The notes under the pieces: generated by a model | Database searches by the model: none | Seen by the model: the letters and a program-made list of their open reading frames with translations, nothing else | Told to the model about the DNA's origin: nothing | Assembly (NCBI GenBank): GCA_003482885.1 | Contig: DMXN01000032.1 | Span: 13,129-77,128, forward strand | Source of the DNA: Candidatus Moraniibacteriota bacterium | Lineage (GTDB): Bacteria > Patescibacteriota > Minisyncoccia > Moranbacterales > UBA2206 | DNA length: 64,000 nucleotides | Direction of reading: 5' to 3' | Position numbers and translations under genes: made by a program | Shown: in pieces, positions 1 to 64,000 of the stretch | Layout of the letters: every line of letters begins with the position of its first letter | Numbering within the stretch: position 1 is the first letter of the stretch

Positions 1-2183
1 AAACGGCTGGCGTCATAACCGCGCGATTTCGCCTCTTCGGTTTGAGCGAAAAGCTCGCGAATAAAGGAAAAAACTCCGGTATAAGTGGCAGCGTTTGATC
101 TTGGAGTGCGGCCAATCGGCGCTTGATCGATGCTGATTACCTTGTCGATATTTTCCATTCCGCTGATTTTTTTATGCCGGCCGGGAGCTTCCTTGGTTTT
201 AAAAAAATATTTTGCCAAAGATTTGGCAAGAATATTGGAAACTAATGTCGATTTTCCGGAACCGGAAACTCCAGTCACTGCGATAAATTTTCCCAAAGGA
301 AAATCAACATTGATATTTTTCAGATTATGTTCGCAAGCTCCTTGAATTTTAATAAACTTACCCGCGCCTTTTCTGATTTTCTTTTTATTTCCAACTTTTT
401 TTCGGCCGTTTAAATATTCCGCCGTCAATGTTTTTGCTTTCAAAAGTTTCGGCAAATCTCCGGAAAAAATAACTTCCCCGCCTTCTTCGCCGGCTCCAGG
501 CCCCATATCGATAACCCAGTCGGCGGCACGAATTATTTTCTCGTCATGTTCCACCGCAATAAGCGAATTGCCTGCCTCGCGCAATTCTTCCATCGTGCCG
601 ATTAATTTTTCCGTATCGCGATTATGCAGTCCTATTGACGGCTCGTCCAAAATATAAGTGATGCCGGAAAGTTCCGAACCGATTTGCGTTGCCAAGCGAA
701 TCCGCTGCCCTTCCCCGCCGGAAATCGAATTGGCTCCGCGCGAAAGCGCTAAATAATCCAGTCCAACATTTTGCAAAGCCGCGGCGCGCGATTTCATTTC
801 TTTAACAAGTGGCGCGAGTATTTCTTTTTTCGCTAAACTTAGTTCGGTTTTTTCCAGTTCATCCAAAAACGCGGAAAAGTCCGTTAAAGACAAATCGACT
901 GCCTGATCGATTGATTTTCCCGCCACCAACACGGATAAATACTCTCTTTTTAATCTTTTTCCGGAACACAACGGACAATCTTTTTCAATCATGTATTTTT
1001 CAATTTCGCTTTTTGAACAATTGGAATTCAATTCTTCGTATTTTTTTTTCATCGCCGGAATTACTCCTTCAAAAATAATTTTAGGGTCGTTCGATCCGTA
1101 AAGCGTAATATTTAAATGTTCTCTGCTGATTTTTTTCACCGGAATATTCACGGAAAAACCGTATTTATCTCCCAGCATTTTCAAGATATTGTTGCCGCTG
1201 GCGGCTGACGCTCCGCGACATCCGAATTTATTCCAAAACAAAATCGCTCCTTCCGCCAACGAAAGATTTTTATTGGGAATAAGCAAATCTTCGTCAATCT
1301 CCTTGATCGCTCCCAGCCCCGCGCAACGCTGGCAAACGCCTTCGGGATTATTAAAAGAAAAATGTTTCGGCGTGATATCAGCCATTTCAAAAAAACATTC
1401 CTTGCAAACAAAATCCCTATTGTATATTTTCTCCGTTTCATTATCCTTAATTATCATCGCCATTCCTTTGCCCAACTTAAAGGCCGTTTCGATTGAATCT
1501 AAAATTCTTTCCCTGTCCGGACTTTTTTTATTAAACACTATTCGATCGATTACAATTTCAACATCGCGCATATCCTCCGTTTCATCTTGCGCCAACGCTT
1601 CTTGAAATGATATTATTTTTCCGTTAACGCGCAATCGCGCATAACCCAGCTGACCGACGCTTTTTAATTTTTCTTTCCAGCTTTTTCCTTTGCCATTAAA
1701 TTTCGCCAAAATCGCGATATTGGTCTTGTCGGGGGAATTAAGAATATCTTCCAGCACTTCTTGATTGCTGATTTTTTCCAAGGGAGTTTTGCAATATGGA
1801 CAATGCGGAACGCCGATTTTGGCGTAAAGCACGCGCAGATAATCATAAATTTCGGTCAAAGTTCCGACGGTTGATCTCGGACTGCGACCAATGCTTTTTT
1901 GATCAATGGAAATGGTCGGCGTTAAATTTTCGATTTTATCCACATCCGGTTTGGCCGAAATATCCAAAAATTGCGCCGCGTAACTGGACATACCCTCTAG
2001 GTATCGCCGATTGCCTTCGGCGTAAATTGCGTCAAAAGCCAAGGATGATTTTCCGGAACCGGAAAGTCCGGTAATAACAACCAATTTATCGCGCGGAATT
2101 TCCACATCGATATTTTTCAAATTGTTCACCCGCGCTCCGCGAACAATAATTTTCGAACGATCTTTAGATTTGCTTTTTAGCAT
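1..2183 (-). CDS. uvrA: Excinuclease ABC subunit A (UvrA), N-terminal ~727 aa; C-terminus lies beyond the left window edge
   Basis: Reverse-strand translation from the ATG at 2183 reads [51 protein letters not shown] (Walker A). Further in it reads [11 protein letters not shown] and, near position 1, [14 protein letters not shown], all typical of UvrA. It is absent from the ORF track because it runs off the window. Confidence 0.85.
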
Positions 2184-2266
2184 AGGATATATAAAAAAAT
2201 TTTAACTCTTCGGCGACTCACCATCCTAGCTAAAAATAGTACATCAGTTTTTTGATTTTAGCAAGT

Positions 2267-2980
2267 TCACAATACCAGCATCTTTCCGTTTTCTCTCAGC
2301 CATTTCCTGCGTTTTTTATACTCCGGCATCACCGCTTCCACTTTATTCCAAAATTTGCGGGAATGATTTTTTTCCAAAATATGCGTGAGCTCGTGAATGA
2401 TCACATATTCAATAACGCTTTCCGGCGCCATAATCAAACGCCAATTGAAATTCAAGCTGTTTTTCGGTCCGCACGATCCCCAATTGGTTTTGGCGCTGGA
2501 AATTTTAATTGATTGATAATTTAAATTTAATTTTTGCGCTATTGTTTCCGCGCGCGAAGATATTTCTTGCAATGCTTGTTTTTTGTACCAACCAAACATT
2601 CTTTCTTTGGCGCGCCATAAAAAAACTTTCGGAAAAAACAATTCCTTGCAGTCACTATTTTTGTTTAATTTAATTTTTAAACTTTCTGTTATTTCTAATT
2701 GATATTTTTCGCCAAGATATGAAAATTCCTCGCCGGCGATAAACTTTTTTTCAATCGCCTTCGGCCATCTTTGAATTTCTCGCATTTTTCTCGCAATCCA
2801 ATCGCTTTTTTGCGCCACAATTTTTTCAATATACTCCAAGGAAGTTTTCATCGGCGCGCGCACAATTAAAGTCGCGTCGGAAGAAATCGCCAAAGCCAAA
2901 CTTTTTCTTTTGGAACGGATTATTTTTGAGATTTTGATTTGAGGCATTGTGATTAATAATTCACTGAACGATTTTCCCAA
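2267..2980 (-). CDS. DUF45/YgjP-like (WLM/SprT-like) HExxH metal-dependent hydrolase
   Basis: 237-aa ORF with the HELTHILEKNHSRKFW zinc-binding motif near its C-terminus; size and motif are typical of the YgjP family. Confidence 0.65.
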   Translation of the reverse strand: MGKSFSELLITMPQIKISKIIRSKRKSLALAISSDATLIVRAPMKTSLEYIEKIVAQKSDWIARKMREIQRWPKAIEKKFIAGEEFSYLGEKYQLEITESLKIKLNKNSDCKELFFPKVFLWRAKERMFGWYKKQALQEISSRAETIAQKLNLNYQSIKISSAKTNWGSCGPKNSLNFNWRLIMAPESVIEYVIIHELTHILEKNHSRKFWNKVEAVMPEYKKRRKWLRENGKMLVL

Positions 2981-3233
2981 TTGATTTCCAACCTATAACA
3001 TTAACATCAGTACGAAATTGATCGTCTTTGCCCGCAATCGATTATGAAATCAATCTCGCTGCCTTTGCTATCACGCCAAAAAATAAAAACTTCTCGATTT
3101 ATGTTTGAGCATCTCTTTTTATGTGCATACTATATTAAGCAATTTTAAAAAAATTATACCTTCATAGTACAGATTGAAGAAAAAAAGTCAACTTGCGCTG
3201 TTTTCACTTGCAAAAATAGATTACAAGCGCGTT

Positions 3234-3276
3234 TCGAAAAATAAAATAGGCAAAGTCCATCGCAACGGACTTTGCC
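3234..3276 (-). terminator. Rho-independent terminator downstream of the PKD-domain gene
   Basis: Perfect 10-bp stem ggcaaagtcc/ggactttgcc (3249-3276) with an 8-nt loop, followed on the minus strand by a T-rich tract. Confidence 0.5.
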
Positions 3277-3289
3277 TAACGGTTATGAC

Positions 3290-3946
3290 CTATTCGGCCA
3301 CAATACTCTTTCCCCAAACGGTGCTTGTCCCTCCGGGACAAGTCACCACGAGAGTGGGGTGGTACTCCCCCGGCCTCTCGTAAGTATGTTCCAACACGGG
3401 ACCTCGTCCCGTGCTTCCCGTGTCGTCTCCAAAGTCCCACTCGTACGAGCACGAGCGAGAATCGACCCCCTTTGCAAAGAGGGTCTCATCGAAAAAGAAC
3501 ACCCCGAGGGGGGCGTCCCCCTCGAGATACTCGCGATTGTCATGATACGGCCCCCGACACCCGGGGGGCAGTTCACTGGTCGCACTTTCGTCAAAGTGCG
3601 ACCAGACATCCCCCACTAAGAAGGAATCCGTGAAGCTGTCCGACCCTCCCGGGCCGGTCACCGTAAGGGTTACCTCGTGGTAACCCTTACCAAAAGTATG
3701 GAAAAAAAATATGCCGGAGCCTGTTGCTCCGTCAGTTGCCGACCATACCCGGGAGGTTATCCTCCCTTTTGAGGTGGACACCGCCAATAGCTTGAAGGGG
3801 TGAACACCCGCTCCTAGCCAGGGGAAATGAACAAAATTTGCTTTCGGCCGTCCAAAAGCAAATGACTCCACCGTCGTCGCGACGGTCGTCAAACAAACTG
3901 CCACCATCAAAAATAAAAAAATCAACCACTCTTTTTTCAGATTCAT
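3290..3946 (-). CDS. Secreted protein with two PKD-like domains; GC-rich, likely horizontally acquired
   Basis: MNLKKEWLIFLFLMVAVCLTTVATTVESFA is a signal peptide, and AAGGAG lies upstream of the ATG at 3946. Two PKD-like repeats are present (…HTFGKGYHEVTLTVTGPGG… and YEWDFGDDTGSTG…HTYERPGEYHPTLVVT). GC is about 55-58% against about 33% in the flanks. Confidence 0.65.
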   Translation of the reverse strand: MNLKKEWLIFLFLMVAVCLTTVATTVESFAFGRPKANFVHFPWLGAGVHPFKLLAVSTSKGRITSRVWSATDGATGSGIFFFHTFGKGYHEVTLTVTGPGGSDSFTDSFLVGDVWSHFDESATSELPPGCRGPYHDNREYLEGDAPLGVFFFDETLFAKGVDSRSCSYEWDFGDDTGSTGRGPVLEHTYERPGEYHPTLVVTCPGGTSTVWGKSIVAE

Positions 3947-4079
3947 TTTTTCTCTCCTTTTTCTTTTTTTTAAAAAACCGAGGCAATTTCGGACCATCCG
4001 AAACTGCCTCTCATCACTATCGAACATTTAACTATAATATCCTTTTTGAAAAAAGTCAAGGGCATCACTCGCCTGCTAA

Positions 4080-7052
4080 TTATGGCGCCACTTCTATCCA
4101 ATTGCCACTTGGCTCGGGACAGACATCGCAAGTTATTTGCTTATCGGGACAACCGGCGCCTCCATTGCAGTTCGCGGGAACTTTGCAACCAAAACCGCAG
4201 TTGCTATCGCAACAATTTTGAGAAACGGTTGGCAAACCGCATTTTGCTCCGCAATCTTCAGGCACGCATAAATAATTCGGAACGCAAGCGATGGTATATT
4301 CGCATTTCTTTCCATCCGTGCAAGAAGCAACATTCGTCCACGATATATTTTCAGTAAGTCCGCTTTCATCTCCTGCGCACTTAGTGGCGCCGTTAGGAAC
4401 ACTTCCCGCGCAAGAAAAAGGAATCGCTGCGCTAAAAACCGCGCCGGCTGTTTTATTTCCATCCATAGTAACACTGCATGATGAGTTTTTGTCGCAAGAG
4501 GAAGCAGCGCTACTCCATCCGTCAAAAATGGAAGTTCCAGTGGGAACTTCTTTTAAGTTGACAGATGTTCCGGATTCATATGTCCAAACACAAGTCTTGG
4601 GAACTGTTTGACTTTGAGTCGAGGGGCTGCCACAAGAATTTCCCGGAACCGCGGTATCACTCACTGTTCCTGTTCCTCCGTTGTTAAAATTCTTTACTGT
4701 GAGCTTATAGTTTCCTCCAAAATCGACCTTCACTTCTTTAATGCCTGTTTCGTGTTCCATTTTCACAGTACATATTTCTGGAATCTCATCTTCGTCGTTA
4801 GAATCAGAAGTGCTGTCGCATCCTGTCCAATTTATCGCCGTTACGCCATCATCGAAGTCAGCCGTAAGTGTAACATTCGTATCCACATCAAAAAAGGAAA
4901 GACAATTTTTTAATTGATCTTCATCATCCATTCCGCATCTTATTCCAAGAGGAGAAGACTTTACCCAGCCGTTGCCGACAGTATTCACTTCCAATCCGGT
5001 TTCAGCAACCAGCACTTTGTAAAGAATTTTGAGACCATTATAATTTTCTATGTCCGCCTCTGTACAATAATACAAATAATCATCGCAACTGCCCTCCCCG
5101 GGACCGATATATTTACAAGCTGATAAATTATTGTCAAATAAAGACTTAGCATTAGAGATACAAGAAACACAGGTATCGCAAACCTCTTGTTGTATATCAT
5201 AATCATAATAACAATTACAATCCGAAGATGACAAGAATTTAAGTGCTACCTCCGGAAAATCTTGTGAAATAAATGTGCCGCTTTTCTTAACCTCGCTGTG
5301 GGCGTTGACAACTGGCTTGCCGCCGATAGGGGTCACGGGAAAGGCATAATGATAAACTTTCAAAGGAAAAAAAGCGTGATGGTTTCCTCCCTTAAAAGGA
5401 ACCTGCTTTGGTTCTGTTACCCAATAGCTCGGGCTGGAACCATGAGGAGAATAAAGATAGGCTATTGTTGTTTTCTCATCATCTTCTTCGGATGCTCTCC
5501 ATGACAAAGTGAATGGATAATGCGCGCCGGTATTACTACAATCGTAAGCGTTAAATCCTGCTGTAGCTGTGATATCTTTTCCCGGAAGATAAAACGATTT
5601 ATCAATATTGTAATAAACGGTCTCATCTTCACCGATAACAACCGATTCCGCCCTTGCTTCTTTCGTTCCCGTTGCCGCTATCATCAAAAAGAATAAAAGG
5701 AAAATTCCCAAAGAGCCGGCATTTCTTTTTTTGATGAAAATCAAAGCGAGAGAAATTACCGTAATCAAAAGAACGAAAATCAAAACGACTGTTTTGGTTT
5801 TTGATATTTTTTCCGTTTGAATTTTTGCTTCGCCGCCGCCGGCGAAGACATCTGAACTTTTCATTTCAAAATTATTTTGGTCAAGAATATTTCCATCTTT
5901 ATCTTTGATTATGGCAACAACTTGCGGATTTACACAATCTTTGATAATCGGAATTTCCAATTCTATAAAATTACTTTGTTCATCTGTTGATTGAATAATT
6001 TTTTTTGAGCAATTTTCAACTTCAATATTCAGTGTCCCGTTTTCAAGTTTGGTTTCTCCCAAGCGCGAATTCGCGAAACCGTCGGCTGAAGCAGACCAAA
6101 AGAAAGAAACTTTGGCGGTTTCGCCTTTGGCATAATAATCCTTGTCCAAACGAAGATTTTGGACAGTGGCGCCAAGACCATGAAGAACATAATGAAAAAC
6201 TGTTTTATTGGAAATTGTTTTTTGCGATTGCGCGTCATTGAGCGCGAGCTGCGCGTCATACGCTTGCGGCTTCAAAGCTTTGGGCAAAGTGAAACTAAAA
6301 AGTTTTTTCTCGTTTTTTTCCAAATGCAAAGCAGTTTGATTTTCCCCATTGTCGGAAACAATTTCTCCGGCAACAGTGCGGAAATGCGTTTCAAAAAAAG
6401 GAATAAAATCAACAGCGGTTGAAAAATGATTGGTTATTTCGCAATTGCCGATAAGTTTTTCGTTTTCCGCGATATCCACTCCCTGATATAGAGTGTAATG
6501 CGTTTTTGATTCCTCTCCCTCGATCGTGAGATAACAAGAAGCGTTTGCTATTTCTAGATATTGCGTATTTTTCGCCGCGAGATCAACTTCTCCGACATAA
6601 GCCAAAGAATGGATCAACCCCTTGATGTTCATAGCTTTTATAAATACCTTGTATTTTCCGCTAAGATATTCCGGAACCGGATAAGCGATGCTCTCGGAAA
6701 CACCCTGTTTTTCAGCAAGACTGATTATTTTATCATAAACTTTTTCGTCTATCAGATATTGATTTTCGCCATCTTGCTTAATCAATTGAACTGAATACAT
6801 AATTTGCGGTTGAGCTTTCTCACGGTTGTACAAATCAAAAAGTATTCTCAGTCGCGATTTTTCTTGATCATATTTAACAATCTCGGCATTGTAAATATTA
6901 ACCGTGGAAATTATAACTGGCGTTGAATCATCCGACGAATTTCCCGCCACGACATCTTCCGCCCGCGCCGGCGAAACAAAAAAAGCCAACGCGAAAACAA
7001 TTAGCAGGCTTTTGGCAATTAAATTAAACCTTCTCTTTTTTTGTGTTTCCAT
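4080..7052 (-). CDS. 990-aa surface protein: signal peptide, two central hydrophobic segments, Cys-rich GC-rich C-terminal domain
   Basis: The N-terminus METQKKRRFNLIAKSLLIVFALAFFVSPARA is a signal peptide. A TM segment near aa 430 is followed directly by a second signal-like segment (LGIFLLFFLMIAATGTKEARA). The C-terminal 230 aa carry more than 25 Cys (CCDSNCGFGCKVPANCNGGAGCPDKQITCDVCPEP), encoded by about 50% GC DNA. Confidence 0.6.
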   Translation of the reverse strand: METQKKRRFNLIAKSLLIVFALAFFVSPARAEDVVAGNSSDDSTPVIISTVNIYNAEIVKYDQEKSRLRILFDLYNREKAQPQIMYSVQLIKQDGENQYLIDEKVYDKIISLAEKQGVSESIAYPVPEYLSGKYKVFIKAMNIKGLIHSLAYVGEVDLAAKNTQYLEIANASCYLTIEGEESKTHYTLYQGVDIAENEKLIGNCEITNHFSTAVDFIPFFETHFRTVAGEIVSDNGENQTALHLEKNEKKLFSFTLPKALKPQAYDAQLALNDAQSQKTISNKTVFHYVLHGLGATVQNLRLDKDYYAKGETAKVSFFWSASADGFANSRLGETKLENGTLNIEVENCSKKIIQSTDEQSNFIELEIPIIKDCVNPQVVAIIKDKDGNILDQNNFEMKSSDVFAGGGEAKIQTEKISKTKTVVLIFVLLITVISLALIFIKKRNAGSLGIFLLFFLMIAATGTKEARAESVVIGEDETVYYNIDKSFYLPGKDITATAGFNAYDCSNTGAHYPFTLSWRASEEDDEKTTIAYLYSPHGSSPSYWVTEPKQVPFKGGNHHAFFPLKVYHYAFPVTPIGGKPVVNAHSEVKKSGTFISQDFPEVALKFLSSSDCNCYYDYDIQQEVCDTCVSCISNAKSLFDNNLSACKYIGPGEGSCDDYLYYCTEADIENYNGLKILYKVLVAETGLEVNTVGNGWVKSSPLGIRCGMDDEDQLKNCLSFFDVDTNVTLTADFDDGVTAINWTGCDSTSDSNDEDEIPEICTVKMEHETGIKEVKVDFGGNYKLTVKNFNNGGTGTVSDTAVPGNSCGSPSTQSQTVPKTCVWTYESGTSVNLKEVPTGTSIFDGWSSAASSCDKNSSCSVTMDGNKTAGAVFSAAIPFSCAGSVPNGATKCAGDESGLTENISWTNVASCTDGKKCEYTIACVPNYLCVPEDCGAKCGLPTVSQNCCDSNCGFGCKVPANCNGGAGCPDKQITCDVCPEPSGNWIEVAP

Positions 7053-7346
7053 TTTTTTTATTTTAAAAATTATTTTTATATTTTTAATTATACGCTTTTT
7101 CAGAAAGAACGCAAGAAAAAAGTTATCCCCAGTCGAAAAACTAAACCGCGCGAAACGGATTATTTTCCGAAACTGTCCAAATATTTTTCAAAATCAACGA
7201 TTCATTTGGCTTTTTCGGGATAAAAGAGAAACGGCTCAACATCTTTCTCCGCTTGTTTTAGGTTTATTTTCGCGATAACTTCTTTCATTTCTCAAATAAG
7301 TTCTTTCCGGCTGTTAATGTTAAATCCTTTTTTTTTCGCGTTTTAT

Positions 7347-8009
7347 CTACAAACTGACAAATTTCACCGGCAAAACTTTGCGAAAAATTCCGGCAAAGAT
7401 AAAAGAGTCGGATTTGTGGATGAAAATCGGCTGATGAATCGGATTGGTCGATTTCGGAAAAAGCCCGATCACTTCATCGCTTACCTTTTTGTAATGCTTG
7501 ATCGTCGCCATTCCGTTCACCACCGCCACGACGATTTTCCCTTCCAATTCCTCCTGATTTTCGTATTTTTCAAAAATGACATAATCGCCATCGTTGATTT
7601 TTTCCTTATCCATCGAATCACCCAACGCTTTGACCGCAAATAACAGCGATTCGTCTTTATCGCGAAAAAGCGCTTTGGAAATTTGCAAAAAACCATCCAC
7701 ATTGTCCTGCGCGTAAGCCAGCGCCTCTCCGCAAGACGCCAAACCGTAGACCGGAACAGAAAAAATGTTTTTAAAATTAGCGTAATTTTTATTTTCCACC
7801 ATGTACAGTTTTTTCTTTTTATCGCGCTTTACCAAATCCTTTTTTTCCAGCGACTCGATTACTTGCATCACCGATTTCAAACTGTCTTTCACTCCTTGCG
7901 ATTCCAAATATTTTTGCAGACGGTAACTGGTGGGATTTTCTTTTGTTTTTTCAATCAGTTCTCGAACGGATTCGAGAATGTTTTGTTGTTTAGCGGTAAG
8001 TCTTTGCAT
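7347..8009 (-). CDS. lexA: LexA repressor (wHTH plus S24 peptidase)
   Basis: N-terminal LTAKQQNILESVRELI wHTH region. The C-terminus carries the S24 peptidase motifs GLASCGEALAY (A-G cleavage region), ALGDSMD (catalytic Ser) and ATIKHYKK (Lys). Confidence 0.85.
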   Translation of the reverse strand: MQRLTAKQQNILESVRELIEKTKENPTSYRLQKYLESQGVKDSLKSVMQVIESLEKKDLVKRDKKKKLYMVENKNYANFKNIFSVPVYGLASCGEALAYAQDNVDGFLQISKALFRDKDESLLFAVKALGDSMDKEKINDGDYVIFEKYENQEELEGKIVVAVVNGMATIKHYKKVSDEVIGLFPKSTNPIHQPIFIHKSDSFIFAGIFRKVLPVKFVSL

Positions 8010-8085
8010 TTTTTGTTTGGCGAAGATTATATAAATAAAATTTATTTTTACAATCGCGCTTTAAAATTATTTTATTATGCTGTTA

Positions 8086-8114
8086 TCTTAACATTGATAG
8101 TTTATCATTGTCAA
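8086..8114 (-). promoter_or_regulatory. Putative lexA promoter with a near-perfect palindrome (candidate LexA operator) in the spacer
   Basis: Minus strand reads TTGACA (8114..8109), an 18-nt spacer, then TAAGAT. The spacer contains the palindrome TGATA-N3-TATCA (8095-8107), extendable to caTTGATAgttTATCAttg. Confidence 0.3.
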
Positions 8115-8131
8115 GGGTGCGTTTTATGTTT

Positions 8132-8167
8132 TATGAAAACAAAAGGTTCAGGCGAAACGCCTGAACC
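8132..8167 (-). terminator. Rho-independent terminator of the dsbA-like gene
   Basis: ggttcaggcg-aaa-cgcctgaacc is a perfect 10-bp stem (8145-8167), with a T-run on the minus strand (aaaacaaaa on plus, 8137-8144). Confidence 0.55.
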
Positions 8168-8214
8168 TGCATTTTAGACACTCCATCCGTTTTTTTGCTT
8201 AACAAACACAAACC

Positions 8215-9321
8215 CTAATTCCCGCAAGCGGCGTCGGCGTTTCCCACACTGGCGGTTCCTTCGCCGAATCCGGCTGACGGAACAATGGCGGAAAGTTTAG
8301 CTGAACATTCTTTCGGTTCCGTTTTGAATCCGGAACAAATAGTTTTTAACAAGCTAGCGGAATCTCTTCCGGCCGCCGAAGCTTCCACTCCGTTAATCAC
8401 CAATGTCGGAGAACCTTTTACTCCATATTTTTCATTGTCGCTTTTATTGACATCGAATGGAGGAAATGTTCCATTGCTCCAACTGCCTTTATCGTTATAT
8501 TGCTCGGTTATTTTAAATTGTTTATCCGCTTCCGCGACGCATCCGGACAATTTCGCCGCGTTAATTCCTATTGATTTTGAACAAGTTTCACTCTTAGCGC
8601 TGTCTTTCAAAAAACATTTTAAATAAGCGCTTAATTTTGCCGGCTCATTTTTTTGAATGCAATATTGTTTCAAGTTTTCATCAATTTCTTTTTTCTCATG
8701 CATTGCGTAATTAACGAATTTCAGAGTGTAATCAATTTTCGCTCCAAGCGCGTCAATCACCGGCAAGATTCCTTTTTCAATTTGCGTTCCGTAGGGACAG
8801 TAGCTCATCACAAAAAGCTCTACTGTTGGTTTATCAGCCTTGGTAATTTCCGCCACCGGAACAGCTTCCGCTTGCGCTTTTTTTTGCTCAGTTATTTTCT
8901 GTTCCGTTTCCGCGATATCCATCGCGTTGGGGAAAAATTTCGTTCCGTCCAAGGAAAGATAAGATGTGATTTCTTGTTGTTGCTTTCCTTCGCCAATTTT
9001 CACTATCACTTTAAACATACCGTTTTCTTTTGTTACGGATCCTATTTCCGCTTTCATCCCTTCCTGTATCAAATTATTATTGATGAAATCTGTCACTTTC
9101 GTCTTCGCTTCCATTTGCGTCAAATTATGTTTTTTCCAAACCAATTTGTAATAGCCAAATCCCCCCGCGATAATAATTAAAAGCAACGCCACAATTATTT
9201 GCGGTAAAAACTTTTTTACTTTCTCGCAATTGCATTTCATTCTCTCGCAACAATTTGTTTTTACGGTTTCTTTCGCCATTTCCCCATCTGCCGAAGAGAC
9301 GGGATTTTTTTCAATTTCCAT
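8215..9321 (-). CDS. Membrane-anchored DsbA/BdbD-like thiol:disulfide oxidoreductase (thioredoxin fold, CPYG)
   Basis: Cytoplasmic Cys-rich N-terminus (NCCERMKCNCEK), one TM (LPQIIVALLLIIIAGGFGYY) and the thioredoxin-fold active site VELFVMSYCPYGTQ. Confidence 0.7.
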   Translation of the reverse strand: MEIEKNPVSSADGEMAKETVKTNCCERMKCNCEKVKKFLPQIIVALLLIIIAGGFGYYKLVWKKHNLTQMEAKTKVTDFINNNLIQEGMKAEIGSVTKENGMFKVIVKIGEGKQQQEITSYLSLDGTKFFPNAMDIAETEQKITEQKKAQAEAVPVAEITKADKPTVELFVMSYCPYGTQIEKGILPVIDALGAKIDYTLKFVNYAMHEKKEIDENLKQYCIQKNEPAKLSAYLKCFLKDSAKSETCSKSIGINAAKLSGCVAEADKQFKITEQYNDKGSWSNGTFPPFDVNKSDNEKYGVKGSPTLVINGVEASAAGRDSASLLKTICSGFKTEPKECSAKLSAIVPSAGFGEGTASVGNADAACGN

Positions 9322-9541
9322 AAGTTCTTTTTTAATTTATTAATTTTATGACTTGCTTAAACCACTGACACTTTGATATTATAGTTTTTTTTAAAACTTA
9401 GCGCAAACGCGAATTTTCAACTTTTTATGTTACGCTTTTTATAAGCCAAAAAGCAACCAAAAAATCGTTTTTCGCTATTGACTAAAAAACAACGGCATGC
9501 TAACCTCGAATGGTTATTAAGCAAAAATAAGATTTAAATAA

Positions 9542-9772
9542 ATGCTGAAATTTATCAATGCGATTGAAATTGTTATAGCTATTCTTTTAACCATTTCTAT
9601 TTTATTGCAAAACAGAGGCGCGGGACTTTCCGGAACTTTCGGAGGAGGATTCGGCGGTTATCATACTAAACGCGGATTTGAAAAATTTTTGGTTTTCCTT
9701 TCTATTTTTCTTTCTTGCGTTTTTATCGTTTTAGCTGTAATTAATTTGATTTTGACTAATAAATTAAATTAA
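9542..9772 (+). CDS. secG: Preprotein translocase subunit SecG
   Basis: 76 aa with two TM segments and the SecG signature LLQNRGAGLSGTFGGGFGG. Confidence 0.7.
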   Translation: MLKFINAIEIVIAILLTISILLQNRGAGLSGTFGGGFGGYHTKRGFEKFLVFLSIFLSCVFIVLAVINLILTNKLN

Positions 9773-9864
9773 AAGCTATTAGCATTAAACTCGAAAATTA
9801 TAAATGGCTTTCGCCGAAATACTGGACTAATCTGTATCAAGTCACTAATTTCAAAGAAAAGATT

Positions 9865-11487
9865 TTGCTTTGTTTTTTAGTATTGCTTTTCGTTTCTTCT
9901 CTCTCTTATTGGGGGATTTCTTTTTATTACTCACGCACGGAAGCGCTTCCCGCTTTCGGCGGAGAGTATATTGAAGGAAGCGTAGGACAGCCGCAGCATA
10001 TAAACCCGCTTCTTTCCGCTTCTAACGACGCCGACGCCGATTTGGCGCAAATTATTTATAACGGTCTGCTTAAGTATGACGAAAAAGGAACGCCAATTCC
10101 CGATCTTGCCGAAAGCTACGAAATAAATGAAGAGAAAACCGTCTATACTTTTTATTTGAGAAAAAATGTTCTTTGGCACGACGGTGAACCTTTCACTGCC
10201 AACGACGCGCTTTTTACTTTTAATTTAATCTCCGACCCCGCCTATAGAAGTCCCCTCCGTTCCGGCTGGCAAGGAGTAAAATTGGAAATGCCGGACGATT
10301 ACACTTTAATTTTCACCACCGAAACTCCTTTCGTCGGATTTTTGAACAATGCCACCTTTGGCATTTTGCCCAAGCACATTTGGGAATCGCTAAAACCGGA
10401 AAGTTTCAATCTATCGGAATTAAATTTGGAACCGATCGGCACCGGACCTTTTAAATATAATTCGTTTCAAAAAGATTCCAAGGGCAATATTCTTTCTTAT
10501 AAATTAGACGCCAATCCGAATTACTTTTCCGGAAAGCCCTATCTCGCGAAGTTGTCGTTTAATTTTTATTCCGATGAAACTTCCGCGCTCGATGCGTACA
10601 ACCGCAAAGAAGTTATGGGTATCAGCAGTTTATCAACGAAAAATACCGGTGTCATTAAAAATCAAAGTAGTTCCGCTTTGCATAAATTTTTCATTCCCCG
10701 CTATTTCGCCGTCTTTTTCAACCAAACAAAAAATGCCGCTGTTGCCGATGATAAAGTCAGAGAAGCTCTAAATTACGCGACAAACCGGGAAGAAATAGTC
10801 CAAACCGTGTTGGGCGGAAACGGCGATCCGATCTACTCGCCGATTCTTCCCGATATGCCGGGTTATTCTCCCGACTTGAGCAAAGTTGATTATGCTTTGG
10901 AAAAAGCCCGAACATTATTAGATTCCGATGGCTGGAAGATATCCGATAATGGTTTTCGCGTTAAAAACGATAAGTTATTGGAAATAAATTTAATTACCAC
11001 CGATTGGGATGAATTGGCGAAAACCGCGGAAATAATCAAAACTCAATGGGAAAAAGCCGGCGTCAAAGTCAATACCGACAGCCTGTCTATTTCCGATATT
11101 CAACAAAATTATATTCGTCCGCGGGAGTATGAAGCTTTACTTTTCGGACAAATCGTCGGCGCTGATCCTGATCCGTATTCCTTTTGGCATTCCACGCAAA
11201 AAAAAGATCCGGGATTGAATTTGGCGCTTTTCGGCGACAGCGACACGGATAAATTGATCGAGGACGGAAGAATAGAATTTGACAGGCAAAAAAGAGCGGA
11301 AATTTATACCGAGTTTCAAAATGTCTTACTTGAAGAAATGCCGGCGATTTTTCTTTACAGTCCGAAATATATTTATCCGGTGAACAAAAAAATCAAAGAA
11401 ATAAATGTTGAAAATTTAATCACTCCCTCTAAACGATTTTTCAATATTGACAAATGGTTTATCAATACGAAAAGAGTTTGGAAATAA
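9865..11487 (+). CDS. ABC transporter substrate-binding protein, family 5 (peptide/nickel type)
   Basis: Signal/TM N-terminus followed by SYEINEEKTVYTFYLRKNVLWHDGEPFTANDALFTFN, typical of SBP_bac_5; 540 aa. Confidence 0.75.
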   Translation: MLCFLVLLFVSSLSYWGISFYYSRTEALPAFGGEYIEGSVGQPQHINPLLSASNDADADLAQIIYNGLLKYDEKGTPIPDLAESYEINEEKTVYTFYLRKNVLWHDGEPFTANDALFTFNLISDPAYRSPLRSGWQGVKLEMPDDYTLIFTTETPFVGFLNNATFGILPKHIWESLKPESFNLSELNLEPIGTGPFKYNSFQKDSKGNILSYKLDANPNYFSGKPYLAKLSFNFYSDETSALDAYNRKEVMGISSLSTKNTGVIKNQSSSALHKFFIPRYFAVFFNQTKNAAVADDKVREALNYATNREEIVQTVLGGNGDPIYSPILPDMPGYSPDLSKVDYALEKARTLLDSDGWKISDNGFRVKNDKLLEINLITTDWDELAKTAEIIKTQWEKAGVKVNTDSLSISDIQQNYIRPREYEALLFGQIVGADPDPYSFWHSTQKKDPGLNLALFGDSDTDKLIEDGRIEFDRQKRAEIYTEFQNVLLEEMPAIFLYSPKYIYPVNKKIKEINVENLITPSKRFFNIDKWFINTKRVWK

Positions 11488-11561
11488 ATTCGGTCTTTTC
11501 TTTTCATTTTTTCCATTTTAAATTATCCTGCCAACACTAATTTATAAACAATTTAACTATT

Positions 11562-12932
11562 ATGTACAGTGTCATTCTTTGTGGCGGAGCAGGAACAAGA
11601 CTGTGGCCGCTTTCGCGAAAAAATTTTCCAAAACAATTCCTTAATCTCTTCGGAAACAAAACGCTGATTCAGGAAACATATTCTCGCATGCGGGAAATTA
11701 TGCCCAAGGAAAATATTTTTTTCATCACAAATAAAGAAGGATTTTTTAATGTTGCCAATCAAATAATCGAAATTGAAAAAGAATTTAACAAGAATCAAAT
11801 TTTTATCGAACCAAAAAGTCAAAACACCGCTCCGGCAATCACGCTGGCAATGAAATTTTTGGAAGAAAAATTTAAAATCAGTCCAGAAAGTCCCATCGCT
11901 TTTCTTCCGTCCGATCATTATATCAAGAACAAGGATGTTTTTCTTAAAATAATTAAAAAAGCTATGCAAAATGTCGGCAACCATATAGGCACCATCGGCA
12001 TAATACCGACAATTCCGACCACTGCTTACGGCTATATAAAAAAAGGAGAAAAAAATGAACATTTTTCCAAAGCTTTGGAATTCAAGGAGAAACCAACTGA
12101 GGAAAAAGCCAAGGAATATATCGCTTCGGGAAATTTTGTGTGGAATTCCGGAATATATATTTTCAACCGCCAAACGCTTCTAAACGAACTCGAAAAACAT
12201 TGTCCGGAAATATATGAAATTGCTGAAAATAATCTAGAAAAATTTTTGGAAAAATTCGCTGAACTTCCATCTGTTTCAATCGACTATGCCATATCGGAAA
12301 AATCAAATAACACCATAGTTTTTGACGGAGATTTCGGCTGGAATGATGTCGGATCTTTTGACAGCATCGCGGAAATAAGCGAAAAAAAACCCGACAAAAA
12401 GCATATCGCCATTGATTCTAAAAATATTTTTATTCACAGTAATAACAATCGTATAATAGCGACTATCGGAGTGGATGATTTAAATGTGATAGAAACCGCC
12501 GATAGCATTCTTATTCAAAAAAAGGGTCGTGGTGAAGATGTGAAAAAAATAATCGATTATCTGAAAGAAAACAAATTAAAAGAGCTTGAGCATGTTCTTC
12601 TTGTTCACAGACCATGGGGAAAATATGAAGTTTTGATTGATGATCCGGATCACAAAGTGAAAAAAATAACAGTTTATCCGGGAGCAAAATTAAGCTTGCA
12701 AGCACACAATCATCGCGCCGAACATTGGATAGTTGTCAAAGGCACAGCCAAAGTTACCAATGGCGACAAAGAAATATTTTTATTTGAAAACGAAAACACC
12801 TACATTCCAAAAATGGCGAAACACAGATTGGAAAATACCGGAAAAATAAATCTTGAAATCATCGAAGTGCAAACCGGAAACTATTTGGAAGAAGACGACA
12901 TTATTCGTTTTGATGATGTCTATAATCGTTAA
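11562..12932 (+). CDS. manC: Mannose-1-phosphate guanylyltransferase / mannose-6-phosphate isomerase (bifunctional, C-terminal cupin)
   Basis: MYSVILCGGAGTRLWPLSRKNFPKQF is the nucleotidyltransferase G-loop. The C-terminus is a cupin (RPWGKYEVL…YPGAKLSLQAHNHRAEHWIVVKG). Confidence 0.85.
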   Translation: MYSVILCGGAGTRLWPLSRKNFPKQFLNLFGNKTLIQETYSRMREIMPKENIFFITNKEGFFNVANQIIEIEKEFNKNQIFIEPKSQNTAPAITLAMKFLEEKFKISPESPIAFLPSDHYIKNKDVFLKIIKKAMQNVGNHIGTIGIIPTIPTTAYGYIKKGEKNEHFSKALEFKEKPTEEKAKEYIASGNFVWNSGIYIFNRQTLLNELEKHCPEIYEIAENNLEKFLEKFAELPSVSIDYAISEKSNNTIVFDGDFGWNDVGSFDSIAEISEKKPDKKHIAIDSKNIFIHSNNNRIIATIGVDDLNVIETADSILIQKKGRGEDVKKIIDYLKENKLKELEHVLLVHRPWGKYEVLIDDPDHKVKKITVYPGAKLSLQAHNHRAEHWIVVKGTAKVTNGDKEIFLFENENTYIPKMAKHRLENTGKINLEIIEVQTGNYLEEDDIIRFDDVYNR

Positions 12933-12950
12933 TAAATACTTTTAAAAATT

Positions 12951-14384
12951 ATGAAAATCAACCCAAGCATTTTTCGCGGCTATGATCTTAGGGGAATAGC
13001 CGGAACAGATCTTACTCCAGAAATCGTGGAACATATAGGCAGAGCTCATGGAACCTATATGAAAAGACATGGAATAACAAAAGCGATTGTCGGACGCGAT
13101 TGTCGATTTACCAGCGCCGAATACAGCGACGCTTTAATTAGAGGATTTAGTTGGGCTGGAATTGACACAATTGATATTGGCTTGAATATGGTAGGCACTT
13201 TTTATTGGGCGCAATATCATCTTAACGCAAAAGGTGGCGCTTTTGTGACCGCCTCACACAATCCATCTGAATATAATGGATTTAAATTCGCCATTGATTT
13301 TTCAGAAACATTAGTAAGCGAAGGAATGCAAGAACTGCGCCGAATGGTTGAAGAAGAAGATTATAAACAAGACAAGCAACCGGGAAAAATAGAAAAACAA
13401 AATATCAGCGAAGTTTATTTTGAAGATTTAAATAAAAGATTACCAATAACAAAAAAATTCAGAGTTGTTATCGACCCGAGCAATTCCACCGCCGGAGCGA
13501 TCGTTCCTGAATTTTTGAGAAAAATCGGATGCGAAGTGATTGAAAAAAATTGCAATATTGATCCGTCCTTTCCATTGGGAACTCCGGACCCAACTGAAAG
13601 CCGCGTCGCTGAAAGAATGAAAAAAGAAGTACTGGAAGAAAAAGTCGACCTTGGATTTTCCTATGACGCCGACGGGGATCGCATCGGAATTATTGATGAC
13701 AAAGGAGGCATAATTTGGAACGATGTGCTGGTAGCGCTATTTGCAATTGATGTTTTGCGTAATCATCCGGGAGAAAGAATAATGTATAACACGCTTTGCT
13801 CAAAAGTTGTGGAAGATACGATTAAAAAAAACGGCGGCGTACCGTTTATGTGGAGAACCGGTCATTCGTTTTTGAAGAAAAAAAATCAAGAAGTGAAAGC
13901 GGCCTTTATCGGAGAACTTTCCGGCCATTTCTTTTTTTCCAAAGATTTTTACAATCATGATGATGGAATATATTCGACTCTGCGTTTATTGTCATACTTG
14001 TCCAGAACTAATCAGTCGCTTTCTGAAGCAGTGGCTGGTCTACCAAAATATATTTCCAGTCCGGAAATAAAACTTGGCTGCGCGGACAATGTGAAGGTTG
14101 CGTTGATTGAAAAAATGAGCGAGATTTTAAAAAAAGATTTTCCGCAAGCGGAAGTGGTTTCCGATGAACGGGCGGGAGATGGAGTAAGATTGAATATGGA
14201 CGATTCAATGTTTGTTGTACGCTATTCTCAAAATGGACCATACCTCACAATAAAATTTGAAGCTAAAACTCAAGAAAAATATGACCAGCTGAAAAAATAT
14301 CTTAATACTTTTCTTCATAATTATCCGGAAGTGGATTGGACCGGCAAAACTATCGCAACAGTAAACGCAGAAGTTTTGGCGTAA
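12951..14384 (+). CDS. manB: Phosphomannomutase/phosphoglucomutase
   Basis: The active-site segment is TASHNPSEYNGFKF, with a GDGDR metal-binding loop (SYDADGDRIGI). It lies 18 nt downstream of manC. Confidence 0.8.
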   Translation: MKINPSIFRGYDLRGIAGTDLTPEIVEHIGRAHGTYMKRHGITKAIVGRDCRFTSAEYSDALIRGFSWAGIDTIDIGLNMVGTFYWAQYHLNAKGGAFVTASHNPSEYNGFKFAIDFSETLVSEGMQELRRMVEEEDYKQDKQPGKIEKQNISEVYFEDLNKRLPITKKFRVVIDPSNSTAGAIVPEFLRKIGCEVIEKNCNIDPSFPLGTPDPTESRVAERMKKEVLEEKVDLGFSYDADGDRIGIIDDKGGIIWNDVLVALFAIDVLRNHPGERIMYNTLCSKVVEDTIKKNGGVPFMWRTGHSFLKKKNQEVKAAFIGELSGHFFFSKDFYNHDDGIYSTLRLLSYLSRTNQSLSEAVAGLPKYISSPEIKLGCADNVKVALIEKMSEILKKDFPQAEVVSDERAGDGVRLNMDDSMFVVRYSQNGPYLTIKFEAKTQEKYDQLKKYLNTFLHNYPEVDWTGKTIATVNAEVLA

Positions 14385-14432
14385 AACAAAAAACCGTAGG
14401 GATGCGCCATGGCGCGTTCCTACGGTTTTTCT
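14384..14432. terminator. Bidirectional rho-independent terminator between manB (+) and trpS (-)
   Basis: Long hairpin ccgtaggga-tgcgccatggcgcgt-tcctacgg (14394-14425), flanked by an A-run on the left and a T-run on the right. Confidence 0.6.
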
Positions 14433-14454
14433 ATTCAACAATATTTTACCAAAC

Positions 14455-15522
14455 TTACACAACAAACCCAATTTTCTTTTTCACTTCATCCAATTTTTTT
14501 CTAGCAATCGGGCGGGCTTTCTTTGCGCCTTCTTCCAAGATTTTTAAAACTTTTTCATCCGACAAATCGCGCATCCGCGCTTGTAAAGGTTTTAAAAATG
14601 TGATAATCACCTCAGCTAAGTCGTTTTTAAAATCAGCGTAACCCTTGCCTTTATATAATTCTTCCGCTTCTTTTGCAGTTTTGTCCGAAAGTAAAGAATA
14701 AATATTGATCAAATTTTTGAGCGCCGGTTTTTCATCGCTGTAAATTATTTCCGAACCGGAATCTGTCACAGCTTTTTTAATTTTTCTTCGCACAGTTTCC
14801 TCATCATTAGAAAGCGCGATATAGTTATATTCCGAGCTCGCCGACTTGGACATTTTTTTGCTCGGATCATCCAACCCCATAATATTCTCGCTTTCTTTTT
14901 TTGTGTACGCTTCCGGAATAATAAAAGTTTCCCCGAATTTTTTGTTAAACCGTTTTGCCAAATCCCGCGCCAATTCAATATGCTGTTTTTGATCTTTCCC
15001 CACTGGCACAATCTGCGTTCCATATAACAAAATATCCGCCGCCATTAAAACAGGGTAATCGAAAAGACCGACACCGGTCTTATTAAATAGATACTCGTAA
15101 TATTCTTCTGGCTCAAGCACTTCCCTTTTAATCTCTTTCCCTTCTAACTTATGTTTTAAAATTATTCTTCGTTCTTGAATATTGGTTTTATCTTTAAACT
15201 GCGTCATTTTCATTAAATCAGAATTTCTTGCAATCGCATTTAAAATCCAGCACAATTCCGCATGCTCCGAAATATGCGATTGAATAAAAATCACGCATTT
15301 TTTTGGATCGATACCGGCAGCTAAATAAATTTTCGCGACTTCAATAGTTCGTTTTTTTAATTCTTCCGGATTTTGCGGAACAGTAATCGCGTGCATATCC
15401 ACCACGCAAAAAATCGAATCGAACTCGTCTTGAAGTTTGACCCAATTTTGAATGGCGCCTAAATAATTGCCAATATGCAGATTGCCGCTTGGCTGGATGC
15501 CGGAAAAAATTCTTTGTTTCAT
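14455..15522 (-). CDS. trpS: Tryptophanyl-tRNA synthetase
   Basis: Class I motifs are present: SGIQPSGNLHIGNYLGAI (HIGH) and KMSKS (DPSKKMSKSA). Confidence 0.9.
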   Translation of the reverse strand: MKQRIFSGIQPSGNLHIGNYLGAIQNWVKLQDEFDSIFCVVDMHAITVPQNPEELKKRTIEVAKIYLAAGIDPKKCVIFIQSHISEHAELCWILNAIARNSDLMKMTQFKDKTNIQERRIILKHKLEGKEIKREVLEPEEYYEYLFNKTGVGLFDYPVLMAADILLYGTQIVPVGKDQKQHIELARDLAKRFNKKFGETFIIPEAYTKKESENIMGLDDPSKKMSKSASSEYNYIALSNDEETVRRKIKKAVTDSGSEIIYSDEKPALKNLINIYSLLSDKTAKEAEELYKGKGYADFKNDLAEVIITFLKPLQARMRDLSDEKVLKILEEGAKKARPIARKKLDEVKKKIGFVV

Positions 15523-15702
15523 AAAAATATTTTACTTTTTAAAATTTTTATTATATTTTTCGAAATACTCGTCGATTTCAATTCTAAGCTCTACTCCTAC
15601 TCTTTCAAAACATTTGAGCAAATCTTCATACGCGCCATCACCACCCAGAAAATCCCAAAACTCATTAGCAACCTTTAATTCATTTTTTAAATCAAGCATA
15701 CC

Positions 15703-16323
15703 TCATATTGTCCATCGGTTATATGGCTGCGGATCATATGGATTATAAGGTATGGCAATTATGGTTTGCACTTTTGCCTTAGGCTTTTCCACTAAGATTG
15801 TTGCTGTCCACTCCAAGAGCGTTCTTTTAAACTCCTTAAAACCGCCTGCGTTTGGTTTGGCGGTTTTTATATCAAACAAAAATAATTCCCCAGAAGAATT
15901 TTCCAATAAAACATCAACTTTTGTCGGTTTAATTTTTCTAAATTCCCCCTGTCGCGCAACTTTTCTAATAATTTCGATTTCTTTAATTTTATTTGGCAAT
16001 AATCTTGCGGTTGTCAAATCATCAATAATTTTTTGAATTGCAATTTGAGCATTTGCGCTTATTCTATCGCCCGCGATAGCTTGTGATTCTGCCCTTTTAA
16101 ATTTATTTTTAGCCAATAACAAGGCAACTGGCTCAAAAATACTTGTTCCAAAATTTGTATTAAGCGAGTGAATAAAGGAATACAACGCTAAACGATCCTT
16201 GCCTAAAAGTCTTGTGTGAAATGGCATTGTAGCTGGTTCAGGTTTATAATTTTGAAATTTATGCCTAATAGCGCTTTTTAAAAAAAATTCTATACCATCG
16301 ATTTGTTGCTTCAATAAACTCAT
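15703..16323 (-). CDS. Putative type II restriction endonuclease (PD-(D/E)xK-like, DIK motif)
   Basis: 206 aa whose start overlaps the MTase stop by 4 nt. KVDVLLENSSGELFLFDIKTAK gives D…(E/D)xK spacing like the EcoRV DIK catalytic motif. No further homology is recognisable by eye. Confidence 0.4.
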   Translation of the reverse strand: MSLLKQQIDGIEFFLKSAIRHKFQNYKPEPATMPFHTRLLGKDRLALYSFIHSLNTNFGTSIFEPVALLLAKNKFKRAESQAIAGDRISANAQIAIQKIIDDLTTARLLPNKIKEIEIIRKVARQGEFRKIKPTKVDVLLENSSGELFLFDIKTAKPNAGGFKEFKRTLLEWTATILVEKPKAKVQTIIAIPYNPYDPQPYNRWTI

Positions 16324-17912
16324 ACATTTTTAAAATGAAAAATTATTTCTGAATAAGGACATTTATCTCTTTCAGTGCGATTGAGCACTGGTCTTTTATA
16401 TTGATTGATAATCTGCATACCTGCATTTTTCGCAATTTGCGGATATAAATTCCATTTGTCATTAGCTACCAAAAAAATATCAAAATTGCTTACAAGAAAT
16501 TTTTTTGAATTTATCAAAACTTGCGATATACCTTCAATATAAGATTTTTTTGCATCTATTCCCTGACCTTTATATAAAGGACCGATTTCTAATTCATCTT
16601 TTCTCTTGAAACCAAAAAGATCATACGCATAAGCATGTTGTTCATGATAATCTATTTGACCGACATAAGGAGGCGATGAGAAAATACCTTTAATTTTCTG
16701 CTTTTCAAACAGCTTATAGAAATCTTTATTTCTTGCTTTTATTTCCTTTGAAATATCCACAGATCTTGAGTCGCCAGTAATTGATGCCCAGCAAGCGCCA
16801 TTTTTTAATTTCTGAAACTCTCTAATCCTAAAAATTGTATCATTTGCATAACGACTAAACCAATACTTAATCGAAAAAAGAGGCTTGCAAATTTTTTTAT
16901 GCTTCCAGCAATAATAGGTTTCAATCTGCGGATTTTTGAGTGTTGCTAAATCCGAATGAGTTGTTGCCCGACAGGAACGAATTGTTCGACTTAAAATAAT
17001 CGCTAGAACTCTTTTGTTTTTTTCATCTTTTATTTTTTTGATTTGGCTAAAAGCAAAATTGATTTCTTTTCGTATGTTTTTAATATACCATTTATCGAGA
17101 AAAGTTTTGCTGTTTTTTTGTTCGAGCTCTATGTTATATTTTGAAATTAGTTTTTTATAGATACTCAAAAATTCTTTTTCTTTCTCAATCGCGTATTTAT
17201 TTTCATCAACTTCTCGCTTATATACCTTTCTTTTAAATTCTGGCGAAGGAAAATTTTTATTGTTAAATTTAGCAAGTTCAAAATAAAGTTCTTTTTCAAA
17301 TTCTTCTATTTTTTCATCAGTTTCAAATTTAGTAATTTTTATATTAATATTTGCTACTTCCTTAGCTAACGAATCTAAATTATAATTAAACAACTTTATG
17401 TCTGTCATCATGCAATTAAACCGAGAAATATCAACTCCAATTGAATGAATGCCAAGCTCATTTGCTTGCACTAAGATTGTGCCTGATCCTGAAAAAGGAT
17501 CCAAAATAATATCTCCTTTTTTAAAAAAAACATTCTGTTTAAAATCATCCGTGTGATTATCAATAAAATACTCCACTAACTGCGGTATGAATTTACCTTT
17601 ATATGGATGCAACCTATGAACATGTTTTGTAGTATCCTTTTCTCGTAAATTGTCAAAAGATAATTCCCAATTTAAATCATCCCCGAGTTTCTTTTTCCAT
17701 TCAGCTTCTCTTGTGCCATTAAATGATTGGTAATATTGTTGCAAGTCTTTGATATTTATTTGAGCAGACCCATTTTCTCCATATTTTTTAACTTTTCCAT
17801 ATTGTATGAGATAAGAAATATTTGACTCGCTAATATTTCGACCTAAAAAAGAACTTGCCCAATCGCATGCTTCCTTCAGCGTTAATAATTGTCCAATGAT
17901 TGCTAATCCCAT
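16320..17912 (-). CDS. DNA N6-adenine/N4-cytosine methyltransferase with permuted motif order
   Basis: A beta-class-like block HPYKGKFIPQLVEYFI…GDIILDPFSGSGTILVQANELGIHSIGVDIS (motif I) lies at aa ~100-170. Motif IV FSSPPYVGQIDY lies at aa ~410. Confidence 0.75.
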   Translation of the reverse strand: MGLAIIGQLLTLKEACDWASSFLGRNISESNISYLIQYGKVKKYGENGSAQINIKDLQQYYQSFNGTREAEWKKKLGDDLNWELSFDNLREKDTTKHVHRLHPYKGKFIPQLVEYFIDNHTDDFKQNVFFKKGDIILDPFSGSGTILVQANELGIHSIGVDISRFNCMMTDIKLFNYNLDSLAKEVANINIKITKFETDEKIEEFEKELYFELAKFNNKNFPSPEFKRKVYKREVDENKYAIEKEKEFLSIYKKLISKYNIELEQKNSKTFLDKWYIKNIRKEINFAFSQIKKIKDEKNKRVLAIILSRTIRSCRATTHSDLATLKNPQIETYYCWKHKKICKPLFSIKYWFSRYANDTIFRIREFQKLKNGACWASITGDSRSVDISKEIKARNKDFYKLFEKQKIKGIFSSPPYVGQIDYHEQHAYAYDLFGFKRKDELEIGPLYKGQGIDAKKSYIEGISQVLINSKKFLVSNFDIFLVANDKWNLYPQIAKNAGMQIINQYKRPVLNRTERDKCPYSEIIFHFKNV

Positions 17913-17954
17913 AATTCAAAATTATATCTATATTTTACTATAAAAATACAAAAA

Positions 17955-19760
17955 CTACACTTCGATAATCACCGGCAAGACCATCGGACGGCGCTGGGTT
18001 TGCTGGAAAAGATACAGCCCGACTACTTCGCGAATATTATTTTCAATAAATTTCTTTTCGGGAGAAGTTTTTTTGGAAGTCGTGTCCTTGATCGCTTTTT
18101 GCACGCGCCGCTTGGTTTCATTCACTAAATCAAAATTATCTTTAACATAAATAAATCCGCGCGAAGTAACTTGGATATTCCCGACCACTTGCTTGGTTTT
18201 GCTGTCAAGAATAACCGTAATCACAAACATTCCGTCCGCCGAAAGCACTTGACGATCGCGAATCACTACTTGCCCGACATCGCCAATTCCCAATCCGTCC
18301 ACCATTACATAACTGGCATCCACTTTTTTAGGCAAAATTTTAGCTTGACCGTTTTGCGCTTCCAAAATATTTCCGTTGTCCAAAACAAAAATATTATCCT
18401 TATGAAAACCGATTTTCAACGCCAGTTTAGCCGCTTCTTTTAACATATAATGATTGGCATAGACCGGCAGAAAAAAATCCGGCCGCACTTGTCTGAGCAT
18501 TTCTTGAATATCCTGCGCGCTGCAATGACCGCTAGTGTGCACATCCATCACATCGCTGTGAATAACATTGTCGCATTTGCGGTAAAGATTGTCCTTAAGC
18601 CTTTGCACAGTTCTTTCATTGCCGGGAACAACCGACGAGGAAAAAATCACCGTGTCATTTTTTTTAATTTTAATATGGCGATGATTGTCCGTAATGATGC
18701 GGGAAAGCACCGCGTTTCCTTCTCCTTGCGCGCCAGTGCAAATAATTACCACACGGTTTTCCGGATATTTATGCAAATCTGAAACAGGAATTAAAGTTTC
18801 TTTGTGCATTTTAATATACCCCAATTCTTTGGCGATTTCCACATTCATTTTCATACTGTATCCGTCCAGTGCCACTTTTTTGCCGATTTTTTCCGCGTAT
18901 TCCAAAATATGACCGATTCTTCTTATTTGCGAAGAAAAAGTTCCGATAATAATTTTTCCCACTGATTCGCTGATCAATTTTTCCAAATTATGATACATTT
19001 CTTCTTCGGTAGTGCGAGAGGGATTAGTCACAATCGCGCCCAAACTTTCCAGCATCAAAATTCTCGGACTTGGAAGTTTTGAGAGCTCTTTATAATCCAC
19101 AAGTTTTCGTCCAGCCGGATCTTTTTCCATCGTCCAGTCCCCGGGATGAATCACCGTTCCATCGGGAGTTTTGAGAATCACACCAACCGCGTCCATAATG
19201 GAATGTTCAACTTCAAAAAATTCAATTTCAAATTTCCCCAAACGGATTTTATCAGCAACGGAATTTACTCGCATCGTTTTGAGCTGTTGCGCCGAACCTT
19301 TTTCAATATCTTCCATTTTTTTCTTCACCATCGCGAGTGTCATATCGCGTCCGATAACTGGTGGATAACCGAGTTGGCGAAGAAGTATCGGTGCGGCGCC
19401 GATGTGATCAAGATGCCCATGGCTGAAAATCACTCCGCGAATATTTTTTTCTTTACCTTTGAGATAACTGATATTGGGAATGATATAGTCGATGCCGGGC
19501 ATATCTTCTTCTGGAAATTGCAAACCCATATCCAAAATCACAATGTCGCCACCATACTCAAAAAGCGTCATATTACGGCCGACTTCTTCCTGTCCTCCCA
19601 GCGGAATAATCCGCAAAGCGCTTTTTGGACTTTTCTGAAATATCGGCTCTCTGTTGGGATTGATTTTTATCCTCGCTAGTCCATCGAGTGTTTTTGGCAT
19701 CGCAAAACCGCTTGGTCGCGCTAAACCAGTCGGCAATGCATTGGTTGTTTTCTTAAGCAT
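17955..19760 (-). CDS. rnj: Ribonuclease J (beta-CASP metallo-beta-lactamase)
   Basis: IIPLGGQEEVGRNMTLFEYGGDIVILDMG is followed by the HGHLDHIGA metallo-beta-lactamase motif and a C-terminal beta-CASP region; 601 aa. Confidence 0.85.
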   Translation of the reverse strand: MLKKTTNALPTGLARPSGFAMPKTLDGLARIKINPNREPIFQKSPKSALRIIPLGGQEEVGRNMTLFEYGGDIVILDMGLQFPEEDMPGIDYIIPNISYLKGKEKNIRGVIFSHGHLDHIGAAPILLRQLGYPPVIGRDMTLAMVKKKMEDIEKGSAQQLKTMRVNSVADKIRLGKFEIEFFEVEHSIMDAVGVILKTPDGTVIHPGDWTMEKDPAGRKLVDYKELSKLPSPRILMLESLGAIVTNPSRTTEEEMYHNLEKLISESVGKIIIGTFSSQIRRIGHILEYAEKIGKKVALDGYSMKMNVEIAKELGYIKMHKETLIPVSDLHKYPENRVVIICTGAQGEGNAVLSRIITDNHRHIKIKKNDTVIFSSSVVPGNERTVQRLKDNLYRKCDNVIHSDVMDVHTSGHCSAQDIQEMLRQVRPDFFLPVYANHYMLKEAAKLALKIGFHKDNIFVLDNGNILEAQNGQAKILPKKVDASYVMVDGLGIGDVGQVVIRDRQVLSADGMFVITVILDSKTKQVVGNIQVTSRGFIYVKDNFDLVNETKRRVQKAIKDTTSKKTSPEKKFIENNIREVVGLYLFQQTQRRPMVLPVIIEV

Positions 19761-19930
19761 ATTGTTTGTTAAAAATTATTATTAGAAAGATAGCGTTAAA
19801 AAAACGCTAAAATGACAAAATCAAAAATGAATTATTTTTATTAAAATAGAAGATTTTTTTTCAACCACAAAAAAGAAAGTTTTACGATAGAGTAATTGTA
19901 ACAGATTACCATCGTTGTGTCAAGCTGAAT

Positions 19931-22036
19931 TTATAGCAGCTCCAACTCGCTTATCTTCTCCCAGTCAGTTTCATTTAGCACTGTGATTTTATCTTCGCCG
20001 ATAATGTATAGATAATCGTTGATATAAATCGCTCGTTTGACAAAATTTTGTTCAACAGCTTTTTTAAGTTTTAATTTATACAATTCATATCGCGAACATT
20101 TCACCGTTTCTTTTGCGCATTCGGGAGAATTATACATATACGAAAAGACATAGCCGCCTTTGCTTCCCGGCAAGAAAAAAATATTGTGTTTTTTATCCAA
20201 TAAAAAGGCGTGATAATTATTGGAAACTTCCGACCAATATTCGTCCAACAAGTATTTATCGATTTCCATCGGATTATTTTTATCCGAAACATCAAACAGA
20301 GAAATTTTCACTTGCGAGCCTTCCATTCCAATGCCTAAAATATGCGTTGCGTCCAACGGATGCAGATAAGAAGAATAGCCCGGAATTTTCAATTCTCCGG
20401 CTAATACCGGATTGGCGGGATTTGCCAGATCGAGAACGAAAAACGGATCGGTTTGACGAAAAGTTACTATGTAACCTTTGTCTTCAATAAATCGCGCCGA
20501 ATAAATTCGTTCCGTTTTGCCCAAATCCAAAACTTGTCCGATGGTTTGAAGATTTTTGTCTAAAACATAAACATCACTCGCGGTTTCTCCCGAACCCATT
20601 CCATCAAAATCTATCCCCCATCTTAAACCAACAGTTGTCGCCACTCTTAAATTTCCCTGATATTCATCCATCGCAAAATTGTTTAGTAAATTTCCCGGCA
20701 CCGCGCCGCTGGATTCTATTTGAAAATTCTCCAAAGCGATTTTCACTATTCCCGTTTTTTCCAAATCCCGATTGTGTTTTTTATAGTAAGCGCTCATTCG
20801 ATTAGCCATTTCATTTTCTCTTTTCAGCCGTTCATCGTTATCGAATAAATTATTGTATTTTTCAATCAGCATCGTTATTTCCTGCAATTTGGAATTCTCG
20901 GAAATATCATAACTTTCCAGTTTTTTTATTTTCGCGATAATTTCAGCCGAAAAAATATCTTCGTTTTCTTTGACAAATCCGCCGAAAAATTCAGCGACGC
21001 TTCCGCTAAAAGCATAAGTAGCGTAAATCGCGTTTTCCGACATATAAATTATCGAGGAGCCGGAAGAACCGACGAAAGAAACTGAATTTTTAATTTCGCC
21101 CGTGCTTGAATCTAATGTCATCGCCGTAAAAATTGCGTCAACCGGCGTTGGAGCGATCGGATGATAAATATCTGCGCACTGAATATTTAAAGCTGTTCCA
21201 TCTGTAAATAAAGGCTCGAAAGGGCACGGTCGGGATGAATTGATAATATTTTTAGTGATTAAATATATTTTTCCGCCACGCAAACGCGAAGTTATTACTG
21301 AAGTATTTTTATCCAATTTTACAGTCCATTTTTTTTCCGGCGACTCAGGATCGGAAACATCATAGCCGATAATTTCTTGTCCCAATTGGGAATAATTTAT
21401 ATTGGAATTAGAAAAAATAACTAATTTTTTTTCATCCAAAAGCAAATCGCCCTGCTTGTCAATTTCGCTTTCAACTTTTAAACCAGCCAGTGGAAACGCG
21501 CTGATAATATTGGTTTTTTCTTGCGGTTGATCTTCGGGCGCTATTTTGCTTTGTTCGTTAAAAGAAATACCTCTATCGGCATTATTTCGCATTATAGAAT
21601 AATATCGCTGCCAGCCGGAAAAATATATTTCTTTACCATTAGTTTTCACAATATCCGGCTCGTCAATGCCGGCAACTTGAACATTAGTTTCAGAAATCCT
21701 CTCTGGCGCCCCGCCCGCCCCCATTCCATCTATGGCGCTTTTTTCCATCATAAAAGATGGGGATCCTAATTGATTTGCCGCTCGCATATTAAATCCTCCG
21801 CCGTATCCTTCGACTAATTTTGACGACTCGTCCAAATAATTTTTAAAATCTTGCTCGGAAGAAAACTTTTCCATATCGGAAATATTTTCGCCCGCCGGCT
21901 TGGACAAAATATTGGTAACGACAGGGGAATCATAATCAACACAACTGATTTTTATCATTAAGACGACAAAAATTAAAATCGCCAGTAAAACCCCCGCCGC
22001 CATCAACGGCTTGATTTCTAAATTTTTTGTGAACAT
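19931..22036 (-). CDS. Secreted beta-propeller domain protein (PF09826-like)
   Basis: N-terminal TM/signal segment. The C-terminal GYIVTFRQTDPFFVLDLANPANPVLAGELKIPGYSSYLHPLDATHILGIGMEG is characteristic of the beta-propeller family common in CPR and archaea. Confidence 0.55.
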   Translation of the reverse strand: MFTKNLEIKPLMAAGVLLAILIFVVLMIKISCVDYDSPVVTNILSKPAGENISDMEKFSSEQDFKNYLDESSKLVEGYGGGFNMRAANQLGSPSFMMEKSAIDGMGAGGAPERISETNVQVAGIDEPDIVKTNGKEIYFSGWQRYYSIMRNNADRGISFNEQSKIAPEDQPQEKTNIISAFPLAGLKVESEIDKQGDLLLDEKKLVIFSNSNINYSQLGQEIIGYDVSDPESPEKKWTVKLDKNTSVITSRLRGGKIYLITKNIINSSRPCPFEPLFTDGTALNIQCADIYHPIAPTPVDAIFTAMTLDSSTGEIKNSVSFVGSSGSSIIYMSENAIYATYAFSGSVAEFFGGFVKENEDIFSAEIIAKIKKLESYDISENSKLQEITMLIEKYNNLFDNDERLKRENEMANRMSAYYKKHNRDLEKTGIVKIALENFQIESSGAVPGNLLNNFAMDEYQGNLRVATTVGLRWGIDFDGMGSGETASDVYVLDKNLQTIGQVLDLGKTERIYSARFIEDKGYIVTFRQTDPFFVLDLANPANPVLAGELKIPGYSSYLHPLDATHILGIGMEGSQVKISLFDVSDKNNPMEIDKYLLDEYWSEVSNNYHAFLLDKKHNIFFLPGSKGGYVFSYMYNSPECAKETVKCSRYELYKLKLKKAVEQNFVKRAIYINDYLYIIGEDKITVLNETDWEKISELELL

Positions 22037-22132
22037 ATTTTTGTTTTTTCCACCGAAGGCGGATCAGCCTCCGGCTGAAAAAAATTAAAAATTATTTATA
22101 AAATCAAAAAAGGCTTTTTTATTTGAAAATTC

Positions 22133-24724
22133 CTACGGCGCAATTGCAATATTCGTATTCACTCTTATACTTTCCGAATCCGAGTTTCCATTATCATCCG
22201 TCGCGTTGATTTTTATTTCCAAGCTGGAATTATATTTATCGCTCGGCACGGTATAGGACGCGCTGAAAGAATCGCTGCTACTGGAAGAAATATCATTGCC
22301 ATCCACACTTAATGTGGCTTTTTTAACGCCGTACGGCGCGTCGAGTTTAACGGAAATATTAAACGAAGAAGTTGTAATCGTTTGTCCGTTAGAAGGCGAA
22401 CTTATATTCGCTTGAATCTTGTACCTTGAAAAATCTTTTTCCTCGCATTCTTCGTCCGGTATGGAATCGGTAGAATAATCTTTGTCTTTCAACCATTTTT
22501 TTACGCCTTTTTCCCAATTTTCAAATTGCGAATCGCTTTTTGGATCTTTCGGCGCGTCTCCGCGAACATCATCCTTATTGATATAATATAGAATATCATG
22601 CGTAATGGAAAATTTCTTTTTCTTCACTTTGTTGTCCGGACAAGCCGAACTAGCTAAACAATATTTATCGTCCTCTCCCGGAATTTCGCAAACTTTTAAT
22701 TCTTTTTTCATTTCCAATTTTCCATCCAAAATATCTTTGCCGGTTTCCTCCGGTTCGTATTTGGGGAAATTTTCAATGTTATAATTTTTCAAAGCTTCAT
22801 CCATAAATGCCCGCCAAATCGGCGCAGCGACATAAATTCCGTCCGCTCCTTCTTTCATTATAGAATGGTCATTATTGCCCGCCCAAACGCCGGCCGCCAG
22901 CGACGGCGTATATCCCATTGTCCAACCGTCGCGCCATTCATTGGTGGTTCCGGTTTTGGCGGCCACCGGGCGATTTTCAAAACTCAAAGGATTTTTTTCG
23001 CCGAACACCGGCGCACGCAAACTATTGGTAGAAAGAATGTAGTCAATCATCGTAACATACTTTTCTTCCAACACTCGATCGCCTGCATCGGAATTATATT
23101 TTTCCAAAATATTTCCCTTACTATCCTCGATGCGCAAGATCGCTGTTTTATTATGAAGAATTCCTCCGGTGGCAAATGTGGAAAAAGCGTTGACATGATC
23201 AAGCAGCTTCACTTCTCCGCCACCCAGCACTAAAGAAAGTCCGTATCGTTCCGGTTCGGTCAAGGTTGTAATCCCCATATTTCGCGCAGTATTAATAGAA
23301 TCTTTGACGCCGGCCAAATAAAGAGTTTTCACCGCGGGAACATTTAAAGATCTTGCCAACGCGTCTTTCATTTGCATTAAGCCGGAATTTTTCCCATCAT
23401 AATTTTTTGGATTATATATTTTTCCATCATCTGTGCTGAAATTTGTGTCCGTATCCCAAATATTAGTTTCCGGCGTAAAACCTTTCGCGAACGCTGTAAG
23501 ATAAACATAAGGTTTAAAAGACGATCCCGGCTGAAGCAATGATATGGCGGCATTAACATTTGATTCAAAAACACAAGTTTTTCCCGAAGCGCAACCTTTC
23601 GGTTCGCTTTCAGCAAAATAGTCTTTACTGCCGACCATCGCTAAGATTTGTCCGGTTTTCGGATCCATCGCCACCAGCGCCACATTGGCTGCCTTATAAA
23701 TTTTGGTATTTTTTTCCGCGCCTTCCCGCACCGCTTTTTCCGCCGCTTGCTGTTTATCCCAATCGAGAGTGGTATAAACTTTCAATCCTCCCTGTTCCAC
23801 CGCCTGATCGCCGTATTTTTGCTGCAAGTAATCTTTGATATACATCACGAAATGAGGCGCCGCAAAAATATTTTTTTGCGGCTGCAATTTATCAAGAGTA
23901 CGCATATTTATCGCTTCATCAGCTTGATCTTGAGTAATATAGCCTAATTTCGCCATAGTGTTCAAAGCGAAATTTTTGCGAGCAATAAGAGCGTCCCGAT
24001 GCGAACCATAAGGAGAATAATAGGCAGTGGCTTGCGGTAAAGCGGAAATAATCGCCGCTTCGTCAAGCGTCAATTCGCGCGCCGGTTTTGCAAAAAATGT
24101 TTGCGCTGCCGCTTCAATTCCGTAAGCGTTAGATCCGTAAGGAATTTCGTTGAGGTACATCGTCAAAATTTCGTCTTTGGAAAATTTTGTTTCCACTTCC
24201 AGCGAGAGAATAACTTCTTTGATTTTTCTGATTAAAGATTTTTCGTTGGTGAGCAAAGAATTTTTCACCAGCTGCTGCGTAATAGTGGAACCGCCTTGCG
24301 CTTTGCCGAAATTTATCACATCTTTTAAAACCGCGCGGATAATCGAAGTTAATTTTATGCCGTGATGATTGTAAAAATCTTGGTCTTCAAGACTGATAGT
24401 GGCGTATTTTATGACATCCGGCATTTCAACAAAAGGAATTTGCGTTCTTTTTTCCTCGCCGTGGACTTCATAAAGCAAATGGTCACCAGAGCGATCATAA
24501 ATTTTTGTCGATTCGATAATCACCCGACTGCTGATTTTATCCGGGCTGGGCAGGTCTTTATAAAAATAGGCGAAAATTCCGGCAGAAATTAAAATGCCCA
24601 CCACTATCGCAATACCAAAAATTCTAAAAATCCATTTCCAAATCTTCCGCCATTTTAAAGCATTTTTTTTGGAAGAATAAACAGGAATTTTAGGCGAAAA
24701 AATGTTTTGCATAAGATAAGGCAC
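22133..24724 (-). CDS. Penicillin-binding protein 1A (GT51 transglycosylase plus transpeptidase) with a C-terminal Ig-like/Cys extension
   Basis: N-terminal TM. GT51 motifs ISLEDQDFYNHHGIKLTSIIRA and GGSTITQQLVKN, and transpeptidase motifs SSFKP and KTGTT. The track start at 24724 is GTG; the first ATG is at 24712. Confidence 0.85.
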   Translation of the reverse strand: MPYLMQNIFSPKIPVYSSKKNALKWRKIWKWIFRIFGIAIVVGILISAGIFAYFYKDLPSPDKISSRVIIESTKIYDRSGDHLLYEVHGEEKRTQIPFVEMPDVIKYATISLEDQDFYNHHGIKLTSIIRAVLKDVINFGKAQGGSTITQQLVKNSLLTNEKSLIRKIKEVILSLEVETKFSKDEILTMYLNEIPYGSNAYGIEAAAQTFFAKPARELTLDEAAIISALPQATAYYSPYGSHRDALIARKNFALNTMAKLGYITQDQADEAINMRTLDKLQPQKNIFAAPHFVMYIKDYLQQKYGDQAVEQGGLKVYTTLDWDKQQAAEKAVREGAEKNTKIYKAANVALVAMDPKTGQILAMVGSKDYFAESEPKGCASGKTCVFESNVNAAISLLQPGSSFKPYVYLTAFAKGFTPETNIWDTDTNFSTDDGKIYNPKNYDGKNSGLMQMKDALARSLNVPAVKTLYLAGVKDSINTARNMGITTLTEPERYGLSLVLGGGEVKLLDHVNAFSTFATGGILHNKTAILRIEDSKGNILEKYNSDAGDRVLEEKYVTMIDYILSTNSLRAPVFGEKNPLSFENRPVAAKTGTTNEWRDGWTMGYTPSLAAGVWAGNNDHSIMKEGADGIYVAAPIWRAFMDEALKNYNIENFPKYEPEETGKDILDGKLEMKKELKVCEIPGEDDKYCLASSACPDNKVKKKKFSITHDILYYINKDDVRGDAPKDPKSDSQFENWEKGVKKWLKDKDYSTDSIPDEECEEKDFSRYKIQANISSPSNGQTITTSSFNISVKLDAPYGVKKATLSVDGNDISSSSSDSFSASYTVPSDKYNSSLEIKINATDDNGNSDSESIRVNTNIAIAP

Positions 24725-24725
24725 T

Positions 24726-24759
24726 TTTTAAGCTCCTTATAGTTTAGTTGAAAATTGAG
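24726..24759. repeat. Copy A of a ~34-bp direct repeat bracketing AbiE pair #1; contains the PBP1A RBS
   Basis: tttttaagctccttatagtttagttgaaaattgag. On the minus strand it supplies AAGGAG 8 nt before the PBP1A GTG start. Copy B lies at 26188-26223, with 30 of 34 positions matching. Confidence 0.4.
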
Positions 24760-24780
24760 GAAGTATCAGCATACTTTTAA

Positions 24781-25500
24781 TCAAATATTTTTATCTATTT
24801 CCCTAATAAGCATCTGCCGGAAATTCTTGATGATTGAATGAAAAGAAGCTGGTAAAAATCGTTTCAATTCTCCAGAAAAATTTATATCAGACTTTAAAAT
24901 AAGACTTTTTATTTCTGCTAATTTGTTTTTTTGCTCCGGCATAATCAGTCTTCCGCGCAAAAGAAAATATATATCAAAAAAATCGCGGGGCTTTTGGCGC
25001 GACAATGCTGCTTGAATTTTTTCACCAATCAATTGTTTTGCATTCAAACACACCAAAGTATAACTTGGCAAAAAATCAGAAACTATTGCATGCAATTCTC
25101 CAATAAATTTGGTTTTCTTACGATTGGAAATTTCCAATCGTAATTGAATTGAAAAATCAAAAAATTTACAGATAAAAATTGCCAAAAAACCACCAGAAGT
25201 GGCCTTGGATTCTTGCAAATCAGTTTTAATATTAAAATTTTGCATATTTTTCAAAGTCGCAATCAATAAACTCTCAAGAACTTCCACGGAAAGATTAGAA
25301 GAAAAATCAAGATCTTCGGAAAAGCGCGGAGAATCAAAAATAATTCGCAATGCCGTGCCACCTTTGAAAAAAATATTTTCGCTTTGCGACAATTGATAAA
25401 ATTGCGACAAAAAAATATGCTGGCAATATTCTTGCGCCACATTGAAATCCGAAGTTTGTAATTTTACGGACAATTTTCTAATTTGCTCTTGCGTCATCAT
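24781..25500 (-). CDS. AbiEii/AbiGii-family nucleotidyltransferase toxin (type IV TA), pair #1
   Basis: FFKGGTALRIIFDSPRFSEDLDFSS is the hallmark of the PF08843 family; it overlaps the upstream antitoxin gene by 23 nt. Confidence 0.8.
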   Translation of the reverse strand: MMTQEQIRKLSVKLQTSDFNVAQEYCQHIFLSQFYQLSQSENIFFKGGTALRIIFDSPRFSEDLDFSSNLSVEVLESLLIATLKNMQNFNIKTDLQESKATSGGFLAIFICKFFDFSIQLRLEISNRKKTKFIGELHAIVSDFLPSYTLVCLNAKQLIGEKIQAALSRQKPRDFFDIYFLLRGRLIMPEQKNKLAEIKSLILKSDINFSGELKRFLPASFHSIIKNFRQMLIREIDKNI

Positions 25501-26092
25501 AAAGTTTAGAAACCAAATTATCTATTTGAGAATCGTTAAATAATTTCTGCCATTGCCTTATTTTTTTCTTTATTAAATGAGAAACATCCAGCCTATCATT
25601 GAGTTCAGTTTTTTTTCGGGACAAATAATACAGATAGTCCATTAATGCTTTTTCTGGCTCAGCAATTAAAAATTTTTCATTGTTTTTCTCAATAAGACAA
25701 TATCCGGTAAATAATTTTTTTTTAATTTTGTTGTAGGAAAAATCCTGATCCATTGCCATGAACGAGCGAGTAGCTTTTGAAGAAATAGAGGTAATGGAAT
25801 AAGTTTTTTCCGGAATTATATTATAAAAAGACAAGGCGGATTCCAATGAGATATAAGACGGTTGATAAATTTTATTGGCAACTACGAATACGCTCGGTTT
25901 AATTGAAGCTAGGCAATAAAGTCCGTTTTTGAGTTTTAAAAAGAATTTTTTTTGAGTATATCGACCTATAAATTTGCTAACAGCAAGAGGGGATGTGCTA
26001 AAAATCCTTTGAAACTCGCGCGGACTAAAAATTGCGACATTGCTTTCCAAGAGTTTTTGTTGGACAATCAATGGATTCATTTTTTTTACCAT
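25478..26092 (-). CDS. AbiEi-family antitoxin/transcriptional regulator, pair #1 (probable ATG start at 26092 or 26080)
   Basis: …NGLYCLASIKPS…YQPSYISLESALSFYNIIPE matches the AbiEi_4 pattern. The track start at 26128 is TTG and overlaps the predicted -10 box, so a downstream ATG (MVKKMNPLIV) is preferred. Confidence 0.7.
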   Translation of the reverse strand: MVKKMNPLIVQQKLLESNVAIFSPREFQRIFSTSPLAVSKFIGRYTQKKFFLKLKNGLYCLASIKPSVFVVANKIYQPSYISLESALSFYNIIPEKTYSITSISSKATRSFMAMDQDFSYNKIKKKLFTGYCLIEKNNEKFLIAEPEKALMDYLYYLSRKKTELNDRLDVSHLIKKKIRQWQKLFNDSQIDNLVSKLYDDARAN

Positions 26093-26119
26093 ATAGTATG
26101 AAAAGTGAATTACGCAATC

Positions 26120-26148
26120 ATTATACAAATCCCTTATTTTTCTGTCAA
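26120..26148 (-). promoter_or_regulatory. Consensus sigma70-type promoter driving AbiE pair #1
   Basis: Minus strand reads TTGACA (26148..26143), a 17-nt spacer, then TATAAT (26125..26120). This is a perfect consensus hexamer pair. Confidence 0.45.
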
Positions 26149-26187
26149 ATTCACATCATGGCTCATAATTTAAACTAAAAAACCGAA

Positions 26188-26223
26188 TTTTTAAGCTCTT
26201 TGTAGTTTAGTTTAAAATTTGAG
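26188..26223. repeat. Copy B of the ~34-bp direct repeat bracketing AbiE pair #1
   Basis: tttttaagctctttgtagtttagtttaaaatttgag lies 27 nt downstream of the DUF1704 stop codon. Confidence 0.4.
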
Positions 26224-26249
26224 AAAAATCAAGACAAAACTAAAAAAAA

Positions 26250-27569
26250 TTATTTTTCCAAATCTTCCAAGTCAGCATCATTTATTCCAAGTTGCTCAAG
26301 TATCCAGATGTGTCTAGGATTAGTTGGATCATATTTTCCGACAGAAAATCTTTTAATTTCTTCGGGATTGCTTTTCGCAACATCCCAAATCCCAATATTT
26401 CCTTCTCGATACACAATATCTCGCGTAAGACATGCTCCGGGTGTCTGGCAAGTTGTTCCTCGAAATGTTCGCACACATCTATTCCACGCACTAATTTGAG
26501 CAAAAGATAATACCTCCGCACCTTCTTTTTTTGAAGTAATTAAAAAATAATCTTTCAGAATTTCAAAAACTTGTCGAAAATTTCTTTTTTTGCCATCCAA
26601 GCCAGCAGCTAAAGATATTGCAAGATGTCCATCAAGACCGGAAAATTCTTCCGCTCCTTTTATAGTTTGCTCTTTATAAGTGGCAATACCTTCTTCTCCT
26701 TTTAGATACCTGTCCAGTCCTAATCCTAATATTTTCAATTTTGATCTTTCTCCATTTTCTCTTCGCAAAACATGCGTTTCTATTTCATGCGCTATTAATG
26801 TTTGCAACTCCAGCGCTTTAAGTTTTCTTTTTTCAGGAATAAAGACTTTCTTTTTTTCCTGATTTACATTAATAGCTTTTATCTTTCCTTCTTTTTCAAT
26901 AATAACCTCCCAATTTTTTAATTTATGCGCTTCAAGCGCAGATTCAAAAGCCGTTTTTATTTCTTCAGCGGTATATTCTGATTTATCGTCCACTTCAACC
27001 TTAGAAAGTTTATTGCCAAAATTTATAGTGCTTTCATTATTCATGAAAGCTTCAAATAATTCTTTATTGATCCTTTTTGCGGCGCTGTTTATTTCAGAAT
27101 TAGCACTAAATATTTTTTGGTCTACTATGGTTTTGAGTTGAGAAAGCGTATATTCATAAATTTCTTTTTCCGGCTGTCCATAAATAAATTTAGAATATCT
27201 TGCCACATTGCGGTCATCGCCGGATTTAGTTTTTTTTAACATTCTTAATTCAGCCAACTTTTCATTTATTTTCCAGCGATAAACTTGACTGACTACTTTA
27301 TTTTTTTCTTCGGCTATAATTTCATTTTTAAGTTGCAAAAGAGCTGTTTCTTTTTCGTCAAAATCAAAAGTTTCCAAATCAGGATAATCCAATGATGGAT
27401 TTTCGATTTCTCCGGAAATAAACTTATTTTTTTGATTTTCTCTAAAGTTCTTTTCTCCGTTCAAATACGAATAATCAGAAAAAGACCCGCTTTTTTCAAA
27501 TCTTTCATACCATTTATCATCAAATGCCTCATGCTTTTCAGTGGAAAATGAGGGTTGTTCAAAGGACAT
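26250..27569 (-). CDS. DUF1704 (QEGLA-motif) MATCAP-like HExxH metallopeptidase
   Basis: LIAHEIETHVLR (HExxH) is followed by YLKGEEGIATYKEQ (QEGLA-like). 439 aa, at the downstream end of the ATP-grasp operon. Confidence 0.55.
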   Translation of the reverse strand: MSFEQPSFSTEKHEAFDDKWYERFEKSGSFSDYSYLNGEKNFRENQKNKFISGEIENPSLDYPDLETFDFDEKETALLQLKNEIIAEEKNKVVSQVYRWKINEKLAELRMLKKTKSGDDRNVARYSKFIYGQPEKEIYEYTLSQLKTIVDQKIFSANSEINSAAKRINKELFEAFMNNESTINFGNKLSKVEVDDKSEYTAEEIKTAFESALEAHKLKNWEVIIEKEGKIKAINVNQEKKKVFIPEKRKLKALELQTLIAHEIETHVLRRENGERSKLKILGLGLDRYLKGEEGIATYKEQTIKGAEEFSGLDGHLAISLAAGLDGKKRNFRQVFEILKDYFLITSKKEGAEVLSFAQISAWNRCVRTFRGTTCQTPGACLTRDIVYREGNIGIWDVAKSNPEEIKRFSVGKYDPTNPRHIWILEQLGINDADLEDLEK

Positions 27570-27589
27570 ATTTTTTAAAATAAAAAAAA

Positions 27590-28639
27590 TTAAAACTTGT
27601 TTTTTATTATTTTTTCGTACAACTTGATATATTTATCCGCCATAACGGAACTATCAGAGTGTTTTTCTGCAAATTCTCGACATTTTTTTCGGTCGAATTT
27701 TTCGATAGAAACAGTTGCTTTTATCAATTCATCTATATTTTCTGATAAATAAGCAACCTTTTTCCATTCTGATAATTCTTCAAAAGGACGCACTCTGCAT
27801 CCGATAACTGGAGTGCCACAAGCTAATGATTCCATTACAATCAACGGGCAAATACTTAAATTTGCTCGAATTGGAAAAAGTAATGCCTCGGCATTTTTTA
27901 AATAAAAAAAAAGTTTGTTTTGCGAAGCTTCACCCATATAAATAATTTGATCGTTTAAAAAAGGTTTTATTTTTTCATGAAAATATTTTTGTCTATCCTC
28001 GCCCACTCCGATTCTTCCAAAAATTAGCAACTTCTTTTTTGTTTCTTGAGCGATTTTTATAGCCAAATCAATTCCTTTGTTTTCAAGTAAGCGACCGGCT
28101 GTTATTAGATATGTTCCTTTAATAAAAGAAGGTTTTATTTTATCTATTTCGATTCCGTTATTAATTATTGCAACAGTTTTAAAATTTTTCTTATGCGCTT
28201 TTGATTGAGCCACTGCATAAATGCCGATTTTTTTCATTTGGTCAAATTCTTGCTTAGTTATTTTGCTATGCAAAGTAAGAACGCAAGGCTTTTTCAGGAG
28301 TGTAGCTACGGCATAAGCATATCTATAAGAATGAAGATGAATAATGTCAAATTTATCTTGATAAGAAGAGACTTTTAGGATATTTTCCAGTATAAGATTT
28401 CTTCTAAAATATTCTGTCTGATCTTTAAATCCTTTCATATTCCAAATACTTTTGGGAATAGTTGGTATATGTTTAGATTTTATTTTCCAATCAGCAGGAG
28501 CAAATAATGTCACATCAACCTCGGTTCTTTTTAGTAGCGCATTTACTAGATTTTTTACAACAATTTCCGGTCCCCCAGTTTGTCCAAACGAAGGTGCGAC
28601 CATGGCAATTTTAATTTTTTTTAGCATAATTTCAATCAT
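27590..28639 (-). CDS. Glycosyltransferase family 4 (GT-B)
   Basis: MVAPSFGQTGGPEIVVKNLVNAL at the N-terminus and CGTPVIGCRVRPFEEL (EX7E region) at the C-terminus; 349 aa. Confidence 0.7.
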   Translation of the reverse strand: MIEIMLKKIKIAMVAPSFGQTGGPEIVVKNLVNALLKRTEVDVTLFAPADWKIKSKHIPTIPKSIWNMKGFKDQTEYFRRNLILENILKVSSYQDKFDIIHLHSYRYAYAVATLLKKPCVLTLHSKITKQEFDQMKKIGIYAVAQSKAHKKNFKTVAIINNGIEIDKIKPSFIKGTYLITAGRLLENKGIDLAIKIAQETKKKLLIFGRIGVGEDRQKYFHEKIKPFLNDQIIYMGEASQNKLFFYLKNAEALLFPIRANLSICPLIVMESLACGTPVIGCRVRPFEELSEWKKVAYLSENIDELIKATVSIEKFDRKKCREFAEKHSDSSVMADKYIKLYEKIIKNKF

Positions 28640-29591
28640 TTAAACTTTTTATAATTTCAGAAAAATATCTATCTTTTATTTTTTTAGTTCCTATGATATC
28701 AAGCAAATCCAATCCTGGCGAGGTATTCATTTCAATTAAGTATGGATTTCCATTGCGATCAAACATAAAATCTAATGAGTAGTTTGATTTTGGATAAATA
28801 GACAGCTTGCAGATAATTTTTTTAACTAAATTTTTCACTGATTGAGGAATTGATTTTTGAGGAACTAAAACAACTTTTGCTCCCTGATGAAAATTTGTAA
28901 ACAAAGAATCCTTTTGAGCAATTCTTGATAAAGCATAAATTGGTTTGTGATTGATAAAAACAATTCGCAAATCAGCAAGTTCGTTCTTTGCTGAAAATCT
29001 AGGAATTCCACCCTTGCCTTCAATAAATTCTTGAATTATAACAGGAAAATTCAGAGAGTTATTTTTGATTTTGTTTTTTTCTTCGATTGTTATTCCAAAA
29101 CCTCCTGATCCATAGATAGGCTTTGCAACAATTTTTTTAGTTTTAGCTTTTTTTAGAATTGAGGGTAGCTCATTTTCTTGCATAGCCAAAAAGGATTTTG
29201 GCATAAACTCTCCTAAGCACAAATACTGAGATAGTTTATTTCCAAGCATTGTACGAAATAGAGGATTATTCAGCATGACTGTTTTTTTTGAAAGAGTTAT
29301 TTTATTATCAAACATTTTGTAATCTTGTTTACCTGATAGTTTATCTAGAATAAAGTCAGGCTTGATAAAACTATTTATTTTAGCCCATTGTTTATTTTTA
29401 AAGCCCCAAGCTTTTTTGAAAATATTTTTATCCGAGTTGTACCATTCAATATTTGCTCTGTATAGCGTTATTCCGTGTTTTATGGAATATTTACACAAAT
29501 TTTCAATAGTTTGTCTTGTGTGCGGATTATTCTCCAGAACAGTTTTTTTATTCCAGTCATCCTCGCTATATATTATAACTAAGCTTTTCAT
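28632..29591 (-). CDS. ATP-grasp ligase, YheC/YheD-like
   Basis: KIVAKPIYGSGGFGI…VIIQEFIEG…YLIEMNTSPGLD are ATP-grasp signature elements. It overlaps the GT4 gene by 8 nt. Confidence 0.65.
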   Translation of the reverse strand: MKSLVIIYSEDDWNKKTVLENNPHTRQTIENLCKYSIKHGITLYRANIEWYNSDKNIFKKAWGFKNKQWAKINSFIKPDFILDKLSGKQDYKMFDNKITLSKKTVMLNNPLFRTMLGNKLSQYLCLGEFMPKSFLAMQENELPSILKKAKTKKIVAKPIYGSGGFGITIEEKNKIKNNSLNFPVIIQEFIEGKGGIPRFSAKNELADLRIVFINHKPIYALSRIAQKDSLFTNFHQGAKVVLVPQKSIPQSVKNLVKKIICKLSIYPKSNYSLDFMFDRNGNPYLIEMNTSPGLDLLDIIGTKKIKDRYFSEIIKSLND

Positions 29592-29604
29592 GTTTGTTAA
29601 AAGG

Positions 29605-30537
29605 TTAACAGGTTATTCTAAAAATATCACACAATATTTCCTTAACAACATTTCGTTTTTTTCCGGAGGATGGGAAATAGTGAATAGAAATATCCGGATG
29701 AGCGTTTACTTCCAAGAAATATATTTTCTGCGCTGAAGCACTGAGCGAAATATCTTCACAAATAATATCCACACCGGCTAATTTCAAATTAACCAAACGA
29801 GCAGCCTTTAGCGCAAGCTGTTTAATGCTCTCGTTAACAATGTCCGTGCAATCAATGGATGTTCCTCCTTCTGCCAAACAAGAGTTATTTTGCAAGTATA
29901 CCACAACATCTTTTGGAGGAATAAAGTCGAGCGAGTATGCTTCCTTGCTAATCGCAGACAGCACCTTGTCATTGAGTATTATTTTTTTCCCCAGTCTTTC
30001 GTTTTTATATTTAATTAACTCCTCGATAGAATCTTTTCCGTTTCCCATTATTTGAGGCAAAATCATATTCAAACATCCCAGTATTCTATTTCCGTAAACA
30101 AGTATACGATATTCCTTTCCAAATATCATTTCTTGAATAACCAGCCCTCTTTTGAAATTAGGCAATATGCCGGAAAGTTCTTCCTTATTTTTAATATTTG
30201 GAAAGATATTTATGCTTCTTGCTCCGCTATTTTCTTTGACAATTGCAGGAAATTTAATTGTGCCAATAGCATTTTTCGCTTCCATAGCATTTTTAAAATA
30301 AAGACTGTTGGGAAGCGGTATGCTATTTTTTAGCCAAACATAATAGGCAAGACTTTTATTTTTGGAAAGTCTGATGCTTTCCGAATTTGGATTATCTGCT
30401 ATATGGAATGAACCATAAACGACTATCTCAGTTTTACCATTGGATATAAACACGACTTTCTTACCCAAGGGAGGTATTTCTGTTTTTAATCCAAGTCTTT
30501 TCGCCTCTCCAACGATTATTTTGAAATTTTCACTCAT
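29605..30537 (-). CDS. ATP-grasp ligase (RimK/cyanophycin-synthetase-like)
   Basis: FPAIVKENSGARSINIF…GLVIQEMIFGKEYRILV…FLEVNAHPD are ATP-grasp motifs; 310 aa. Confidence 0.6.
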   Translation of the reverse strand: MSENFKIIVGEAKRLGLKTEIPPLGKKVVFISNGKTEIVVYGSFHIADNPNSESIRLSKNKSLAYYVWLKNSIPLPNSLYFKNAMEAKNAIGTIKFPAIVKENSGARSINIFPNIKNKEELSGILPNFKRGLVIQEMIFGKEYRILVYGNRILGCLNMILPQIMGNGKDSIEELIKYKNERLGKKIILNDKVLSAISKEAYSLDFIPPKDVVVYLQNNSCLAEGGTSIDCTDIVNESIKQLALKAARLVNLKLAGVDIICEDISLSASAQKIYFLEVNAHPDISIHYFPSSGKKRNVVKEILCDIFRITC

Positions 30538-31943
30538 TTGCTTGTGTTAATTAAAAATTTACTCAAATTTCTTCTGCCAATAATCATTTGATAATTCAAA
30601 GTTGCTCGATCCGCAATATTAACTTTTGTTTCTATGTTTATAGTATCCAAAACAAATGAAATTTTTACCATTGGACGAATGGATGATCCGCTGGCAGAAA
30701 ACACAACAGCAATATCTTCAAGTTCCGGAATTGAATTTTTATATTTTTTCAAAATATTTTCTTTGATGACTTTCTCATTTTCTGGCGTAATAACATATCC
30801 TGACAAATCAATTGCGGCGAATTTTTCTACCACTTCAGAAAATCCCAATTCTTTCGCCAGTTCCGTATCAATCGAAGTTGAATATGCTCCTGTGTCAATT
30901 TTCGCTTCCACTTCGATTTCTTTCCCGTCTTTGCCGATCAGTTTTACTTTTTCCACTGTGCCGATTACTTTTTTTCCGGAAATTTCTTCCAATTCTTCCT
31001 CGATTTCTCCTCCGAAAAGATCCATCCCAACGCGAATGCCTTTTTTAATGGTTTTAATTTTAATTCCCGCCGCTTTTTTCAATCTTCTTTTTAATCCGTC
31101 AAGATTGGCGATTTGAATCGCCAATCCCGGTCGCGCGTTGAGTTCCAAAATTACCGGACCGCGTTCTTTATCAATCGCGATGTCTACGCCCAAAAAACCC
31201 AGATTGGAAATTTCTTGCGAGCGGACCGCTAAATTTAAAATATCCATCCAATAAGGAATTTTAATTCCGGAAAGTAAAAGTCTTGTACCGGGCAAATATT
31301 CAATAATTTTTTTCTTGCCTAAAACAGCCGTAGTCGTTACGCCGGAAGCCAAATCTATTCCCACGCCGATCGCGCCTTGCGCTAAATTGGCTTTGCCATT
31401 GGATTCTTTGGTCGGCAAACGCAACATCGCCATAATCGGAATTTTATTAAAAACAATCACGCGAATATCGGGAATTCCTTTATACGCGTAAGGTTTGAAA
31501 AGTTTCAAAAGTTTCAACCGCTCTTCGAAAAAAGCGACATCTGGAATACCGGACAAAGAATATGATCCGTCCAAAATGTTTATAATATGATTTTTCAAAT
31601 CGGAAATAGAAATCAACGAACCATCGGCTTTTATCCACGCGTCGGATCGTTTTTTGCTTTTTCCATAAAGCACGACAATCCCCTCGCCGCCAAAACCGCG
31701 ATTGGGCTTCAAAACAAAACTGTCCGGCAATGCTTGCCAATTAAAATTATCCAAATCGGTTTGATTTTTAATTTGCGCAATAAGCGCCGGAACGGCAATA
31801 TCATTTTTTTTAAGAATTCTTTTGCTGAACAATTTATTATCCGCCAATTTTTTGGCGCGCGCGCGATTGAAAGGGCGGATATATTCCAAGTTTCTGGAAT
31901 TCATCCCCAATATTCCCCGACTTTTTTTAATAAACTCGAACAT
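30534..31943 (-). CDS. Alpha-L-glutamate ligase-like ATP-grasp (RimK-related) fused to a C-terminal retropepsin-like (DTGA) domain
   Basis: N-terminal MNSRNLEYIRPFN… then FVLKPNRGFGGEGIVV…ILELNARPG (ATP-grasp). The C-terminal ~130 aa read GTVEKVKLIGKDGKEIEVEAKIDTGAYSTSID, i.e. an aspartyl-protease DTGA, PF05618-like. Confidence 0.65.
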   Translation of the reverse strand: MFEFIKKSRGILGMNSRNLEYIRPFNRARAKKLADNKLFSKRILKKNDIAVPALIAQIKNQTDLDNFNWQALPDSFVLKPNRGFGGEGIVVLYGKSKKRSDAWIKADGSLISISDLKNHIINILDGSYSLSGIPDVAFFEERLKLLKLFKPYAYKGIPDIRVIVFNKIPIMAMLRLPTKESNGKANLAQGAIGVGIDLASGVTTTAVLGKKKIIEYLPGTRLLLSGIKIPYWMDILNLAVRSQEISNLGFLGVDIAIDKERGPVILELNARPGLAIQIANLDGLKRRLKKAAGIKIKTIKKGIRVGMDLFGGEIEEELEEISGKKVIGTVEKVKLIGKDGKEIEVEAKIDTGAYSTSIDTELAKELGFSEVVEKFAAIDLSGYVITPENEKVIKENILKKYKNSIPELEDIAVVFSASGSSIRPMVKISFVLDTINIETKVNIADRATLNYQMIIGRRNLSKFLINTSK

Positions 31944-31956
31944 ATTGTAAAAAAAC

Positions 31957-32604
31957 TTATTTCATTATTTCCTTAAATCGAAGATACTCGCTGAAACGCA
32001 AACCCGTCCATTTGCCGAGAATAATATTAATCGGAATAGTGAAAAGAATAATCCAAGGATAAGCAATGATAAAATTAACCAGCGCGCTCCAACCGGCAAT
32101 ATAGAAACCGAGAATGGAAATGACCAAAGTTTCCGCCGCCAAAATAATAGCGACACGGTCGCCTTTCTCAATTTGCACAGCGATAAATTTTTCCACCAAC
32201 GAAATCATAATTAAAATAGGAAAAATAGATACCGAGGCCAGTCCGGTTCTTTTAACACTTCCGCCGATTGCCAACATCGCTAAAATAGAAAGCGCGACAA
32301 TCGTAAGCATAATCGCCACGCGCGGAAGGTAAAGCAAACGAAAAGATTTCAAAGCGATTCTCATCAGCATCCCGATTAAAATAATCGTAATAAAAATAGC
32401 GATGCCGTATTTGATGCCGTTGGTAGCCAAAAAAGCAAAGGTAATTAACAACGGAGTATAAATTCCAAAAGCCTTAATTCCCACCACTTGTCGCAAAAAA
32501 GCGATAAATGTCGCGATAATCGGCAACATTAAAATCAGCTTAACCGTTTCAAAAGGCACGCCTTGGTTTAATAAAAAGTTGACTACTGAGCTGGTGTTTA
32601 ACAT
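31957..32604 (-). CDS. 7TM integral membrane protein (the 7TM module usually partnered with RimK-like ATP-grasp and retropepsin-like genes)
   Basis: 215 aa with about 7 predicted hydrophobic helices, 13 nt upstream of the ATP-grasp/retropepsin gene. Confidence 0.55.
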   Translation of the reverse strand: MLNTSSVVNFLLNQGVPFETVKLILMLPIIATFIAFLRQVVGIKAFGIYTPLLITFAFLATNGIKYGIAIFITIILIGMLMRIALKSFRLLYLPRVAIMLTIVALSILAMLAIGGSVKRTGLASVSIFPILIMISLVEKFIAVQIEKGDRVAIILAAETLVISILGFYIAGWSALVNFIIAYPWIILFTIPINIILGKWTGLRFSEYLRFKEIMK

Positions 32605-32615
32605 AAATTAAAAAA

Positions 32616-33134
32616 TTATTTTAAATTATTAAATTTTCTGCTATTTATATGGCACACCGCGATCGCCAACGCATCGGCTGTGTCATCCGGTTTGGGAATG
32701 CGGTTTAAATGCAAAATATTTTTTGTCATCAACTGCATTTGTTTTTTTTCCGCTCGACCATAACCGGTCAGAGCCTGTTTGACTTGCAACGGAGTATAAC
32801 CGAAAACTTTAACATTATTCTGCCTTAAAGTCAAGAGCATCGCTCCTCTAGATTGCGCCACTTGAATAACCGTTTTTTGATTTTTGAAAAAAAACAAACT
32901 TTCAATCGCCGCTTCGGCCGGCTTATGTTTTTTGATTATTTTTTCTAAATCCTGTGCCATTTCTAAAATCCGACTATCATCGGAATTACTTTTCGCAGTG
33001 CTAATATCGCCATAGGCCGCAGAAAATATTTCCCCGTTTTTTTCTTCCACAATCGCCCAGCCGGTCGTGGCTGTTCCTGGGTCAATGCCGAGAATGCGCA
33101 AAGTAGAATTTGAATTGCCAATTATTTTTTTCAT
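32616..33134 (-). CDS. ruvC: Holliday junction resolvase RuvC
   Basis: LRILGIDPGTATTGWAIVE carries the catalytic Asp of the RNase H fold, and the C-terminus reads DTADALAIAVCH. Confidence 0.85.
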   Translation of the reverse strand: MKKIIGNSNSTLRILGIDPGTATTGWAIVEEKNGEIFSAAYGDISTAKSNSDDSRILEMAQDLEKIIKKHKPAEAAIESLFFFKNQKTVIQVAQSRGAMLLTLRQNNVKVFGYTPLQVKQALTGYGRAEKKQMQLMTKNILHLNRIPKPDDTADALAIAVCHINSRKFNNLK

Positions 33135-33190
33135 ATTTACTTTGCTATTCTTTATATTATAATACTAAAATAAGATTCGAGAAAATTTTT

Positions 33191-33967
33191 TTATCCCAAT
33201 CTCTGCTTGACATATTCCCGAAAACGCAAAACTCTTTCTTGATCATCGGGCTTGAGAAGAAACGGAAAGACATCTTTGGTCAATTTCGCCAAATCTAAAT
33301 CGCCGATTGAGGCTAGTAATTTTTCTTTTAATTCGTCTTTATTTTTAATACCAAATTTAAACGATAAATATTCATAATTAAAATCTCCCCTACCAAGCAA
33401 ATAACTCAGGTCATAAAAATCTCTGCCCTTCATTCTTTTTCTGCCAAAAATAGCTGCCACTTTCATCGACAAAATAATATCAATCGGCGTTATTTTAATA
33501 TTGCGAAATACATCAAACTTTTGCAATAAATAATTTTGTGGCACATACTCAAAACTATGCGGCACTGTGTCAATTTGAATTAGAATTTTTTCATTCTCCG
33601 CCACGCTCAAATTATTTGCTTGCAAAATTCTGGGAATTTTTATGTGGCAATGAAAGGCTCCTTTAAAAACATTCCTCATTTCAATTTCATAACCTTCGAG
33701 TTCCAACTCCTTTTTAATAATTTTTGACAACTCTATGAATTCATCGGCAGTCAAACCGAAATTATCGAAATCCAAGTCTTCGGAAAAACGCGCGCTGCCA
33801 TAACAAATTTTGATGGCTGTGCCACCTAAAAAAGAAAGCTTGGCGCCGATTTCCTGCTTGAAAATTATATCCAAAATTTTGTATTGCAAATATTCCCGCA
33901 AAATACCACGATCAAAACCGACTAAATTATTTGGATAGTGCTTTTTTATTTCACTGATACTGATCAT
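33191..33967 (-). CDS. AbiEii-family nucleotidyltransferase toxin, pair #2
   Basis: LSFLGGTAIKICYGSARFSEDLDFDN; 4-nt overlap with the upstream antitoxin. Confidence 0.8.
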   Translation of the reverse strand: MISISEIKKHYPNNLVGFDRGILREYLQYKILDIIFKQEIGAKLSFLGGTAIKICYGSARFSEDLDFDNFGLTADEFIELSKIIKKELELEGYEIEMRNVFKGAFHCHIKIPRILQANNLSVAENEKILIQIDTVPHSFEYVPQNYLLQKFDVFRNIKITPIDIILSMKVAAIFGRKRMKGRDFYDLSYLLGRGDFNYEYLSFKFGIKNKDELKEKLLASIGDLDLAKLTKDVFPFLLKPDDQERVLRFREYVKQRLG

Positions 33968-34578
33968 AATTTTATAACTTTATTTAATCTTTTAATTTTT
34001 TTGCTTAATGTGTTTGAATTAAATTCTTTTAAATATTTTTTCAATTTTTCTTGATTAATAAGTTCATGATAAATTTCTTCATTTAGTCTTAATTCTGAAA
34101 TATCATCTTCAGTTCGTATATCACTGCGCAAATACAAAAAATCCAAAATCGCTTTTTCCGGCTCGGCGATTTTATATGCCACATTGCCATTGTTAACAAT
34201 TTTATAACCGAAAAACAAATTTTCTTTTATTGAACGATATTGAAAATTGCCAATAGAAGTTTCTAACATTCTGGTTTTTCTGGTCGCAATGCAGGTTGTC
34301 AAAAAAACAACCTCCGGAATTAAGTTGTAAATCCTTAAAGCGGATTCCATGCTGACATAAGACGGCTCGACTAATTTGTTGCTGATAAAATAATTTTCAT
34401 TTTCATCAATCGTCTTGTCCGCGAAAACATAAAATAAATTGAAAAGTTTTTTAATATAACCTTTTTTTTGCCATTCATAAAATCGCCTAGATTCAAAATC
34501 AGGAAAAATATTCTTCACTTCCCGCATATCAATCAGTGCTCGATTTTTAAAAGTATTATAAAAATCTAGATATTTCAT
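33964..34578 (-). CDS. AbiEi-family antitoxin, pair #2
   Basis: …PSYVSMESALRIYNLIPEVVF… matches the AbiEi pattern; 204 aa. Confidence 0.7.
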   Translation of the reverse strand: MKYLDFYNTFKNRALIDMREVKNIFPDFESRRFYEWQKKGYIKKLFNLFYVFADKTIDENENYFISNKLVEPSYVSMESALRIYNLIPEVVFLTTCIATRKTRMLETSIGNFQYRSIKENLFFGYKIVNNGNVAYKIAEPEKAILDFLYLRSDIRTEDDISELRLNEEIYHELINQEKLKKYLKEFNSNTLSKKIKRLNKVIKL

Positions 34579-34758
34579 TTCTTTTTTTAGTTATTTTTAA
34601 CCAATATCTGAAATAATTATAACATATCTGAGAAAAATTGCAAGTTTTGAGAAAATCATCATATTTTCTTGCCGGCGCTTTTGCAAATGAAATTGAGCCG
34701 TTCTTTTAGGACAAAAAACATAATCGCGCAAGATATCGCGCAAAGAAATTTTTTAAAT

Positions 34759-34789
34759 AAAAAAAGCCGACTCTTTTCCTAGAGACGGC
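34759..34789 (-). terminator. Terminator of the radical SAM/peptide operon
   Basis: Hairpin gccgactc-ttttccta-gagacggc (34766-34789, one mismatch) followed on the minus strand by a T-run. Confidence 0.4.
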
Positions 34790-34820
34790 TGAAAATGTTT
34801 ATTCTTGAAGAAAATCAGAG

Positions 34821-35813
34821 TTATGCCATTACATATTCTGCTCTGATTTTCTCGATTAGTTCAATCCGAGAAAAAATTTCTTCAGGTTCTTCAGAAATAT
34901 TCCCGATCGGTCGATTGACATTTCGCGCTTGGTCGACGCAGAAAACGATTTTACCGCGATGGTCGATACGCAATCCGCGACGGAATTCCGCGGGAGAACT
35001 TTCCAGCATCACCCGCAGAGTGCTTCTGTTAGCGATGGGTTTCTCAATGAAAGTTATTTTTTCTGCGCTTACTTTTTTCACATCCTCGCGAACACAATCA
35101 GAAAACGCATAAAAAATTTCTTTGTCGAGATAATCTCCTTTGACGGAGATTAACATTTCCCGAGGCGGATTAGAAACGAGATTGTTAATCGTATCCATAA
35201 AGACACCAACTTTTATATCTCTAGGATACAGCGGGAACATGTGAATATTTCTGACTCCCAAGTCCCGCAAAAATTTCGCAAACTCGTTCAATTGCGGTGC
35301 AGATTTTTCGTCAACCTTGTGCAAAACAAAAACGTCTGCGCCAGTGTCGAGAAGATATTTAATGCCGGAAATTGTTTTGGCAAAATTGCCCTTTCCCCTT
35401 GTCGCTTCGTGAACTTCTTCAAGCCCATCGAGCGACACATCGACGAAAGAAACAAGGCCTGCCAATTTTTTGGCATACTCTTTTGTCATGAGCGTGCCGT
35501 TTGTGATAACACCCACTTTTGGAATGCCCATCGCGCGTACTCCGCCAAGCACGGCAAAGGTTTTCTTGGGAGACAAAAAAGGTTCTCTCCCAACGATGGC
35601 GACACTCTCCAACCCGGAAAGCTTATGGACTTTCTGGATAAAGTTCAGCGTCGCATCCGTATCTATTTCCACAAATGACTCACCATTGATACCAGCAAGA
35701 TAACAATACGGGCAACGCAAGTTGCACATATTGTTGACGAACAGCGAGACACTTTTTATTTTGGGTGGTTTGGCTAACCGTCCCGCGCTTCCTTCAAATC
35801 CAACTGCGCACAT
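34821..35813 (-). CDS. Radical SAM enzyme (CxxxCxxC; no SPASM recognisable) with an N-terminal extension homologous to the upstream peptide
   Basis: MCAVGFEGSAGRLAKPPKIKSVSLFVNNMCNLRCPYCY is the 4Fe-4S cluster motif. REPFLSP, ITNGTL and VSLDG are rSAM core elements; 330 aa. Confidence 0.8.
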   Translation of the reverse strand: MCAVGFEGSAGRLAKPPKIKSVSLFVNNMCNLRCPYCYLAGINGESFVEIDTDATLNFIQKVHKLSGLESVAIVGREPFLSPKKTFAVLGGVRAMGIPKVGVITNGTLMTKEYAKKLAGLVSFVDVSLDGLEEVHEATRGKGNFAKTISGIKYLLDTGADVFVLHKVDEKSAPQLNEFAKFLRDLGVRNIHMFPLYPRDIKVGVFMDTINNLVSNPPREMLISVKGDYLDKEIFYAFSDCVREDVKKVSAEKITFIEKPIANRSTLRVMLESSPAEFRRGLRIDHRGKIVFCVDQARNVNRPIGNISEEPEEIFSRIELIEKIRAEYVMA

Positions 35814-35935
35814 TATTCACTCACCTCCTCTTCATTGTCGCAAGAAGTTGATTCTTCTGTTGCCGGCTTTGTCTCTATTTCTTCCTTGTCGTCCTCTTGT
35901 AATTGCCCTGCACTTCCTTCAAATCCTAACGCCAT
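35813..35935 (-). CDS. 40-aa highly acidic peptide (candidate RiPP-type precursor), translationally coupled to the radical SAM gene
   Basis: MALGFEGSAGQLQEDDKEEIETKPATEESTSCDNEEEVSE. GGAGGT lies 6 nt upstream of the ATG, and its stop TAA overlaps the rSAM ATG (TAATG). Its first 10 residues are repeated at the rSAM N-terminus. It is not in the ORF track because it is below the length cutoff. Confidence 0.5.
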   Translation of the reverse strand: MALGFEGSAGQLQEDDKEEIETKPATEESTSCDNEEEVSE

Positions 35936-36126
35936 GAGAGTACCTCCAAATATTAAGTTTTATAAGAACTGAAAACCGCTCCTTATTTAAACCATACAAG
36001 TAATTTATTTATTTTGTTTTCAAGTCAATACATTTTTAAATTATATTAGCAAATAACATCCTTTACGAAGCCAAAATTTGAACAAAATAATTTGACTTTT
36101 TCGACAACATAAAGTACCCTTGAATT

Positions 36127-36918
36127 ATGAATTATTCAAACAAACTTAAAAAAATAGGATTTTCCGAAGCGGAAGCCGCGGTTTATTTGGCTTGTTTGGA
36201 ATTGGGCGGAGCTAAAGCCTCTGAAATTGCCAAAAAAACAAATTTATTGCGCACTTCAATTTATACTGTCAGCAAAGCGCTTCTTGAAAAAAGTTATCTT
36301 CAAAAAAGCAAGCATGGCAAAATAGACAAATTTATTGCGCGCGATCCCAAAATAATTTTGGAAGAAACCCGAGAAAATCTCGATTCGTTCGCCGCGATTG
36401 TTCCCAATCTCGGAAATCTCATGAATCTTGCCGCCAAATGTCCAAAAGTAGAATTTTCCGAAACCAAAGAAGGAATTTTGAATATTTACAAACAAATAAT
36501 AAAGGCTGACAGAAAATATCCAATCTGTCTTATCGAGTCAGGCAAAGCAGTTGAAAAAATTTATGAGATTTCCGGATGGGACTTTGTTTATGAATGGCAA
36601 AAAAAGTTTTCAGAAAAAGATATCGCGGTTAAAGGAATTATCACAGATGACCTGCTTCCTGTTTTTGAAAAAATTCCAGAGAAGATAAAGAATTTGCTCA
36701 GCAGAAGAACTCAAATTGCACGAGTTATTAAAAAAGAGGAATTTCCTTTTTCAATCAATCTCTATCTTATGTATCCCAACCTTGTCTATTTTATAGTTCC
36801 TGATAGCTTGTTTGTCCTCAGTATTGAAAACAAGGATATTTATATTTCTCTAAAATCTATGTTTGAAGGATTATATGAAAAAACAAAATCAGTGGATGCA
36901 AAAGAAATTTTTGGATAA
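36127..36918 (+). CDS. TrmB-family transcriptional regulator
   Basis: LKKIGFSEAEAAVYLACLELGGAKASEIAKKTNLLRTSIYTVSKAL is a TrmB-type wHTH. It is divergent from the peptide/rSAM operon. Confidence 0.7.
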   Translation: MNYSNKLKKIGFSEAEAAVYLACLELGGAKASEIAKKTNLLRTSIYTVSKALLEKSYLQKSKHGKIDKFIARDPKIILEETRENLDSFAAIVPNLGNLMNLAAKCPKVEFSETKEGILNIYKQIIKADRKYPICLIESGKAVEKIYEISGWDFVYEWQKKFSEKDIAVKGIITDDLLPVFEKIPEKIKNLLSRRTQIARVIKKEEFPFSINLYLMYPNLVYFIVPDSLFVLSIENKDIYISLKSMFEGLYEKTKSVDAKEIFG

Positions 36919-36919
36919 G

Positions 36920-37534
36920 TTATTTTTTATGCCCCCGTCCCTCATGCCATGGAAACATATCTCGTCGAAGTTTTGCCATTCGGCCGTCGGGATGATAGAA
37001 AACCAAACCTTCTGCCAGAACTTCGGGAAATTTGAATTTTTGATTGAAAATACTTGGTAAAGTTTTGAACCATTCGGAAATGGAATAGAAATCTTTTGGA
37101 TATTTATTTTGCACCCAAGTGTGCCAATGACAGCGTTCGCTCAAAACTTCAAAAGGGATAAAAATATTGCCAGTGATTTGGTGCGGATTGCCATTGAAAA
37201 GTTCGCCGATGAGCTCTCCATAATGATCGCCATCTTCCCAATTGGCGCACCAACCGCGCTTTATCGCCTGCGCGATACCTTCAAAACAAGCTGCTTCCCA
37301 ATTGGTTTTATGAATATTAAAAATATTTTTTTCATTTGTCCGATTAAAAATCTCAGAAATATTTCCATTTTTAATTCGAATGCAAATATTCGTTCCGTCA
37401 ATTTTATCTGATGCTCGCACTCCCGACTCAAAAACCCAAGAATAATCAGGATCAATTTCCGGTGTCACGATATATCGTCCGTCAATTTCTTTTCGCACAA
37501 ATGGCGAATGAAGTTTTGGAAAATCTTTTAGCAT
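36920..37534 (-). CDS. Minimal ATP-dependent RNA/DNA ligase-family nucleotidyltransferase (KxDG)
   Basis: SDKIDGTNICI is motif I (KxDG), AEGLVFYHPDG is motif IV (EG-V), and MAKLRR is a motif V-like region; 204 aa. Confidence 0.5.
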   Translation of the reverse strand: MLKDFPKLHSPFVRKEIDGRYIVTPEIDPDYSWVFESGVRASDKIDGTNICIRIKNGNISEIFNRTNEKNIFNIHKTNWEAACFEGIAQAIKRGWCANWEDGDHYGELIGELFNGNPHQITGNIFIPFEVLSERCHWHTWVQNKYPKDFYSISEWFKTLPSIFNQKFKFPEVLAEGLVFYHPDGRMAKLRRDMFPWHEGRGHKK

Positions 37535-37609
37535 ACTATTTCAACTTTAATTTCACAATTTATCTATGTGAGTATATGTGAGAAAACTATCAAAACTAAG
37601 TAAGCGCTT

Positions 37610-38329
37610 CTACAAATTATCAAAAATCTCCTGCGTATCGTCTTGGTCGTCCAGCGTTTCTAAAAGTTTTTCGTAATCCAGCCTGTCGGATTCAGAAAGA
37701 ACGGTTTTTTGCAAAGGAATAAATATCATCCCGACGGCTTCAATTTTCAAGCCGGGTTTTTCCAAATTTTCTTGAACGGTTTTCAAATTTTCCGGCAAGG
37801 TATAAATAGTCAAAATATTGTCAGCATAAATTGTGTCTTCGGCGCCGGCATCAATCGCTTTTTCTTCAATTTTATCAAGATCATTTTCATCTTGTACGGA
37901 AATATTAATACTGCCGACTTTTTTGAAATTCCACGACACACTGCCCACTTCGCCAAGTTTTCCACCGGCTTTCGTGAAAATGTTTTTTATTTCACTCACC
38001 GTTCGATTGCGATTGTCAGTGGCGGTTTTTATCAGCATCATAACGCCGCCCAGTCCCATGCCTTCATAAATTATTTCCGCGATTTCGTTGCCGTCTTTTA
38101 ATTCGCCCGTGCCTTTTTTGATGGCGCGGTCGATATTTTCTTTGGGCATATTGTCCAAACGGGCGCGATCAATCGCCAATCGCAATTGAAAATTAACGTC
38201 CGGATTGCCACCGCCATCGCGCGCCATAATTGTGATCATCTTGGCGTGTTTGGTAAAAATCTTGCCTCGTTTGGCATCGTTAATGCCCTTGCGATGTTTT
38301 ATTCCCGCCCAATGCGAATGTCCCGACAT
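37610..38329 (-). CDS. yebC: YebC/PmpR-family transcriptional regulator
   Basis: MSGHSHWAGIKHRKGINDAKRGKIFTKHAKMITIMARDGGGNPDVNFQLR is the canonical YebC N-terminus. Confidence 0.85.
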   Translation of the reverse strand: MSGHSHWAGIKHRKGINDAKRGKIFTKHAKMITIMARDGGGNPDVNFQLRLAIDRARLDNMPKENIDRAIKKGTGELKDGNEIAEIIYEGMGLGGVMMLIKTATDNRNRTVSEIKNIFTKAGGKLGEVGSVSWNFKKVGSINISVQDENDLDKIEEKAIDAGAEDTIYADNILTIYTLPENLKTVQENLEKPGLKIEAVGMIFIPLQKTVLSESDRLDYEKLLETLDDQDDTQEIFDNL

Positions 38330-38342
38330 AAATTTATAGATT

Positions 38343-39032
38343 TTAAATCGCTATTCTTAAAAATCCATTCAGTGCCGCGCCTAAAAATACGCGCAATGGC
38401 GTGGAAAAAAAGAAAATAAAAAATAATAAAAGCATAAAACCGAATTGTTCCAGCATAGCTTGCGTTTCAATTTTAATCGGCAAAACGGAAAATAAAAGTT
38501 TCGATCCGTCCAGCGGCGGAATGGGAATTAAATTAAAAAACGCCAAAAAAACATTGATGATCACAATAATCATCAAAAGTTCATAGAAAATCGCGCTCAC
38601 TGATCCGGCGATAGTTGTTGACACTATTGACCATTCATTAAAAGTGTTGATAATATCTTTTTTAAAATGCAACGGCAATGCAATAAATCTTGCCGCAAGT
38701 GCCGCCAAAAAAGCCACGATTAAATTGGAGGCAGGTCCCGCCATCGCAACAATTGCCGGTCCCCATTTTTGATTTTTCAAATTATATGGATTATATGGCA
38801 CCGGTTTTGCCCAACCGAAAGCGAAGCCGAAAGAAAGATACATAAAAAGCGGAGCTAAAAATGAGCCGACAAAATCCAAATGATTGAACGGGTTAACAGT
38901 CAACCGTCCGGCATATTTGGCGGTCGCATCGCCTAGCCATAAAGCCATCACTCCATGCGAAATTTCGTGAATAATGACGGAGTAAAGCAATATGACAACA
39001 AAAAAAACGATCAAAACTATTTCATTGGCCAT
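38343..39032 (-). CDS. Site-2 protease family (M50) intramembrane metalloprotease
   Basis: An HExxH motif inside a TM segment ([17 protein letters not shown]), polytopic membrane topology, and LDGSKLL (the LDG motif). Confidence 0.7.
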
Positions 39033-39105
39033 AAAATATTTGCTAAAATTATATCCTTATGCTAACCTATATTTTGTAATAAATCAACTGTTAACACTTA
39101 ATTTT

Positions 39106-39282
39106 ATGAGTCAAGTTTGCCAAGTTTGCGGCCGTGGTTCCGGATCGGGACATACCGTCAGCCATTCTAATGTTAAAACCTTGCGAAAATTTCGCGTCAA
39201 TTTGCAAAGCAAAAAAATCGATGGCGCAAAAACCAAAGTTTGCGCTAATTGCATAAAAACAATGTCAAAGAGGGGGAGATAG
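39106..39282 (+). CDS. rpmB: 50S ribosomal protein L28
   Basis: [38 protein letters not shown]…; 58 aa. Confidence 0.8.
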
Positions 39283-39304
39283 TTTTTCTTAATTTCGTGA
39301 ACAT

Positions 39305-39343
39305 CAAAAAATCCTCCGAGCTTTCGCAAGGCGGATTTTTTGA
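39305..39343. terminator. rpmB terminator hairpin; copy 1 of a 38-bp repeat flanking AbiE pair #3
   Basis: aaaaaatcctccgagctttcgcaaggcggatttttt. It is nearly identical to the hairpin at 40877-40914, with one mismatch in the stem. Confidence 0.55.
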
Positions 39344-39344
39344 T

Positions 39345-40175
39345 TTATAGCTTCGCATTGATTAGATTCTTTAAAATATTTTTCATATTTTTGCTGACAT
39401 TTTTTATATAATTCGCATCATCAATAAATGCTTCCAAATCCAATTCGATGCTTTTGGTGTCGGCTTTTTTAATATTGTCCAAAAGTATTTTCTTCAAGTC
39501 TTCTAAATTTTTCACATTTTCAATGCAAGAAATATTCGGAATAATTTCTTTTTCCAAATACCACATCAAATCAAAATAATCACGACCTTTAACCATCACT
39601 AAATCATTACCGTTTTTATCCGTTTTTTTCCACTGCCGGTTAAGAACCGCTCGAATTTTTGTCGCCATCAAAGTCGGCAAATCAAATGATTTTATCAAAA
39701 TAGACTTATTATATTTGAATAACGGCAAAATTTCGGTTTTATATTTTTTGCAAAAATCGAATCCGGAAAAAATTTCCACTTTCAAAAACAATAAGTCCGA
39801 CTCGCTTTTTAAGGACAAACCGATTTCATTGAGAATTGGAAATTTCAAATACACTCGAAATTTCTGCGCTGTTGTTTTGACCTGAAAACTATATTTGGCT
39901 TTAAAGAAACTTTCCAAATCACTTTTCAATTCAGTAATATCAACTTCTTTTTTCAAATCGACAAAATCCAAATCCTCGGAAAGCCGCGGCAATTTATGGC
40001 ACTGCGCAAGACACGACCCGCCATAAAAAACCAAATCGCTGTAACGCGGATGGGAATAAATAAAATCCAAAACCAAAATCTGCAAATAATCTTTGAGCAA
40101 ATTACGGTTGTACAGCGCGCTTTTCGAAGATGAATTCTGCAATAAATTTTTTAACTCTTCTTTAAGTCTTTCCAT
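39345..40175 (-). CDS. AbiEii-family nucleotidyltransferase toxin, pair #3
   Basis: LVFYGGSCLAQCHKLPRLSEDLDFVDLKK. Confidence 0.75.
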   Translation of the reverse strand: MERLKEELKNLLQNSSSKSALYNRNLLKDYLQILVLDFIYSHPRYSDLVFYGGSCLAQCHKLPRLSEDLDFVDLKKEVDITELKSDLESFFKAKYSFQVKTTAQKFRVYLKFPILNEIGLSLKSESDLLFLKVEIFSGFDFCKKYKTEILPLFKYNKSILIKSFDLPTLMATKIRAVLNRQWKKTDKNGNDLVMVKGRDYFDLMWYLEKEIIPNISCIENVKNLEDLKKILLDNIKKADTKSIELDLEAFIDDANYIKNVSKNMKNILKNLINAKL

Positions 40176-40819
40176 AGTTTTATTAAAATATTATAAAGCT
40201 CGCGCATTTTTTCTGATTTTTCCAGTTCAATATATTTTTTTAATTCGCTGATGTCATTGCTTTTTAATTCGCTTAAATTCAAACGCAATTCTTTGATCGC
40301 ACTTTCGGATAATAACATTTTTTTTCGAAAATACAAAAAATCAAAAAGCGCTTTGGCGACAGTCGCTTTTTTAAATGAAAAATTATTTTCTTTTAAAATC
40401 TTAAAACCGCAAAATAATTCAGGCTTAATGCTATGGTAATAAAAATTGTCTAAATTATTTGTCAACAGCTTTGTCTTTTTAAGAGCAACTGCCGTATAAT
40501 TTTTCGGCATTTCCGTTAAAAGATTATTTTCGGACAAAATATAATCCATGCTCAAATAGCTCGGTTCATAGATTATTCCGGAAACAAATTCTTCGTATCC
40601 GGTAAATAGATTTTTTCTTTTAATATCCTCTATATAATCAGCAGAAACATACATGCCTTTTTTAAGGCGAATGATTTTTCCGTTTTTTGAAAAACGCGAA
40701 AGCAGAACACGCAAAAAATGCCGGTTTTTTTCAATAGAAAAAACACTCTCCAGTGTAAAATACGGCAAAGTCTTCAAATGGTTTATTATATTGGCTGTTT
40801 TCGATATGTCATTTCTCAT
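40151..40819 (-). CDS. AbiEi-family antitoxin, pair #3
   Basis: …KGMYVSADY…YEPSYLSMDYILSENNLLTE; overlaps the toxin start by 25 nt. Confidence 0.7.
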   Translation of the reverse strand: MRNDISKTANIINHLKTLPYFTLESVFSIEKNRHFLRVLLSRFSKNGKIIRLKKGMYVSADYIEDIKRKNLFTGYEEFVSGIIYEPSYLSMDYILSENNLLTEMPKNYTAVALKKTKLLTNNLDNFYYHSIKPELFCGFKILKENNFSFKKATVAKALFDFLYFRKKMLLSESAIKELRLNLSELKSNDISELKKYIELEKSEKMRELYNILIKLWKDLKKS

Positions 40820-40876
40820 AATATACTACTATTGTATATTATGAGAAACAACTTGTCAAGTCAAGCAAACCAAAAC

Positions 40877-40940
40877 AAAAAAATCCTCCGAGCTTTCGCA
40901 AGGAGGATTTTTTTGTCCCCTCTCCTTGCTAAGGAGAGGG
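40877..40940. terminator. Tandem hairpins downstream of ndk: copy 2 of the 38-bp repeat plus a 10-bp-stem hairpin
   Basis: aaaaaaatcctccgagctttcgcaaggaggattttttt (perfect 13-bp stem) and ccctctcctt-gct-aaggagaggg (40918-40940). Confidence 0.55.
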
Positions 40941-40952
40941 CTAGGGTGAGGT

Positions 40953-41576
40953 TTATTCCAAAATCCCGTCCAAATTTACATCATAAAGAATTTGTTCTTG
41001 GACAAGGCGATAATTCAAAATTTCGTTTTCTGAAAACCAAATTGGGATTTCTTTTTCCGCTTCTTCCGTGTTTCCCGAAGCATGGATCAGATTGCGAATA
41101 CTTCTTTGATCAAGATCAGCCATTTGATAAGTATCCAAAGTGAAATCGCCCCGAATTGTTCCGATATCGGACGACAATGGCTCCGTTCCTCCGGTAATTT
41201 TTCTGACCAATCCCGCGGCTTGATTGCCTTGCCAGATCATCGCGATAACCGGACCAGAACTTAAATATTTGGCGTTTGATTTCATAATGGCAATGCCGTT
41301 TTCTTTGAACGAGGCAAAGGGCGATTTTAGTCCCTTTTTTTCATAAGCCGCCGCCGCTTTTCTGCCCACCTCTTCCAACCATGCGTCACCGCCTACTTCA
41401 TAATAATGCTTGGTAGCCATTTCTTCTGTCGCAATAAGCATTTTCAATGCCACCATTTTCAAACCGACTCGCTCGTACCTTTTAATAATTTCCCCGATTA
41501 AAGTTCTCTGCACTCCGTCCGGTTTGATAATAACCAGCGTCCTCTCCTTGCTTGGATGATTTTTTTTGTCCGTCAT
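40953..41576 (-). CDS. ndk: Nucleoside diphosphate kinase with an internal insertion and a C-terminal extension
   Basis: ERTLVIIKPDGVQRTLIGEIIKRYERVGLKMVALKM and NLIHASGNTEEAEKEI (catalytic His). About 207 aa against the usual ~140; a ~30-aa insert follows the HYYEV region. Confidence 0.8.
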   Translation of the reverse strand: MTDKKNHPSKERTLVIIKPDGVQRTLIGEIIKRYERVGLKMVALKMLIATEEMATKHYYEVGGDAWLEEVGRKAAAAYEKKGLKSPFASFKENGIAIMKSNAKYLSSGPVIAMIWQGNQAAGLVRKITGGTEPLSSDIGTIRGDFTLDTYQMADLDQRSIRNLIHASGNTEEAEKEIPIWFSENEILNYRLVQEQILYDVNLDGILE

Positions 41577-41687
41577 TGTTTTGATAAAATTAAAAATTAT
41601 TACTTTAATAAAAAACGGCATAAACCGTTTTCAGCCAATTTCAGTTTAGCAAAATGAGGAAAATAAATCAAACCGTTTCGCGGTTCT

Positions 41688-42866
41688 TTATTCTTTCAAG
41701 CTATCTATTTTTTTCAAATCAAAAATATTTTTTATCAGCATTTTTTTCTCAACAGCAAACTCATCAAACAGTTTTTTCTGTTCTTTATTCATTTCTGAAT
41801 TATACTTCGCTTCAATCAATGTTTTTCTTTCCGTCAAAAAATCAATTTCATTTTTTTCTCGATAAACATAGCGCGGATTGAGTTTTTTTATTTTCAAATA
41901 GACATAATTTTCAAATAAACTGCCCTTATCGCGAAAACCGGTAAAATATACGCGGATTCCCAAATCTGCGGCATAGATTTTCTTAGCGGATAATAATCGC
42001 TCGTTGGTTTTCCCGAAACGCGACACTAAAAAAATCAGATATGAATCAGCGAACATTTTCAAATATCTCTTGGCTGAATCTGGAGATATATCCAAAATTT
42101 TAGCGATTTTATTGATACTAATAATCTTGCCGGCTCTTTCCATAAGCAAAAGAAAAAAATCCTTAAGAATCTGCGTGTCTTTCACTCCATAGAAAGCGGC
42201 AATATCTTTTTGAATTATATCATCCACTAATTCTTTCAAATATTCAGTATTGCCGGTTAAGACATATTCAGGCATTCCGCCGGTTCGCATAAAATCCTCA
42301 AAATGGCGTTCCAATAAATGCTTATCAGTTTTTTTGACTATAATTTTTTTAAATCGCAAATATTCCTCAAAATCCAACGGTAAAACTTCAAGCGCGATAT
42401 TTCGTCCGGTTAAAAAAGCCTTCTTGCTTTTCAAAAGCGAAGCACTGGATGAAGAAGCGAAAATTTTAACATTTTGCTGATCATAAATATTTTTAAGCTG
42501 CAACTCAAAATCTTTTTGATAAGCGACTTCGTCCAAAAAAAGATAAACTTTTTTAGAAAAAACGATTTTATGAATTTTTCGATATTCATCGATAATTTCC
42601 AAAATATTTTTATTGGCCAAAAGATAATCATCCATACTCGCGTAAAAAATCAATTTTGGGTTGATTTTCATTTCAGCTATAAGATAATAAATAAGTTGCT
42701 TCATTAAGGTGGTTTTGCCAACACGCCGCAGTCCGGTCAAGAAAATGATCTGCTTGGTAGCTAAATTATCTTTTAGCGCTTCAAAAATTTGCGGTCTGTC
42801 AATAATGTTTTTTAGCTCAAATTCACCTTCCCACCAAGGATTATAACGATACAATATTTGTTCCAT
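41688..42866 (-). CDS. AAA+ ATPase (AAA_14 plus DUF4143 type)
   Basis: NPWWEGEFE…IIFLTGLRRVGKTTLMKQL is the Walker A region, with the typical ~390-aa architecture. Confidence 0.75.
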   Translation of the reverse strand: MEQILYRYNPWWEGEFELKNIIDRPQIFEALKDNLATKQIIFLTGLRRVGKTTLMKQLIYYLIAEMKINPKLIFYASMDDYLLANKNILEIIDEYRKIHKIVFSKKVYLFLDEVAYQKDFELQLKNIYDQQNVKIFASSSSASLLKSKKAFLTGRNIALEVLPLDFEEYLRFKKIIVKKTDKHLLERHFEDFMRTGGMPEYVLTGNTEYLKELVDDIIQKDIAAFYGVKDTQILKDFFLLLMERAGKIISINKIAKILDISPDSAKRYLKMFADSYLIFLVSRFGKTNERLLSAKKIYAADLGIRVYFTGFRDKGSLFENYVYLKIKKLNPRYVYREKNEIDFLTERKTLIEAKYNSEMNKEQKKLFDEFAVEKKMLIKNIFDLKKIDSLKE

Positions 42867-42894
42867 AAAATCGATTTAGCAATTATACCAGTAC

Positions 42895-42946
42895 TATATG
42901 ATGGCATCGTATAGTTTGTCAAGAATCTATACGATGCCATCATATA
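42895..42946. repeat. Perfect 20-bp inverted repeat with a 12-nt loop
   Basis: tatatgatggcatcgtatag-tttgtcaagaat-ctatacgatgccatcatata. It has no flanking T-run, so it is not a canonical terminator. Confidence 0.5.
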
Positions 42947-43140
42947 AACAAAAGTAGAAATCTTATATTGGTATCAGCTAATGTTTCCTTTTCTTTTTTC
43001 CGACAGCAATCGGAATTGTTTAAAAAAAAATTTAAAAAATCTTTTTCCGTTTTGGGCGAAGGGCAGAGGGGTTAGGAGTGAATGCCCAAAATCCAAAACA
43101 CAATATTTCTTTTCAAACAAACAGGCAAAAAGGAAGGGGT

Positions 43141-44661
43141 TTAAGGGGAAGGAATTTTTGCCTTTTTGTTTTCGTTCATCAATTTGCTCATTTTTATTTT
43201 TGGGTTTATCCCTAATTCAAAACATTTTCTTGCCCACGATTCGATCTTTTGTTTTAGAATTATAGAATTAATTCCAGATATTTTTTTAGGTAAATTCTTG
43301 TTTTGTATAACTAACCAAATGCAGTAATTTTTAAAATTAGTGTCTACTTTTTTTATATTTGCTTTTTTGCTAATCAGTTCTAATGTGTTATTTGCTTGAT
43401 CACAGACATAACCTAATTTTTGTGCAGTTCCAAATTTTACGGCATAAACAGTTTCACCTTTTTTTGAATCCCACGCCTCAATCAGTGTCCCAGCTTTAAC
43501 TTTAATGATTGAAAAATTTTTATCAGCATTTGTATACCCGTGTTTTTTTAGATTTTCATTAAAATCATCTTCTACCCCAGTAATTTCAAGTAAATCATTT
43601 TCCACTTCTTCAAGATCAATACTATCTATGTATTCGTTTAACTGATCTATGTAATCCTCATTAAATTTCATCCATTTACCTTGTGTTAGAAGTACATTCT
43701 GATCATCTATTATGTAATCAATAGATTCCTTTACGGTTTTTGAGAAAGGCTTTGCATCTTCTTTGATGATGTGAACTCTGATATTTAGGATTTGCTCTTT
43801 TGATATAGAATGCGTTAATATAAAAGCCTTTAATTTGTCGATTGAGAGATCTTCAAATTCACCCGAAGCATAACTGTCTAAGGAAAATTTATATTTTTCT
43901 TGTCCAGAGAAAATAAAATCAATTCCAATAAGTTCGTGACTATTTGAAGTAAAATCTGTGCCTTCCCTTGCAGAGATAATTTCTTCTACTAATTTATTCT
44001 CATACCCTTCTGTTATGGGGGTTGCATCAAGGATTACAGTTCTTGGTAGTTTAAATAATTCAGGTAACTCATAAGCTTTGATTATTGATTCTAAAAATAC
44101 CGCCAGTGTTTCTTTTTCGATTATCGGACTCAACAATGAAGAAGAGCCAAATTTGCCAGATTTACCAAAATCTTTTATAAAATCTTTCGAAATAGATGAT
44201 TGTAAATAATCAATAGATTCCCCACTTTCGATGTCTAGTTGGCTGTTTTTTGTATAGCTCTTTATTTCTTTTTTCTTTTTTCCCGCGAATTTTTTTGACG
44301 ATTTTTGTCTAATATCTTTCTGGTTTGCAATTCTTTTGGCTATATGAATACCGAAATCATGGTCACAAAATTGGCGTAGATAAAAATGTGATTTTCCATA
44401 GCTTAATGCGAAACAATATTTTTCATTTTTCCAAATATAGGCACAATAAAATATTTTATTTTCAGGTTTATCCCCAGTAAAGAAATCTTTATATGTAGTT
44501 ACCCATGGAATTTGAATCGGATCTATATCTTTAGAGAAATAAAAATCAGCCTTCCATCCATTTTGTTCGGTGGAGTTAATATTTTTAAGTCCCAATAATT
44601 CAAATTTATCTTTTAAATTAGCGACTTTATCCTTTGGAATTTTGAATATATTTAGCTTCAT
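43141..44661 (-). CDS. Hypothetical 506-aa protein linked to the type IIS R-M cluster (possible nuclease/accessory component)
   Basis: No motif recognisable by eye. It starts 2 nt after the stop of the beta-class MTase gene upstream. Acidic and Lys-rich. Confidence 0.35.
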   Translation of the reverse strand: MKLNIFKIPKDKVANLKDKFELLGLKNINSTEQNGWKADFYFSKDIDPIQIPWVTTYKDFFTGDKPENKIFYCAYIWKNEKYCFALSYGKSHFYLRQFCDHDFGIHIAKRIANQKDIRQKSSKKFAGKKKKEIKSYTKNSQLDIESGESIDYLQSSISKDFIKDFGKSGKFGSSSLLSPIIEKETLAVFLESIIKAYELPELFKLPRTVILDATPITEGYENKLVEEIISAREGTDFTSNSHELIGIDFIFSGQEKYKFSLDSYASGEFEDLSIDKLKAFILTHSISKEQILNIRVHIIKEDAKPFSKTVKESIDYIIDDQNVLLTQGKWMKFNEDYIDQLNEYIDSIDLEEVENDLLEITGVEDDFNENLKKHGYTNADKNFSIIKVKAGTLIEAWDSKKGETVYAVKFGTAQKLGYVCDQANNTLELISKKANIKKVDTNFKNYCIWLVIQNKNLPKKISGINSIILKQKIESWARKCFELGINPKIKMSKLMNENKKAKIPSP

Positions 44662-44662
44662 G

Positions 44663-45445
44663 TTAAATGTTTGGCGTTAATCTTTTTTTAGCAATCCCTA
44701 CATATTGCTTTTCTTTTTCAATCCCAATCCAATCCCGACCAAATTTTTTAGCTACAAAAGCTGTAGTTCCGCTTCCTAAGAATGGATCCAAAATAATGTC
44801 GCCCTTGCTGGAGCTTGCTAAAATTATTCTTTTTAGCATTTCTTCTGGTTTTTGAGTTGGATGCAACGCCTTACCGTCTTTGCCTCGTACTCTTTCTTTG
44901 CCTTGAACTAATGGTAATTCCCAAAAGTCACGCATTTGTTTTTCGGTTCCATCTTTTTGTTTTTCAGGATTTATTTCTTTAATTTTTTTATAATTAAAAG
45001 TCCAGCCACTACCTTTGACAGCCCAGATTACAAATTCTGTTGCGTGAGTAAACACCCTCCTTGTCATATTCGGCATGGCGTTCGTTTTATACCAAGTAAT
45101 GATGTTATTTACTTTGAAATCAAGCTGTTTTAGTACAATCATTACTTCTCCAATGTTGTGATAACTGCATGCGATGTAGATTGATCCTGTGTCTTTTAAA
45201 ACTTTGTGGCAAGCTCCGATCCATTTTCTTGTAAACTGTAAATATTCAGGCGCTGTCATTTTGTCCCAATGTTCATTTACCATATACCAATCTCCACCAG
45301 TTTTGCTACCTTGCCATTTTAAACCATTGCCAGATAAATTATATGGAGGATCAGCAAAGACAAGATCAATAGAACTCTTATCAATCTTTGTATTGAGTAT
45401 GCTTATGCAATCGTCGTTGTAGATAATATTTTTTTTCATACTCAT
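44663..45445 (-). CDS. Beta-class DNA methyltransferase (N6-adenine or N4-cytosine)
   Basis: Motif IV DLVFADPPYNLSGNG is N-terminal. Motif I DIILDPFLGSGTTAFVAKKFGRDWIGIE is C-terminal. Confidence 0.8.
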   Translation of the reverse strand: MSMKKNIIYNDDCISILNTKIDKSSIDLVFADPPYNLSGNGLKWQGSKTGGDWYMVNEHWDKMTAPEYLQFTRKWIGACHKVLKDTGSIYIACSYHNIGEVMIVLKQLDFKVNNIITWYKTNAMPNMTRRVFTHATEFVIWAVKGSGWTFNYKKIKEINPEKQKDGTEKQMRDFWELPLVQGKERVRGKDGKALHPTQKPEEMLKRIILASSSKGDIILDPFLGSGTTAFVAKKFGRDWIGIEKEKQYVGIAKKRLTPNI

Positions 45446-45448
45446 AGG

Positions 45449-47266
45449 TTAAAAATTTAGACTTTTTTGCCATGACGAAATGGCATTTGGGATATTCCTA
45501 AGCCAGCCATCTGAATCGCTAAAAGAATTTGATGAATTGATTATTTCATCGTATAGGCGAGCAATTTCGCTATGTTTTAAAAATTTATTCTCTGTTTTTA
45601 TCTGTACGAGTACTTTCAAAAGAGACACGAAATTGTTTATTGATAAAGGAATTATTTTTTGTTTATTACCCTCGTATTCATATTTTATGGCCGTCCAAAA
45701 GGTATTTATAGTATCTCTGTGCATTTGGGGAGCAATAAACAAGCAATATGTAGTTTTGTCACTATGTTTATTTTCAAAATCTCTTAAATGTCTCATCACT
45801 GGTTGCCCCTCGTTATACCACTGATCTCTGCCCGTTAGCATTGTTGCCTCACAAATAGCATTAAAACTTTGATAAAAACACTCAATATCTGGCGTGTTTG
45901 CTGGTGCTGTAAATGTTGGTTCGTTATCATCGCCGACTGGATAGTTTGGCTGTATTTTTAATGCATCGTTCAGGGCATTCAGACCCAATGATGATAACTT
46001 TTCAAGCAGTATTGGTCTGTCTTCAGATTCAAAAATATTTTCAAATTCTTGAATGTAGGATTTAATTTGTTCTGTGTCTTGTGACTTTTGATGATTTTGT
46101 TTGTCTTGTAGCTCTCTTCGATAGTTTCGCAGTTCATTGATAAATTTTTTCAATCTATCTTCATCTAGTTTTTGATAATCCAAAAATACTTTTGGCGTTA
46201 TCCTCGTTTCTCGTTCAAATAACTTTATATCTTCAAGCAATTTTATGGCAATTTCAATAAGCTTTTCTTTAGTTTCCCATGGTAATTTTGGCTCAGAGAT
46301 GTCAGAAATATAGTCTAAGTATTTCTCTTTTGATTCAAATGTCTTTGATTGAGCATTATCAAAATCCAACAAAGCATCAATTTCAACCGATCTTCTCGGC
46401 TCCAGATCAATATAAAAACCACCACCCCGTATATAAATATAGCGAGTTAGGCGGAAGTATCTGATAGCGTTGTCTCCATAGTCTTTGAGATTTTTTAGTA
46501 GCTTTTGAATTTCTGTAGTATTTGGTTTTCCAATAAATTCCCGTGCGAAAGTTTTTTTATATTTGTCTCGGATTGTTTTTTGTTCCTGCTTCGGTTTGTC
46601 TTTAAGGTCTTTTCGTAATGCGATAATTTTTTCAGAATAAATTTCTATATCTTCATAATTAACAAGGGTTGGACAAAATAAAGAAAATTCTTCCTTACTT
46701 ATTCCTTTTTCTTTTTCTCCTGATTTCCTAGATTTTTTATTTACTTCCCGAATAAGATGAAGCACGCCGACAAATGGTTCTATGTTGTATCCATCTTCAA
46801 GTTTATAGTCATCACTATCAGGGTTTGGGATTTGCCACTTGATAAAACTTCTAAAGAATATTTCACCAAGATCAAAATCGTCTTTTAGAAATAGTTTTCC
46901 TAAGCTGGTTATACAGATTTTTTCATCTTTAATGACAGCAAGCCCAAATTTTTTAAGAGGGTTTATTGATTGCCGCCCTCTCATTGAAGGATCTTTATAG
47001 TTTTTAGCATTAAAAATCGTTTCGGCTTGTTCAAAGGTAATTGTTTTTGTTTGATCGTCAATTAAATCAATTTGTTCATAAGATAATCCATTGTAAAATT
47101 GGTTGCTTCCATAGCCGTAAACCCTTTCTTTTATCAAAAGAATTTGATATTTTCTCTGACTTTCTAAATCCCACTTACAATTTTCAAGCTGTTTTAAAAC
47201 AATTAAAAAATCTCTCAATCTTTCAGGATTTCTTAGTGTTGTAGTAATTGACCAAGGTTTTTTCAT
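45449..47266 (-). CDS. AlwI/BstNBI/MlyI-family type IIS restriction (or nicking) endonuclease
   Basis: N-terminal WSITTTLRNPERL…, mid-protein IEPFVGVLHLIREVNKK and C-terminal YCLFIAPQMH…IIPLSINNFVSLLKV parallel the conserved blocks of Nt.BstNBI/AlwI-family enzymes; 605 aa. Confidence 0.65.
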   Translation of the reverse strand: MKKPWSITTTLRNPERLRDFLIVLKQLENCKWDLESQRKYQILLIKERVYGYGSNQFYNGLSYEQIDLIDDQTKTITFEQAETIFNAKNYKDPSMRGRQSINPLKKFGLAVIKDEKICITSLGKLFLKDDFDLGEIFFRSFIKWQIPNPDSDDYKLEDGYNIEPFVGVLHLIREVNKKSRKSGEKEKGISKEEFSLFCPTLVNYEDIEIYSEKIIALRKDLKDKPKQEQKTIRDKYKKTFAREFIGKPNTTEIQKLLKNLKDYGDNAIRYFRLTRYIYIRGGGFYIDLEPRRSVEIDALLDFDNAQSKTFESKEKYLDYISDISEPKLPWETKEKLIEIAIKLLEDIKLFERETRITPKVFLDYQKLDEDRLKKFINELRNYRRELQDKQNHQKSQDTEQIKSYIQEFENIFESEDRPILLEKLSSLGLNALNDALKIQPNYPVGDDNEPTFTAPANTPDIECFYQSFNAICEATMLTGRDQWYNEGQPVMRHLRDFENKHSDKTTYCLFIAPQMHRDTINTFWTAIKYEYEGNKQKIIPLSINNFVSLLKVLVQIKTENKFLKHSEIARLYDEIINSSNSFSDSDGWLRNIPNAISSWQKSLNF

Positions 47267-47268
47267 AA

Positions 47269-49077
47269 TTATTTTGTTACATTACAATAAAAAATTCGTT
47301 CGGCGTTTCCATCGCCATTGCTTTTCCCAGCAGTGAACGCCTTATAATCTCTTTCAAAAATTTCTACTTCACCTTTGTTTTTTAATATTCGTAAAATATC
47401 ATTGTCGTTTATTCTAGCATTTGAGCGCCCATCTTTTGAATCCCCAGTATTATTATAAGACAATAATATATGTTTACAATTTACATTTTTAATTAAGTCC
47501 TCAAATGCCTGTGTAGCATTTTTAAGGCAATAGGAGCTTTTTATGTGGGAGCGATCCATTTTTTTTGCTACTCCTTCAACATTAGGTTTTTTCCATTCAG
47601 CTAAATTTTCCAGTAAATGATAGGCATCTGAATATTGACGCGAGTTATAGGGCGGATCTATGTATAAAACATCGCAAACAATTTTTCTAATCAAGATATT
47701 TGCGTCTTCTTTGTAAATATCGTTATTTCCGTTATTTAAGTGGTCAATATCTGGGGCTAAAAGTTTTACTGGCTGTAGCATGTCTAAATCTTTACGAAAA
47801 GCGTCATAATGTCCGACGGTATTTGCAACCTTGTCAACGGCATAAATTAAGGAACAGATGAGAATGTTTTTTTCTTCTTCCGTTTCGGCAATTCTTTCTA
47901 TTTCTTCACGGATTGCCCCAATCTTTCTAGCATTTTCTAGTGAAAAATAAGTATTACCAAAGTATTTTGAAAAATAATTATCTTGATCAGTTTTCAAATT
48001 ATTGAGAATATCAATTTTATCCGCAATGTTCTGAATAGGTGAATTTGTACCAAGAAACGTTTTTAGACAAACATAATTTGTAAAAAGGAAATCATTAGAA
48101 ATAATTTTTATTTCTGGTTTATTAAATCTTTCTCCGACAACACCTGTCCCTGCGAAAATATCACAAAATGATTTTATTCCGTTGCATTTTTCTGCGACAA
48201 TATCTTCAATAAATCCGAGCAGTTTATATTTATTACCTAAGTATCTTCTATTTTGCAATTGGAAGGTATTGTTTTGAGTTTTTGAAAAGTGAAAATAGGG
48301 TTTGTCAATTTTTTGTATGGTCGTTACCTCGTAGGCTAGTTTTTCAATTTCAAGTAAGGCGAAAAGAGTACCCTGTATTCCGTCAGCGACATAATCAAAC
48401 CCCTCTTTTTTCTTTTTTAACTTTTCGTAAAAACTATAATGATTATTTTCAGAAACAATAATGAAATCAATAACGGGAATACCCATTATTTCTCCCGCTT
48501 GTGCAATTTTTTCAACAACTTCAATATCTTTTTCGCTTGGCGAAGAATCACCTGAAGGGTGATTGTGAATTAGAATAACGCTGGCGGCGTTTAATTCCGT
48601 AGCTGGGTAGAAAATTTCTCTTGGGTGTAGTAATGCCTTATCTAATAGTCCGATGCTAACGACTTCCTTTTTGAGTAGGGAATTTCTAGCATTAAGATAC
48701 AAACAGACCAGATGTTCTTTTTTCTTATCCCTTAAATCGTAAGTAAGAGACAGAACATCTTGGGAATTTTTGATAATAATCTCGTTTGATTTTTCATCCG
48801 CATAAAATCTTTTTACCAACGAAATTGCGGAAGTAATTTGTAGTGCTTTAGCTTGACCAATACCCGAAATCTCTAAAAGATCATCAACGGTTATATTCAA
48901 AAAGTTTTTACCGAATTTTTTAATAATACTCTCCGAAAGTTGCCTAACATTTTTACCTTTTATACCACTGCCTAAAAGAATCGCCAAAAGATCACTTTTT
49001 GAAAGTGCGTCAGCCCCTTTTTTTAGAAATTTTTCTCTCGGGCGATCAATTTTTGGTATATCCTTAATTTTTGGCAT
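47269..49077 (-). CDS. Fusion protein: RadC-like JAB/MPN domain (N-terminal) plus Dam-family (alpha-class, D12) N6-adenine DNA methyltransferase (C-terminal)
   Basis: N-terminal MPKIKDIPKIDRPREKFLKKGADALSKSDLLAILLGSGIKGKNV…ILIHNHPSGDSSPSEKDI is the RadC JAMM motif. The C-terminus reads RRYLGNKYKLL…FCDIFAGTGVVG…ISND…VLYIDPPYNS, the Dam motifs. Confidence 0.7.
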   Translation of the reverse strand: MPKIKDIPKIDRPREKFLKKGADALSKSDLLAILLGSGIKGKNVRQLSESIIKKFGKNFLNITVDDLLEISGIGQAKALQITSAISLVKRFYADEKSNEIIIKNSQDVLSLTYDLRDKKKEHLVCLYLNARNSLLKKEVVSIGLLDKALLHPREIFYPATELNAASVILIHNHPSGDSSPSEKDIEVVEKIAQAGEIMGIPVIDFIIVSENNHYSFYEKLKKKKEGFDYVADGIQGTLFALLEIEKLAYEVTTIQKIDKPYFHFSKTQNNTFQLQNRRYLGNKYKLLGFIEDIVAEKCNGIKSFCDIFAGTGVVGERFNKPEIKIISNDFLFTNYVCLKTFLGTNSPIQNIADKIDILNNLKTDQDNYFSKYFGNTYFSLENARKIGAIREEIERIAETEEEKNILICSLIYAVDKVANTVGHYDAFRKDLDMLQPVKLLAPDIDHLNNGNNDIYKEDANILIRKIVCDVLYIDPPYNSRQYSDAYHLLENLAEWKKPNVEGVAKKMDRSHIKSSYCLKNATQAFEDLIKNVNCKHILLSYNNTGDSKDGRSNARINDNDILRILKNKGEVEIFERDYKAFTAGKSNGDGNAERIFYCNVTK

Positions 49078-49184
49078 AAATTATTTTCGTAGCGGAGAGG
49101 CGAAAACACCTTTTTGATTTGCCATAAAGTTATAATTTATTTTTACCTCTTCATTCTACCATTTTTAAATCTTCATGCCAACGC

Positions 49185-49212
49185 AAAAAAGCCCTGCGGA
49201 AGCAGGGCTTTT
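49185..49212 (-). terminator. recA terminator
   Basis: gccctgc-ggaa-gcagggc is a 7-bp stem with a GNRA-like loop, followed on the minus strand by a T-run. Confidence 0.5.
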
Positions 49213-49231
49213 AAAAAAATGGAAATATTAC

Positions 49232-50320
49232 CTACGCTTTTTCATCCACTTCTTCAACCTCGCCTGTCGCGTCGTTTTCCAACTCTTTCACTCTCTTAAA
49301 GATGCCTTTGGCGATTTCGGCTTGTATTTTTGGATTGCTTTTCAAGAAAGCTTTCGCCGGTTCGCGTCCGACTCCCAATTTGATTTCTCCCAAAGAATAG
49401 GAATTGCCTTTTTTGGTTACGACTTCATATTTTACGCCGGTGTCCAAAATATCGCCCGCGGCGGAAATTCCTTCATTGTACATAATATCAAATTCCGCCG
49501 TGCGAAAGGGTGGCGCCACTTTATTTTTCACGATTTTTACTTTTGTTCGATTGCCCACAATATCTTCGCCTTTTTTAATTTGCGCCGAGCGGCGCACTTC
49601 AATTCGCACCGAAGCGTAAAATTTCAACGCGTTTCCTCCCGTCGTTGTTTCCGGATTGCCGAATACTACGCCGATTTTCATTCGGATTTGATTGATAAAA
49701 ATCACCGTGCAATTAGAACGGGAAATAACCGCAGTTAATTTTCGCAAAGCTTGCGACATCAATCTAGCTTGCCGGCCCATATGCGAATCGCCCATATCGC
49801 CTTCGATTTCCGCTTTCGGTACCAACGCCGCGACACTGTCCACTACAACTATATCAATTGAATTAGAGCTTACCAACGCTTCCACAATATCCAAAGCCTG
49901 TTCGCCATTGTCCGGCTGGGAAATTAAAAGATTATTTATATTCACGCCGATTCTTTTGGCGTATTCCGGATCAAGCGCGTGTTCCGCATCGATAAACGCC
50001 GCCGTTCCTCCGGCTTTTTGCGTATTAGCTATAATGTGCAAAGTTAAAGTTGTTTTTCCCGAAGATTCCGGTCCGTAAATTTCCACTACCCGTCCTCTCG
50101 GAATTCCACCGATGCCCAAAGCCAAATCCAAAGAAATCGAACCGGAGGGAATCGATGCCACATCCACATGTTTAATATCACCCAACTTCATAATCACGCC
50201 GTCTCCGAATTTTTCTCTAATCTCGGAAACAACATTGTCCACACCCTTGTTTTTCTCGTCTTTCTTTTCATCTTTCATAATGATTTTATCAATTAGTTTG
50301 TTAATTATTTTCAAAAACAA
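49232..50320 (-). CDS. recA: Recombinase RecA
   Basis: [20 protein letters not shown] is the Walker A motif; also present are [13 protein letters not shown] and the L2 loop region. The true start is probably the ATG at about 50278 (MKDEKK…). Confidence 0.9.
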
Positions 50321-51308
50321 CTCCCTTCACCGCCCCATCGCTATCTCCCAATACTCCCATGTCTTTTCCGTTTAGTTTTATATGCGTCACATTGGCTCTT
50401 CCGGAACTGATTACAATTTTATCATAGGCGCTGAAATTTTGCACAGCCCCCGCTAAAACCGTCCCGCTAAAAATCAAATTTCCATCCGCTTCCACGCTAA
50501 TCCAAACCGAACCAGAATCGATGGTTAATTCAATTTGCATCGTTTGTTCATTGACCTCCGGCATATTTTGAGCCAATATTTCATTCGACGCCGAGGAGCC
50601 ATCTGCATCAATATTTTCTTGCGCTAATTTCGCCTGAACCGTGATATTTTCCACCGCCTCTTTTTGAAATCTATTAACCGCCTTGATTTTAATCACATTT
50701 ATTCCGTCTTGCAAAGCAACATTTTCCTTAAATCCCCCTTCATCATCCGTCAATATCGACTGCTCGTTGACAAATACGCGTGCGTCTTTATCCGTTTTTC
50801 CTTCCAATAATACTGAATCTCCTTGCGCTTCTGAATTTGTTTCAGGATTAAAAATAATCAAACGGGGAACATTGGTAAGTACTCCGGCTTGGCGATAAAG
50901 ATACAAAAAGGTCGCCAAAACAACAAAAATTGAAAAAGCTAACGCAAATTTTTGCGGCGTGAAAATAAACGAGGAAATATTAATCGGCTTGATTTTCGAA
51001 TCTTCCTTGGCGGGATTCTTGCTTTTTTTTAAATTTTTATTGATGCCCTTTTCTTTCTCGTAAAGCCTGATTAAATTTCGTTCATCCACTCCCATGAAAT
51101 CACCGTAGCTTTTCAAGAATCCCCGCACATAAACATCCGCCGGCAATTCGTCATATTTGCCTTCTTCCAAACATTCCAAATATTCCACACGGATTCTAGT
51201 AACGCGGGAAACCTCATTCAACGCGATTCTTTTGTCGGAACGCAATTTTTTTAATTTTTCTCCCAATGTAAGCGTTCCAACTTTTTTTTTTGTAAAACCA
51301 TTTGCCAT
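50301..51308 (-). CDS. RodZ-like protein (XRE HTH, TM, DUF4115-like C-terminus)
   Basis: [37 protein letters not shown] is an XRE-type HTH, followed by one TM ([17 protein letters not shown]) and a beta-rich C-terminal domain. Confidence 0.55.
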
Positions 51309-51318
51309 ACCCTACGAA

Positions 51319-53694
51319 TTACATTTCCCATTTATCCCTCTTTTCTTGATCGTCAACATTATCATCATAAACAGTTTGCTCCTGTTCGGGCAAACCGAAA
51401 ATTTCTCTCGGTTTGGCTCCGTCCGCCGGACCGACGATGCCTTTTTCTTCCAAAATATCCAGCAGTCTTGCGGCTCTGGCATAGCCGACGCGCAAACGGC
51501 GTTGCAAAAAAGAAGCAGAGGCTTTTTTAGATTGCAAAATTTCTTTTTTAGCTGTTTCATATAATTCATCATTTTGCGAATCATCAAATGAATTAAATTT
51601 ATCCAACTCCTGCGCAACCGCAGCAGGATTATTTAAAGCGGATTCTTGCATATCTTCTTCATCAATAATATTTTGCGGATTTTCTTCTTTGATAAATTTA
51701 ACAATTTCTTTCGCTTCTTTTTCCGTCGCAAAAACGCCCTGAACTCTTTGTGGTTTAGACGAACTGGCGGAAAGATAAAGCATGTCGCCATTGCCCAATA
51801 ATTTTTCCGCGCCCGCCATATCTAAAATCGTGCGTGAATCGATTTGCGTTGCCACTTGGAAAGCAATTCTGGTGGTGATATTGGCTTTAATTAAGCCAGT
51901 AATTACTTCCACTGACGGTCGTTGCGTAGAAATAATCAAATGAATTCCCACCGCGCGCGCCATCTGCGCGATTCGCACGATTGCTCCTTCCACTTCCCTA
52001 CCATGACTGCCCATCAAATCTGCCAACTCATCAACAATAATTATAATATACGGAACAGTTTTTAAATCTTCCTCGCTCACTTCGCCAGTTTCCGCATCAA
52101 CTAATTTTCTTTTCTCGCCATTTTTTAATTTTTCTTTATAAGAAATAATATCGCGCACTCCGATTTCTTGAAATAATTTATACCGTTTTTCCATTTCCGA
52201 CACCGCCCATTTCAAAGTGTTAATAACTTTAGCATTTTCCACAATCACATCCGTAAGCAAATGAGGAATTCCGTTATACAAAGACAACTCTACTCTTTTC
52301 GGATCAATCATAATAAATTTCAAATCCTCCGGGGAGTTTTGGTATAGCAACATCGCGATAATAGAATTGATGCAAACAGATTTTCCCGTTCCTGTCGCTC
52401 CGGCAATCATCAGATGCGGCATCTTATCAAGACTACCGAAAATATAATTGCCGCTCACATTCTCGCCCAGCGCCAGCGATAAGTTAGATTTTCTGTTTTT
52501 AAATTCTCGACTTTCCAAAATCGTCCGCAAACGCACGAAAGAAGAACTTCTATTTGGAACTTCGATTCCAAATAGCGATTTTCCCGGAATCGGCGCTTCA
52601 ATGCGAATCGGGTTGGCCAACGCCAAAGATAAATCATTTTGCAGCGCCAATATTTTGGCGATTTTCACTCCAACCGCCGGACGAAAACTGTATTGCGTAA
52701 CGGACGGTCCGACTTTAATCTCTCCCCGTTCCACTAAAATACCGAAATTATCCAGTGTTTTTTTGATTATTTCCGCGTTCATTTCCGTATCTCCGCTTTT
52801 CGCTATTCCCGACGCTTTTTCCAAAATATCCACCGGAGGAAATTTCCATTTTTCTCCGCACCGTTTTTTAGCTGACAAAGGAATTTTGTTTCCGATTTTT
52901 TTTTGGGAAAAAACGCCGCCGATTTCCATCTCTTCCAAATCGGAATCCACAAATTGATCCCGCCCTTCCACGAATTTTATTTTTCCGATATTCTCTCCAA
53001 TAGCCTCATCCTCTAACTTTTTCCCTGCTTGATTTTTATTATCATCCTCAATATTATCAATCGCTTCAGCAGAAATATTTTCTTGTTTGTCTTTTTGTTC
53101 TAAATTTATTTCTATTGCTTTTTCTTCGTCTTGTTTCTTTTCTTTTTTAAACTTCCTTAAAAAATTAACAATAGAAAATTCGAAAGCCACTATTATTCCT
53201 AGCAAAAACAAAGCCAAGATCACCACCAAGCTTCCGGCGTTACCTAAATATTTGGCTAAAAAATACGCCGCGGCATAGCCGACATATCCGCCGCCTTTTC
53301 CTTGCGCCGCCATTTCGCGCATTTCGGAAGCTTTGAAAAACCAATGAAAAAATCCCGTCATACTGACAAAAATAACCGCCAAGCCAACCAACTTTGTCAC
53401 ATAAAAAAGCGTTTCCTTTTTGAAAAGCAAAACGGCGCCGGCGATAATTAAAAATAACGGCAGAATAAATTTCGCCCAACCGACTGCCTGTGCGCTTAAA
53501 TTATTCAAAGATTTTCCCGCCATCCCGGAATAACCGAAAAAACCGAAACCGGTTAAAATCGCCAGCGTGAATAAAACCACTCCGGCAATATTTCTTTTTA
53601 CATCGGAAGAAAGATTGAAGTTAAATTTATTCTCTTTTTCGCCTGCGATATTATTTTCTTTTTTTTCTTTTGATAAGGTTTTTTTTCGTCCCAT
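51319..53694 (-). CDS. ftsK: DNA translocase FtsK/SpoIIIE
   Basis: N-terminal TM segments, Walker A in HLMIAGATGTGKSVCINSII, and a gamma-domain wHTH (SASFLQRRLRVGYARAARLLDILEEKGIVG). Confidence 0.85.
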   Translation of the reverse strand: MGRKKTLSKEKKENNIAGEKENKFNFNLSSDVKRNIAGVVLFTLAILTGFGFFGYSGMAGKSLNNLSAQAVGWAKFILPLFLIIAGAVLLFKKETLFYVTKLVGLAVIFVSMTGFFHWFFKASEMREMAAQGKGGGYVGYAAAYFLAKYLGNAGSLVVILALFLLGIIVAFEFSIVNFLRKFKKEKKQDEEKAIEINLEQKDKQENISAEAIDNIEDDNKNQAGKKLEDEAIGENIGKIKFVEGRDQFVDSDLEEMEIGGVFSQKKIGNKIPLSAKKRCGEKWKFPPVDILEKASGIAKSGDTEMNAEIIKKTLDNFGILVERGEIKVGPSVTQYSFRPAVGVKIAKILALQNDLSLALANPIRIEAPIPGKSLFGIEVPNRSSSFVRLRTILESREFKNRKSNLSLALGENVSGNYIFGSLDKMPHLMIAGATGTGKSVCINSIIAMLLYQNSPEDLKFIMIDPKRVELSLYNGIPHLLTDVIVENAKVINTLKWAVSEMEKRYKLFQEIGVRDIISYKEKLKNGEKRKLVDAETGEVSEEDLKTVPYIIIIVDELADLMGSHGREVEGAIVRIAQMARAVGIHLIISTQRPSVEVITGLIKANITTRIAFQVATQIDSRTILDMAGAEKLLGNGDMLYLSASSSKPQRVQGVFATEKEAKEIVKFIKEENPQNIIDEEDMQESALNNPAAVAQELDKFNSFDDSQNDELYETAKKEILQSKKASASFLQRRLRVGYARAARLLDILEEKGIVGPADGAKPREIFGLPEQEQTVYDDNVDDQEKRDKWEM

Positions 53695-53725
53695 AAAAAC
53701 ATTTTAGCACAAATTTTGAAAATAC

Positions 53726-53756
53726 AAAAAAACCTTCGCGAGAAGGCTTTTTTGTA
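53726..53756. terminator. Hairpin terminator separating the small ORF from ftsK
   Basis: aaaaaaaccttcgcgagaaggctttttt is a 5-6 bp GC stem flanked by A and T runs. Confidence 0.4.
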
Positions 53757-53781
53757 TTGGAATTGTTTTTAATTGTTATTT

Positions 53782-53931
53782 TTAAAAAAATCCCGCATTG
53801 CTCAAAAAGGTAACTGTGAGCGCCGGCATTAAAGCCAACAGAATCGCGAAATTCATCGTTTCGCTTTCTTGATGCTCCGCTTCCCTTTTTTCGCATTCGG
53901 GACACTGGCACATTGGTTTTTCTTGGTCCAT
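53782..53931 (-). CDS. 49-aa small membrane protein with an N-terminal CxCxxC motif
   Basis: MDQEKPMCQCPECEKREAEHQESETMNFAILLALMPALTVTFLSNAGFF. AAGGA lies about 14 nt upstream and it has its own terminator; it falls below the ORF-track cutoff. Confidence 0.35.
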   Translation of the reverse strand: MDQEKPMCQCPECEKREAEHQESETMNFAILLALMPALTVTFLSNAGFF

Positions 53932-54057
53932 ATTTTTATTTTTTCCTTGCTCGGGAATTAACCTCCCAATCGCAAAGATTTTTAATAAATAAAAAAGAAG
54001 CCGGATTCACCCGCTTCCTTTACTGTATTTATAGTGTACACCGATTGAACGAAAAAG

Positions 54058-54771
54058 TCAAGAAAAATCGCCCGAACTTTTTTTCAATCCTTCGCGATAA
54101 AGTTTCAGTTGAAATATCAAATCTTTTTTCAAGTTATTTTTCACCCAATCTTTTTGTTTGGCATCCAGCAATTCTCCCAAACCTTGCAAGATATATTTGT
54201 TGTCAAATTTTTCCAAAATCTCTATAGATTTTTCGATATAATCAAGAATATTTTTTTTTGTTTTTTTAACAATCGTTTCTTTATTAATATCCCAATGTTT
54301 TGAGAAAAAGCAATGAACATCAAAAAAATCACGCGAGGCTGTTTTTTTTCTGTCCGCCAGCGCCGCCAATTTGCAAGCAAACATATCGCCTGGTTCCATA
54401 ACTTTCATTGAAATGCCGAGATAATCTTTTACTAAAAACTTTCCGGCGCTTCCTCTTCTCGAAATTTCTATTTTAATATTTCTTTCATTTTTTCCGTACG
54501 AAAGCAGAAAAAAAATAGTATAACGCTTTATATGTTTTTCCATGATTTCCCCATGCTTTGAAAGAATTTTTTCCAACTCCACAAAAACTACTTTTTCTTT
54601 TTCCTCGCTTAATAAATCAAAATCCAGATCAACGCTATAGCGAGGTAAATCATAAAAAAGATACGCCGCCGTACCACCCTTAAATCCCAAATAAGGCGCG
54701 ACAGAAAGCGTTTCATAAATATCTTTTAAAATTTCAACCATTGCGGTTTTGTGCAATTCCCAATTAAGCAT
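54058..54771 (-). CDS. AbiEii-family nucleotidyltransferase toxin, pair #4
   Basis: LGFKGGTAAYLFYDLPRYSVDLDFD. Confidence 0.75.
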   Translation of the reverse strand: MLNWELHKTAMVEILKDIYETLSVAPYLGFKGGTAAYLFYDLPRYSVDLDFDLLSEEKEKVVFVELEKILSKHGEIMEKHIKRYTIFFLLSYGKNERNIKIEISRRGSAGKFLVKDYLGISMKVMEPGDMFACKLAALADRKKTASRDFFDVHCFFSKHWDINKETIVKKTKKNILDYIEKSIEILEKFDNKYILQGLGELLDAKQKDWVKNNLKKDLIFQLKLYREGLKKSSGDFS

Positions 54772-55333
54772 AGTTTTTTTTGTAAAAAGTTATATGTTCT
54801 TCCGTTTTTTTATTGCCGTAAATCGGCGCAAGAGCCAAGCATTCTTTCCAATCGATATTTTTTAAATTGTCAAAATAATAGTTGGGGTTAATATAAATCA
54901 TATCGAGAAACGCTCGTTCTTTATTGGCTATAGAAAAACCATTTTCTTTTCGAACTCCGTATTGATTCAAAAGCGCGGTTTTTTTTATTTTCCGGTAAAC
55001 TATTTTTTGACCGTTTGCCAATTCGATTTCTCTTGAAAAACAACCAGCCGCAAAAATCGTTTCGTAGTGCTGAAAAATAACTCCTTCATTTCTAAGCACG
55101 GTTTCAAAGCTGATATACGATGGGGAATAAATTTTTGCCACCGCCTCATAAATATTATATTCCAACTTTGCGTAGATTCCTCGTCTAAGATGGACGAGAT
55201 TGCCTTTATTAGTATAATATTTAAGACTGGCTTTAAGTTTATTCAGATTGTCTTCACCCCAAATCAAGCCTATTTCACTGGCCGTAAAAACGGTGTTTTT
55301 AGTTTGATAAAGGCTTAGAATGCGGTTTTCCAT
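54764..55333 (-). CDS. AbiEi-family antitoxin, pair #4
   Basis: …LRRGIYAKLEY…YSPSYISFETVLRNEGVIFQ; 8-nt overlap with the toxin. Confidence 0.7.
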   Translation of the reverse strand: MENRILSLYQTKNTVFTASEIGLIWGEDNLNKLKASLKYYTNKGNLVHLRRGIYAKLEYNIYEAVAKIYSPSYISFETVLRNEGVIFQHYETIFAAGCFSREIELANGQKIVYRKIKKTALLNQYGVRKENGFSIANKERAFLDMIYINPNYYFDNLKNIDWKECLALAPIYGNKKTEEHITFYKKNYA

Positions 55334-55552
55334 ATTTTTGGTGAACCAAAGGTAATAAATTTTCTTACCTTTAGTCTACACCATTTCGGAAAAACTGTCA
55401 ATCATTTGACTTTTCCCCCATTTCGTGCTAAATTATTCAGTCGTTTCACATAGAGTGAAACAATATGGCTCAAAGGAAAAAAAGGGCCAATAGTTGGCTC
55501 TTTGACAAATTTTGATAGGAAATTAAAATTCAAGTATTTAGGAGGTAGGGAT

Positions 55553-56227
55553 ATGGCAGGATTGATAGAAATATTAGATAGAGTTGCGACATTTTTTTTA
55601 GTTGCAGAAAAAATTCCCATCTTAGGGAAAATTCTGAAAACCACCACTGAAAAAGGTGGGGAAGTAATCGGGAAAAAAATGGAATCGGTTATCGGCAGTT
55701 TTTTAGATGCCGAGGCTGCAAAAAAAACTTTTGACGATGAAATTTCATTTGAAAAAGTAGTTGCAACGGGAACGCTAGCCTCTGCTGAAAGGCAGGTCTT
55801 GATGAGCTATGTCGGTCGCCTTCGAGGTACAACTCCTGATTTAGCTAGTGAGCTCACTCGATGGGTTCACAATACCTTGGTGGCTAATCGTCAACAAGTG
55901 AAACTGTCGACGGGTCAAAAAGAAAACCGTGAAGAAAGAACTTCTGTCGATGATTCCGAAGGAATTCAAATCGCAGAAAACTTACTTCTCGATATTATCA
56001 AAGCAACGGATGATTCTGCGAGAGAAGAAATTCTCAAGCAAAGAGACATCCGTATTAGAGAAAAAAAGACTCCGAAAGGAGTTGAGACAGCAAAAAAAGT
56101 TGGGTCGGCGGTCGCTTCTCAACAAAAAGCAAATTTTGACGACCACAAAAAAACTGCCACAAGCTTTGAAGCTGCCGGCAAAAAATACCTCGAAGAAGTA
56201 CGAGCCAAAAGGAGGGCGCAAAAATGA
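55553..56227 (+). CDS. Hypothetical soluble protein, first gene of the GC-rich island (ATG at 55553 preferred over the track start)
   Basis: AGGAGG lies 7 nt upstream of ATG(55553) MAGLIEILDRVATFF. About 48-50% GC, and the C-terminal half is Lys/Glu-rich. No recognisable motif. Confidence 0.5.
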   Translation: MAGLIEILDRVATFFLVAEKIPILGKILKTTTEKGGEVIGKKMESVIGSFLDAEAAKKTFDDEISFEKVVATGTLASAERQVLMSYVGRLRGTTPDLASELTRWVHNTLVANRQQVKLSTGQKENREERTSVDDSEGIQIAENLLLDIIKATDDSAREEILKQRDIRIREKKTPKGVETAKKVGSAVASQQKANFDDHKKTATSFEAAGKKYLEEVRAKRRAQK

Positions 56228-57285
56228 CAATTTTCATAATATTACCCCTAATAATACTTACTCTGGCGTGGATATTTAACGCCCCAGCTAGGCAGTACAT
56301 GAACGGCGGATTGGCTTATTGCTGGGGATGGTTTTTAGCTCATATCCCCACCGTCGGCGGAGTGTTGGCGGTGGTCGGCGTTGTTGTCGCGTTACCAATC
56401 ATTCTCGGCGCCGGTTGGATCGGCTTTTGGGCAGCCATCGGCAGCTGGGCGCTTGCGCCTACTGCCGGTATGACCATCGGAATCCTTTCGTTGGTTGGCA
56501 TTTTTGCCTTCCGGAAAACGATCGGATTCTTCCTAACGATAGCGTTCATCGCTATCGTAATCGGCTTTTGTTTCCCGCTTCTTAAAGAAGCAATAAACCG
56601 ATACAGCCAGTCCGGTCAGGATGAGCTGGCTAATGTCCTCGATAGTCAATCCGTCCAGATGCAATCGCAAGGCGTAATGCCAGCGGTTGTCATCGAAGAT
56701 GCCGTGCTGTATAACAGAGACGGCAAAGTCATAAATGATTCTGTCAAGAAAGGCGTGGAGTTGCGAACCATTAGCCTGAAAAAATACTCGCTCGGAAAAA
56801 ACCCCGAGACCTTCATCAATGTAATGCTCTCCAACGCAAAGGGTGAGTATTTTGATGGGGAATGCGGGTTAATCCCAGTCAGGAAATTGAAACTGGGAAC
56901 AACCGCGGCAGAAGAGTCCCGCAAAGTCGAAGAGGCTAAGCGGGCGAAAATCGAGAATACCGACTCCGACGCCGATAAGATTTCTCGACGGGAGTTGGAA
57001 AAGGAAACTGCCGCGCGGACAGCGGTGGCAACAACCGGTTGCCAGCCCGACCAGGATAAGGGCGTGTATTGCGCCCATATCCAGCCGGGTGGGTTTGACA
57101 CTCTCCAGCTTCCCGCTGGGGAGTATGCACTTGTGCCGGCAACGGCACAGGTTCGCTGGGATAAAAACCAGTATAAAGCCAGCGGCGGAACATTGTCGCT
57201 GGCTGTTCCTAGATTGGTTTTTTTCTCGTTTCCCGACAATGTAATGTCGGGAGATATCACAATCACAAAAAAACCTCCTTCCTGA
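56224..57285 (+). CDS. Hypothetical polytopic membrane protein (4-5 N-terminal TM segments plus a ~200-aa soluble C-terminal domain), GC-rich island
   Basis: ATGA overlap with the upstream gene, very hydrophobic N-terminal 130 aa, and about 52% GC. Confidence 0.55.
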   Translation: MTIFIILPLIILTLAWIFNAPARQYMNGGLAYCWGWFLAHIPTVGGVLAVVGVVVALPIILGAGWIGFWAAIGSWALAPTAGMTIGILSLVGIFAFRKTIGFFLTIAFIAIVIGFCFPLLKEAINRYSQSGQDELANVLDSQSVQMQSQGVMPAVVIEDAVLYNRDGKVINDSVKKGVELRTISLKKYSLGKNPETFINVMLSNAKGEYFDGECGLIPVRKLKLGTTAAEESRKVEEAKRAKIENTDSDADKISRRELEKETAARTAVATTGCQPDQDKGVYCAHIQPGGFDTLQLPAGEYALVPATAQVRWDKNQYKASGGTLSLAVPRLVFFSFPDNVMSGDITITKKPPS

Positions 57286-57343
57286 ATTTTAGGAAGAGAG
57301 GTTTTGAAAAAAAGGGCAGACTCATATTATTGAGCTGCCCTTT
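57275..57343. terminator. Bidirectional terminator (two hairpins) after the GC-rich two-gene module
   Basis: cttcct-gaatttt-aggaag, then gggcagactc-atattatt-gagctgccc followed by ttt. An A-run precedes it on the opposite strand. Confidence 0.5.
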
Positions 57344-57366
57344 AAAATTGGCTAAAAAAATATTTT

Positions 57367-58497
57367 TTACAAAACAAAATTAAAATAATTATCTTTTGCA
57401 ATATTCATAAATTCCGAACCCAAATAATTTTTCAAAAATTCTTTCGGCAACTTAGCCTTTCCATTCCACTTAAATTCAAACGCGCTTAATTTTCCGCCTT
57501 CTTCTTCGATATAGTCAATTTCTTTTTGATCATAAGTGCGCCAAAAATATTTATTGCAACCTCTTTGCTTATGAGAGTTGGCTTTCAATCTTTCAATGAT
57601 CATTAAATTTTCCCAAAGTGCTCCGACATCATTGCGCAAAGATAGATTATTGAAATTTTGAATCAAACTATTTCGCACTCCCAAATCATAGAAATATATT
57701 TTCATCGATTTGGAAATTTCCTTGCGCAAATTACGGCTGAATGCTCTTAGAACAAAAATTATAAATGATTGTTCCAAAATATCAATATACTTTTGCACTG
57801 TTATGCGACTGACGCCAAGATTTTGCGCCAGCTCATTGTAAGAAACCTCGCTTCCCATTTGCAATGCCAAAAGTTTCAACAAATTTTCAATGATTCCGGA
57901 TTTTTTAACTCCTTCAAAGGCTAAGATATCTTTGTATAAATAATTTGAAACAATTTCATTTAATCTTTCTTTGGCAATTTCCTCGCTTTCTGCCAAAAAA
58001 ACTTCCGGATACACTCCAAAGCGCATAATATTTTCAAGTTTGGCATCAATTTCAACACGACTAAACTTCCGATCAAGCTCGGCAAGAGAAAAGGGATACA
58101 GCATAAAACGAATAGCTCTTCCGGTCATCGGTTCGCTGATTTTATTTGCCAATTCAAAACTGGAAGATCCGGTGGCAATTATTTGAATTTCCGGACAATG
58201 ATCAACTAGAATTTTCAAAATAACTCCGGCATTGGGAAGTTTTTGCATTTCGTCCAGAACTGCAATTTTATATTTCCCCAAAAACATCCGCAGTTTTTCC
58301 ACTTCAGGAATTTCAATATTCCGCCTGACCGAAAGCAACTCGCAATCAAAATAATAGGCATCTTCTCCATATTGACTGATTATATTTTTCGCCAATGTTG
58401 TCTTGCCAGTTTGCCTAGCTCCATAAATAATGATTGCTTTTTTTTTGAAAAGCCGGCTTTCAATCTGTTTTTGCGCTATTCTTGGTATATTTTGCAT
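57367..58497 (-). CDS. AAA+ ATPase (AAA_14 plus DUF4143 type), second paralogue
   Basis: KAIIIYGARQTGKTTLAKNII is the Walker A motif; 376 aa. Confidence 0.75.
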   Translation of the reverse strand: MQNIPRIAQKQIESRLFKKKAIIIYGARQTGKTTLAKNIISQYGEDAYYFDCELLSVRRNIEIPEVEKLRMFLGKYKIAVLDEMQKLPNAGVILKILVDHCPEIQIIATGSSSFELANKISEPMTGRAIRFMLYPFSLAELDRKFSRVEIDAKLENIMRFGVYPEVFLAESEEIAKERLNEIVSNYLYKDILAFEGVKKSGIIENLLKLLALQMGSEVSYNELAQNLGVSRITVQKYIDILEQSFIIFVLRAFSRNLRKEISKSMKIYFYDLGVRNSLIQNFNNLSLRNDVGALWENLMIIERLKANSHKQRGCNKYFWRTYDQKEIDYIEEEGGKLSAFEFKWNGKAKLPKEFLKNYLGSEFMNIAKDNYFNFVL

Positions 58498-58608
58498 AAA
58501 TTAGCATTAAAATTGCTACTCTAATTACAATTTTATGCTTAATTTTGTAATTTGTCAAGTGTTTTTTACTTTAAATCATCTTCTTGACATGGGGGTTTCA
58601 ACAAAAGC

Positions 58609-59106
58609 TTACAAACTCGCGCTTAAGATTGCGTCGATTGTTTCAATGACAATATACCCGGAAAGCGCCACTGCCAATCCGATAATGGAAGCCGTCATAG
58701 TTTTTTTGGCGGTTTCCATCATTTTTTCATCCGCCGCCGCCAAATAATACTGAACGCCGGCAATCACAAGGCCGATCACCGCCAAAATTCCAATTAAACT
58801 CAAGAGCCAATCGGCGACATTTTCAATAATGCCTTTCACTAAACCGGCATTAGTCGGTAAACCGGCCAACTCGTCCGGAACAATTTCGCTCTCGCTGCCG
58901 GCTTTCTCACAGCAATTATTGTTTGCAAGATCACAAGCAACAGCAGTCTTCAGAATGTCACTATTGGGACAATCGAGCGATGGAATGCCAGGGTATGGAT
59001 AGCAATATCCGCCGGAATCCGTACAGGCATCCGCTTGCGCGTTATTAACCAAGCAAAAACTGAAAATGAAAAATAAAGTTAAAATTAAAAATATTTTTTT
59101 TGACAT
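58609..59106 (-). CDS. VirB2/TrbC-like pilin-family protein with a Cys-rich N-terminal domain (paralogue 1 of 4)
   Basis: Signal peptide, then 8 Cys (DACTDSGGYCYPYPGIPSLDCPNSD…CDLANNNCCEKAG), then a conserved two-helix module (VADWLLSLIGILAVIGLVIAGVQYYLAAADEKMMETAKKTMTASIIGLAVALSGY). Confidence 0.55.
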   Translation of the reverse strand: MSKKIFLILTLFFIFSFCLVNNAQADACTDSGGYCYPYPGIPSLDCPNSDILKTAVACDLANNNCCEKAGSESEIVPDELAGLPTNAGLVKGIIENVADWLLSLIGILAVIGLVIAGVQYYLAAADEKMMETAKKTMTASIIGLAVALSGYIVIETIDAILSASL

Positions 59107-59111
59107 AAAGT

Positions 59112-59480
59112 TTAAAATAAATAATCAGCGTTTAACATATAATCCACCGCGGTAACAACCACCACTCCGGAAAGCGCCACAATTACTCCATAAATCGAAG
59201 CCATCATTGCGCTTTTAGCAGTTTTCATTTTAGCGTCATCCCCCGCCGAAGTTAAATACATCAAACCGGAAATTATAAAACCAATCACGCCGGCGATTCC
59301 CACTAGCGTTAAAAGCCAATCAAGAATATTGGAAATAATACCATAGATGCCCTCAATAGGATCGGGCAGACCAAAACCCGACACATCAAGCAGATCCCAA
59401 CCGCCAATAGCGGTTTTTTTAAACCCGAACAAAAACACCAAGCTCAAAACCGCGATGGATAAAAAATTTTTTGATTTCAT
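59112..59480 (-). CDS. VirB2/TrbC-like pilin-family protein (paralogue 2)
   Basis: Signal peptide plus the module ILDWLLTLVGIAGVIGFIISGLMYLTSAGDDAKMKTAKSAMMASIYGVIVALSGVVVV. Confidence 0.55.
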   Translation of the reverse strand: MKSKNFLSIAVLSLVFLFGFKKTAIGGWDLLDVSGFGLPDPIEGIYGIISNILDWLLTLVGIAGVIGFIISGLMYLTSAGDDAKMKTAKSAMMASIYGVIVALSGVVVVTAVDYMLNADYLF

Positions 59481-59494
59481 TTTTCTTGTTTTTC

Positions 59495-59661
59495 TTTGTC
59501 ATTCCCGCGAAGGCGGGGATCTAGGTTCCACTAAACTATTTACTACAACAAATCAAATTATATTTTTTATTTTATACTACTTTGCACTAATTGTATTAAT
59601 TTGTTTTTTCTTTATATAAAACTTGTGGTGACTGGATCCCCGCCTTCGCGGGGATGACAAT
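59495..59661. mobile_element. MITE-like 167-bp element: GC-rich 27-bp terminal inverted repeats around an AT-rich core
   Basis: The left end is ttgtcattcccgcgaaggcggggatc. The right end is gatccccgccttcgcggggatgacaa, which matches 26 of 27 positions when reverse-complemented. Each end is itself a small GC hairpin (cccgc-gaag-gcggg). Confidence 0.4.
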
Positions 59662-59707
59662 AAGAAATTATAAAATTATTATCTATACTGTATCACAAAA
59701 AACAAAA

Positions 59708-59740
59708 TAAAAATAGTCCGCCATGGCGGACTATTTTTTA
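59708..59740 (-). terminator. Terminator of pilin paralogue 3
   Basis: tagtccgcc-at-ggcggacta is a perfect 9-bp stem with A and T runs on either side. Confidence 0.5.
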
Positions 59741-59766
59741 ACTTTTGCAAATATATATTTTCAAAA

Positions 59767-60123
59767 CTAGAATGTCGCGCCACCCAATAAGCCACTGGCC
59801 GCTCTAAGCGCCACCACGCCGGCAATCGCCACAAGCACTCCGATAATCGAAGCAACCATCGCGCTTTTAGCTTTCTTGATTTTATCTTCATCTCCGGCCG
59901 CCGTCAGATATAAAATTCCGGAAATCGCGAAACCGATTACTCCGGCAATCCCGATCGCGGTCAAAAGCCAGTTCATAATATTAGCGACAATATTCATAAC
60001 GGATTCTTCAGGAAGACCAGTTCCCCCTCCCGCGGTCGGATCAAAAGCTCCGAATACAATCGCCGGCGCTGCTAATGCCGCAACTGAAATCCCATAAGCC
60101 AATCCTCTAATTTTATTTTTCAT
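59767..60123 (-). CDS. VirB2/TrbC-like pilin-family protein (paralogue 3)
   Basis: Signal peptide plus IMNWLLTAIGIAGVIGFAISGILYLTAAGDEDKIKKAKSAMVASIIGVLVAIAGV. Confidence 0.55.
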   Translation of the reverse strand: MKNKIRGLAYGISVAALAAPAIVFGAFDPTAGGGTGLPEESVMNIVANIMNWLLTAIGIAGVIGFAISGILYLTAAGDEDKIKKAKSAMVASIIGVLVAIAGVVALRAASGLLGGATF

Positions 60124-60156
60124 ACAAACACCTCCTTCTATTTTTTATATTTATTT

Positions 60157-60918
60157 TTATCCCGTTATTAATTTCTCCACTTGTTGCAATATTGTGAGTG
60201 AACCCAGCGCGATGATGATTCCGATAATCGACCACTTTGCCATTGTTTTGGCGGTTTCTGTTTGTTTGCCGCCACTGTAATCCGTCATATACATTCCGCC
60301 GGCGATCACTAAACTGATTATAGCAATTATTCCCACAATCGACAAGAGAAAATTCAAAACATTGGTGGCGATTTGCTGAACGGTCAACGCATTTTCAATT
60401 CCGCCACCCGTCAATGTTCCGCCTAAAATTTCTTGCACTTGTTTCAAAAATGTCGGCGCCGCGACAACGATTGACAGGCCGATCACGGAATACAGCCAGC
60501 AATCTTTCGCTCGCTTTATCATTCCCGGATCGCCGGAAGATACCATGTACAAAATTCCTCCGATGACAATAAACACTATCGATAATGTCACCACCAAGCC
60601 GGAAAGCGCTTTGAGCAATGAAGTTAAAACTTCATCGATGGAATTAGAAGTAATCGGATTGGTAAATTCGGTTGTGGTATTGGAACCACCGGACGGCGGA
60701 GCTGCTTGAGGACACTCAGGAAAAGAAGCGCATGTTTGCTCTATTAATGTTCCTGCACCGCAAGTTCCATCTTTATCAATTACATTGCACTTTATTTGTT
60801 CTGTCGCGTCATCCACGCAACACCATTCCCCCGCCGCCCGCGCTTCAATTCCGCCGAATAAGCAACCCGACAAAACAGCCCACAAAGTTAGACTGAAAAT
60901 AAACTTTTTGTTTTGCAT
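60157..60918 (-). CDS. VirB2/TrbC-like pilin-family protein with a Cys-rich N-terminal domain and an internally duplicated two-helix module (paralogue 4)
   Basis: 7 Cys in EWCCVDDATEQIKCNVIDKDGTCGAGTLIEQTCASFPEC. Two copies of the module are present: LLKALSGLVVTLSIVFIVIGGILYMVSSGDPGMIKRAKDCWLYSVIGLSIV and VLNFLLSIVGIIAIISLVIAGGMYMTDYSGGKQTETAKTMAKWSIIGIIIALG. Confidence 0.55.
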   Translation of the reverse strand: MQNKKFIFSLTLWAVLSGCLFGGIEARAAGEWCCVDDATEQIKCNVIDKDGTCGAGTLIEQTCASFPECPQAAPPSGGSNTTTEFTNPITSNSIDEVLTSLLKALSGLVVTLSIVFIVIGGILYMVSSGDPGMIKRAKDCWLYSVIGLSIVVAAPTFLKQVQEILGGTLTGGGIENALTVQQIATNVLNFLLSIVGIIAIISLVIAGGMYMTDYSGGKQTETAKTMAKWSIIGIIIALGSLTILQQVEKLITG

Positions 60919-61052
60919 ATGGTTCTACGAAATTACAAAATTATACAAAAGTACGAAAGCACAAAATAATACAAACTTAACTTAGAAAATAGGCAAATCT
61001 TTTCGTATTTTTGTATTTTTTGTATATATTCGTAAGTTTCGTAGGAACGAGA
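60919..61052. promoter_or_regulatory. About 130-bp imperfect palindromic region upstream of the pilin array (candidate operator/promoter)
   Basis: The left arm has ggttctacgaaattac and gtacgaaagc. The right arm has tttcgtattt, attcgtaag and tttcgtaggaacga. These TACGAAA/TTTCGTA motifs are arranged symmetrically around position ~60985. Confidence 0.3.
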
Positions 61053-62432
61053 TTATTTCGCTTCCGCTCTTGTTAATCTTTCCCCGGCCGCTTGAAGAGC
61101 GTCCGCCACAGTCGCGGCGCCTTTATTCACTTGATCTATCATTTCGGCAAAAACAAATTCGGTTGCCGCCGCATCGATTTGCTTCCAACTTTTCGCCGTC
61201 AAATTTCCTTTGGCGAATATATTCAAATCAACATCGTTCTTTTGTTTTTCAATTAAATCTTTTCTAGCGGCCGGCTGTTTGGTTATTTCCAAATATTTTC
61301 CCGCCGGATCAAAATTCAAATCAATTGGTTTGTTCACCGCCATCGTACTTGATGCCGGCGCGACAATCGGCATTTCCGCTTTGGTTGTCAGATAGGTTAA
61401 TAATTTCCATGCTTCCGTAATGCGAATATCATTGGATACCGGCGTGGTTTTGTTTTTTGGATCAGCTTCAATTGTTTTATTATTCGCCACTGCGAACGCC
61501 CAATAATTGGCGTAATTAACCGGCGCGCCCGGAAAAACTTGCGGGATTTCCGCCACCGTAAAATTTAATTTTGGCGCTTTGCTTTTGATTACATCCATCT
61601 GCCAAGAATAATTTAACATCATCGCCAACGATCCTTCCGAAAAAGCATCGATGGAATAATGCGTCACAGGATTCCATGAATAACTGGATGATCCGGCTTT
61701 GGCAAATTGTGTATAAAAATCCAAAGCTTTGACAGCATTTCCATCTCGACCGAAATCTATTTGACCTCTTTCATCGCGCATTTGCACGCCATTCTGCAAC
61801 ATTAAAAGATTTAAAATGTCAGTCGAACGATTGATATTATAGGCGGTTCCCAGCGCAGCGCCGGATTGGGTAATTCCTCCTTGATTATTGATTTTAGTCA
61901 GTTTTTCCGCCAAGATCACAAATTCTTCCCAAGTTTTTGGCGGAGCGGTAATGCCGGCGGCGTTAAAAAGATCCTTATTATAATATAGCGCCAGCGAATC
62001 AACGGAAAGTGGAACGGCGTAAATCGCGCCGTCCGCGATAAAATCATTGGCGCAAACATCGGCAAAATCTTTGCGGAATTTTTGCTCGGTTAAAATTTCT
62101 TTCGGCGCGGCTGATATTTTATTGGAAAATTCCGCCAACCATGTATTGTGAATCAAAAAAATATCCGGACCTTTCCCTGAAGCCAACGCGTCAACCAAGT
62201 CTTTTTTGTAAGTTTCAATGCGTTGTTTTTTGTAGATAATATTTCCAACATTAGGATTGATGTCGCGATAGTTTTTGAATATTTCCGCGTACGCGTCGCT
62301 GTCATCCAAAACGCCCCACACTTCCAAGTCCACTCTGTATTTTTCCGCTGTCTGTCTGCACCCGCAACCGGAAACAACCAATAGAATAAAAGCTAAAAAA
62401 GATATTAAGAAAATTTTTGTTTTATTTGGCAT
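61053..62432 (-). CDS. ABC transporter extracellular solute-binding protein (family 1, sugar type), lipoprotein
   Basis: Lipobox region LLVVSGCGC, about 460 aa, with a general SBP_bac_1 pattern (…YNKDLFNAAGI…). Confidence 0.7.
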   Translation of the reverse strand: MPNKTKIFLISFLAFILLVVSGCGCRQTAEKYRVDLEVWGVLDDSDAYAEIFKNYRDINPNVGNIIYKKQRIETYKKDLVDALASGKGPDIFLIHNTWLAEFSNKISAAPKEILTEQKFRKDFADVCANDFIADGAIYAVPLSVDSLALYYNKDLFNAAGITAPPKTWEEFVILAEKLTKINNQGGITQSGAALGTAYNINRSTDILNLLMLQNGVQMRDERGQIDFGRDGNAVKALDFYTQFAKAGSSSYSWNPVTHYSIDAFSEGSLAMMLNYSWQMDVIKSKAPKLNFTVAEIPQVFPGAPVNYANYWAFAVANNKTIEADPKNKTTPVSNDIRITEAWKLLTYLTTKAEMPIVAPASSTMAVNKPIDLNFDPAGKYLEITKQPAARKDLIEKQKNDVDLNIFAKGNLTAKSWKQIDAAATEFVFAEMIDQVNKGAATVADALQAAGERLTRAEAK

Positions 62433-62434
62433 AT

Positions 62435-63013
62435 TTATTTTTCTAAAATTACTCCGTAATGAAAATCACTGATCGCCATTTCTTTTATAATGCTCAAGCC
62501 ACAATTTATCGCCAGCTCGGAAATTTCATCCTTGGAAATACGCAAATTTCTTGCCGGACCAAAAGAAGAATCTTTTTCTCCCCATTCAATAACCAAAATT
62601 TTCCCGCCGGTTTTCAAAACGCGCGCCGCTTCTTTAACTATTATTTCTTTGCTTTTATTTTGAAAAAGCATATTCACCAAAAATACCCAGTCTAAGCTAT
62701 TTTCCTTTAATTTTGATCCGCCGGCCACTTCTAAGTTAGCTCTTTTAATAATAATATTATTAAAGCTCAAAACTTTCGCTTCCGATTCAACTGATTCCAA
62801 TTTATCTTTTAAAATATCCAGAGCGTACACTTGTCCTGTTTGCCCGACTTTTTCCGCCAAAGGAAAAGCGAAATAACCGATGCCGCAACCGAAATCGCCA
62901 ATCGACATTCCCGCCGTGATTTCTAACAAATCAATGGTCGCGCGCGGATCAATAAATTTAATTCCAATATTATTTTCCATTATCTTTATTGTACAATTAT
63001 CTTTATTGTACAA
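62435..63013 (-). CDS. Class I SAM-dependent methyltransferase
   Basis: GMSIGDFGCGIGYFAFPLAEKVGQTGQVYALDI is motif I (GxGxG), and LKTGGKILVIEW is the post-II motif. Confidence 0.7.
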   Translation of the reverse strand: MYNKDNCTIKIMENNIGIKFIDPRATIDLLEITAGMSIGDFGCGIGYFAFPLAEKVGQTGQVYALDILKDKLESVESEAKVLSFNNIIIKRANLEVAGGSKLKENSLDWVFLVNMLFQNKSKEIIVKEAARVLKTGGKILVIEWGEKDSSFGPARNLRISKDEISELAINCGLSIIKEMAISDFHYGVILEK

Positions 63014-63073
63014 TAATTTTTAAAAAACAACAACTCGCTAGACAAAGCAAGTTTTAGATGCTAACCTGATTTT

Positions 63074-63592
63074 ATGGAATCAGTAAAATCGCTAATAGAA
63101 GAAAATTTGCTTTTGCTTTTCGGAGCGCTTTTTTTTCTATCATTATTATCAATCGGCTGGACATTGTTTCTCCAACTTAAATTAAAAAATATACAAACTG
63201 CCAACAAGGAACTGTTTCGAGGAGGAAAAATTCCCAACTTGGAAGAATTGCTTTTAGAGCAAGCCAAGAATCTTAAAAATTTAGACAAAGACATTCAAGA
63301 GCTTTTCAATATTTCCAATAAAATCAACGCTTTGGCGCTGAAAAGTTTGCACAAGTTCGCGGTTGTCCGTTTCAATCCTTTCAAAGATACCGGCGGAAAC
63401 CAAAGTTTTTCCATCGCGCTACTCGACGGAAAAAATAACGGACTGACTATTACCGCTCTTTATACCCGCGAAGGCACGCGAGTCTACGCCAAATCCATCG
63501 CCAATAAAGATTCAAAAACATTCCCGCTAACGGATGAAGAAAAACAAGCCATTGAAATCGCCTCGGGCGAGGAGAGTAAAAAGAAGAAATAG
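63074..63592 (+). CDS. DUF4446-like protein (N-terminal TM, VVRFNPFKDTGGNQSF core)
   Basis: One TM, then a coiled region, then FAVVRFNPFKDTGGNQSFSIALLD; the assignment rests on memory of the family pattern. Confidence 0.45.
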   Translation: MESVKSLIEENLLLLFGALFFLSLLSIGWTLFLQLKLKNIQTANKELFRGGKIPNLEELLLEQAKNLKNLDKDIQELFNISNKINALALKSLHKFAVVRFNPFKDTGGNQSFSIALLDGKNNGLTITALYTREGTRVYAKSIANKDSKTFPLTDEEKQAIEIASGEESKKKK

Positions 63593-63848
63593 AGCCCTTG
63601 TTTATTTAAGTGGTATCGACTTAATTCCTGTTATTGTTTTGAATAAGACAGTCTTACTAAAATATCTTAGCCACAAGTTTTCGTAAGCTTATAACCTTAC
63701 ATGGCATTATGCTCACCCGCAAGTTTTTCTTTTACAGCTTCGATTTTTTAATTTATCGATTTCTTCGCCGGACTCTCTTTGAACTTCACCGGCATCTTTT
63801 TCTATAACTGTCGCTATCTCTTGAAATTCTCTTCTTGCCAATTTATTT

Positions 63849-63998
63849 TTTTTCAGCTTCTATGATTGATGTCTCAATAGCTTGTTGTACAATAAAAGGA
63901 ATTTTATGATTCATATACTCAACTTGACGCCGTTCATTATCTGCATCAAAATGCAACCAACGCATACTTTTCTTAACATTGCTATATTCACCTGAATG
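63849..63998 (-). CDS. 3' end (49 codons) of an unidentified gene entering from the right window edge
   Basis: The reverse-strand frame reads …HSGEYSNVKKSMRWLHFDADNERRQVEYMNHKIPFIVQQAIETSIIEAEKK*. No stop occurs before the edge, and the family is not recognisable. Confidence 0.3.
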
Positions 63999-64000
63999 AA

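Follow-up and report, generated by a model that had tools for sequence, protein, structure and literature searches.

Here, we present an analysis of the AbiE-type genes in the window, i.e., the whole 64-kb stretch of DNA under study, which belongs to the chromosome of a groundwater member of the Moranbacteria (CPR/Patescibacteria). Within a 31-kb stretch, four separate and intact AbiE modules lie between housekeeping genes, and we consider it very likely that they represent four autonomous toxin-antitoxin operons of the AbiE family (AbiEi/COG5340 plus AbiEii/DUF1814). The ORFs are located precisely where the first-pass annotation had read four minus-strand antitoxin-toxin pairs; the essential genes that it named as neighbors were borne out, i.e., those for PBP1A, RuvC, L28, NDK, and FtsK; and the gene overlaps, which it put at 4-25 nt, are 23, 4, 25, and 8 nt for pairs 1 to 4. 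In all four pairs, the antitoxin gene lies immediately 5' of the toxin gene and overlaps it, which is the AbiE operon layout, and the two genes are predicted to be co-transcribed. The same 64 kb also contains other defense genes, namely two type II R-M systems and two PDC-S01-like genes. The features of the pairs and their surroundings are as follows:

24781..25500, minus strand: AbiEii toxin T1, 239 aa (Pfam PF08843 E 7e-23; 23-nt overlap with A1)
25478..26092, minus strand: AbiEi-like antitoxin A1, 204 aa from the ATG at 26092 (PADLOC AbiEi E 2.6e-42; NCBIfam TAA_AbiEi E 2e-7)
33191..33967, minus strand: AbiEii toxin T2, 258 aa (Pfam PF08843 E 5e-19; PADLOC PDLC02313 E 5.7e-91; 4-nt overlap, ATGA, with A2)
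33964..34578, minus strand: AbiEi-like antitoxin A2, 204 aa (PADLOC AbiEi E 7.7e-64; fold match to 6Y8Q)
33191..37534, no strand assigned: variable segment between yebC and ruvC, with hyp204, TrmB-like and radical SAM genes and pair 2 (defined by the yebC-ruvC adjacency in relatives)
~39106-39270, plus strand: L28 gene (rpmB), neighbor of pair 3
39345..40175, minus strand: AbiEii toxin T3, 276 aa (Pfam PF08843 E 2e-19; 25-nt overlap with A3)
40151..40819, minus strand: AbiEi-like antitoxin A3, 222 aa (PADLOC AbiEi E 2.5e-45; weak Pfam AbiEi_4 match)
54058..54771, minus strand: AbiEii toxin T4, 237 aa (Pfam PF08843 E 7e-20; PADLOC PDLC02324 E 1.9e-70; 8-nt overlap with A4)
54764..55333, minus strand: AbiEi-like antitoxin A4, 189 aa (PADLOC AbiEi PDLC02255 E 8e-55; NCBIfam TAA_AbiEi E 1.6e-8)

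The proposed assignment to the AbiE family was backed by HMMs for both partners and by a fold search for the antitoxin. All four toxins matched Pfam PF08843 (AbiEii) with 69.7-82.2 bits, the curated cutoff being 22.5 bits, and the PADLOC AbiEi/AbiEii models matched all eight proteins, with E values down to 5.7e-91 among the toxins. Consistently, the toxin profile matched structures of DUF1814 proteins (JHP933, E 4e-12; MenT4, 6Y56, E 3e-4). The antitoxins of pairs 2 and 4 matched the PADLOC AbiEi HMMs with E values of 8e-55 to 8e-64, and those of the other two pairs with E values of 2.6e-42 (pair 1) and 2.5e-45 (pair 3). NCBIfam TAA_AbiEi matched significantly (E 2e-8 to 6e-3) and far under its 150-bit equivalog cutoff, while none of the four antitoxins passed the Pfam AbiEi models, the only match being that of A3 to AbiEi_4 (17.3 bits versus a cutoff of 25). 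We base the antitoxin assignment on the PADLOC HMMs and the fold. The AlphaFold model of A2, the sole antitoxin modelled (pLDDT 95.6; pTM 0.90), has as its best Foldseek match in the PDB the AbiEi structure 6Y8Q_A (E 1.5e-6, probability 1.00, TM 0.55, 203 columns) and also matches Rv2827c (1ZEL; TMq 0.59). According to this model, A2 has the two-domain AbiEi fold of 6Y8Q with an N-terminal winged helix and a C-terminal antitoxin domain. A sequence profile built on 124 antitoxin homologs failed to reach 6Y8Q or 1ZEL.

Based on an alignment and regex searches, GG, R-x-S-x-D-x-D, K-x2-A-x3-R, and RD(F/Y)(F/Y)D are invariant across the four toxins, and these motifs correspond to the residues G49, R63, D67, D69, K173, R180, and D192 that are essential in Streptococcus agalactiae AbiEii (PMC3985639). 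All four toxins have the nucleotidyltransferase motifs I (hGG/S), II (DxD), III (K..A...R), and IV (conserved Asp) of AbiEii; in T1, for instance, GGT...RFSEDLD, KIQAALSR, and RDFFD are all intact. The signatures read in the first-pass annotation held for the most part: R(F/L/Y)S(E/V)DLDF and GG(T/S) are found in all four toxins, but GG..L is not found in T4, which has GGTAA; similarly, PSY(I/V/L)S(L/M/F)(E/D) is found in all four antitoxins, but the preceding residue is Q/E/E/S rather than P/Q. In each toxin, a serine is located two residues before the DxD motif, with the same spacing as in R63-x-T65-x-D67-x-D69 of S. agalactiae AbiEii, in which T65 is the phospho-acceptor (bioRxiv 10.64898/2026.01.19.700257); in MenT3, the phospho-acceptor is S78. 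Judged by motif spacing rather than by structural superposition, this serine is the putative counterpart of the AbiEii phospho-acceptor.

Each of the four pairs has a strong sigma-70-like promoter-like site. These sites are the best sigma-70-like matches of the region, resemble the consensus, and sit immediately 5' of the antitoxin genes, 28-40 nt upstream of all four start codons:

26120..26148, minus strand: promoter-like site of pair 1, TTGACA-17-TATAAT, 12/12 (highest score in a 16.5-kb scan)
34616..34643, minus strand: promoter-like site of pair 2, TTGCAA-16-TG-TATAAT (promoter scan)
40831-40859, minus strand: promoter-like site of pair 3, TTGACA-17-TACAAT (promoter scan and inverted repeat; element 40812..40859)
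55373-55401, minus strand: promoter-like site of pair 4, TTGACA-17-TAGACT (promoter scan and inverted repeat; element 55345..55401)

The longest ORF of A1 begins at a TTG at 26128 inside the promoter of pair 1; because the −10 box ends at 26120, we exclude this TTG as the start codon. In pair 3, a perfect 15+15 nt inverted repeat (40812-40848) spans from the −10 box to the start codon and overlaps the promoter, and in pair 4, a 15-nt inverted repeat (55345-55375) lies between the −10 box and the start codon. Both repeats are candidate operators, with the caveat that AT-rich intergenic DNA readily yields inverted repeats by chance; for pairs 1 and 2, inverted repeats are weak. In the genome of the sister species (GCA_041643395.1), the −35 box of pair 1, the repeat core and both promoter hexamers of pair 3, and the promoter and repeat of pair 4 are kept, with the DNA further upstream of pair 4 diverging. 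For pair 2, the −10 box and leader are kept although the coding sequence is divergent.

The toxins share 24-39% amino acid identity, as do the antitoxins, and meaningful DNA similarity is absent; therefore, as the first-pass annotation had claimed, the pairs are not recent duplicates. In agreement with this, each toxin has a different best PADLOC subfamily, and each antitoxin has separate close homologs (60-94% identity). A3 shares 100% identity with DCS28_03500, a protein listed by NCBI under Candidatus Moranbacteria bacterium. T2 shares 43% identity across 99% of its length with an AbiEii protein from a Runella slithyformis plasmid, and this Bacteroidota plasmid protein is nearer to T2 than are the paralogues of T2 in its own genome. 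The GC content of the pairs is 0.28-0.34 versus 0.39-0.44 in conserved neighbors. The further claim of recurrent acquisition is backed by relatives (RecA 91-92% or YebC 60-82% identity), in which the orthologous sites are empty at all four positions: yebC and ruvC directly adjoin each other in about 10 relatives (site of pair 2); MATCAP is immediately beside PBP1A in relative L013; and in three relatives, NDK adjoins L28/M50 and FtsK lacks an upstream AbiE pair. Moreover, the relatives L021 and L028 have other AbiE pairs at other positions. We found no mobile-element genes or target-site duplications that reveal the route of insertion of the pairs.

With four AbiE pairs in 64 kb compared with two in 234 kb of DNA around yebC in CPR relatives, the density in the window is ~7-fold that of the relatives' neighborhoods; around recA, no AbiE pair was found in about 63 kb in three relatives. 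The density is unusual, as the first-pass annotation had proposed, in this comparison; however, AbiE has previously been recorded in CPR genomes, the density of defense systems per Mb in CPR is known to be high, and AbiE, which ranks among the most common defense families in groundwater, is one of the five "first-line" families in groundwater MAGs (PMC8080830, PMC13059738, PMC12259885).

The sister species has an AbiE pair at all four sites, three of which are orthologous to those in the window with 84-94% identity. For these three pairs, dN/dS is 0.05-0.15, resembling that of housekeeping genes (A1, 84% identity and dN/dS 0.12; T1, 85% and 0.09; A3, 86% and 0.15; T3, 90% and 0.05; A4, 94% and 0.10; T4, 93% and 0.07). 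Because three pairs are shared with the sister species and are under purifying selection like housekeeping genes, their acquisition is not recent. At the site of pair 2, by contrast, the sister species has a different set of genes between yebC and ruvC, i.e., an ORF of 474 aa together with an AbiE cassette that has diverged to 42-53% identity (A2, 42%; T2, 53%). It is only over the final ~90 nt (33198-33287) that nucleotide identity between T2 and the toxin at this site climbs to 83-88%. These sequences argue that the pair 2 cassette was replaced or exchanged at a variable yebC-ruvC spot. In a joint reading that we put forward only tentatively, the four AbiE modules are mutually insulated, have been selectively maintained over the long term, and possibly have distinct tRNA targets, with cassette exchange at the yebC-ruvC site. 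Here, the conserved 3' end of the toxin gene would have served as the anchor for the recombination that swapped the cassettes, and four toxins with different tRNA targets might provide layered abortive-infection immunity from modules wedged between essential genes in a group largely lacking CRISPR.

Based on the described biochemistry of homologs (PMC7450476, PMC10435456, PMC11375011), we suggest the following model. Each operon would be transcribed from its own promoter directly 5' of the antitoxin gene, and the antitoxin, with its N-terminal winged helix and C-terminal domain, would probably repress this promoter via the overlapping inverted repeats. The antitoxin would also neutralize the toxin, and the most likely mechanism is that it induces the toxin to phosphorylate its own conserved serine in R-x-S-x-D-x-D; for this family, the "type IV" label used in the first-pass annotation is under revision to type VII, defined by antitoxin-induced auto-phosphorylation of the toxin (bioRxiv 10.64898/2026.01.19.700257). 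The free toxin is predicted to be a pol-beta-type nucleotidyltransferase that, by analogy with the MenT toxins and S. agalactiae AbiEii, may add pyrimidines to tRNA 3' ends and thereby stop translation. Upon phage infection, or when antitoxin is no longer supplied, the toxin would be set free and the cell would arrest, i.e., undergo abortive infection. The four modules, which represent different AbiE subfamilies, very likely inserted separately between housekeeping genes in an ancestor of both sister species; three were then inherited vertically under purifying selection, and the yebC-ruvC cassette was exchanged.

From this model, we infer a role in phage defense, and the pairs may also stabilize chromosome segments; purifying selection on both genes is compatible with defense or addiction, which do not rule each other out. 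In E. coli, S. agalactiae AbiE conferred no protection against 32 coliphages, and a defense role is, therefore, not universal in the AbiE family. This lack of protection, together with the essential genes adjoining each pair and the retention of the same sites by three pairs since the sister-species split, fits the idea that the pairs are selfish addiction modules or segment stabilizers without an anti-phage role, which would persist because their loss kills the cell and which would lie beside essential genes either incidentally or in a way that guards these segments against deletion. We consider this idea possible rather than probable, as phage protection is provided by L. lactis AbiE and by the DUF1814 systems RlegTA and SanaTA, and the window is rich in further defense genes.

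It is improbable, in our view, that the pairs are instead growth or stress regulators in which reversible tRNA modification tunes translation during host attachment or starvation, an idea discussed for the MenAT systems of Mycobacterium tuberculosis. While M. tuberculosis likewise retains four DUF1814 systems (PMC7450476), the toxic effect of AbiEii is reversible and bacteriostatic, a Ser/Thr phosphatase can undo the phosphorylation, and dN/dS is at the housekeeping level, the empty sites in close relatives, the swap of one cassette, and the atypical composition of the pairs argue that these are accessory, horizontally moving genes rather than part of core physiology. Finally, two homopolymer frameshifts in T4 in the JGI 3300009296 assembly could hint at decaying pseudogene remnants; however, independent ENA and Logan assemblies contain exactly the T4 version of the window, and every ORF in the window has its full length and its motifs intact. 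Together with the low identity between pairs, the absence of DNA similarity, and the low dN/dS, this refutes, for the window sequence, both decay and recent duplication of a single locus, to which we assign a negligible probability. Altogether, four autonomous AbiE operons remain our preferred explanation.

The locus is a dense case of an established toxin-antitoxin/phage-defense system and not a new type of system. What our analysis adds are the pairs' own predicted promoters, the intact toxin motifs, the empty sites in relatives, the orthology and replacement in the sister species, and the ~7-fold density. The case illustrates how defense or addiction modules enter a small CPR genome and are retained there, with separate insertions between essential genes, long inheritance of three pairs under purifying selection, and cassette turnover at one site. 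Because the four pairs are diverged and have sister-species orthologues, they are a convenient set for analyzing the specificity of cross-neutralization, the range of tRNA targets, and control by auto-phosphorylation. As in AbiE of S. agalactiae and L. lactis pNP40 (AbiEi COG5340/AbiEii DUF1814-COG2253), the operons are bicistronic and antitoxin-first with a short overlap (4 nt in S. agalactiae; 4-25 nt here), the promoter is at most about 60 bp from the start codon, the antitoxin is predicted to have the AbiEi fold (A2 model; 6Y8Q best), and the toxins possess motifs I-IV, with Ser/Thr occupying the phospho-acceptor position. However, in the fold alignment, the A2 model and S. agalactiae AbiEi share only about 19% identity, and the CPR bacterium has four copies, all chromosomal, where AbiE otherwise exists as a single copy on a plasmid or chromosome. 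The presence of several diverged DUF1814 toxin systems on one chromosome resembles MenAT of M. tuberculosis (MenT1-4; MenA3/Rv1044 and Rv2827c are COG5340-like), and the match of the toxin profile to MenT4 (6Y56) covers the GGT...RFS.DLDF motif, while the A2 model matches Rv2827c (1ZEL). In contrast to the four antitoxins here, which are all of the AbiEi type, MenA1 and MenA2 are small, unrelated proteins, and the tRNA targets of MenT toxins are established, whereas tRNA targeting by the four toxins here is suggested by analogy. Among Patescibacteria, Vampirococcus lugosii and Strigamonas methylophilicida similarly have AbiEi-AbiEii pairs beside R-M systems; unlike these earlier CPR and groundwater reports, which recorded presence in a genome only, the present locus comprises four diverged pairs within 31 kb, for which insertion, vertical retention, and one replacement can be followed site by site.

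The first-pass annotation had placed four antitoxin-toxin pairs on the minus strand of the window, and we found the ORFs at these positions. In each of these AbiE operons (pairs 1 to 4), an AbiEi-like antitoxin gene (A1 to A4) lies upstream of an AbiEii toxin gene (T1 to T4), and the two genes overlap by 23, 4, 25, and 8 nt in pairs 1 to 4, respectively:

24781-25500, minus strand, toxin gene T1 (Pfam PF08843)
25478-26092, minus strand, antitoxin gene A1 (PADLOC AbiEi)
33191-33967, minus strand, toxin gene T2 (Pfam PF08843)
33964-34578, minus strand, antitoxin gene A2 (PADLOC AbiEi)
39345-40175, minus strand, toxin gene T3 (Pfam PF08843)
40151-40819, minus strand, antitoxin gene A3 (PADLOC AbiEi)
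54058-54771, minus strand, toxin gene T4 (Pfam PF08843)
54764-55333, minus strand, antitoxin gene A4 (PADLOC AbiEi)

The neighboring genes for PBP1A, RuvC, L28/NDK, and FtsK are as previously described. All four toxins scored above the cutoff of Pfam PF08843 (AbiEii; 70-82 bits vs 22.5), confirming them as AbiEii. Although none of the four antitoxins passed the Pfam AbiEi models, the PADLOC AbiEi HMMs matched all of them (E 1e-42 to 1e-64), supporting their proposed identity as AbiEi; the NCBIfam model TAA_AbiEi matched them across most of the profile at E-values of 2e-8 to 6e-3, well under the equivalog cutoff. The signatures proposed for the two families were essentially right, except that T4 has GGTAA and that Q/E/E/S, instead of P/Q, precedes PSY.

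The GG, R-x-S-x-D-x-D, K-x2-A-x3-R, and RD(F/Y)(F/Y)D motifs are retained in 4/4 toxins. They are the counterparts of residues G49, R63, D67, D69, K173, R180, and D192 of Streptococcus agalactiae AbiEii, mutation of any of which abolishes toxicity. Moreover, the serine of R-x-S-x-D-x-D is invariant in T1-T4 and has the same spacing as the phospho-acceptor T65. Among DUF1814 structures, the toxin profile matched JHP933 (E 4e-12) and MenT4 (E 3e-4). On the antitoxin side, PDB sequence searches with one, four, or 124 antitoxins/homologues never reached AbiEi structures, which were reached by fold search only: the predicted model of A2 (pLDDT 95.6) was closest to AbiEi 6Y8Q (E 1.5e-6, TM 0.55) and also matched Rv2827c.

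The minus-strand sites that best match a sigma-70-like promoter sit immediately upstream of the antitoxin genes:

26148-26120, minus strand, promoter-like site of pair 1 (TTGACA-17-TATAAT, 12/12)
34643-34616, minus strand, promoter-like site of pair 2 (sigma-70-like match)
40859-40831, minus strand, promoter-like site of pair 3 (sigma-70-like match, 11/12)
55401-55373, minus strand, promoter-like site of pair 4 (sigma-70-like match)

The location of the pair 1 site sets the A1 start to the ATG at 26092. In pair 3, a perfect inverted repeat of 15+15 nt (40812-40848) extends from the -10 box to the A3 start codon, and in pair 4 the -10 box and the A4 start flank a 15-nt inverted repeat (55345-55375). 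Both repeats are kept in the genome of a sister species (GCA_041643395.1). They are candidate operators that would fit, without proving, AbiEi autoregulation (PMC3985639). Only ~12 nt separate the end of the pair 3 -10 box from the A3 start codon (40817-40836), and the pair 3 mRNA is therefore predicted to be leaderless or nearly so.

As had been proposed, the four pairs are not recent duplicates. Amino acid identity is 24-39% among the toxins and likewise among the antitoxins, nothing meaningful is left of DNA similarity between pairs, the best PADLOC subfamily differs for each of T1-T4, and, in a database search with an antitoxin profile that returned at least 6400 homologues, A1-A4 have separate sets of close relatives, each at 60-94% identity. 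T2 shares 43% identity along its entire length with an AbiEii encoded on a plasmid of Runella (Bacteroidota), more than with any of its paralogues in the window. Based on the identities and the lack of DNA similarity, we reject recent duplication of one locus. We also reject pseudogenization, because the toxin motifs are intact and dN/dS of pairs 1, 3, and 4 is 0.05-0.15, in the same range as for PBP1A, RecA, and FtsK.

In the sister genome, contig JBGGGU010000028.1 is collinear with the window, with an AbiE pair at 4/4 sites, and housekeeping proteins of the two genomes are 84-95% identical. T1/A1, T3/A3, and T4/A4 are 85/84%, 90/86%, and 93/94% identical to their counterparts. From these identities and the dN/dS values, pairs 1, 3, and 4 are orthologous and older than the species split, and both genes of each pair are under purifying selection. 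Pair 2 and the sister pair at the same site are only 53% (T2) and 42% (A2) identical, their neighboring genes differ, and within the T2 gene flank-level nucleotide identity (83-88%) resumes only in the last ~90 nt. From these alignments, the pair 2 site is best read as a cassette replacement in a variable spot. GC content of the AbiE genes is 0.28-0.34, low like that of the restriction-modification (R-M) genes; that of conserved neighbors is 0.39-0.44.

In other relatives, all four positions have counterparts that are empty. About 10 related genomes have the order yebC-ruvC-7TM-ATP-grasp...PBP1A, with yebC adjoining ruvC; in the window, 4.3 kb separate the two genes and contain pair 2 along with hyp204, a TrmB-like gene, and a radical SAM gene. 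Pair 1 is located between MATCAP and PBP1A, which are directly adjacent in one relative (contig L013). Three relatives (RecA 91-92% identity) with the order rpoBC-ftsK-rodZ-recA-ndk-rpmB-M50-S12 have no AbiE between ndk and rpmB (pair 3 site) or upstream of ftsK (pair 4 site). AbiE pairs are present at other positions in two relatives, with 42-43% identity to pair 1 (L021) and 32% identity to pair 4 (L028). In the relatives, rpoB-rpoC precede ftsK, and rpsL-rpsG-fusA come after the M50 peptidase gene; both junctions (53651-58500; 38343-39032) are rearranged in the window and the sister genome, and pair 4 occupies the one upstream of ftsK. The cluster between ruvC and PBP1A (26250-32604) encodes 7TM_transglut, three ATP-grasp proteins (RimK/ATPgrasp_ST), a glycosyltransferase, and a MATCAP-like peptidase; its core is kept across Moranbacteria relatives, while the distal genes vary.

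Groundwater metagenome contigs from ENA PRJNA292723 and Logan match the window at 100% identity, and JGI 3300009296 is nearly identical to it. An NCBI protein of a 'Candidatus Moranbacteria bacterium' MAG has the same sequence as A3, YebC and RecA have their nearest homologues in Moranbacteria/Moraniibacteriota and the Parcubacteria group, and four T4SS-pilin paralogues are consistent with a CPR bacterium. An apparent truncation of T1 in a Logan contig (L002) is merely a different gene call, the DNA being 100% identical. In JGI 3300009296 (L043), two homopolymer-length changes in T4 (54251 and 54508) leave the ORF in three fragments; of the three homopolymer differences in this assembly, among 124 runs of ≥7 bases, two fall in T4 (P ~0.007), and these changes are either genuine, giving a toxin-inactivated variant, or sequencing errors. 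In two JGI 3300009285 contigs (L003 1-2955, L007 14300-14579), the match ends at the same point (~34031-34038) at the A2 3' end, and the contigs run on in frame from A2 into unrelated genes, one an EndoQ/PHP-like ORF and the other PBP-like. The 534-aa protein to which A2 seems to be joined is this EndoQ/PHP-like ORF, which has only the last 25 residues in common with A2 and is not an alternative antitoxin; the break is due either to chimeric assembly or to rearrangement of the variable pair 2 locus.

With 10 kb added on each side (~84 kb), the region contains four AbiE pairs, all inside 31 kb. Across 15 CPR loci around yebC (234 kb), an HMM scan detected two AbiE pairs, and ~63 kb around recA in the three relatives had none, giving a local excess of roughly 7-fold over these loci. 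The window also contains two type II R-M systems, one TdeIII-type and one AlwI-type, and two PDC-S01-like ATPases. We left the radical SAM gene beside pair 2 out of the defense count because viperin models match its generic radical-SAM core only. The TdeIII-family endonuclease and methylase lie at 15703-17912 (GC 0.30-0.34). The recA-ndk gap is a 7.4-kb block (41688-49077) encoding a PDC-S01-like AAA_14/DUF4143 ATPase, DUF6119, an N4/N6 methylase, an AlwI-type endonuclease, and a RadC(JAB)-Dam methylase fusion, with a 52-nt near-perfect palindrome (42895-42946; 88% self-complementary) between the ATPase and DUF6119 genes. The block is absent from the three relatives, in which recA adjoins ndk/adk, and the sister genome lacks its R-M genes. 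Between pair 4 and a PDC-S01-like ATPase, two overlapping ORFs of 241 and 353 aa (55502-57285, plus strand; 57367-58497, minus strand) without a Pfam/PADLOC match share only 28% and 51% identity with their counterparts in the sister genome, and the second has a GC content of 0.51 (window mean 0.37); they may represent another variable or defense locus.

A search for plasmid relatives of T4 found none. In IMG/VR, 30 viral contigs (L055-L084) encode proteins with R(F/L/Y)S(E/V)DLDF, indicating that phage-like elements do carry AbiEii-like genes; these proteins are all distant, with ≤30% identity across most of the length and higher values confined to short motif segments, and no close relative of the four toxins was found among them. 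These plasmid (T4) and IMG/VR searches identified no vector, and no tRNA gene or Rfam family was found within the window as a possible integration mark.

MenT toxins act on tRNAs by extending the acceptor stem (PMC7450476, PMC10435456). In S. agalactiae, AbiEii is a tRNA nucleotidyltransferase specific for pyrimidines that AbiEi neutralizes by inducing auto-phosphorylation at T65 (PMC11375011), a mechanism by which AbiE would be reclassified as type VII. Phage defense is established for Lactococcus lactis AbiE and some DUF1814 systems; none was seen for S. agalactiae AbiE in Escherichia coli. A survey of groundwater bacteria (27,578 MAGs) counted AbiE as one of five 'first-line' defense families; CPR genomes, especially Paceibacteria, had few defense systems each but reached the highest density per Mb (PMC12259885). 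Among CPR bacteria, AbiEi-AbiEii has already been described for Vampirococcus (PMC8080830) and Strigamonas (PMC13059738). Altogether, the observation in the first-pass annotation and most of its interpretation hold. The four pairs add to a known family that has already been reported from this lineage, and the new contribution is their site-by-site evolutionary history.

Follow-up and report, generated by a model that had tools for sequence, protein, structure and literature searches.

The DNA analyzed here, a 64-kb stretch referred to below as the window, comes from an uncultivated “Candidatus Moranbacteria” (CPR) bacterium whose genome is very compact, and encodes three AbiE pairs that are mutually only 24 to 30% identical. 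Pair #1 lies on the reverse strand between two housekeeping genes of the same orientation, the upstream gene for a MATCAP/DUF1704 protein (positions 26250..27569; Pfam ID PF08014, E = 4.6e-27) and the downstream gene for PBP1A (22133..24724), which is recognized by a profile match and includes transglycosylase and transpeptidase; the two neighbors are syntenic in relatives. The pair itself consists of an antitoxin/regulator, AbiEi (25478..26092, reverse strand; 204 aa when counted from a conserved ATG, beginning with MVKK), and a nucleotidyltransferase toxin, AbiEii (DUF1814; 24781..25500, reverse strand; 239 aa). The AbiEii assignment is supported by matches to Pfam ID PF08843 (E = 7.1e-23; 82 bits against a cutoff of 22.5 bits) and to the PADLOC AbiEii profile (7e-26), as well as by the GG...EDLD motifs in its translation. 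AbiEi is matched by the PADLOC AbiEi profile (2.6e-42), whereas its fit to curated AbiEi models is weak: a Pfam search gave no match, and the NCBIfam model TAA_AbiEi scored 30.5 bits (2.6e-7), under its 150-bit cutoff. Thus, the protein is a divergent member of the family.

The abiEi (26092-25478) and abiEii (25500-24781) genes share 23 nt and have a single promoter upstream, which makes the unit bicistronic. This organization, with the antitoxin gene first and overlapping genes, resembles that of AbiEi/AbiEii in Lactococcus and Streptococcus agalactiae and of the related MenA/MenT of Mycobacterium tuberculosis. The combination of a DUF1814 nucleotidyltransferase toxin, an AbiEi-family antitoxin, and a promoter immediately upstream is likewise that of known AbiE systems, whose type IV toxin-antitoxin and abortive infection biology is covered in PMC3985639, PMC7319586, and PMC11375011.

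The two genes are part of a 1,418-nt segment (24770..26187, reverse strand) that consists, in order, of a 38-nt filler, the promoter, abiEi, abiEii, and an 11-nt tail. No integrase, transposase, or phage genes were found within or beside this segment, its neighbors being MATCAP and PBP1A, and no terminal inverted repeats link its ends. Relatives of the cassette were absent from viral contigs, and carriage by a phage was rejected. The GC content of the cassette (31 to 32%) falls inside the local range (37 ± 4.7%) and was not decisive as a sign of foreign origin.

An initial sequence-only reading described direct repeats, about 88% identical, on either side of the pair, and this description is borne out. 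Copy A (24725-24759) and copy B (26188-26223) differ by 3 mismatches and 1 indel; in a local alignment the repeat covers 39 nt (24725-24762 versus 26188-26226) with 34 of 39 positions identical and a score of 51, compared with a maximum of 29 among 300 to 500 shuffles, and AbiEi and AbiEii are the only two genes between the copies. A whole-window scan for direct repeats found just two short high-identity repeats, one around pair #1 and the other around AbiE pair #2. The sequence is AT-rich and includes a ribosome-binding site (RBS), features that would be expected of a chance similarity or of a generic RBS/UTR motif. However, no shuffle reached the observed score, and a degenerate 32-nt pattern of the repeat was detected at only two sites in the 64-kb window and in only two copies per genome in contigs of the same strain, which excludes a generic motif in front of many genes and leaves a chance origin with a negligible probability.

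Alignment of both copies with the single-copy spacer of a relative (L071; see below) extends the duplicated segment to TGAT...CTTAAAAA, i.e., 24725..24769 for copy A and 26188..26233 for copy B, both on the reverse strand. A still longer copy B, reaching past CTTAAAAA as far as a relic PBP1A ATG, was considered and rejected as not significant (p about 0.35). Copy B, the upstream relic, starts 16 nt downstream of the stop codon of MATCAP (26250-26252), in agreement with its earlier placement just after the DUF1704 stop. Copy A, the downstream working copy, abuts the GTG codon of PBP1A at 24724 and contains AAGGAG (24738-24733) 8 nt before it, as would suit the RBS role proposed for this copy. 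That role is plausible but not certain, because PBP1A could start either at GTG 24724 (the protein of relative L019 begins with MPYY) or at ATG 24712 (the equivalent of the L071 start). In copy B, the RBS-equivalent sequence has decayed to AAAGAG. Copy A may also hold a PBP1A promoter, CTGATA-17-TAAACT. Neither a known RNA family nor a stable fold was found in the pair #1 repeat (fold z = -1.5 and 0.0).

In eight relatives (L071, L001, L019, L006, L008, L009, L010, and L012), the MATCAP gene is followed directly by PBP1A, with no AbiE genes between them. The closest of these, L071, has 72% amino acid identity in MATCAP/DUF1704 and a 66-nt MATCAP-PBP1A spacer with a single copy of the repeat, which aligns to both window copies (64/83 for copy A and 50/67 for copy B, the latter with a score of 37 versus a shuffle maximum of 32). 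These cassette-free sites support the proposal that an insertion duplicated the DUF1704-PBP1A junction. Of the 44 columns shared by all three sequences, 7 unite copies A and B against L071, a pattern compatible with duplication in this lineage; relative to the single copy, copy B has 6 private changes and copy A has 2. Among contigs with an identical MATCAP protein, all 21 of 21 carry the cassette and none represents a strain-level empty site; the next relative is the one at 72%. Four contigs that span the cassette (L066 to L069) match the window over 24600-26400, and the identical structure has been assembled independently from several samples. With the nearest relative only 72% identical in MATCAP, the junctions given here are approximate, as is any reading of microhomology at them.

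The cassette carries a perfect sigma-70-type promoter, TTGACA-N17-TATAAT (26120..26148, reverse strand). A motif scan confirmed that this sequence (26148-26120) is the only perfect consensus promoter of the window, where 0.05 matches would be expected by chance. Orthologous cassettes at two other loci in unrelated contexts, L024 and L033, conserve the -35 and -10 boxes and a block downstream of them (AATTCAyTTTT..TACTATATGG), in support of the view that the strong promoter is part of the imported cargo. The TTG start of the annotated open reading frame (26128) abuts the -10 box on its upstream side. The first downstream ATG, at 26092, is conserved in orthologs and chosen by gene callers, and a second ATG is not conserved; the real start of AbiEi thus appears to be a downstream ATG, as had been suspected, namely the first one. 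The same reading expected AbiEi to repress this promoter and proposed a search for its operator. Such a search revealed only a 7-nt inverted repeat (GTGAATT/AATTCAC) that is not conserved in L024, hence no evident AbiEi operator. In this respect pair #1 differs from the S. agalactiae system, in which long inverted-repeat operators are found; pair #2 has one.

The orthologous cassette in L024 (84% amino acid identity) has an AAA ATPase gene on one side and an MmeI-type restriction-modification (RM) gene on the other and is flanked by a different repeat, a 69-bp hairpin-forming sequence with 99% identity between its copies. DNA homology between the two cassettes is confined to the stretch that begins at the -35 box and ends with the toxin stop codon, and the cassette ends differ. 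The promoter and the two genes therefore move as a unit, and the repeats derive from the target. A non-autonomous transposon with a target-site duplication would produce the same geometry, a duplicated target flanking an insert. Transposase footprints, though, are typically under 10 bp, or 19 to 26 bp for IS1630 (PMC2853133), far shorter and less variable than the duplications seen here; terminal inverted repeats and a duplication of fixed length are both absent, and the cassette ends of pair #1 and L024 are not the same. A transposon accordingly seems very improbable, only somewhat less so than the chance similarity dismissed above.

Pair #2 is an AbiE unit with its own promoter (39345..40859, reverse strand; TTGACA at 40859-40854 and TACAAT at 40836-40831) and shows, by its sequence, the same architecture, with the duplicated target in this case being a terminator hairpin. 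The upstream copy of this 36-nt hairpin (40878..40913, reverse strand) follows ndk, and the downstream copy (39306..39341, reverse strand) is located 3 nt after the AbiEii2 stop codon and faces the convergent rpmB gene (about 39106-39282, forward strand). The hairpin has a fold z of -5.8. At the empty ndk-rpmB site of L074 and L075 there is one hairpin, and the left and right flanks match the outer flanks in the window; another locus, L073, has the left junction of pair #2. The inverted repeat of this pair has 24-nt arms (40803-40826 and 40834-40857) and spans the -10 box as well as the start codon. For pair #3, no significant flank repeat was found (score 22 to 30). Two promoter-like sites that flank pair #3 share only TTGAC..GGTGTA(G/C)ACTA.

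To survey AbiE units more widely, the 400-nt flanks of the units in the fetched loci were aligned, and flank repeats with a score of at least 40 were counted, with pseudo-units as the control. Such repeats flank 11 of 27 AbiE units, compared with 6 of 507 control pseudo-units. Roughly 16 of the 27 AbiE units, pair #3 among them, lack a significant flank repeat. Across loci, the repeats measure 23 to 107 nt. Some positives are of low complexity or orthologous to one another (L032/L039/L048, L046/L047, and L054/L057), so that the number of independent clean events is close to 7. The L032/L039/L048 and L046/L047 groups, low-complexity arrays at orthologous sites, were not counted as clean cases, and the repeats of L046 (283-331) and L049, judged from their sequences, look like a multicopy palindromic element and were rejected as target duplications. 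No consistent microhomology was seen in the table of junctions.

Direct repeats of 30 to 70 bp are typical of att sites, and the repeats of pair #2 and L024 are hairpins that superficially resemble attC. The flanking repeats could be taken for attL and attR sites that a trans-acting site-specific recombinase left around a small integrative cassette, similar to an integron or an integrative mobilizable element. Like integron toxin-antitoxin cassettes, the AbiE module is compact, has its 3' boundary a few nucleotides from a stop codon, and is bracketed by similar sequences. Unlike in integrons, there is no attC, integrase, or cassette array, and the sequences on either side are target DNA of the host, a native spacer or terminator that is single copy in relatives and different at every site. 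Orthologous cassettes bear unrelated repeats of other lengths (39 to 46 nt versus 69 nt, within the overall range of 23 to 107 nt), with nothing conserved beyond the part bounded by the -35 box and the stop codon. The AbiE cassette also has its own promoter, which most integron cassettes lack. We consider site-specific recombination quite improbable, if slightly less so than transposition.

The recurrence of this architecture at many unrelated sites also bears on a two-step history, in which the spacer was first duplicated in tandem and the cassette later entered between the copies, and on its variant, in which the cassette is ancestral and was lost from the relatives by recombination between the repeats. 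Such a deletion would leave exactly the single copy that the relatives have. Nevertheless, the cassette is missing from all eight syntenic relatives, the closest one included, and none of them has a tandem duplicate of the spacer without a cassette; a single-step process is the more parsimonious explanation for an arrangement seen at so many unrelated sites. The probability of either version is low, about as low as that of the att sites.

A less remote alternative is that the repeats were made elsewhere and that the cassette was donated by a related Moranbacteria strain in which the repeat-cassette-repeat arrangement was already present at this locus. Entry would have occurred through homologous recombination within the genes on either side or, after excision between the repeats, through Campbell-type integration of the resulting circle. 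RecA is encoded in the genomes (L074), and the left junction of pair #2 in L073 indicates that lineages inherit or share junctions of this kind. At L034, the repeat copies are 100% identical over 46 nt but differ at 11 positions of an adjoining 21-nt stretch, a mosaic that suggests recombination between diverged alleles; a search for close relatives of L034 by which to test the idea of mosaic alleles found a best match of 74% identity. On the other hand, transfer from a donor strain explains the spread of the arrangement and not its origin, as some first event still had to duplicate the target. Furthermore, no donor was found, and the agreement of copies A and B against L071 at 7 of 44 shared columns is in keeping with duplication in this lineage. 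Transfer from such a donor is therefore unlikely, albeit the least unlikely of the alternatives weighed here.

The closest known parallel comes from RM systems. Insertion with long target duplication of RM gene units was reportedly described by Nobusato and colleagues (2000, Gene 259:99). In the cases analyzed by Furuta, Abe, and Kobayashi (2010, NAR 38:2428, PMC2853133), the repeats are longer than 30 bp and of variable length (46 to 47 bp in some RM examples), the empty site has a single copy, and no mobility genes are present. The AbiE insertions likewise involve a small addiction-type unit without mobility genes between repeats of more than 30 bp whose length varies by event. By the criteria of that work, the insert should be missing at collinear flanks, as it is for pair #1 in the eight relatives and for pair #2 in L074 and L075; the repeats should exceed 30 bp and both match one copy at the vacant site, as do those of pair #1 (39 to 46 nt) and pair #2 (36 nt), which are near the RM examples in size; the insert should be shorter than 20 kb with no integrase, transposase, or phage genes, as is the 1,418-nt insert of pair #1; and the repeat should not be multicopy, as is true within the 64-kb window and the same-strain contigs. 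The rearrangement is thus of one type with the RM cases, but its cargo belongs to another class, a type IV toxin-antitoxin pair that includes neither restriction nor modification genes. The host differs, too, being a CPR bacterium, and the duplicated segments are expression signals of the neighbors (5' UTR/RBS, terminator, and 5' ends of genes).

We therefore favor, with a probability of roughly 0.75, the view that a self-contained, horizontally acquired AbiE module was inserted into the MATCAP-PBP1A spacer by insertion with long target duplication. The target would have been the spacer of roughly 66 to 69 nt, about 45 nt of which would now lie on both sides of the 1.4-kb insert. After the insertion, the downstream copy would still serve PBP1A, providing its RBS and possibly its promoter, and the upstream copy would be a decaying relic. 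For the RM cases, double-strand-breaking activity of the cargo itself has been suggested to drive the insertion (PMC2853133). This model cannot apply to AbiE cargo, which has no nuclease, and the lack of a nuclease argues for a mechanism provided by the host, or by DNA uptake and repair, rather than by the cargo. Incoming linear DNA might be joined into a break whose strands are cut about 45 nt apart, with gap filling then copying the target on both sides. Such staggered-break fill-in, a transposition-like geometry achieved by host repair, is the most likely of the routes considered, if only a tentative choice. A replicative template switch that copies the target again would be the next, and a somewhat weaker, candidate, followed by recombination that relies on homology at one side alone, which is slightly weaker still.

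Extrapolating from family literature, AbiEii would arrest growth, and AbiEi would neutralize it and repress the promoter. As long flanking repeats ease deletion by recombination, it is probably the addictive cargo, costly to lose, that survives to be observed; as a corollary, inserts between long repeats should be enriched for such cargo. Because the expression signals are copied, an insertion can enter a streamlined genome directly beside an essential gene (PBP1A, ndk/rpmB) and leave that gene intact.

How toxin-antitoxin and small defense modules move without plasmids, phages, or transposons is poorly understood. Empty sites were verified here for two cassettes, and the footprint of mobile RM units accompanies about 40% of the related AbiE units (11/27). 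What is new is the presence of the long-target-duplication footprint, so far described mainly for RM genes, around toxin-antitoxin (AbiE) cargo; our literature search found no report of this footprint for such cargo. It is tempting to speculate that long and variable target duplication is a general, cargo-independent route that brings addiction-type defense cassettes to gene boundaries of compact CPR genomes, with AbiE, and possibly Fic/DOC and AAA_14/DUF4143 ATPase genes, among its cargo. Should this somewhat doubtful generalization hold, duplication of the promoter, RBS, or terminator of a neighbor would make an insertion harmless to the host, the long repeats would make the insert excisable, so that only cargo harmful to lose would persist, and the process would be a host-encoded one, not yet described, that unifies AbiE with the RM cases of the Kobayashi group.

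At the locus itself, two consequences follow for annotation and expression. The annotated start of AbiEi should be moved to ATG 26092. In the spacer between abiEii and PBP1A, a scan for terminator-like sites found no terminator, and no significant RNA fold was detected there. Given the absence of a terminator after abiEii, PBP1A is probably also read from the cassette promoter and may now be cotranscribed from a foreign, probably autoregulated, promoter.

The data show, at AbiE pair #1, an insertion that duplicated ~45 nt of host spacer, carried its promoter within the cargo, and left the upstream copy of the duplication as a relic. Every gene around this pair is on the minus strand, and transcription runs from the MATCAP/DUF1704 gene (27569-26250) through the AbiEi-like gene and AbiEii (25500-24781) to PBP1A (24724-22133). 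The AbiEii protein matches Pfam family PF08843 (7e-23) as well as the PADLOC AbiEii profiles; its partner matches the PADLOC AbiEi profile (2.6e-42) and has no Pfam match. The window contains three AbiE pairs (24781-26128, 39345-40819, and 54058-55333) with a mutual identity of only 24 to 30%; as a module, AbiE is nothing unusual here. The ~34-bp direct repeats that the sequence-only reading saw on both sides of pair #1 were confirmed by pattern search and alignment. Copy A (24725-24759), which adjoins PBP1A, and copy B (26188-26223), next to the MATCAP side, differ by three mismatches and one indel, and the local alignment of the cassette flanks (34/39 identities) scores 51 versus a shuffle maximum of 29. 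A degenerate 32-nt pattern of the repeat matches these two places only in 64 kb, with no match expected by chance, so the repeat does not recur upstream of many genes. In a scan of the whole window, the only short direct repeats of high identity were this pair and the pair bracketing AbiE pair #2, and TTGACA-N17-TATAAT at 26148-26120 (minus strand) was indeed the only perfect consensus promoter.

Comparison with relatives of this “Candidatus Moranbacteria” (CPR) bacterium indicates that the MATCAP-PBP1A spacer is the insertion site of the cassette, that is, of the AbiE genes with their promoter. Eight orthologous junctions lack it: in seven contigs (L001, L006, L008, L009, L010, L012, and L019), PBP1A follows MATCAP after 50 to 220 nt without AbiE genes, and in the closest relative found (L071; MATCAP 72% amino acid identity), it follows directly after a 66-nt spacer. 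This single-copy spacer can be aligned with either of the window copies (alignment A1), as expected from the earlier proposal that a cassette insertion had duplicated the DUF1704-PBP1A junction. The alignment with copy A (64/83 identities) runs on into PBP1A, and the one with copy B (50/67 identities; score of 37 versus a shuffle maximum of 32) begins beside the MATCAP stop. Together, they delimit a duplicated segment, TGAT...CTTAAAAA, at 24725-24769 and 26188-26233, and an insert of 1418 nt (24770-26187). Among the 44 columns shared by A, B, and L071, 29 are the same in all three. A and B share a state not found in L071 at 7 columns, 6 columns carry a change private to B, and 2 carry a change private to A; copies A and B are therefore each other's closest relatives. 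Conservation is better in copy A, on the PBP1A side, and copy B, in which the AAGGAG of the repeat is changed to AAAGAG, looks like a relic. The cassette is present in every one of the 21 contigs with an identical MATCAP protein. The four that span it (L066 to L069) come from assemblies of four different samples and agree with the window over 24600-26400, which excludes an assembly artifact.

An orthologous cassette (AbiEii 84% amino acid identity) in the contig L024 helps to tell the element from its target. Its neighbors are an AAA_14/DUF4143 ATPase gene on one side and an MmeI-type RM gene on the other, and it is flanked by a 69-bp repeat (99% identity) unrelated to the one in the window. 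DNA homology of the two cassettes starts ~5 nt before the -35 box and stops with the toxin stop codon; the 38 nt (window) and 95 nt (L024) that separate the -35 box from the upstream repeat are nonhomologous. Given these limits, which include the promoter and exclude the repeats, the promoter travels with the AbiE genes, as previously suggested, and the flanking repeats are target DNA supplied by each site and not borne by the element. With respect to the AbiEi start, the mechanical TTG (26128) adjoins the -10 box. Orthologous cassettes retain the ATG at 26092 along with the promoter and the block AATTCAyTTTT..TACTATATGGTAAAAAAA; the second ATG is not conserved, and the proteins that gene callers predict on other assemblies are 204 or 200 amino acids long. 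We take the ATG at 26092 as the start, which agrees with the downstream ATG favored in the sequence-only reading.

Pair #2, located between ndk and the convergent rpmB, is a second verified insertion with target duplication in the window. Its repeat is a 36-nt hairpin (40878-40913 and 39306-39341; 97% identical; fold z-scores of -5.8 and -4.8). Two relatives (L074 and L075; Ndk 91% amino acid identity) have a 117-nt spacer between ndk and rpmB, with no cassette and a single hairpin, whose left sequence matches the window left flank of copy 1 and whose right sequence matches the right flank of copy 2 (alignment A2). The duplicated target here is the shared bidirectional terminator. The literature on the family (PMC3985639, PMC7319586, PMC11375011) describes AbiEii as a DUF1814 nucleotidyltransferase toxin, with relatives that modify tRNA, and AbiEi as neutralizing it and repressing the promoter via inverted repeats. 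At 40803-40857, the -10 box and start codon of abiEi2 are overlapped by an inverted repeat whose arms measure 24 nt (13 nt perfect) and which is a good candidate for the AbiEi operator. A perfect 17-bp inverted repeat (cgtttccatatactgtc / gacagtatatggaaacg) has the same relative position in L054 and L057, and the pair #1 promoter has no such AbiEi-type inverted repeat. A close relative (L073, 1230-1600; Ndk 96% amino acid identity) has the left junction of pair #2, a hairpin copy with the TTGACA..ataatatacaat promoter, and departs from it right after the -10 box; no abiEi was found in the remaining 300 nt before the contig ends at 1600. This junction may represent decay of the cassette or its replacement at the same site. 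Pair #3 (54058-55333) has no significant flank repeat. Its two promoter-like sites (54033-54061, 55373-55401), TTGACA-17-TAGACT upstream and TTGACT-17-TACACT downstream, have TTGAC..GGTGTA(G/C)ACTA in common, which could be coincidental or reflect a duplicated promoter of the downstream gene that has since decayed.

To survey the generality of this footprint, 400-nt flanks were aligned for 27 evaluable AbiE units, drawn from the window and from metagenome loci retrieved with AbiEii, and for 507 control pseudo-units of 1.4 kb. A score of at least 40 was reached by 11 of the 27 AbiE units versus 6 of the 507 controls; these six include one unmasked AbiE pair, one tRNA pair, and one multicopy repeat, and we read one more, from its sequence alone, as a likely repeated ATPase domain within a single gene. 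With L032/L039/L048 and L046/L047 left out as low-complexity or orthologous to one another, the clean independent cases are pairs #1 and #2 of the window, L024 (69 bp), L034 (46 bp, 100%), the toxin-first pair of L036 (45 bp), L054/L057 (62 to 78 bp), and L028 (23 bp). Typically, the duplication takes in expression signals of the neighbor gene: the RBS and 5' UTR at pair #1, terminators at pair #2 and in L024, and the RBS with codons 1 to 26 of an aldehyde dehydrogenase gene in L054; codons 7 to 22 of an aminotransferase gene are duplicated in L034 and the 3' end of a gene in L036. The downstream repeat starts 0 to 11 nt after the last stop codon, and the upstream filler measures 6 to 96 nt. 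The footprint recurs often enough to merit a systematic census.

Repeats also bracket cargo other than AbiE, namely, an AAA_14/DUF4143 ATPase gene in L028 (4866-4942 / 6396-6472), an FkbM methyltransferase gene in L046, and a Fic/DOC island in L003. The 3.2-kb island of L003, whose products are an HTH-Fic/DOC and a DUF5701 protein, lies within a 65-nt direct repeat (96-160 / 3320-3385) immediately upstream of a MATCAP homolog. In the window, an AAA_14/DUF4143 ATPase gene (41688-42866, minus strand) is found just upstream of ndk, where L074 and L075 have recA. With members of this family bracketed by repeats in L028 and adjacent to the AbiE cassette in L024, it may be another mobile single-gene cassette; no flank repeat was seen around it.

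The AbiE footprint belongs to a known class, here with cargo of a new kind and in a host group new to it. “Insertion with long target duplication” was reported from every type of restriction-modification unit, and chiefly from naturally competent species (PMC2853133). The AbiE cases share with it an insert missing from a collinear relative, variable repeats of >30 bp present as a single copy at the empty site, and the absence of mobility genes, but differ in cargo, as AbiE has no nuclease; no report of this footprint around toxin-antitoxin cargo was found in the literature searched. For that class, the authors tentatively invoke DNA breakage by the cargo (PMC2853133), which is ruled out for AbiE because of the missing nuclease. 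Site-specific integration fails for want of a conserved core and an integrase, integron capture for want of an attC site and an integrase, and transposition for want of a terminal inverted repeat and because the repeat length varies from 23 to 107 nt. We favor a mechanism in which incoming DNA would be joined into a break whose ends are staggered by tens of nucleotides and then filled in; somewhat less likely alternatives are a template switch re-copying the target and recombination for which homology on only one side provides the anchor. In L034 (866-932 / 2366-2431), MVKGRSIIAAAGHKFRTRNISK* is encoded by the upstream relic, which copies the 5' end of the downstream aminotransferase gene. This relic gene start is a mosaic: compared with the real gene, it has 11 mismatches in its first 21 nt and none in the following 46 nt (11/21 versus 0/46 differences), which suggests gene conversion or recombination with a foreign allele and hints that recombination between diverged alleles is sometimes involved. 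We suggest that long flanking repeats would make inserts easy to delete, so that the footprint would be seen mainly around addictive cargo.

Since neither a terminator-like site nor a significant RNA fold is found between the abiEii stop and PBP1A (24725-24800), this essential cell-wall gene may be cotranscribed from the consensus promoter of the foreign cassette. Other repeats were also seen. In the window, a 194-nt segment occurs three times at 58638-59992 (60 to 71% identical; 509 and 652 nt apart), within three adjacent small minus-strand ORFs that look like tandem paralogous genes. A repeat of ~30 to 90 nt (ccaggttctaacatagtccgttaccgccaac...), found in several copies in L011 (266-762, 2149-2236, and 3345-3396) and L020 (7044-8613), surrounds the MATCAP homologs of these two genomes and looks like a small interspersed element.

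Follow-up and report, generated by a model that had tools for sequence, protein, structure and literature searches.

A conserved 7TM, ATP-grasp ligase and retropepsin core followed by a variable gene island in Candidatus Moranbacteria

A block of minus-strand genes adjoining ruvC in Candidatus Moranbacteria is two-layered, with a conserved core followed by a rapidly changing island. The core encodes a 7TM membrane protein and an ATP-grasp ligase fused to a retropepsin; the island carries further ligases, sugar-handling enzymes and a peptidase. The catalytic motifs are intact, residues known to bind poly-Glu are conserved, and several of the components occur as gene fusions in other lineages. 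Core and island together probably make and trim a species-specific acidic peptide or glycopeptide at the membrane. Our preferred reading, which is tentative and falls a little short of an even chance, is that the locus is a Candidate Phyla Radiation (CPR) variant of the RloABC/RimK-RimB kind, in which an acidic peptide or poly-amino-acid is built, trimmed and decorated at the membrane independently of the ribosome. Within this reading we infer the substrate, the acidity of the product, its export and the order of the steps.

Gene layout, conserved core and variable island

The block was analysed within a stretch of 64,000 nucleotides (the window), whose ORF list contains all seven minus-strand ORFs at the coordinates and on the strand reported in an earlier note. 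The tight spacing described there (20 nt or less, or overlapping) was confirmed, with gaps of 11, 13, -4, 13, -8 and 20 nt along the chain from ruvC to the MATCAP gene, and profile searches agreed with each of its domain assignments except for one motif of the peptidase. The seventh gene of its "seven-gene operon" is ruvC, which is probably co-transcribed with the 7TM gene, with no functional link implied. The host genome is tiny. The features are as follows.

32616..33134, minus strand: ruvC (PF02075, 8e-47 in a profile search); conserved neighbour on the upstream side, separated from the 7TM gene by 11 nt
31957..32604, minus strand: 7TM membrane protein (PF14402, E 4e-31); core component
30534..31943, minus strand: AG1f, RloC-like ATP-grasp fused to a RimB/RloA-like retropepsin (PF14397, TIGR02291, PF05618); core component
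31074..31895, minus strand: AG1f ATP-grasp ligase domain, about residues 17-290, with the Mg/ATP motif E267-x-N269
30984..31007, minus strand: AG1f acidic motif EIEEELEE, residues 313-320, in the flexible linker (residues 274-324)
30546..30971, minus strand: AG1f retropepsin domain, about residues 325-466, with catalytic D350-T-G-A, K348, R423 and R446
29605..30537, minus strand: AG2, stand-alone ATP-grasp of island subfamily ag1, with homology to the CphA G domain and to the ligase domain of GshAB
28632..29591, minus strand: AG3, RimK/GshB/YheCD-like ATP-grasp; island subfamily ag0, the sub-type travelling with GT4
27590..28639, minus strand: GT4-family (GT-B) glycosyltransferase (PF00534, PF13692, PF13439); accessory island gene, 8-nt overlap with AG3
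26250..27569, minus strand: MATCAP/DUF1704-family metallopeptidase (PF08014); accessory island gene
22133..24724, minus strand: ponA (class A PBP, PBP1A), Transgly and Transpeptidase domains; conserved gene that bounds the variable island downstream
24781..26128, minus strand: AbiEi/AbiEii module 1, between MATCAP and ponA; outside the system
33191..34578, minus strand: AbiEi/AbiEii module 2, between yebC and ruvC; outside the system

Independent assemblies of the locus exist in 21 contigs from several samples, and the identical gene order was found in one other species (L089), with proteins 72-85% identical. Therefore, the block is neither a chance arrangement nor an assembly artefact.

Conservation was followed in 80 related species genomes out of 345 matched. 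The core, consisting of yebC, ruvC, the 7TM gene and the ATP-grasp/retropepsin fusion, was present in all 80 loci sampled, and the yebC-ruvC-7TM order was kept wherever the contig extends that far and also in another CPR lineage (L091). Conservation of the core equals or exceeds that of RuvC and PBP1A (median identity 67, 64 and 62%, respectively; 67% for the 7TM protein). Downstream, ponA follows the island in 73 loci, the other contigs stopping earlier, and the distance from core to ponA varies from 1 to 7.4 kb. The island gene pool comprises about 35 families in 55 distinct compositions among 72 complete loci, and even loci with 80-90% core identity have an island Jaccard index of 0.27. These families include RimK-like, CphA G-like, CphA M-like/Mur-ligase-like and full-length CphA-like enzymes, as well as GT2/GT4/GT8, YdjC, GNAT and MATCAP. 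One of the ligase subfamilies, ag4, scores above the RimK family cutoff, and one island (L036) encodes an 853-aa protein with ATP-grasp and Mur_ligase_M/C domains that is CphA-like by its domain content. The view of the block as one fixed seven-gene unit is not tenable, as GT4 (~12/80 loci) and MATCAP (10/80, or 11 with the window added) are accessory and AG2 and AG3 each belong to one of 16 or more ligase subfamilies that replace one another between islands. The order of the genes is nevertheless conserved in relatives, as that note had anticipated, for the core in every locus and in full again in L089.

The steady adjacency of ponA, on the same strand and also nearby in another CPR lineage, suits a role in peptidoglycan as well as it suits our preferred reading, and so do the Mur-ligase-like genes of the islands. 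In such a pathway the ligases would add side-chain or cross-bridge amino acids or alter stem peptides, the peptidases would trim, and island differences would represent chemotypes. Peptidoglycan bridges differ among species, and in enterococci an ATP-grasp D-aspartate ligase adds a cross-bridge or side-chain residue. Several island ATP-grasps have weak similarity to Ddl, a Mur ligase gene stands right behind a ligase-MATCAP fusion at one locus (L092), and Rlo mutants have a changed cell shape and respond differently to ampicillin and hypo-osmotic stress, their sensitivity to both being altered (PMC12239564). However, the Mur-like island proteins fit the M domain of cyanophycin synthetase (8e-54) far better than MurE (9e-21), and the protease residues are tuned to long poly-Glu and to no peptidoglycan feature. 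Peptidoglycan tailoring would also leave the GT, YdjC, GNAT and 7TM partner unexplained, and origin-proximal synteny may be historical, without functional meaning. We consider this alternative unlikely.

The fused ligase-protease and its membrane partner

The earlier note had described the combination of a 7TM module, a RimK-related ATP-grasp and a retropepsin as a recurrent cassette, and this cassette now bears the name RloABC (PMC12239564). The RloABC operon known from Pseudomonas aeruginosa (Lormand et al. 2025, PMC12239564) and the window share adjoining members of three families, namely PF14402 (7TM protein), TIGR02291/PF14397 (ATP-grasp) and PF05618 (retropepsin, with DTGA and the K/R/R residues that bind poly-Glu). 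AG1f matches PF14397 (E 2e-68, 231 bits), TIGR02291 (E 2e-88, 296 bits, just under the curated cutoff of 314) and PF05618 (E 2.5e-7, 31.1 bits vs a cutoff of 27), and it scores 56 bits with the RimK family model, far below the cutoff of 143. Its Glu specificity is therefore drawn by analogy only, which counts against our preferred reading. It has more than 7800 homologues, the best 120 of which are 68-90% identical.

The AF2 model of AG1f contains two confident domains and a linker with pLDDT below 50, and the nearest solved folds are those of ArgX/LysX, RimK, PsnB and Ddl (~270-290 columns aligned). The retropepsin domain aligns with the RloA crystal structures 9g59/9g58 and keeps K-x-DTGA (DTGA being residues 350-353), "RP" and "DR", with a spacing of 23 residues between R423 and R446 that equals that of RloA R114 and R137. 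In the 52-sequence alignment (A2), DTGA, K348, R423 and R446 are invariant or nearly so; the roles of the K/R/R residues in poly-Glu binding come from work on RloA (PMC12239564). Linker residues F310, G311, G312, E313, E319, I321, S322 and G323 are invariant in 52 sequences and E315-E317 nearly so. For the adjoining Glu-specific protease domain, the motif EIEEELEE may serve as a pseudo-substrate or as a site of self-cleavage; RloA and RimB cut Glu-rich sequences (PMC12239564). Because AG1f has neither a signal peptide nor a TM segment, it is cytoplasmic, and with the protease domain in the cytoplasm the logic of the system does not demand export, a further point against our preferred reading.

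The 7TM protein matches positions 54-247 of the 248 of PF14402 and only the C-terminus of the NCBIfam RloB model (85 bits vs a cutoff of 900). Its counterpart in RloB-type proteins is their C-terminal 7TM module, and it bears no transglutaminase or other extracellular domain. Its AF2 model (pTM 0.73) has seven TM helices and matches no solved fold, known transporters included, a point against our preferred reading; it may instead act as a sensor or anchor. In other lineages the protein bears an extracellular PKD or transglutaminase domain, which argues for a system that faces the cell surface.

Several features separate the locus from RloABC. The 7TM protein is without the inactive transglutaminase domain, and the retropepsin forms one polypeptide with the ligase and is cytoplasmic, whereas that of RloABC is secreted. 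Scores fall well short of the curated cutoffs for RloA and RloB and narrowly short of that for the related TIGR02291 ATP-grasp model, and behind the core comes a variable island with further ligases and sugar enzymes. The host belongs to the CPR, whereas Proteobacteria provide 96% of RloB sequence hits (PMC12239564). The RimK-RimB system for poly-glutamylation of S6 (PMC11957791, PMC4741518) likewise pairs a cytoplasmic ATP-grasp ligase with a cytoplasmic retropepsin-like protease, and AG3, like several of the island ligases, resembles RimK. Unlike RimK-RimB, ligase and protease form one polypeptide here, the 7TM partner is obligate, and no evidence points to RpsF as the target.

In our preferred reading, the cytoplasmic RloC-like ligase would use RimK-type acyl-phosphate chemistry to extend a carboxylate with acidic residues, of which glutamate is the most likely. 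The fused retropepsin would cut long acidic stretches, limiting chain length or recycling chains as RimB does for RimK, and the 7TM partner may anchor the enzyme at the membrane and pass the product outward or couple it to the envelope. In favour of this reading, the core families are those of RloB, RloC and RloA (PF14402, PF14397/TIGR02291 and PF05618), the protease retains DTGA and the K/R/R residues, and the conserved EIEEELEE lies in a disordered linker beside it. Loss of rloB or rloC suppresses the loss of the poly-Glu-cleaving RloA proteases (PMC12239564), and proteobacterial homologues show envelope phenotypes (PMC12239564; PMC12096838). The locus also bears a conceptual analogy, with no sequence relationship to PgsB/C/A, to systems of the PgsBCA and teichuronopeptide type. 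In these, an ATP-dependent amide ligase and small membrane proteins make an acidic envelope polymer, sometimes with sugars. Against our preferred reading stands that, to our knowledge, neither a product nor an acceptor has been described for the present class of systems, RloABC included.

Island enzymes and gene fusions

AG2 matches PF08443, the cyanophycin-synthetase model TIGR02068 (1e-50, over CphA residues 187-471) and, in the PDB, CphA1 (7lgm/7lg5, 2e-26) and GshAB (3ln7, 8e-24). It carries an E276-x-N motif, and its subfamily was found in 18 loci. Of the N, G and M domains of CphA1, the G (ATP-grasp) domain is its homologue; M-domain-like Mur ligases occur in related islands, and non-ribosomal poly-amino-acid synthesis is the common theme. 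Unlike CphA1, AG2 is a G domain alone, and its identification as a cyanophycin synthetase was rejected (no N or M domain, 172 bits vs a cutoff of 850); no cyanophycinase gene was found among the island families annotated. AG3 has several ATP-grasp Pfam matches (~1e-12), weak RimK, GshB and YheCD similarity and Pseudomonas RimK (7qys, 1e-4) as the closest solved structure; orthologues with at least 47% identity stand directly upstream of a GT4 orthologue in 9 loci. As proposed earlier, the three window ligases do not appear to be primary-metabolism enzymes: none reaches the curated cutoff of any primary-metabolism family, and their best matches are peptide-ligase families. The CphA G domain, GshAB, RimK and LysX all lengthen a carboxylate by an amino acid. 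The matches of AG2 to CphA G/GshAB, and of AG3 and the AG1 fold to RimK/LysX, speak for our preferred reading. The GT4 protein matches PF00534 at 2e-14, and among the six operon proteins only the 7TM protein has TM segments. Island genes would personalise the product, with the extra CphA-G-like and RimK/GshB-like ligases adding other residues or branches, GT4 adding a sugar, and the MATCAP-like carboxypeptidase taking residues off the growing C-terminal end.

The peptidase matches PF08014 (E 5e-27, 95 bits vs a cutoff of 27). Its motif, given earlier as HExxH/QEGLA, is in fact HEIETH (HExxxH; residues 261-266, nt 26772-26789) followed by EEGIA (residues 292-296), which align with HEIGTH/EEGLA of human MATCAP (7z5g). 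Homologues also occur elsewhere in the genomes, away from the locus, which weakens our preferred reading. Within islands, GT4, YdjC and GNAT are found together, and the occurrence of MATCAP varies with theirs (8/24 vs 2/56 loci, p = 7e-4). This association would also fit a small soluble metabolite that acts as an osmolyte or buffers redox state, such as a peptide or glycosyl-amino-acid resembling glutathione, NAGGN or bacillithiol. The set of GT4, deacetylase, ligase and GNAT would mirror mycothiol/bacillithiol pathway logic, AG2-type ligases match GshAB and N-acetylglutaminylglutamine synthetase models, AG3 matches glutathione synthetase models, and the Rlo system is tied to osmotic-stress tolerance (PMC12239564). 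However, the glutathione/NAGGN-type matches are all far under the curated cutoffs, and a universal metabolite would not call for 55 gene combinations across 72 species. On a di- or tripeptide there is nothing to do for an endoprotease adapted to runs of 8 or more Glu, and the 7TM partner is again unexplained. Such a metabolite is improbable.

In other CPR lineages, the AG1-type ligase is fused to MATCAP, YdjC or 7TM. Fusion to MATCAP was seen in ~45 of the best 150 cluster representatives, judged by length, and PF08014 was present in 9/9 fusions sampled. ATP-grasp+retropepsin+MATCAP, ATP-grasp+retropepsin+YdjC and 7TM+ATP-grasp proteins also exist. These fusions tie ligase, retropepsin, MATCAP, YdjC and 7TM into one pathway and lend strong support to the ligase/eraser idea of the earlier note. 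In the eukaryotic tubulin tyrosination cycle, an ATP-grasp amino-acid ligase (TTL) is likewise paired with a PF08014 metallopeptidase (HExxxH...EEG(L/I)A). The CPR proteins go further in joining the two in one chain. They differ from that cycle in that their ligase belongs to the RloC/RimK type and is no TTL orthologue, no tubulin is involved, and the peptidase is optional in Moranbacteria.

The same fusions, and those of ligase with retropepsin, would suit reversible C-terminal protein tagging, with AG1 and the extra ligases adding Glu or other residues and the retropepsin and MATCAP erasing them. RimK tags the RpsF tail, TTL/TTLL enzymes tag tubulin, and the eukaryotic MATCAP family takes the C-terminal residue off an acidic tail. 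RimK/RimB homology points the same way, and the nearest folds, ArgX/LysX and RimK, modify protein C-termini. However, the 7TM partner is obligate and has extracellular domains in other lineages, and sugar-handling genes lie within the island and are fused to the ligase. Extreme ligase-type turnover among close relatives is difficult to square with a single conserved protein target, and the operon, with its gaps of 20 nt or less, holds no candidate substrate gene. We regard protein tagging as unlikely.

Flanking AbiE modules

Two AbiE modules lie on either side of the block, one at 24781..26128 (PADLOC AbiEi 3e-42, AbiEii 7e-26) and one at 33191..34578 (AbiEi 8e-64, AbiEii 6e-91). They had raised the possibility of an anti-phage or inter-microbial conflict system, which would also be in line with the high island variability, like that of defence islands, and with one stand-alone MATCAP homologue near CBASS-like genes. 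However, L089 carries the full operon with no AbiE at either position, so the modules are unrelated insertions, and most of the 80 loci also lack AbiE pairs. Their absence in L089 and mutual divergence (33-39% identity) rule them out as part of the system, and a perfect TTGACA-17-TATAAT promoter at 26148-26120 belongs to the module at 24781..26128. No PADLOC defence model matched any of the six operon proteins. The conflict reading is already largely refuted and highly improbable; the core is found in every sampled relative and is conserved like housekeeping genes, which is untypical of defence.

Organization of the operon and assignment of its products

The operon at 26250-33134 on the minus strand comprises seven ORFs lying exactly where the earlier note had placed them, and each of the domain calls proposed there was backed by profile searches. 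The gaps between ruvC, the 7TM gene, AG1f, AG2, AG3, GT4 and the DUF1704 peptidase gene are 11, 13, -4, 13, -8 and 20 nt, respectively.

Products of the genes following ruvC, with their profile matches
31957-32604 (-), 7TM protein, 215 aa; PF14402 7TM_transglut, E 4e-31, profile positions 54-247
30534-31943 (-), AG1f, ATP-grasp ligase (AG1) fused to a retropepsin, 469 aa; PF14397 E 2e-68; TIGR02291 'alpha-L-glutamate ligase-like' E 2e-88; C-terminal PF05618 retropepsin-like, 31.1 bits (cutoff 27)
29605-30537 (-), AG2, ATP-grasp ligase, 310 aa; cyanophycin-synthetase G domain 1e-50; GshAB ligase domain 1e-41
28632-29591 (-), AG3, ATP-grasp ligase, 319 aa; weak RimK, GshB and YheCD-like matches
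27590-28639 (-), GT4 glycosyltransferase, 349 aa; PF00534 and PF13439
26250-27569 (-), peptidase, 439 aa; PF08014 MATCAP, 5e-27

The catalytic motifs are complete: AG1f has DTGA at residues 350-353, each of the three ligases has E-x-N, and the peptidase carries HEIETH...EEGIA. The peptidase motif had been read as HExxH/QEGLA and is corrected to HExxxH/EEGIA, because it matches up with HEIGTH...EEGLA of human MATCAP (7z5g). The window peptidase scores 95.4 bits against PF08014 (cutoff 27), with the HExxxH metal-site motif and the downstream Glu present, and only 81 bits against TIGR02421 QEGLA (cutoff 339). The hallmark activity of the MATCAP family is C-terminal Tyr/Phe carboxypeptidase cleavage of an acidic tail. 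GT4 carries a GT-B domain pair above cutoffs (Glyco_transf_4 N-terminal PF13439, 40 bits; Glycos_transf_1 C-terminal PF00534, 54 bits), and no model of a specific equivalog (BshA, MshA and others) was approached. Assignment of the three window ligases to primary metabolism (Ddl, carbamoyl-phosphate synthase, biotin carboxylase, PurD/K) was rejected, the matches being weak, partial and far below cutoffs. A RiPP or graspetide cluster was also rejected; with gaps of at most 20 nt, a precursor ORF would not fit between neighbouring genes, and the window ligases had no match to graspetide maturase models at E <= 0.01. Among the operon proteins, membrane helices occur in the 7TM protein only, and neither a signal peptide nor a TM segment was found in the others. 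Synthesis of a small soluble metabolite by these enzymes is improbable and ranks behind the other biosynthetic readings. When the 7TM model was compared with PDB folds, there was no significant match (best E = 3). The G+C content of the island in the window is 0.316-0.318 vs 0.34-0.41 in the flanks. A promoter and terminator scan revealed no convincing operon promoter or terminator, with 58 promoter-like sites against 46.5 in shuffled controls and 19 terminator-like sites against 10.7, which is not far above. A protein with 100% identity places the window in a Candidatus Moranbacteria MAG. An assembly artefact or chimera was rejected, since 21 independent contigs carry the locus.

Constant core and variable island

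More than 7800 homologues of AG1f were found, and the best 120 (68-90% identity) all belong to Moranbacteria-type CPR genomes. A scan of one genome per species identified relatives in 345 species, and in all 80 loci examined (the best 80 of the 345 species) a single strand carries yebC-ruvC-7TM-AG1f-[island]-ponA in this order, with dnaN-dnaA a few genes beyond where the locus extends far enough. The 7TM and AG1f genes, 13 nt apart in the window, are adjacent in 80 of 80. Median identities to the window proteins across these loci, which were selected by AG1f similarity, are 67% for 7TM, 67% for AG1f, 64% for RuvC, 62% for PBP1A and 56% for YebC. Within loci selected in this way, conservation of the core equals or exceeds that of RuvC and PBP1A.

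The earlier note had described the seven genes as one operon. Their exact order recurs in one other species, the metagenomic relative L089 (AG1f 85%, MATCAP 72% identical), and is not repeated among the 80 GTDB loci; a fixed seven-gene unit is rejected, and the core alone is constant. The stretch from AG1f to ponA varies from 987 to 7422 bp (73 complete loci), and 55 distinct compositions drawn from 35 families occur in 72 complete loci. Even where the core ligases of two genomes are 80-90% identical, the mean overlap of their island families is only 27%. ATP-grasp ligases predominate. Each locus has 1-4 of them, and at 38% identity they divide into at least 16 subfamilies. The window combination of ag1 (AG2), ag0 (AG3), GT4 and MATCAP is not repeated among the 80 loci, and its modules recur; an AG3-type ligase (at least 47% identity) followed by a GT4 orthologue is present in nine of the 80. 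MATCAP was found in 10 of the 80, more commonly in loci with GT4, YdjC or GNAT (8/24 vs 2/56, p = 7e-4).

Accessory genes of the island
Glycosyltransferases GT4, GT2 and GT8
YdjC-type deacetylase
GNAT acetyltransferases
MATCAP
DUF3541, alone or as a RimK fusion
Mur-ligase-like proteins, matching the cyanophycin synthetase M domain (8e-54)
One 853-aa protein with ATP-grasp, Mur_ligase_M and Mur_ligase_C, the domain order of complete cyanophycin synthetase, known here by that order and not by CphA-model score
Biotin-carboxylase-like ATP-grasp
Two families without annotation

Tailoring of peptidoglycan by this locus is unlikely, and is still the foremost of the rival readings.

One unannotated island family, U620 (about 620 aa; L012:13288-15129, also in loci L021, L037, L039 and L062), has no Pfam or NCBIfam match. 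A divergent MATCAP was considered and rejected, as BLASTP finds no similarity. U620 carries an HEFTH (HExxH) motif, and none of the 80 loci holds both U620 and MATCAP, so U620 is possibly a metallopeptidase that takes the place of MATCAP. Proteins of about 590 aa from the islands (L051:12358-14130 and L043:11417-13195, also in L065, L066 and L074) join a RimK-family ligase to DUF3541, which was evident in both of the two proteins scanned with Pfam. In L049 and L077, DUF3541 is encoded by an island gene of its own, and the occurrence of this uncharacterised domain in both forms points to a role in the same pathway.

Gene fusions, known relatives and a likely mechanism

An exhaustive search with AG1f of 1.84 billion cluster representatives yielded 1932 matches, and Pfam scans of representatives among the best 150 of these revealed the following architectures.

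Architectures of AG1f relatives
Ligase + retropepsin, found down to 35% identity
Ligase + (retropepsin remnant) + MATCAP, about 45 of 150 by length, with PF08014 in 9 of 9 sampled
Ligase + retropepsin + MATCAP, 916 aa
Ligase + retropepsin + YdjC, 688 aa
7TM + ligase, with or without a transglutaminase domain

Named examples of the fusions come from Peregrinibacteria, Gracilibacteria and other Patescibacteria. Since they are fused to the ligase, MATCAP and YdjC count as genuine components of this class of system. Locus L091 reads yebC-ruvC-[PKD-7TM]-[ligase-MATCAP], with ponA about 3 kb off, and L092 has a Mur ligase after the ligase-MATCAP fusion; by these gene orders, the ruvC/ponA synteny reaches across CPR lineages. 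The 7TM partners in these two loci (about 515 aa; L091:3436-4980 and L092:5434-6981) have N-terminal PKD domains where proteobacterial RloB has an inactive transglutaminase domain; the 7TM protein of Moranbacteria has no extracellular domain. This variation by lineage (none, PKD, transglutaminase) argues for a system that would face the cell surface. Against strict coupling, stand-alone MATCAP homologues exist elsewhere in the genome. One stand-alone homologue of 377 aa (L084:8001-9134) lies beside CBASS-like SAVED/SMODS, LexA-like and ImuB-like genes. The island of locus L001 is without MATCAP. Reversible tagging of proteins, in which the ligase would write and the peptidase erase, is quite unlikely, coming after peptidoglycan tailoring.

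Work on the recently named RloABC operon of Pseudomonas has shown that secreted RloA retropepsins cut stretches of at least 8 Glu, and that loss of RloB (7TM-transglutaminase) or RloC (ATP-grasp) suppresses the defects of protease-less mutants (PMC12239564). In Pseudomonas, cell shape, biofilm formation and tolerance to antibiotics all depend in part on RloABC. The Moranbacteria locus has the same three core families, and the three functions are encoded side by side in one operon, in the window as well. RloB consists of an inactive transglutaminase and 7TM, whereas the window 7TM protein is without the transglutaminase domain and scores 85 bits against NCBIfam RloB (cutoff 900). RloA is separate and secreted with an N-terminal signal peptide, whereas the window retropepsin forms the C-terminus of the ligase without one, and is cytoplasmic as is RimB beside RimK. 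This domain scores 26-36 bits against NCBIfam RloA1-3 (cutoffs 210-280), and AG1f, which has no TM segment, scores 231 bits against PF14397 (cutoff 31.4) and 296 bits against TIGR02291, just below the cutoff of 314. The curated RloA and RloB cutoffs are thus missed widely and that of the related TIGR02291 ATP-grasp model narrowly. Unlike RloABC, the Moranbacteria version also has a variable island.

Residues D350-T-G-A, K348, R423 and R446 of AG1f align with the conserved K-x-DTGA, 'RP' and 'DR' of RloA structures, and across 52 homologues K-x-DTGA and both arginines show little or no variation. RloA has a catalytic DTGA and a poly-Glu-binding channel lined by basic residues. Because the motifs match and the 23-residue spacing of the arginines is identical, we equate K348, D350, R423 and R446 with the poly-Glu-binding residues K46, D48, R114 and R137 of RloA. 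The AF2 model of AG1f resolves into two domains predicted with confidence and, between them, a disordered linker (residues 274-324) holding a conserved EIEEELEE motif, possibly a pseudo-substrate or self-cleavage site. The solved structures nearest to this model are ArgX/LysX, RimK, PsnB and Ddl (about 270-290 columns aligned). Enzymes of the RimK family of alpha-L-glutamate ligases make poly-alpha-L-glutamate or glutamylate RpsF. All three window ligases remain below the cutoff of the RimK family model TIGR00768 (143.4), with 56 bits for AG1f, 63 for AG2 and 38 for AG3, and the island subfamily ag4 of other genomes passes it at 147 bits. In contrast to the N + G + M architecture of cyanophycin synthetase, AG2 spans CphA residues 187-471 only and scores 172 bits against TIGR02068 (cutoff 850).

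RimK, the CphA G domain and GshB each extend a carboxylate via an acyl-phosphate intermediate. The most likely mechanism, to which we assign a little under an even chance, is a membrane-tethered, ribosome-independent peptide machine. AG1 would add acidic residues to a carboxylate, the fused retropepsin would limit or recycle long acidic chains, and the 7TM partner would anchor the enzyme and possibly export the product. RimK-like, CphA-G-like and CphA-M-like island ligases would add further residues or branches, GT, YdjC and GNAT proteins would attach and modify sugars, and MATCAP would trim the C-terminal growing end. The gene fusions indicate that the ligase, the Glu-specific endoprotease, the MATCAP-type carboxypeptidase and the sugar deacetylase share one substrate, and the variable island suggests a peptide that grows by one residue at a time and is glycosylated.

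These cassettes were reportedly first described by Iyer et al. in 2009, with DUF1704 peptidases said to lie beside the ligases. The cassette type and the DUF1704 peptidases accompanying these ligases are already known (Pfam/TIGRFAM, RloABC). Searches of the literature on DUF1704/QEGLA and on Moranbacteria with ATP-grasp returned nothing relevant. As far as the searchable literature shows, three features are new, namely the 7TM protein without transglutaminase with a ligase-retropepsin fusion between ruvC and ponA in every sampled Moranbacteria relative, the fast-evolving combinatorial ligase and sugar island, and the abundant ligase-MATCAP and ligase-YdjC fusions in CPR bacteria. A broader reading, rather unlikely, is that Moranbacteria and other CPR bacteria have a near-universal ribosome-independent (glyco)peptide assembly line. 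In it, ATP-grasp and Mur-type ligases that each perform a single step, together with glycosyltransferases and peptidases for trimming, would form a rapidly evolving cassette that re-programs the conserved core of 7TM protein and ligase-protease. Such a line would yield an acidic polymer at the cell surface that differs from species to species, a 'peptide O-antigen' with a possible part in keeping the envelope intact or in attaching these episymbionts to their hosts, and the ligase-MATCAP fusions widespread in CPR would be the prokaryotic prototype of the eukaryotic TTL/MATCAP write-erase cycle. Two to five dedicated ligases in one locus are a major commitment for the very small, poorly understood CPR genomes, and the locus is a candidate determinant of the CPR envelope or host interface. 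The CPR versions offer new handles on the question of the RloABC product and make testing easier. In addition, the physical coupling of an ATP-grasp amino-acid ligase to MATCAP in bacteria is relevant to how the tubulin tyrosination cycle arose.

AbiE modules and other parts of the window

The position of the operon between two AbiE modules had raised a possible role in a conflict system. The two AbiE pairs have a mutual identity of only 33-39%, and in relatives such pairs are at other positions or, in most, absent. No AbiE, radical-SAM or TrmB gene was found around the operon in L089. In PADLOC, the flanking AbiEi/AbiEii were the only genes matching, and none of the six operon proteins matched a defence-system model. 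The one clear signal of the promoter scan, a perfect sigma-70-type promoter (TTGACA-17 nt-TATAAT) at 26120-26148 (-), lies directly upstream of AbiEi, which fits an autonomous, recently inserted toxin-antitoxin module. Because the AbiE modules are absent from L089, divergent, elsewhere or absent in other relatives and in one case equipped with their own promoter, and because PADLOC gave no match, the conflict reading is not supported; defence is very improbable, and the AbiE modules are taken as independent insertions.

Three genes lie between the second AbiE module and yebC (34821-37534).

34821-35813 (-), radical-SAM protein
36127-36918 (+), TrmB-like regulator
36920-37534 (-), 204-aa ORF with 'KIDGTN', resembling the KxDG nucleotidyl-transferase motif of ligases

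The stretch looks like a second insertion block, since none of the three genes is called between yebC and ruvC in L089.

Downstream of ponA, at about 16300-22036, are genes for a PF09826 beta-propeller protein of 701 aa, for RNase J, and for an N6/N4 methyltransferase paired with a HinfI-like restriction protein, as annotated in the identical locus L086 with coordinates mapped onto the window. G+C reaches its minimum for the window (0.305 at 16001-18000) where the restriction-modification genes lie. Loci L001, L003 and L089 run on towards dnaN-dnaA instead. The stretch 12001-14000 is the only one in the window with positive GC skew (+0.09) and has strongly positive AT skew (+0.17), the rest being uniformly negative, and may be a plus-strand gene block or a local inversion.
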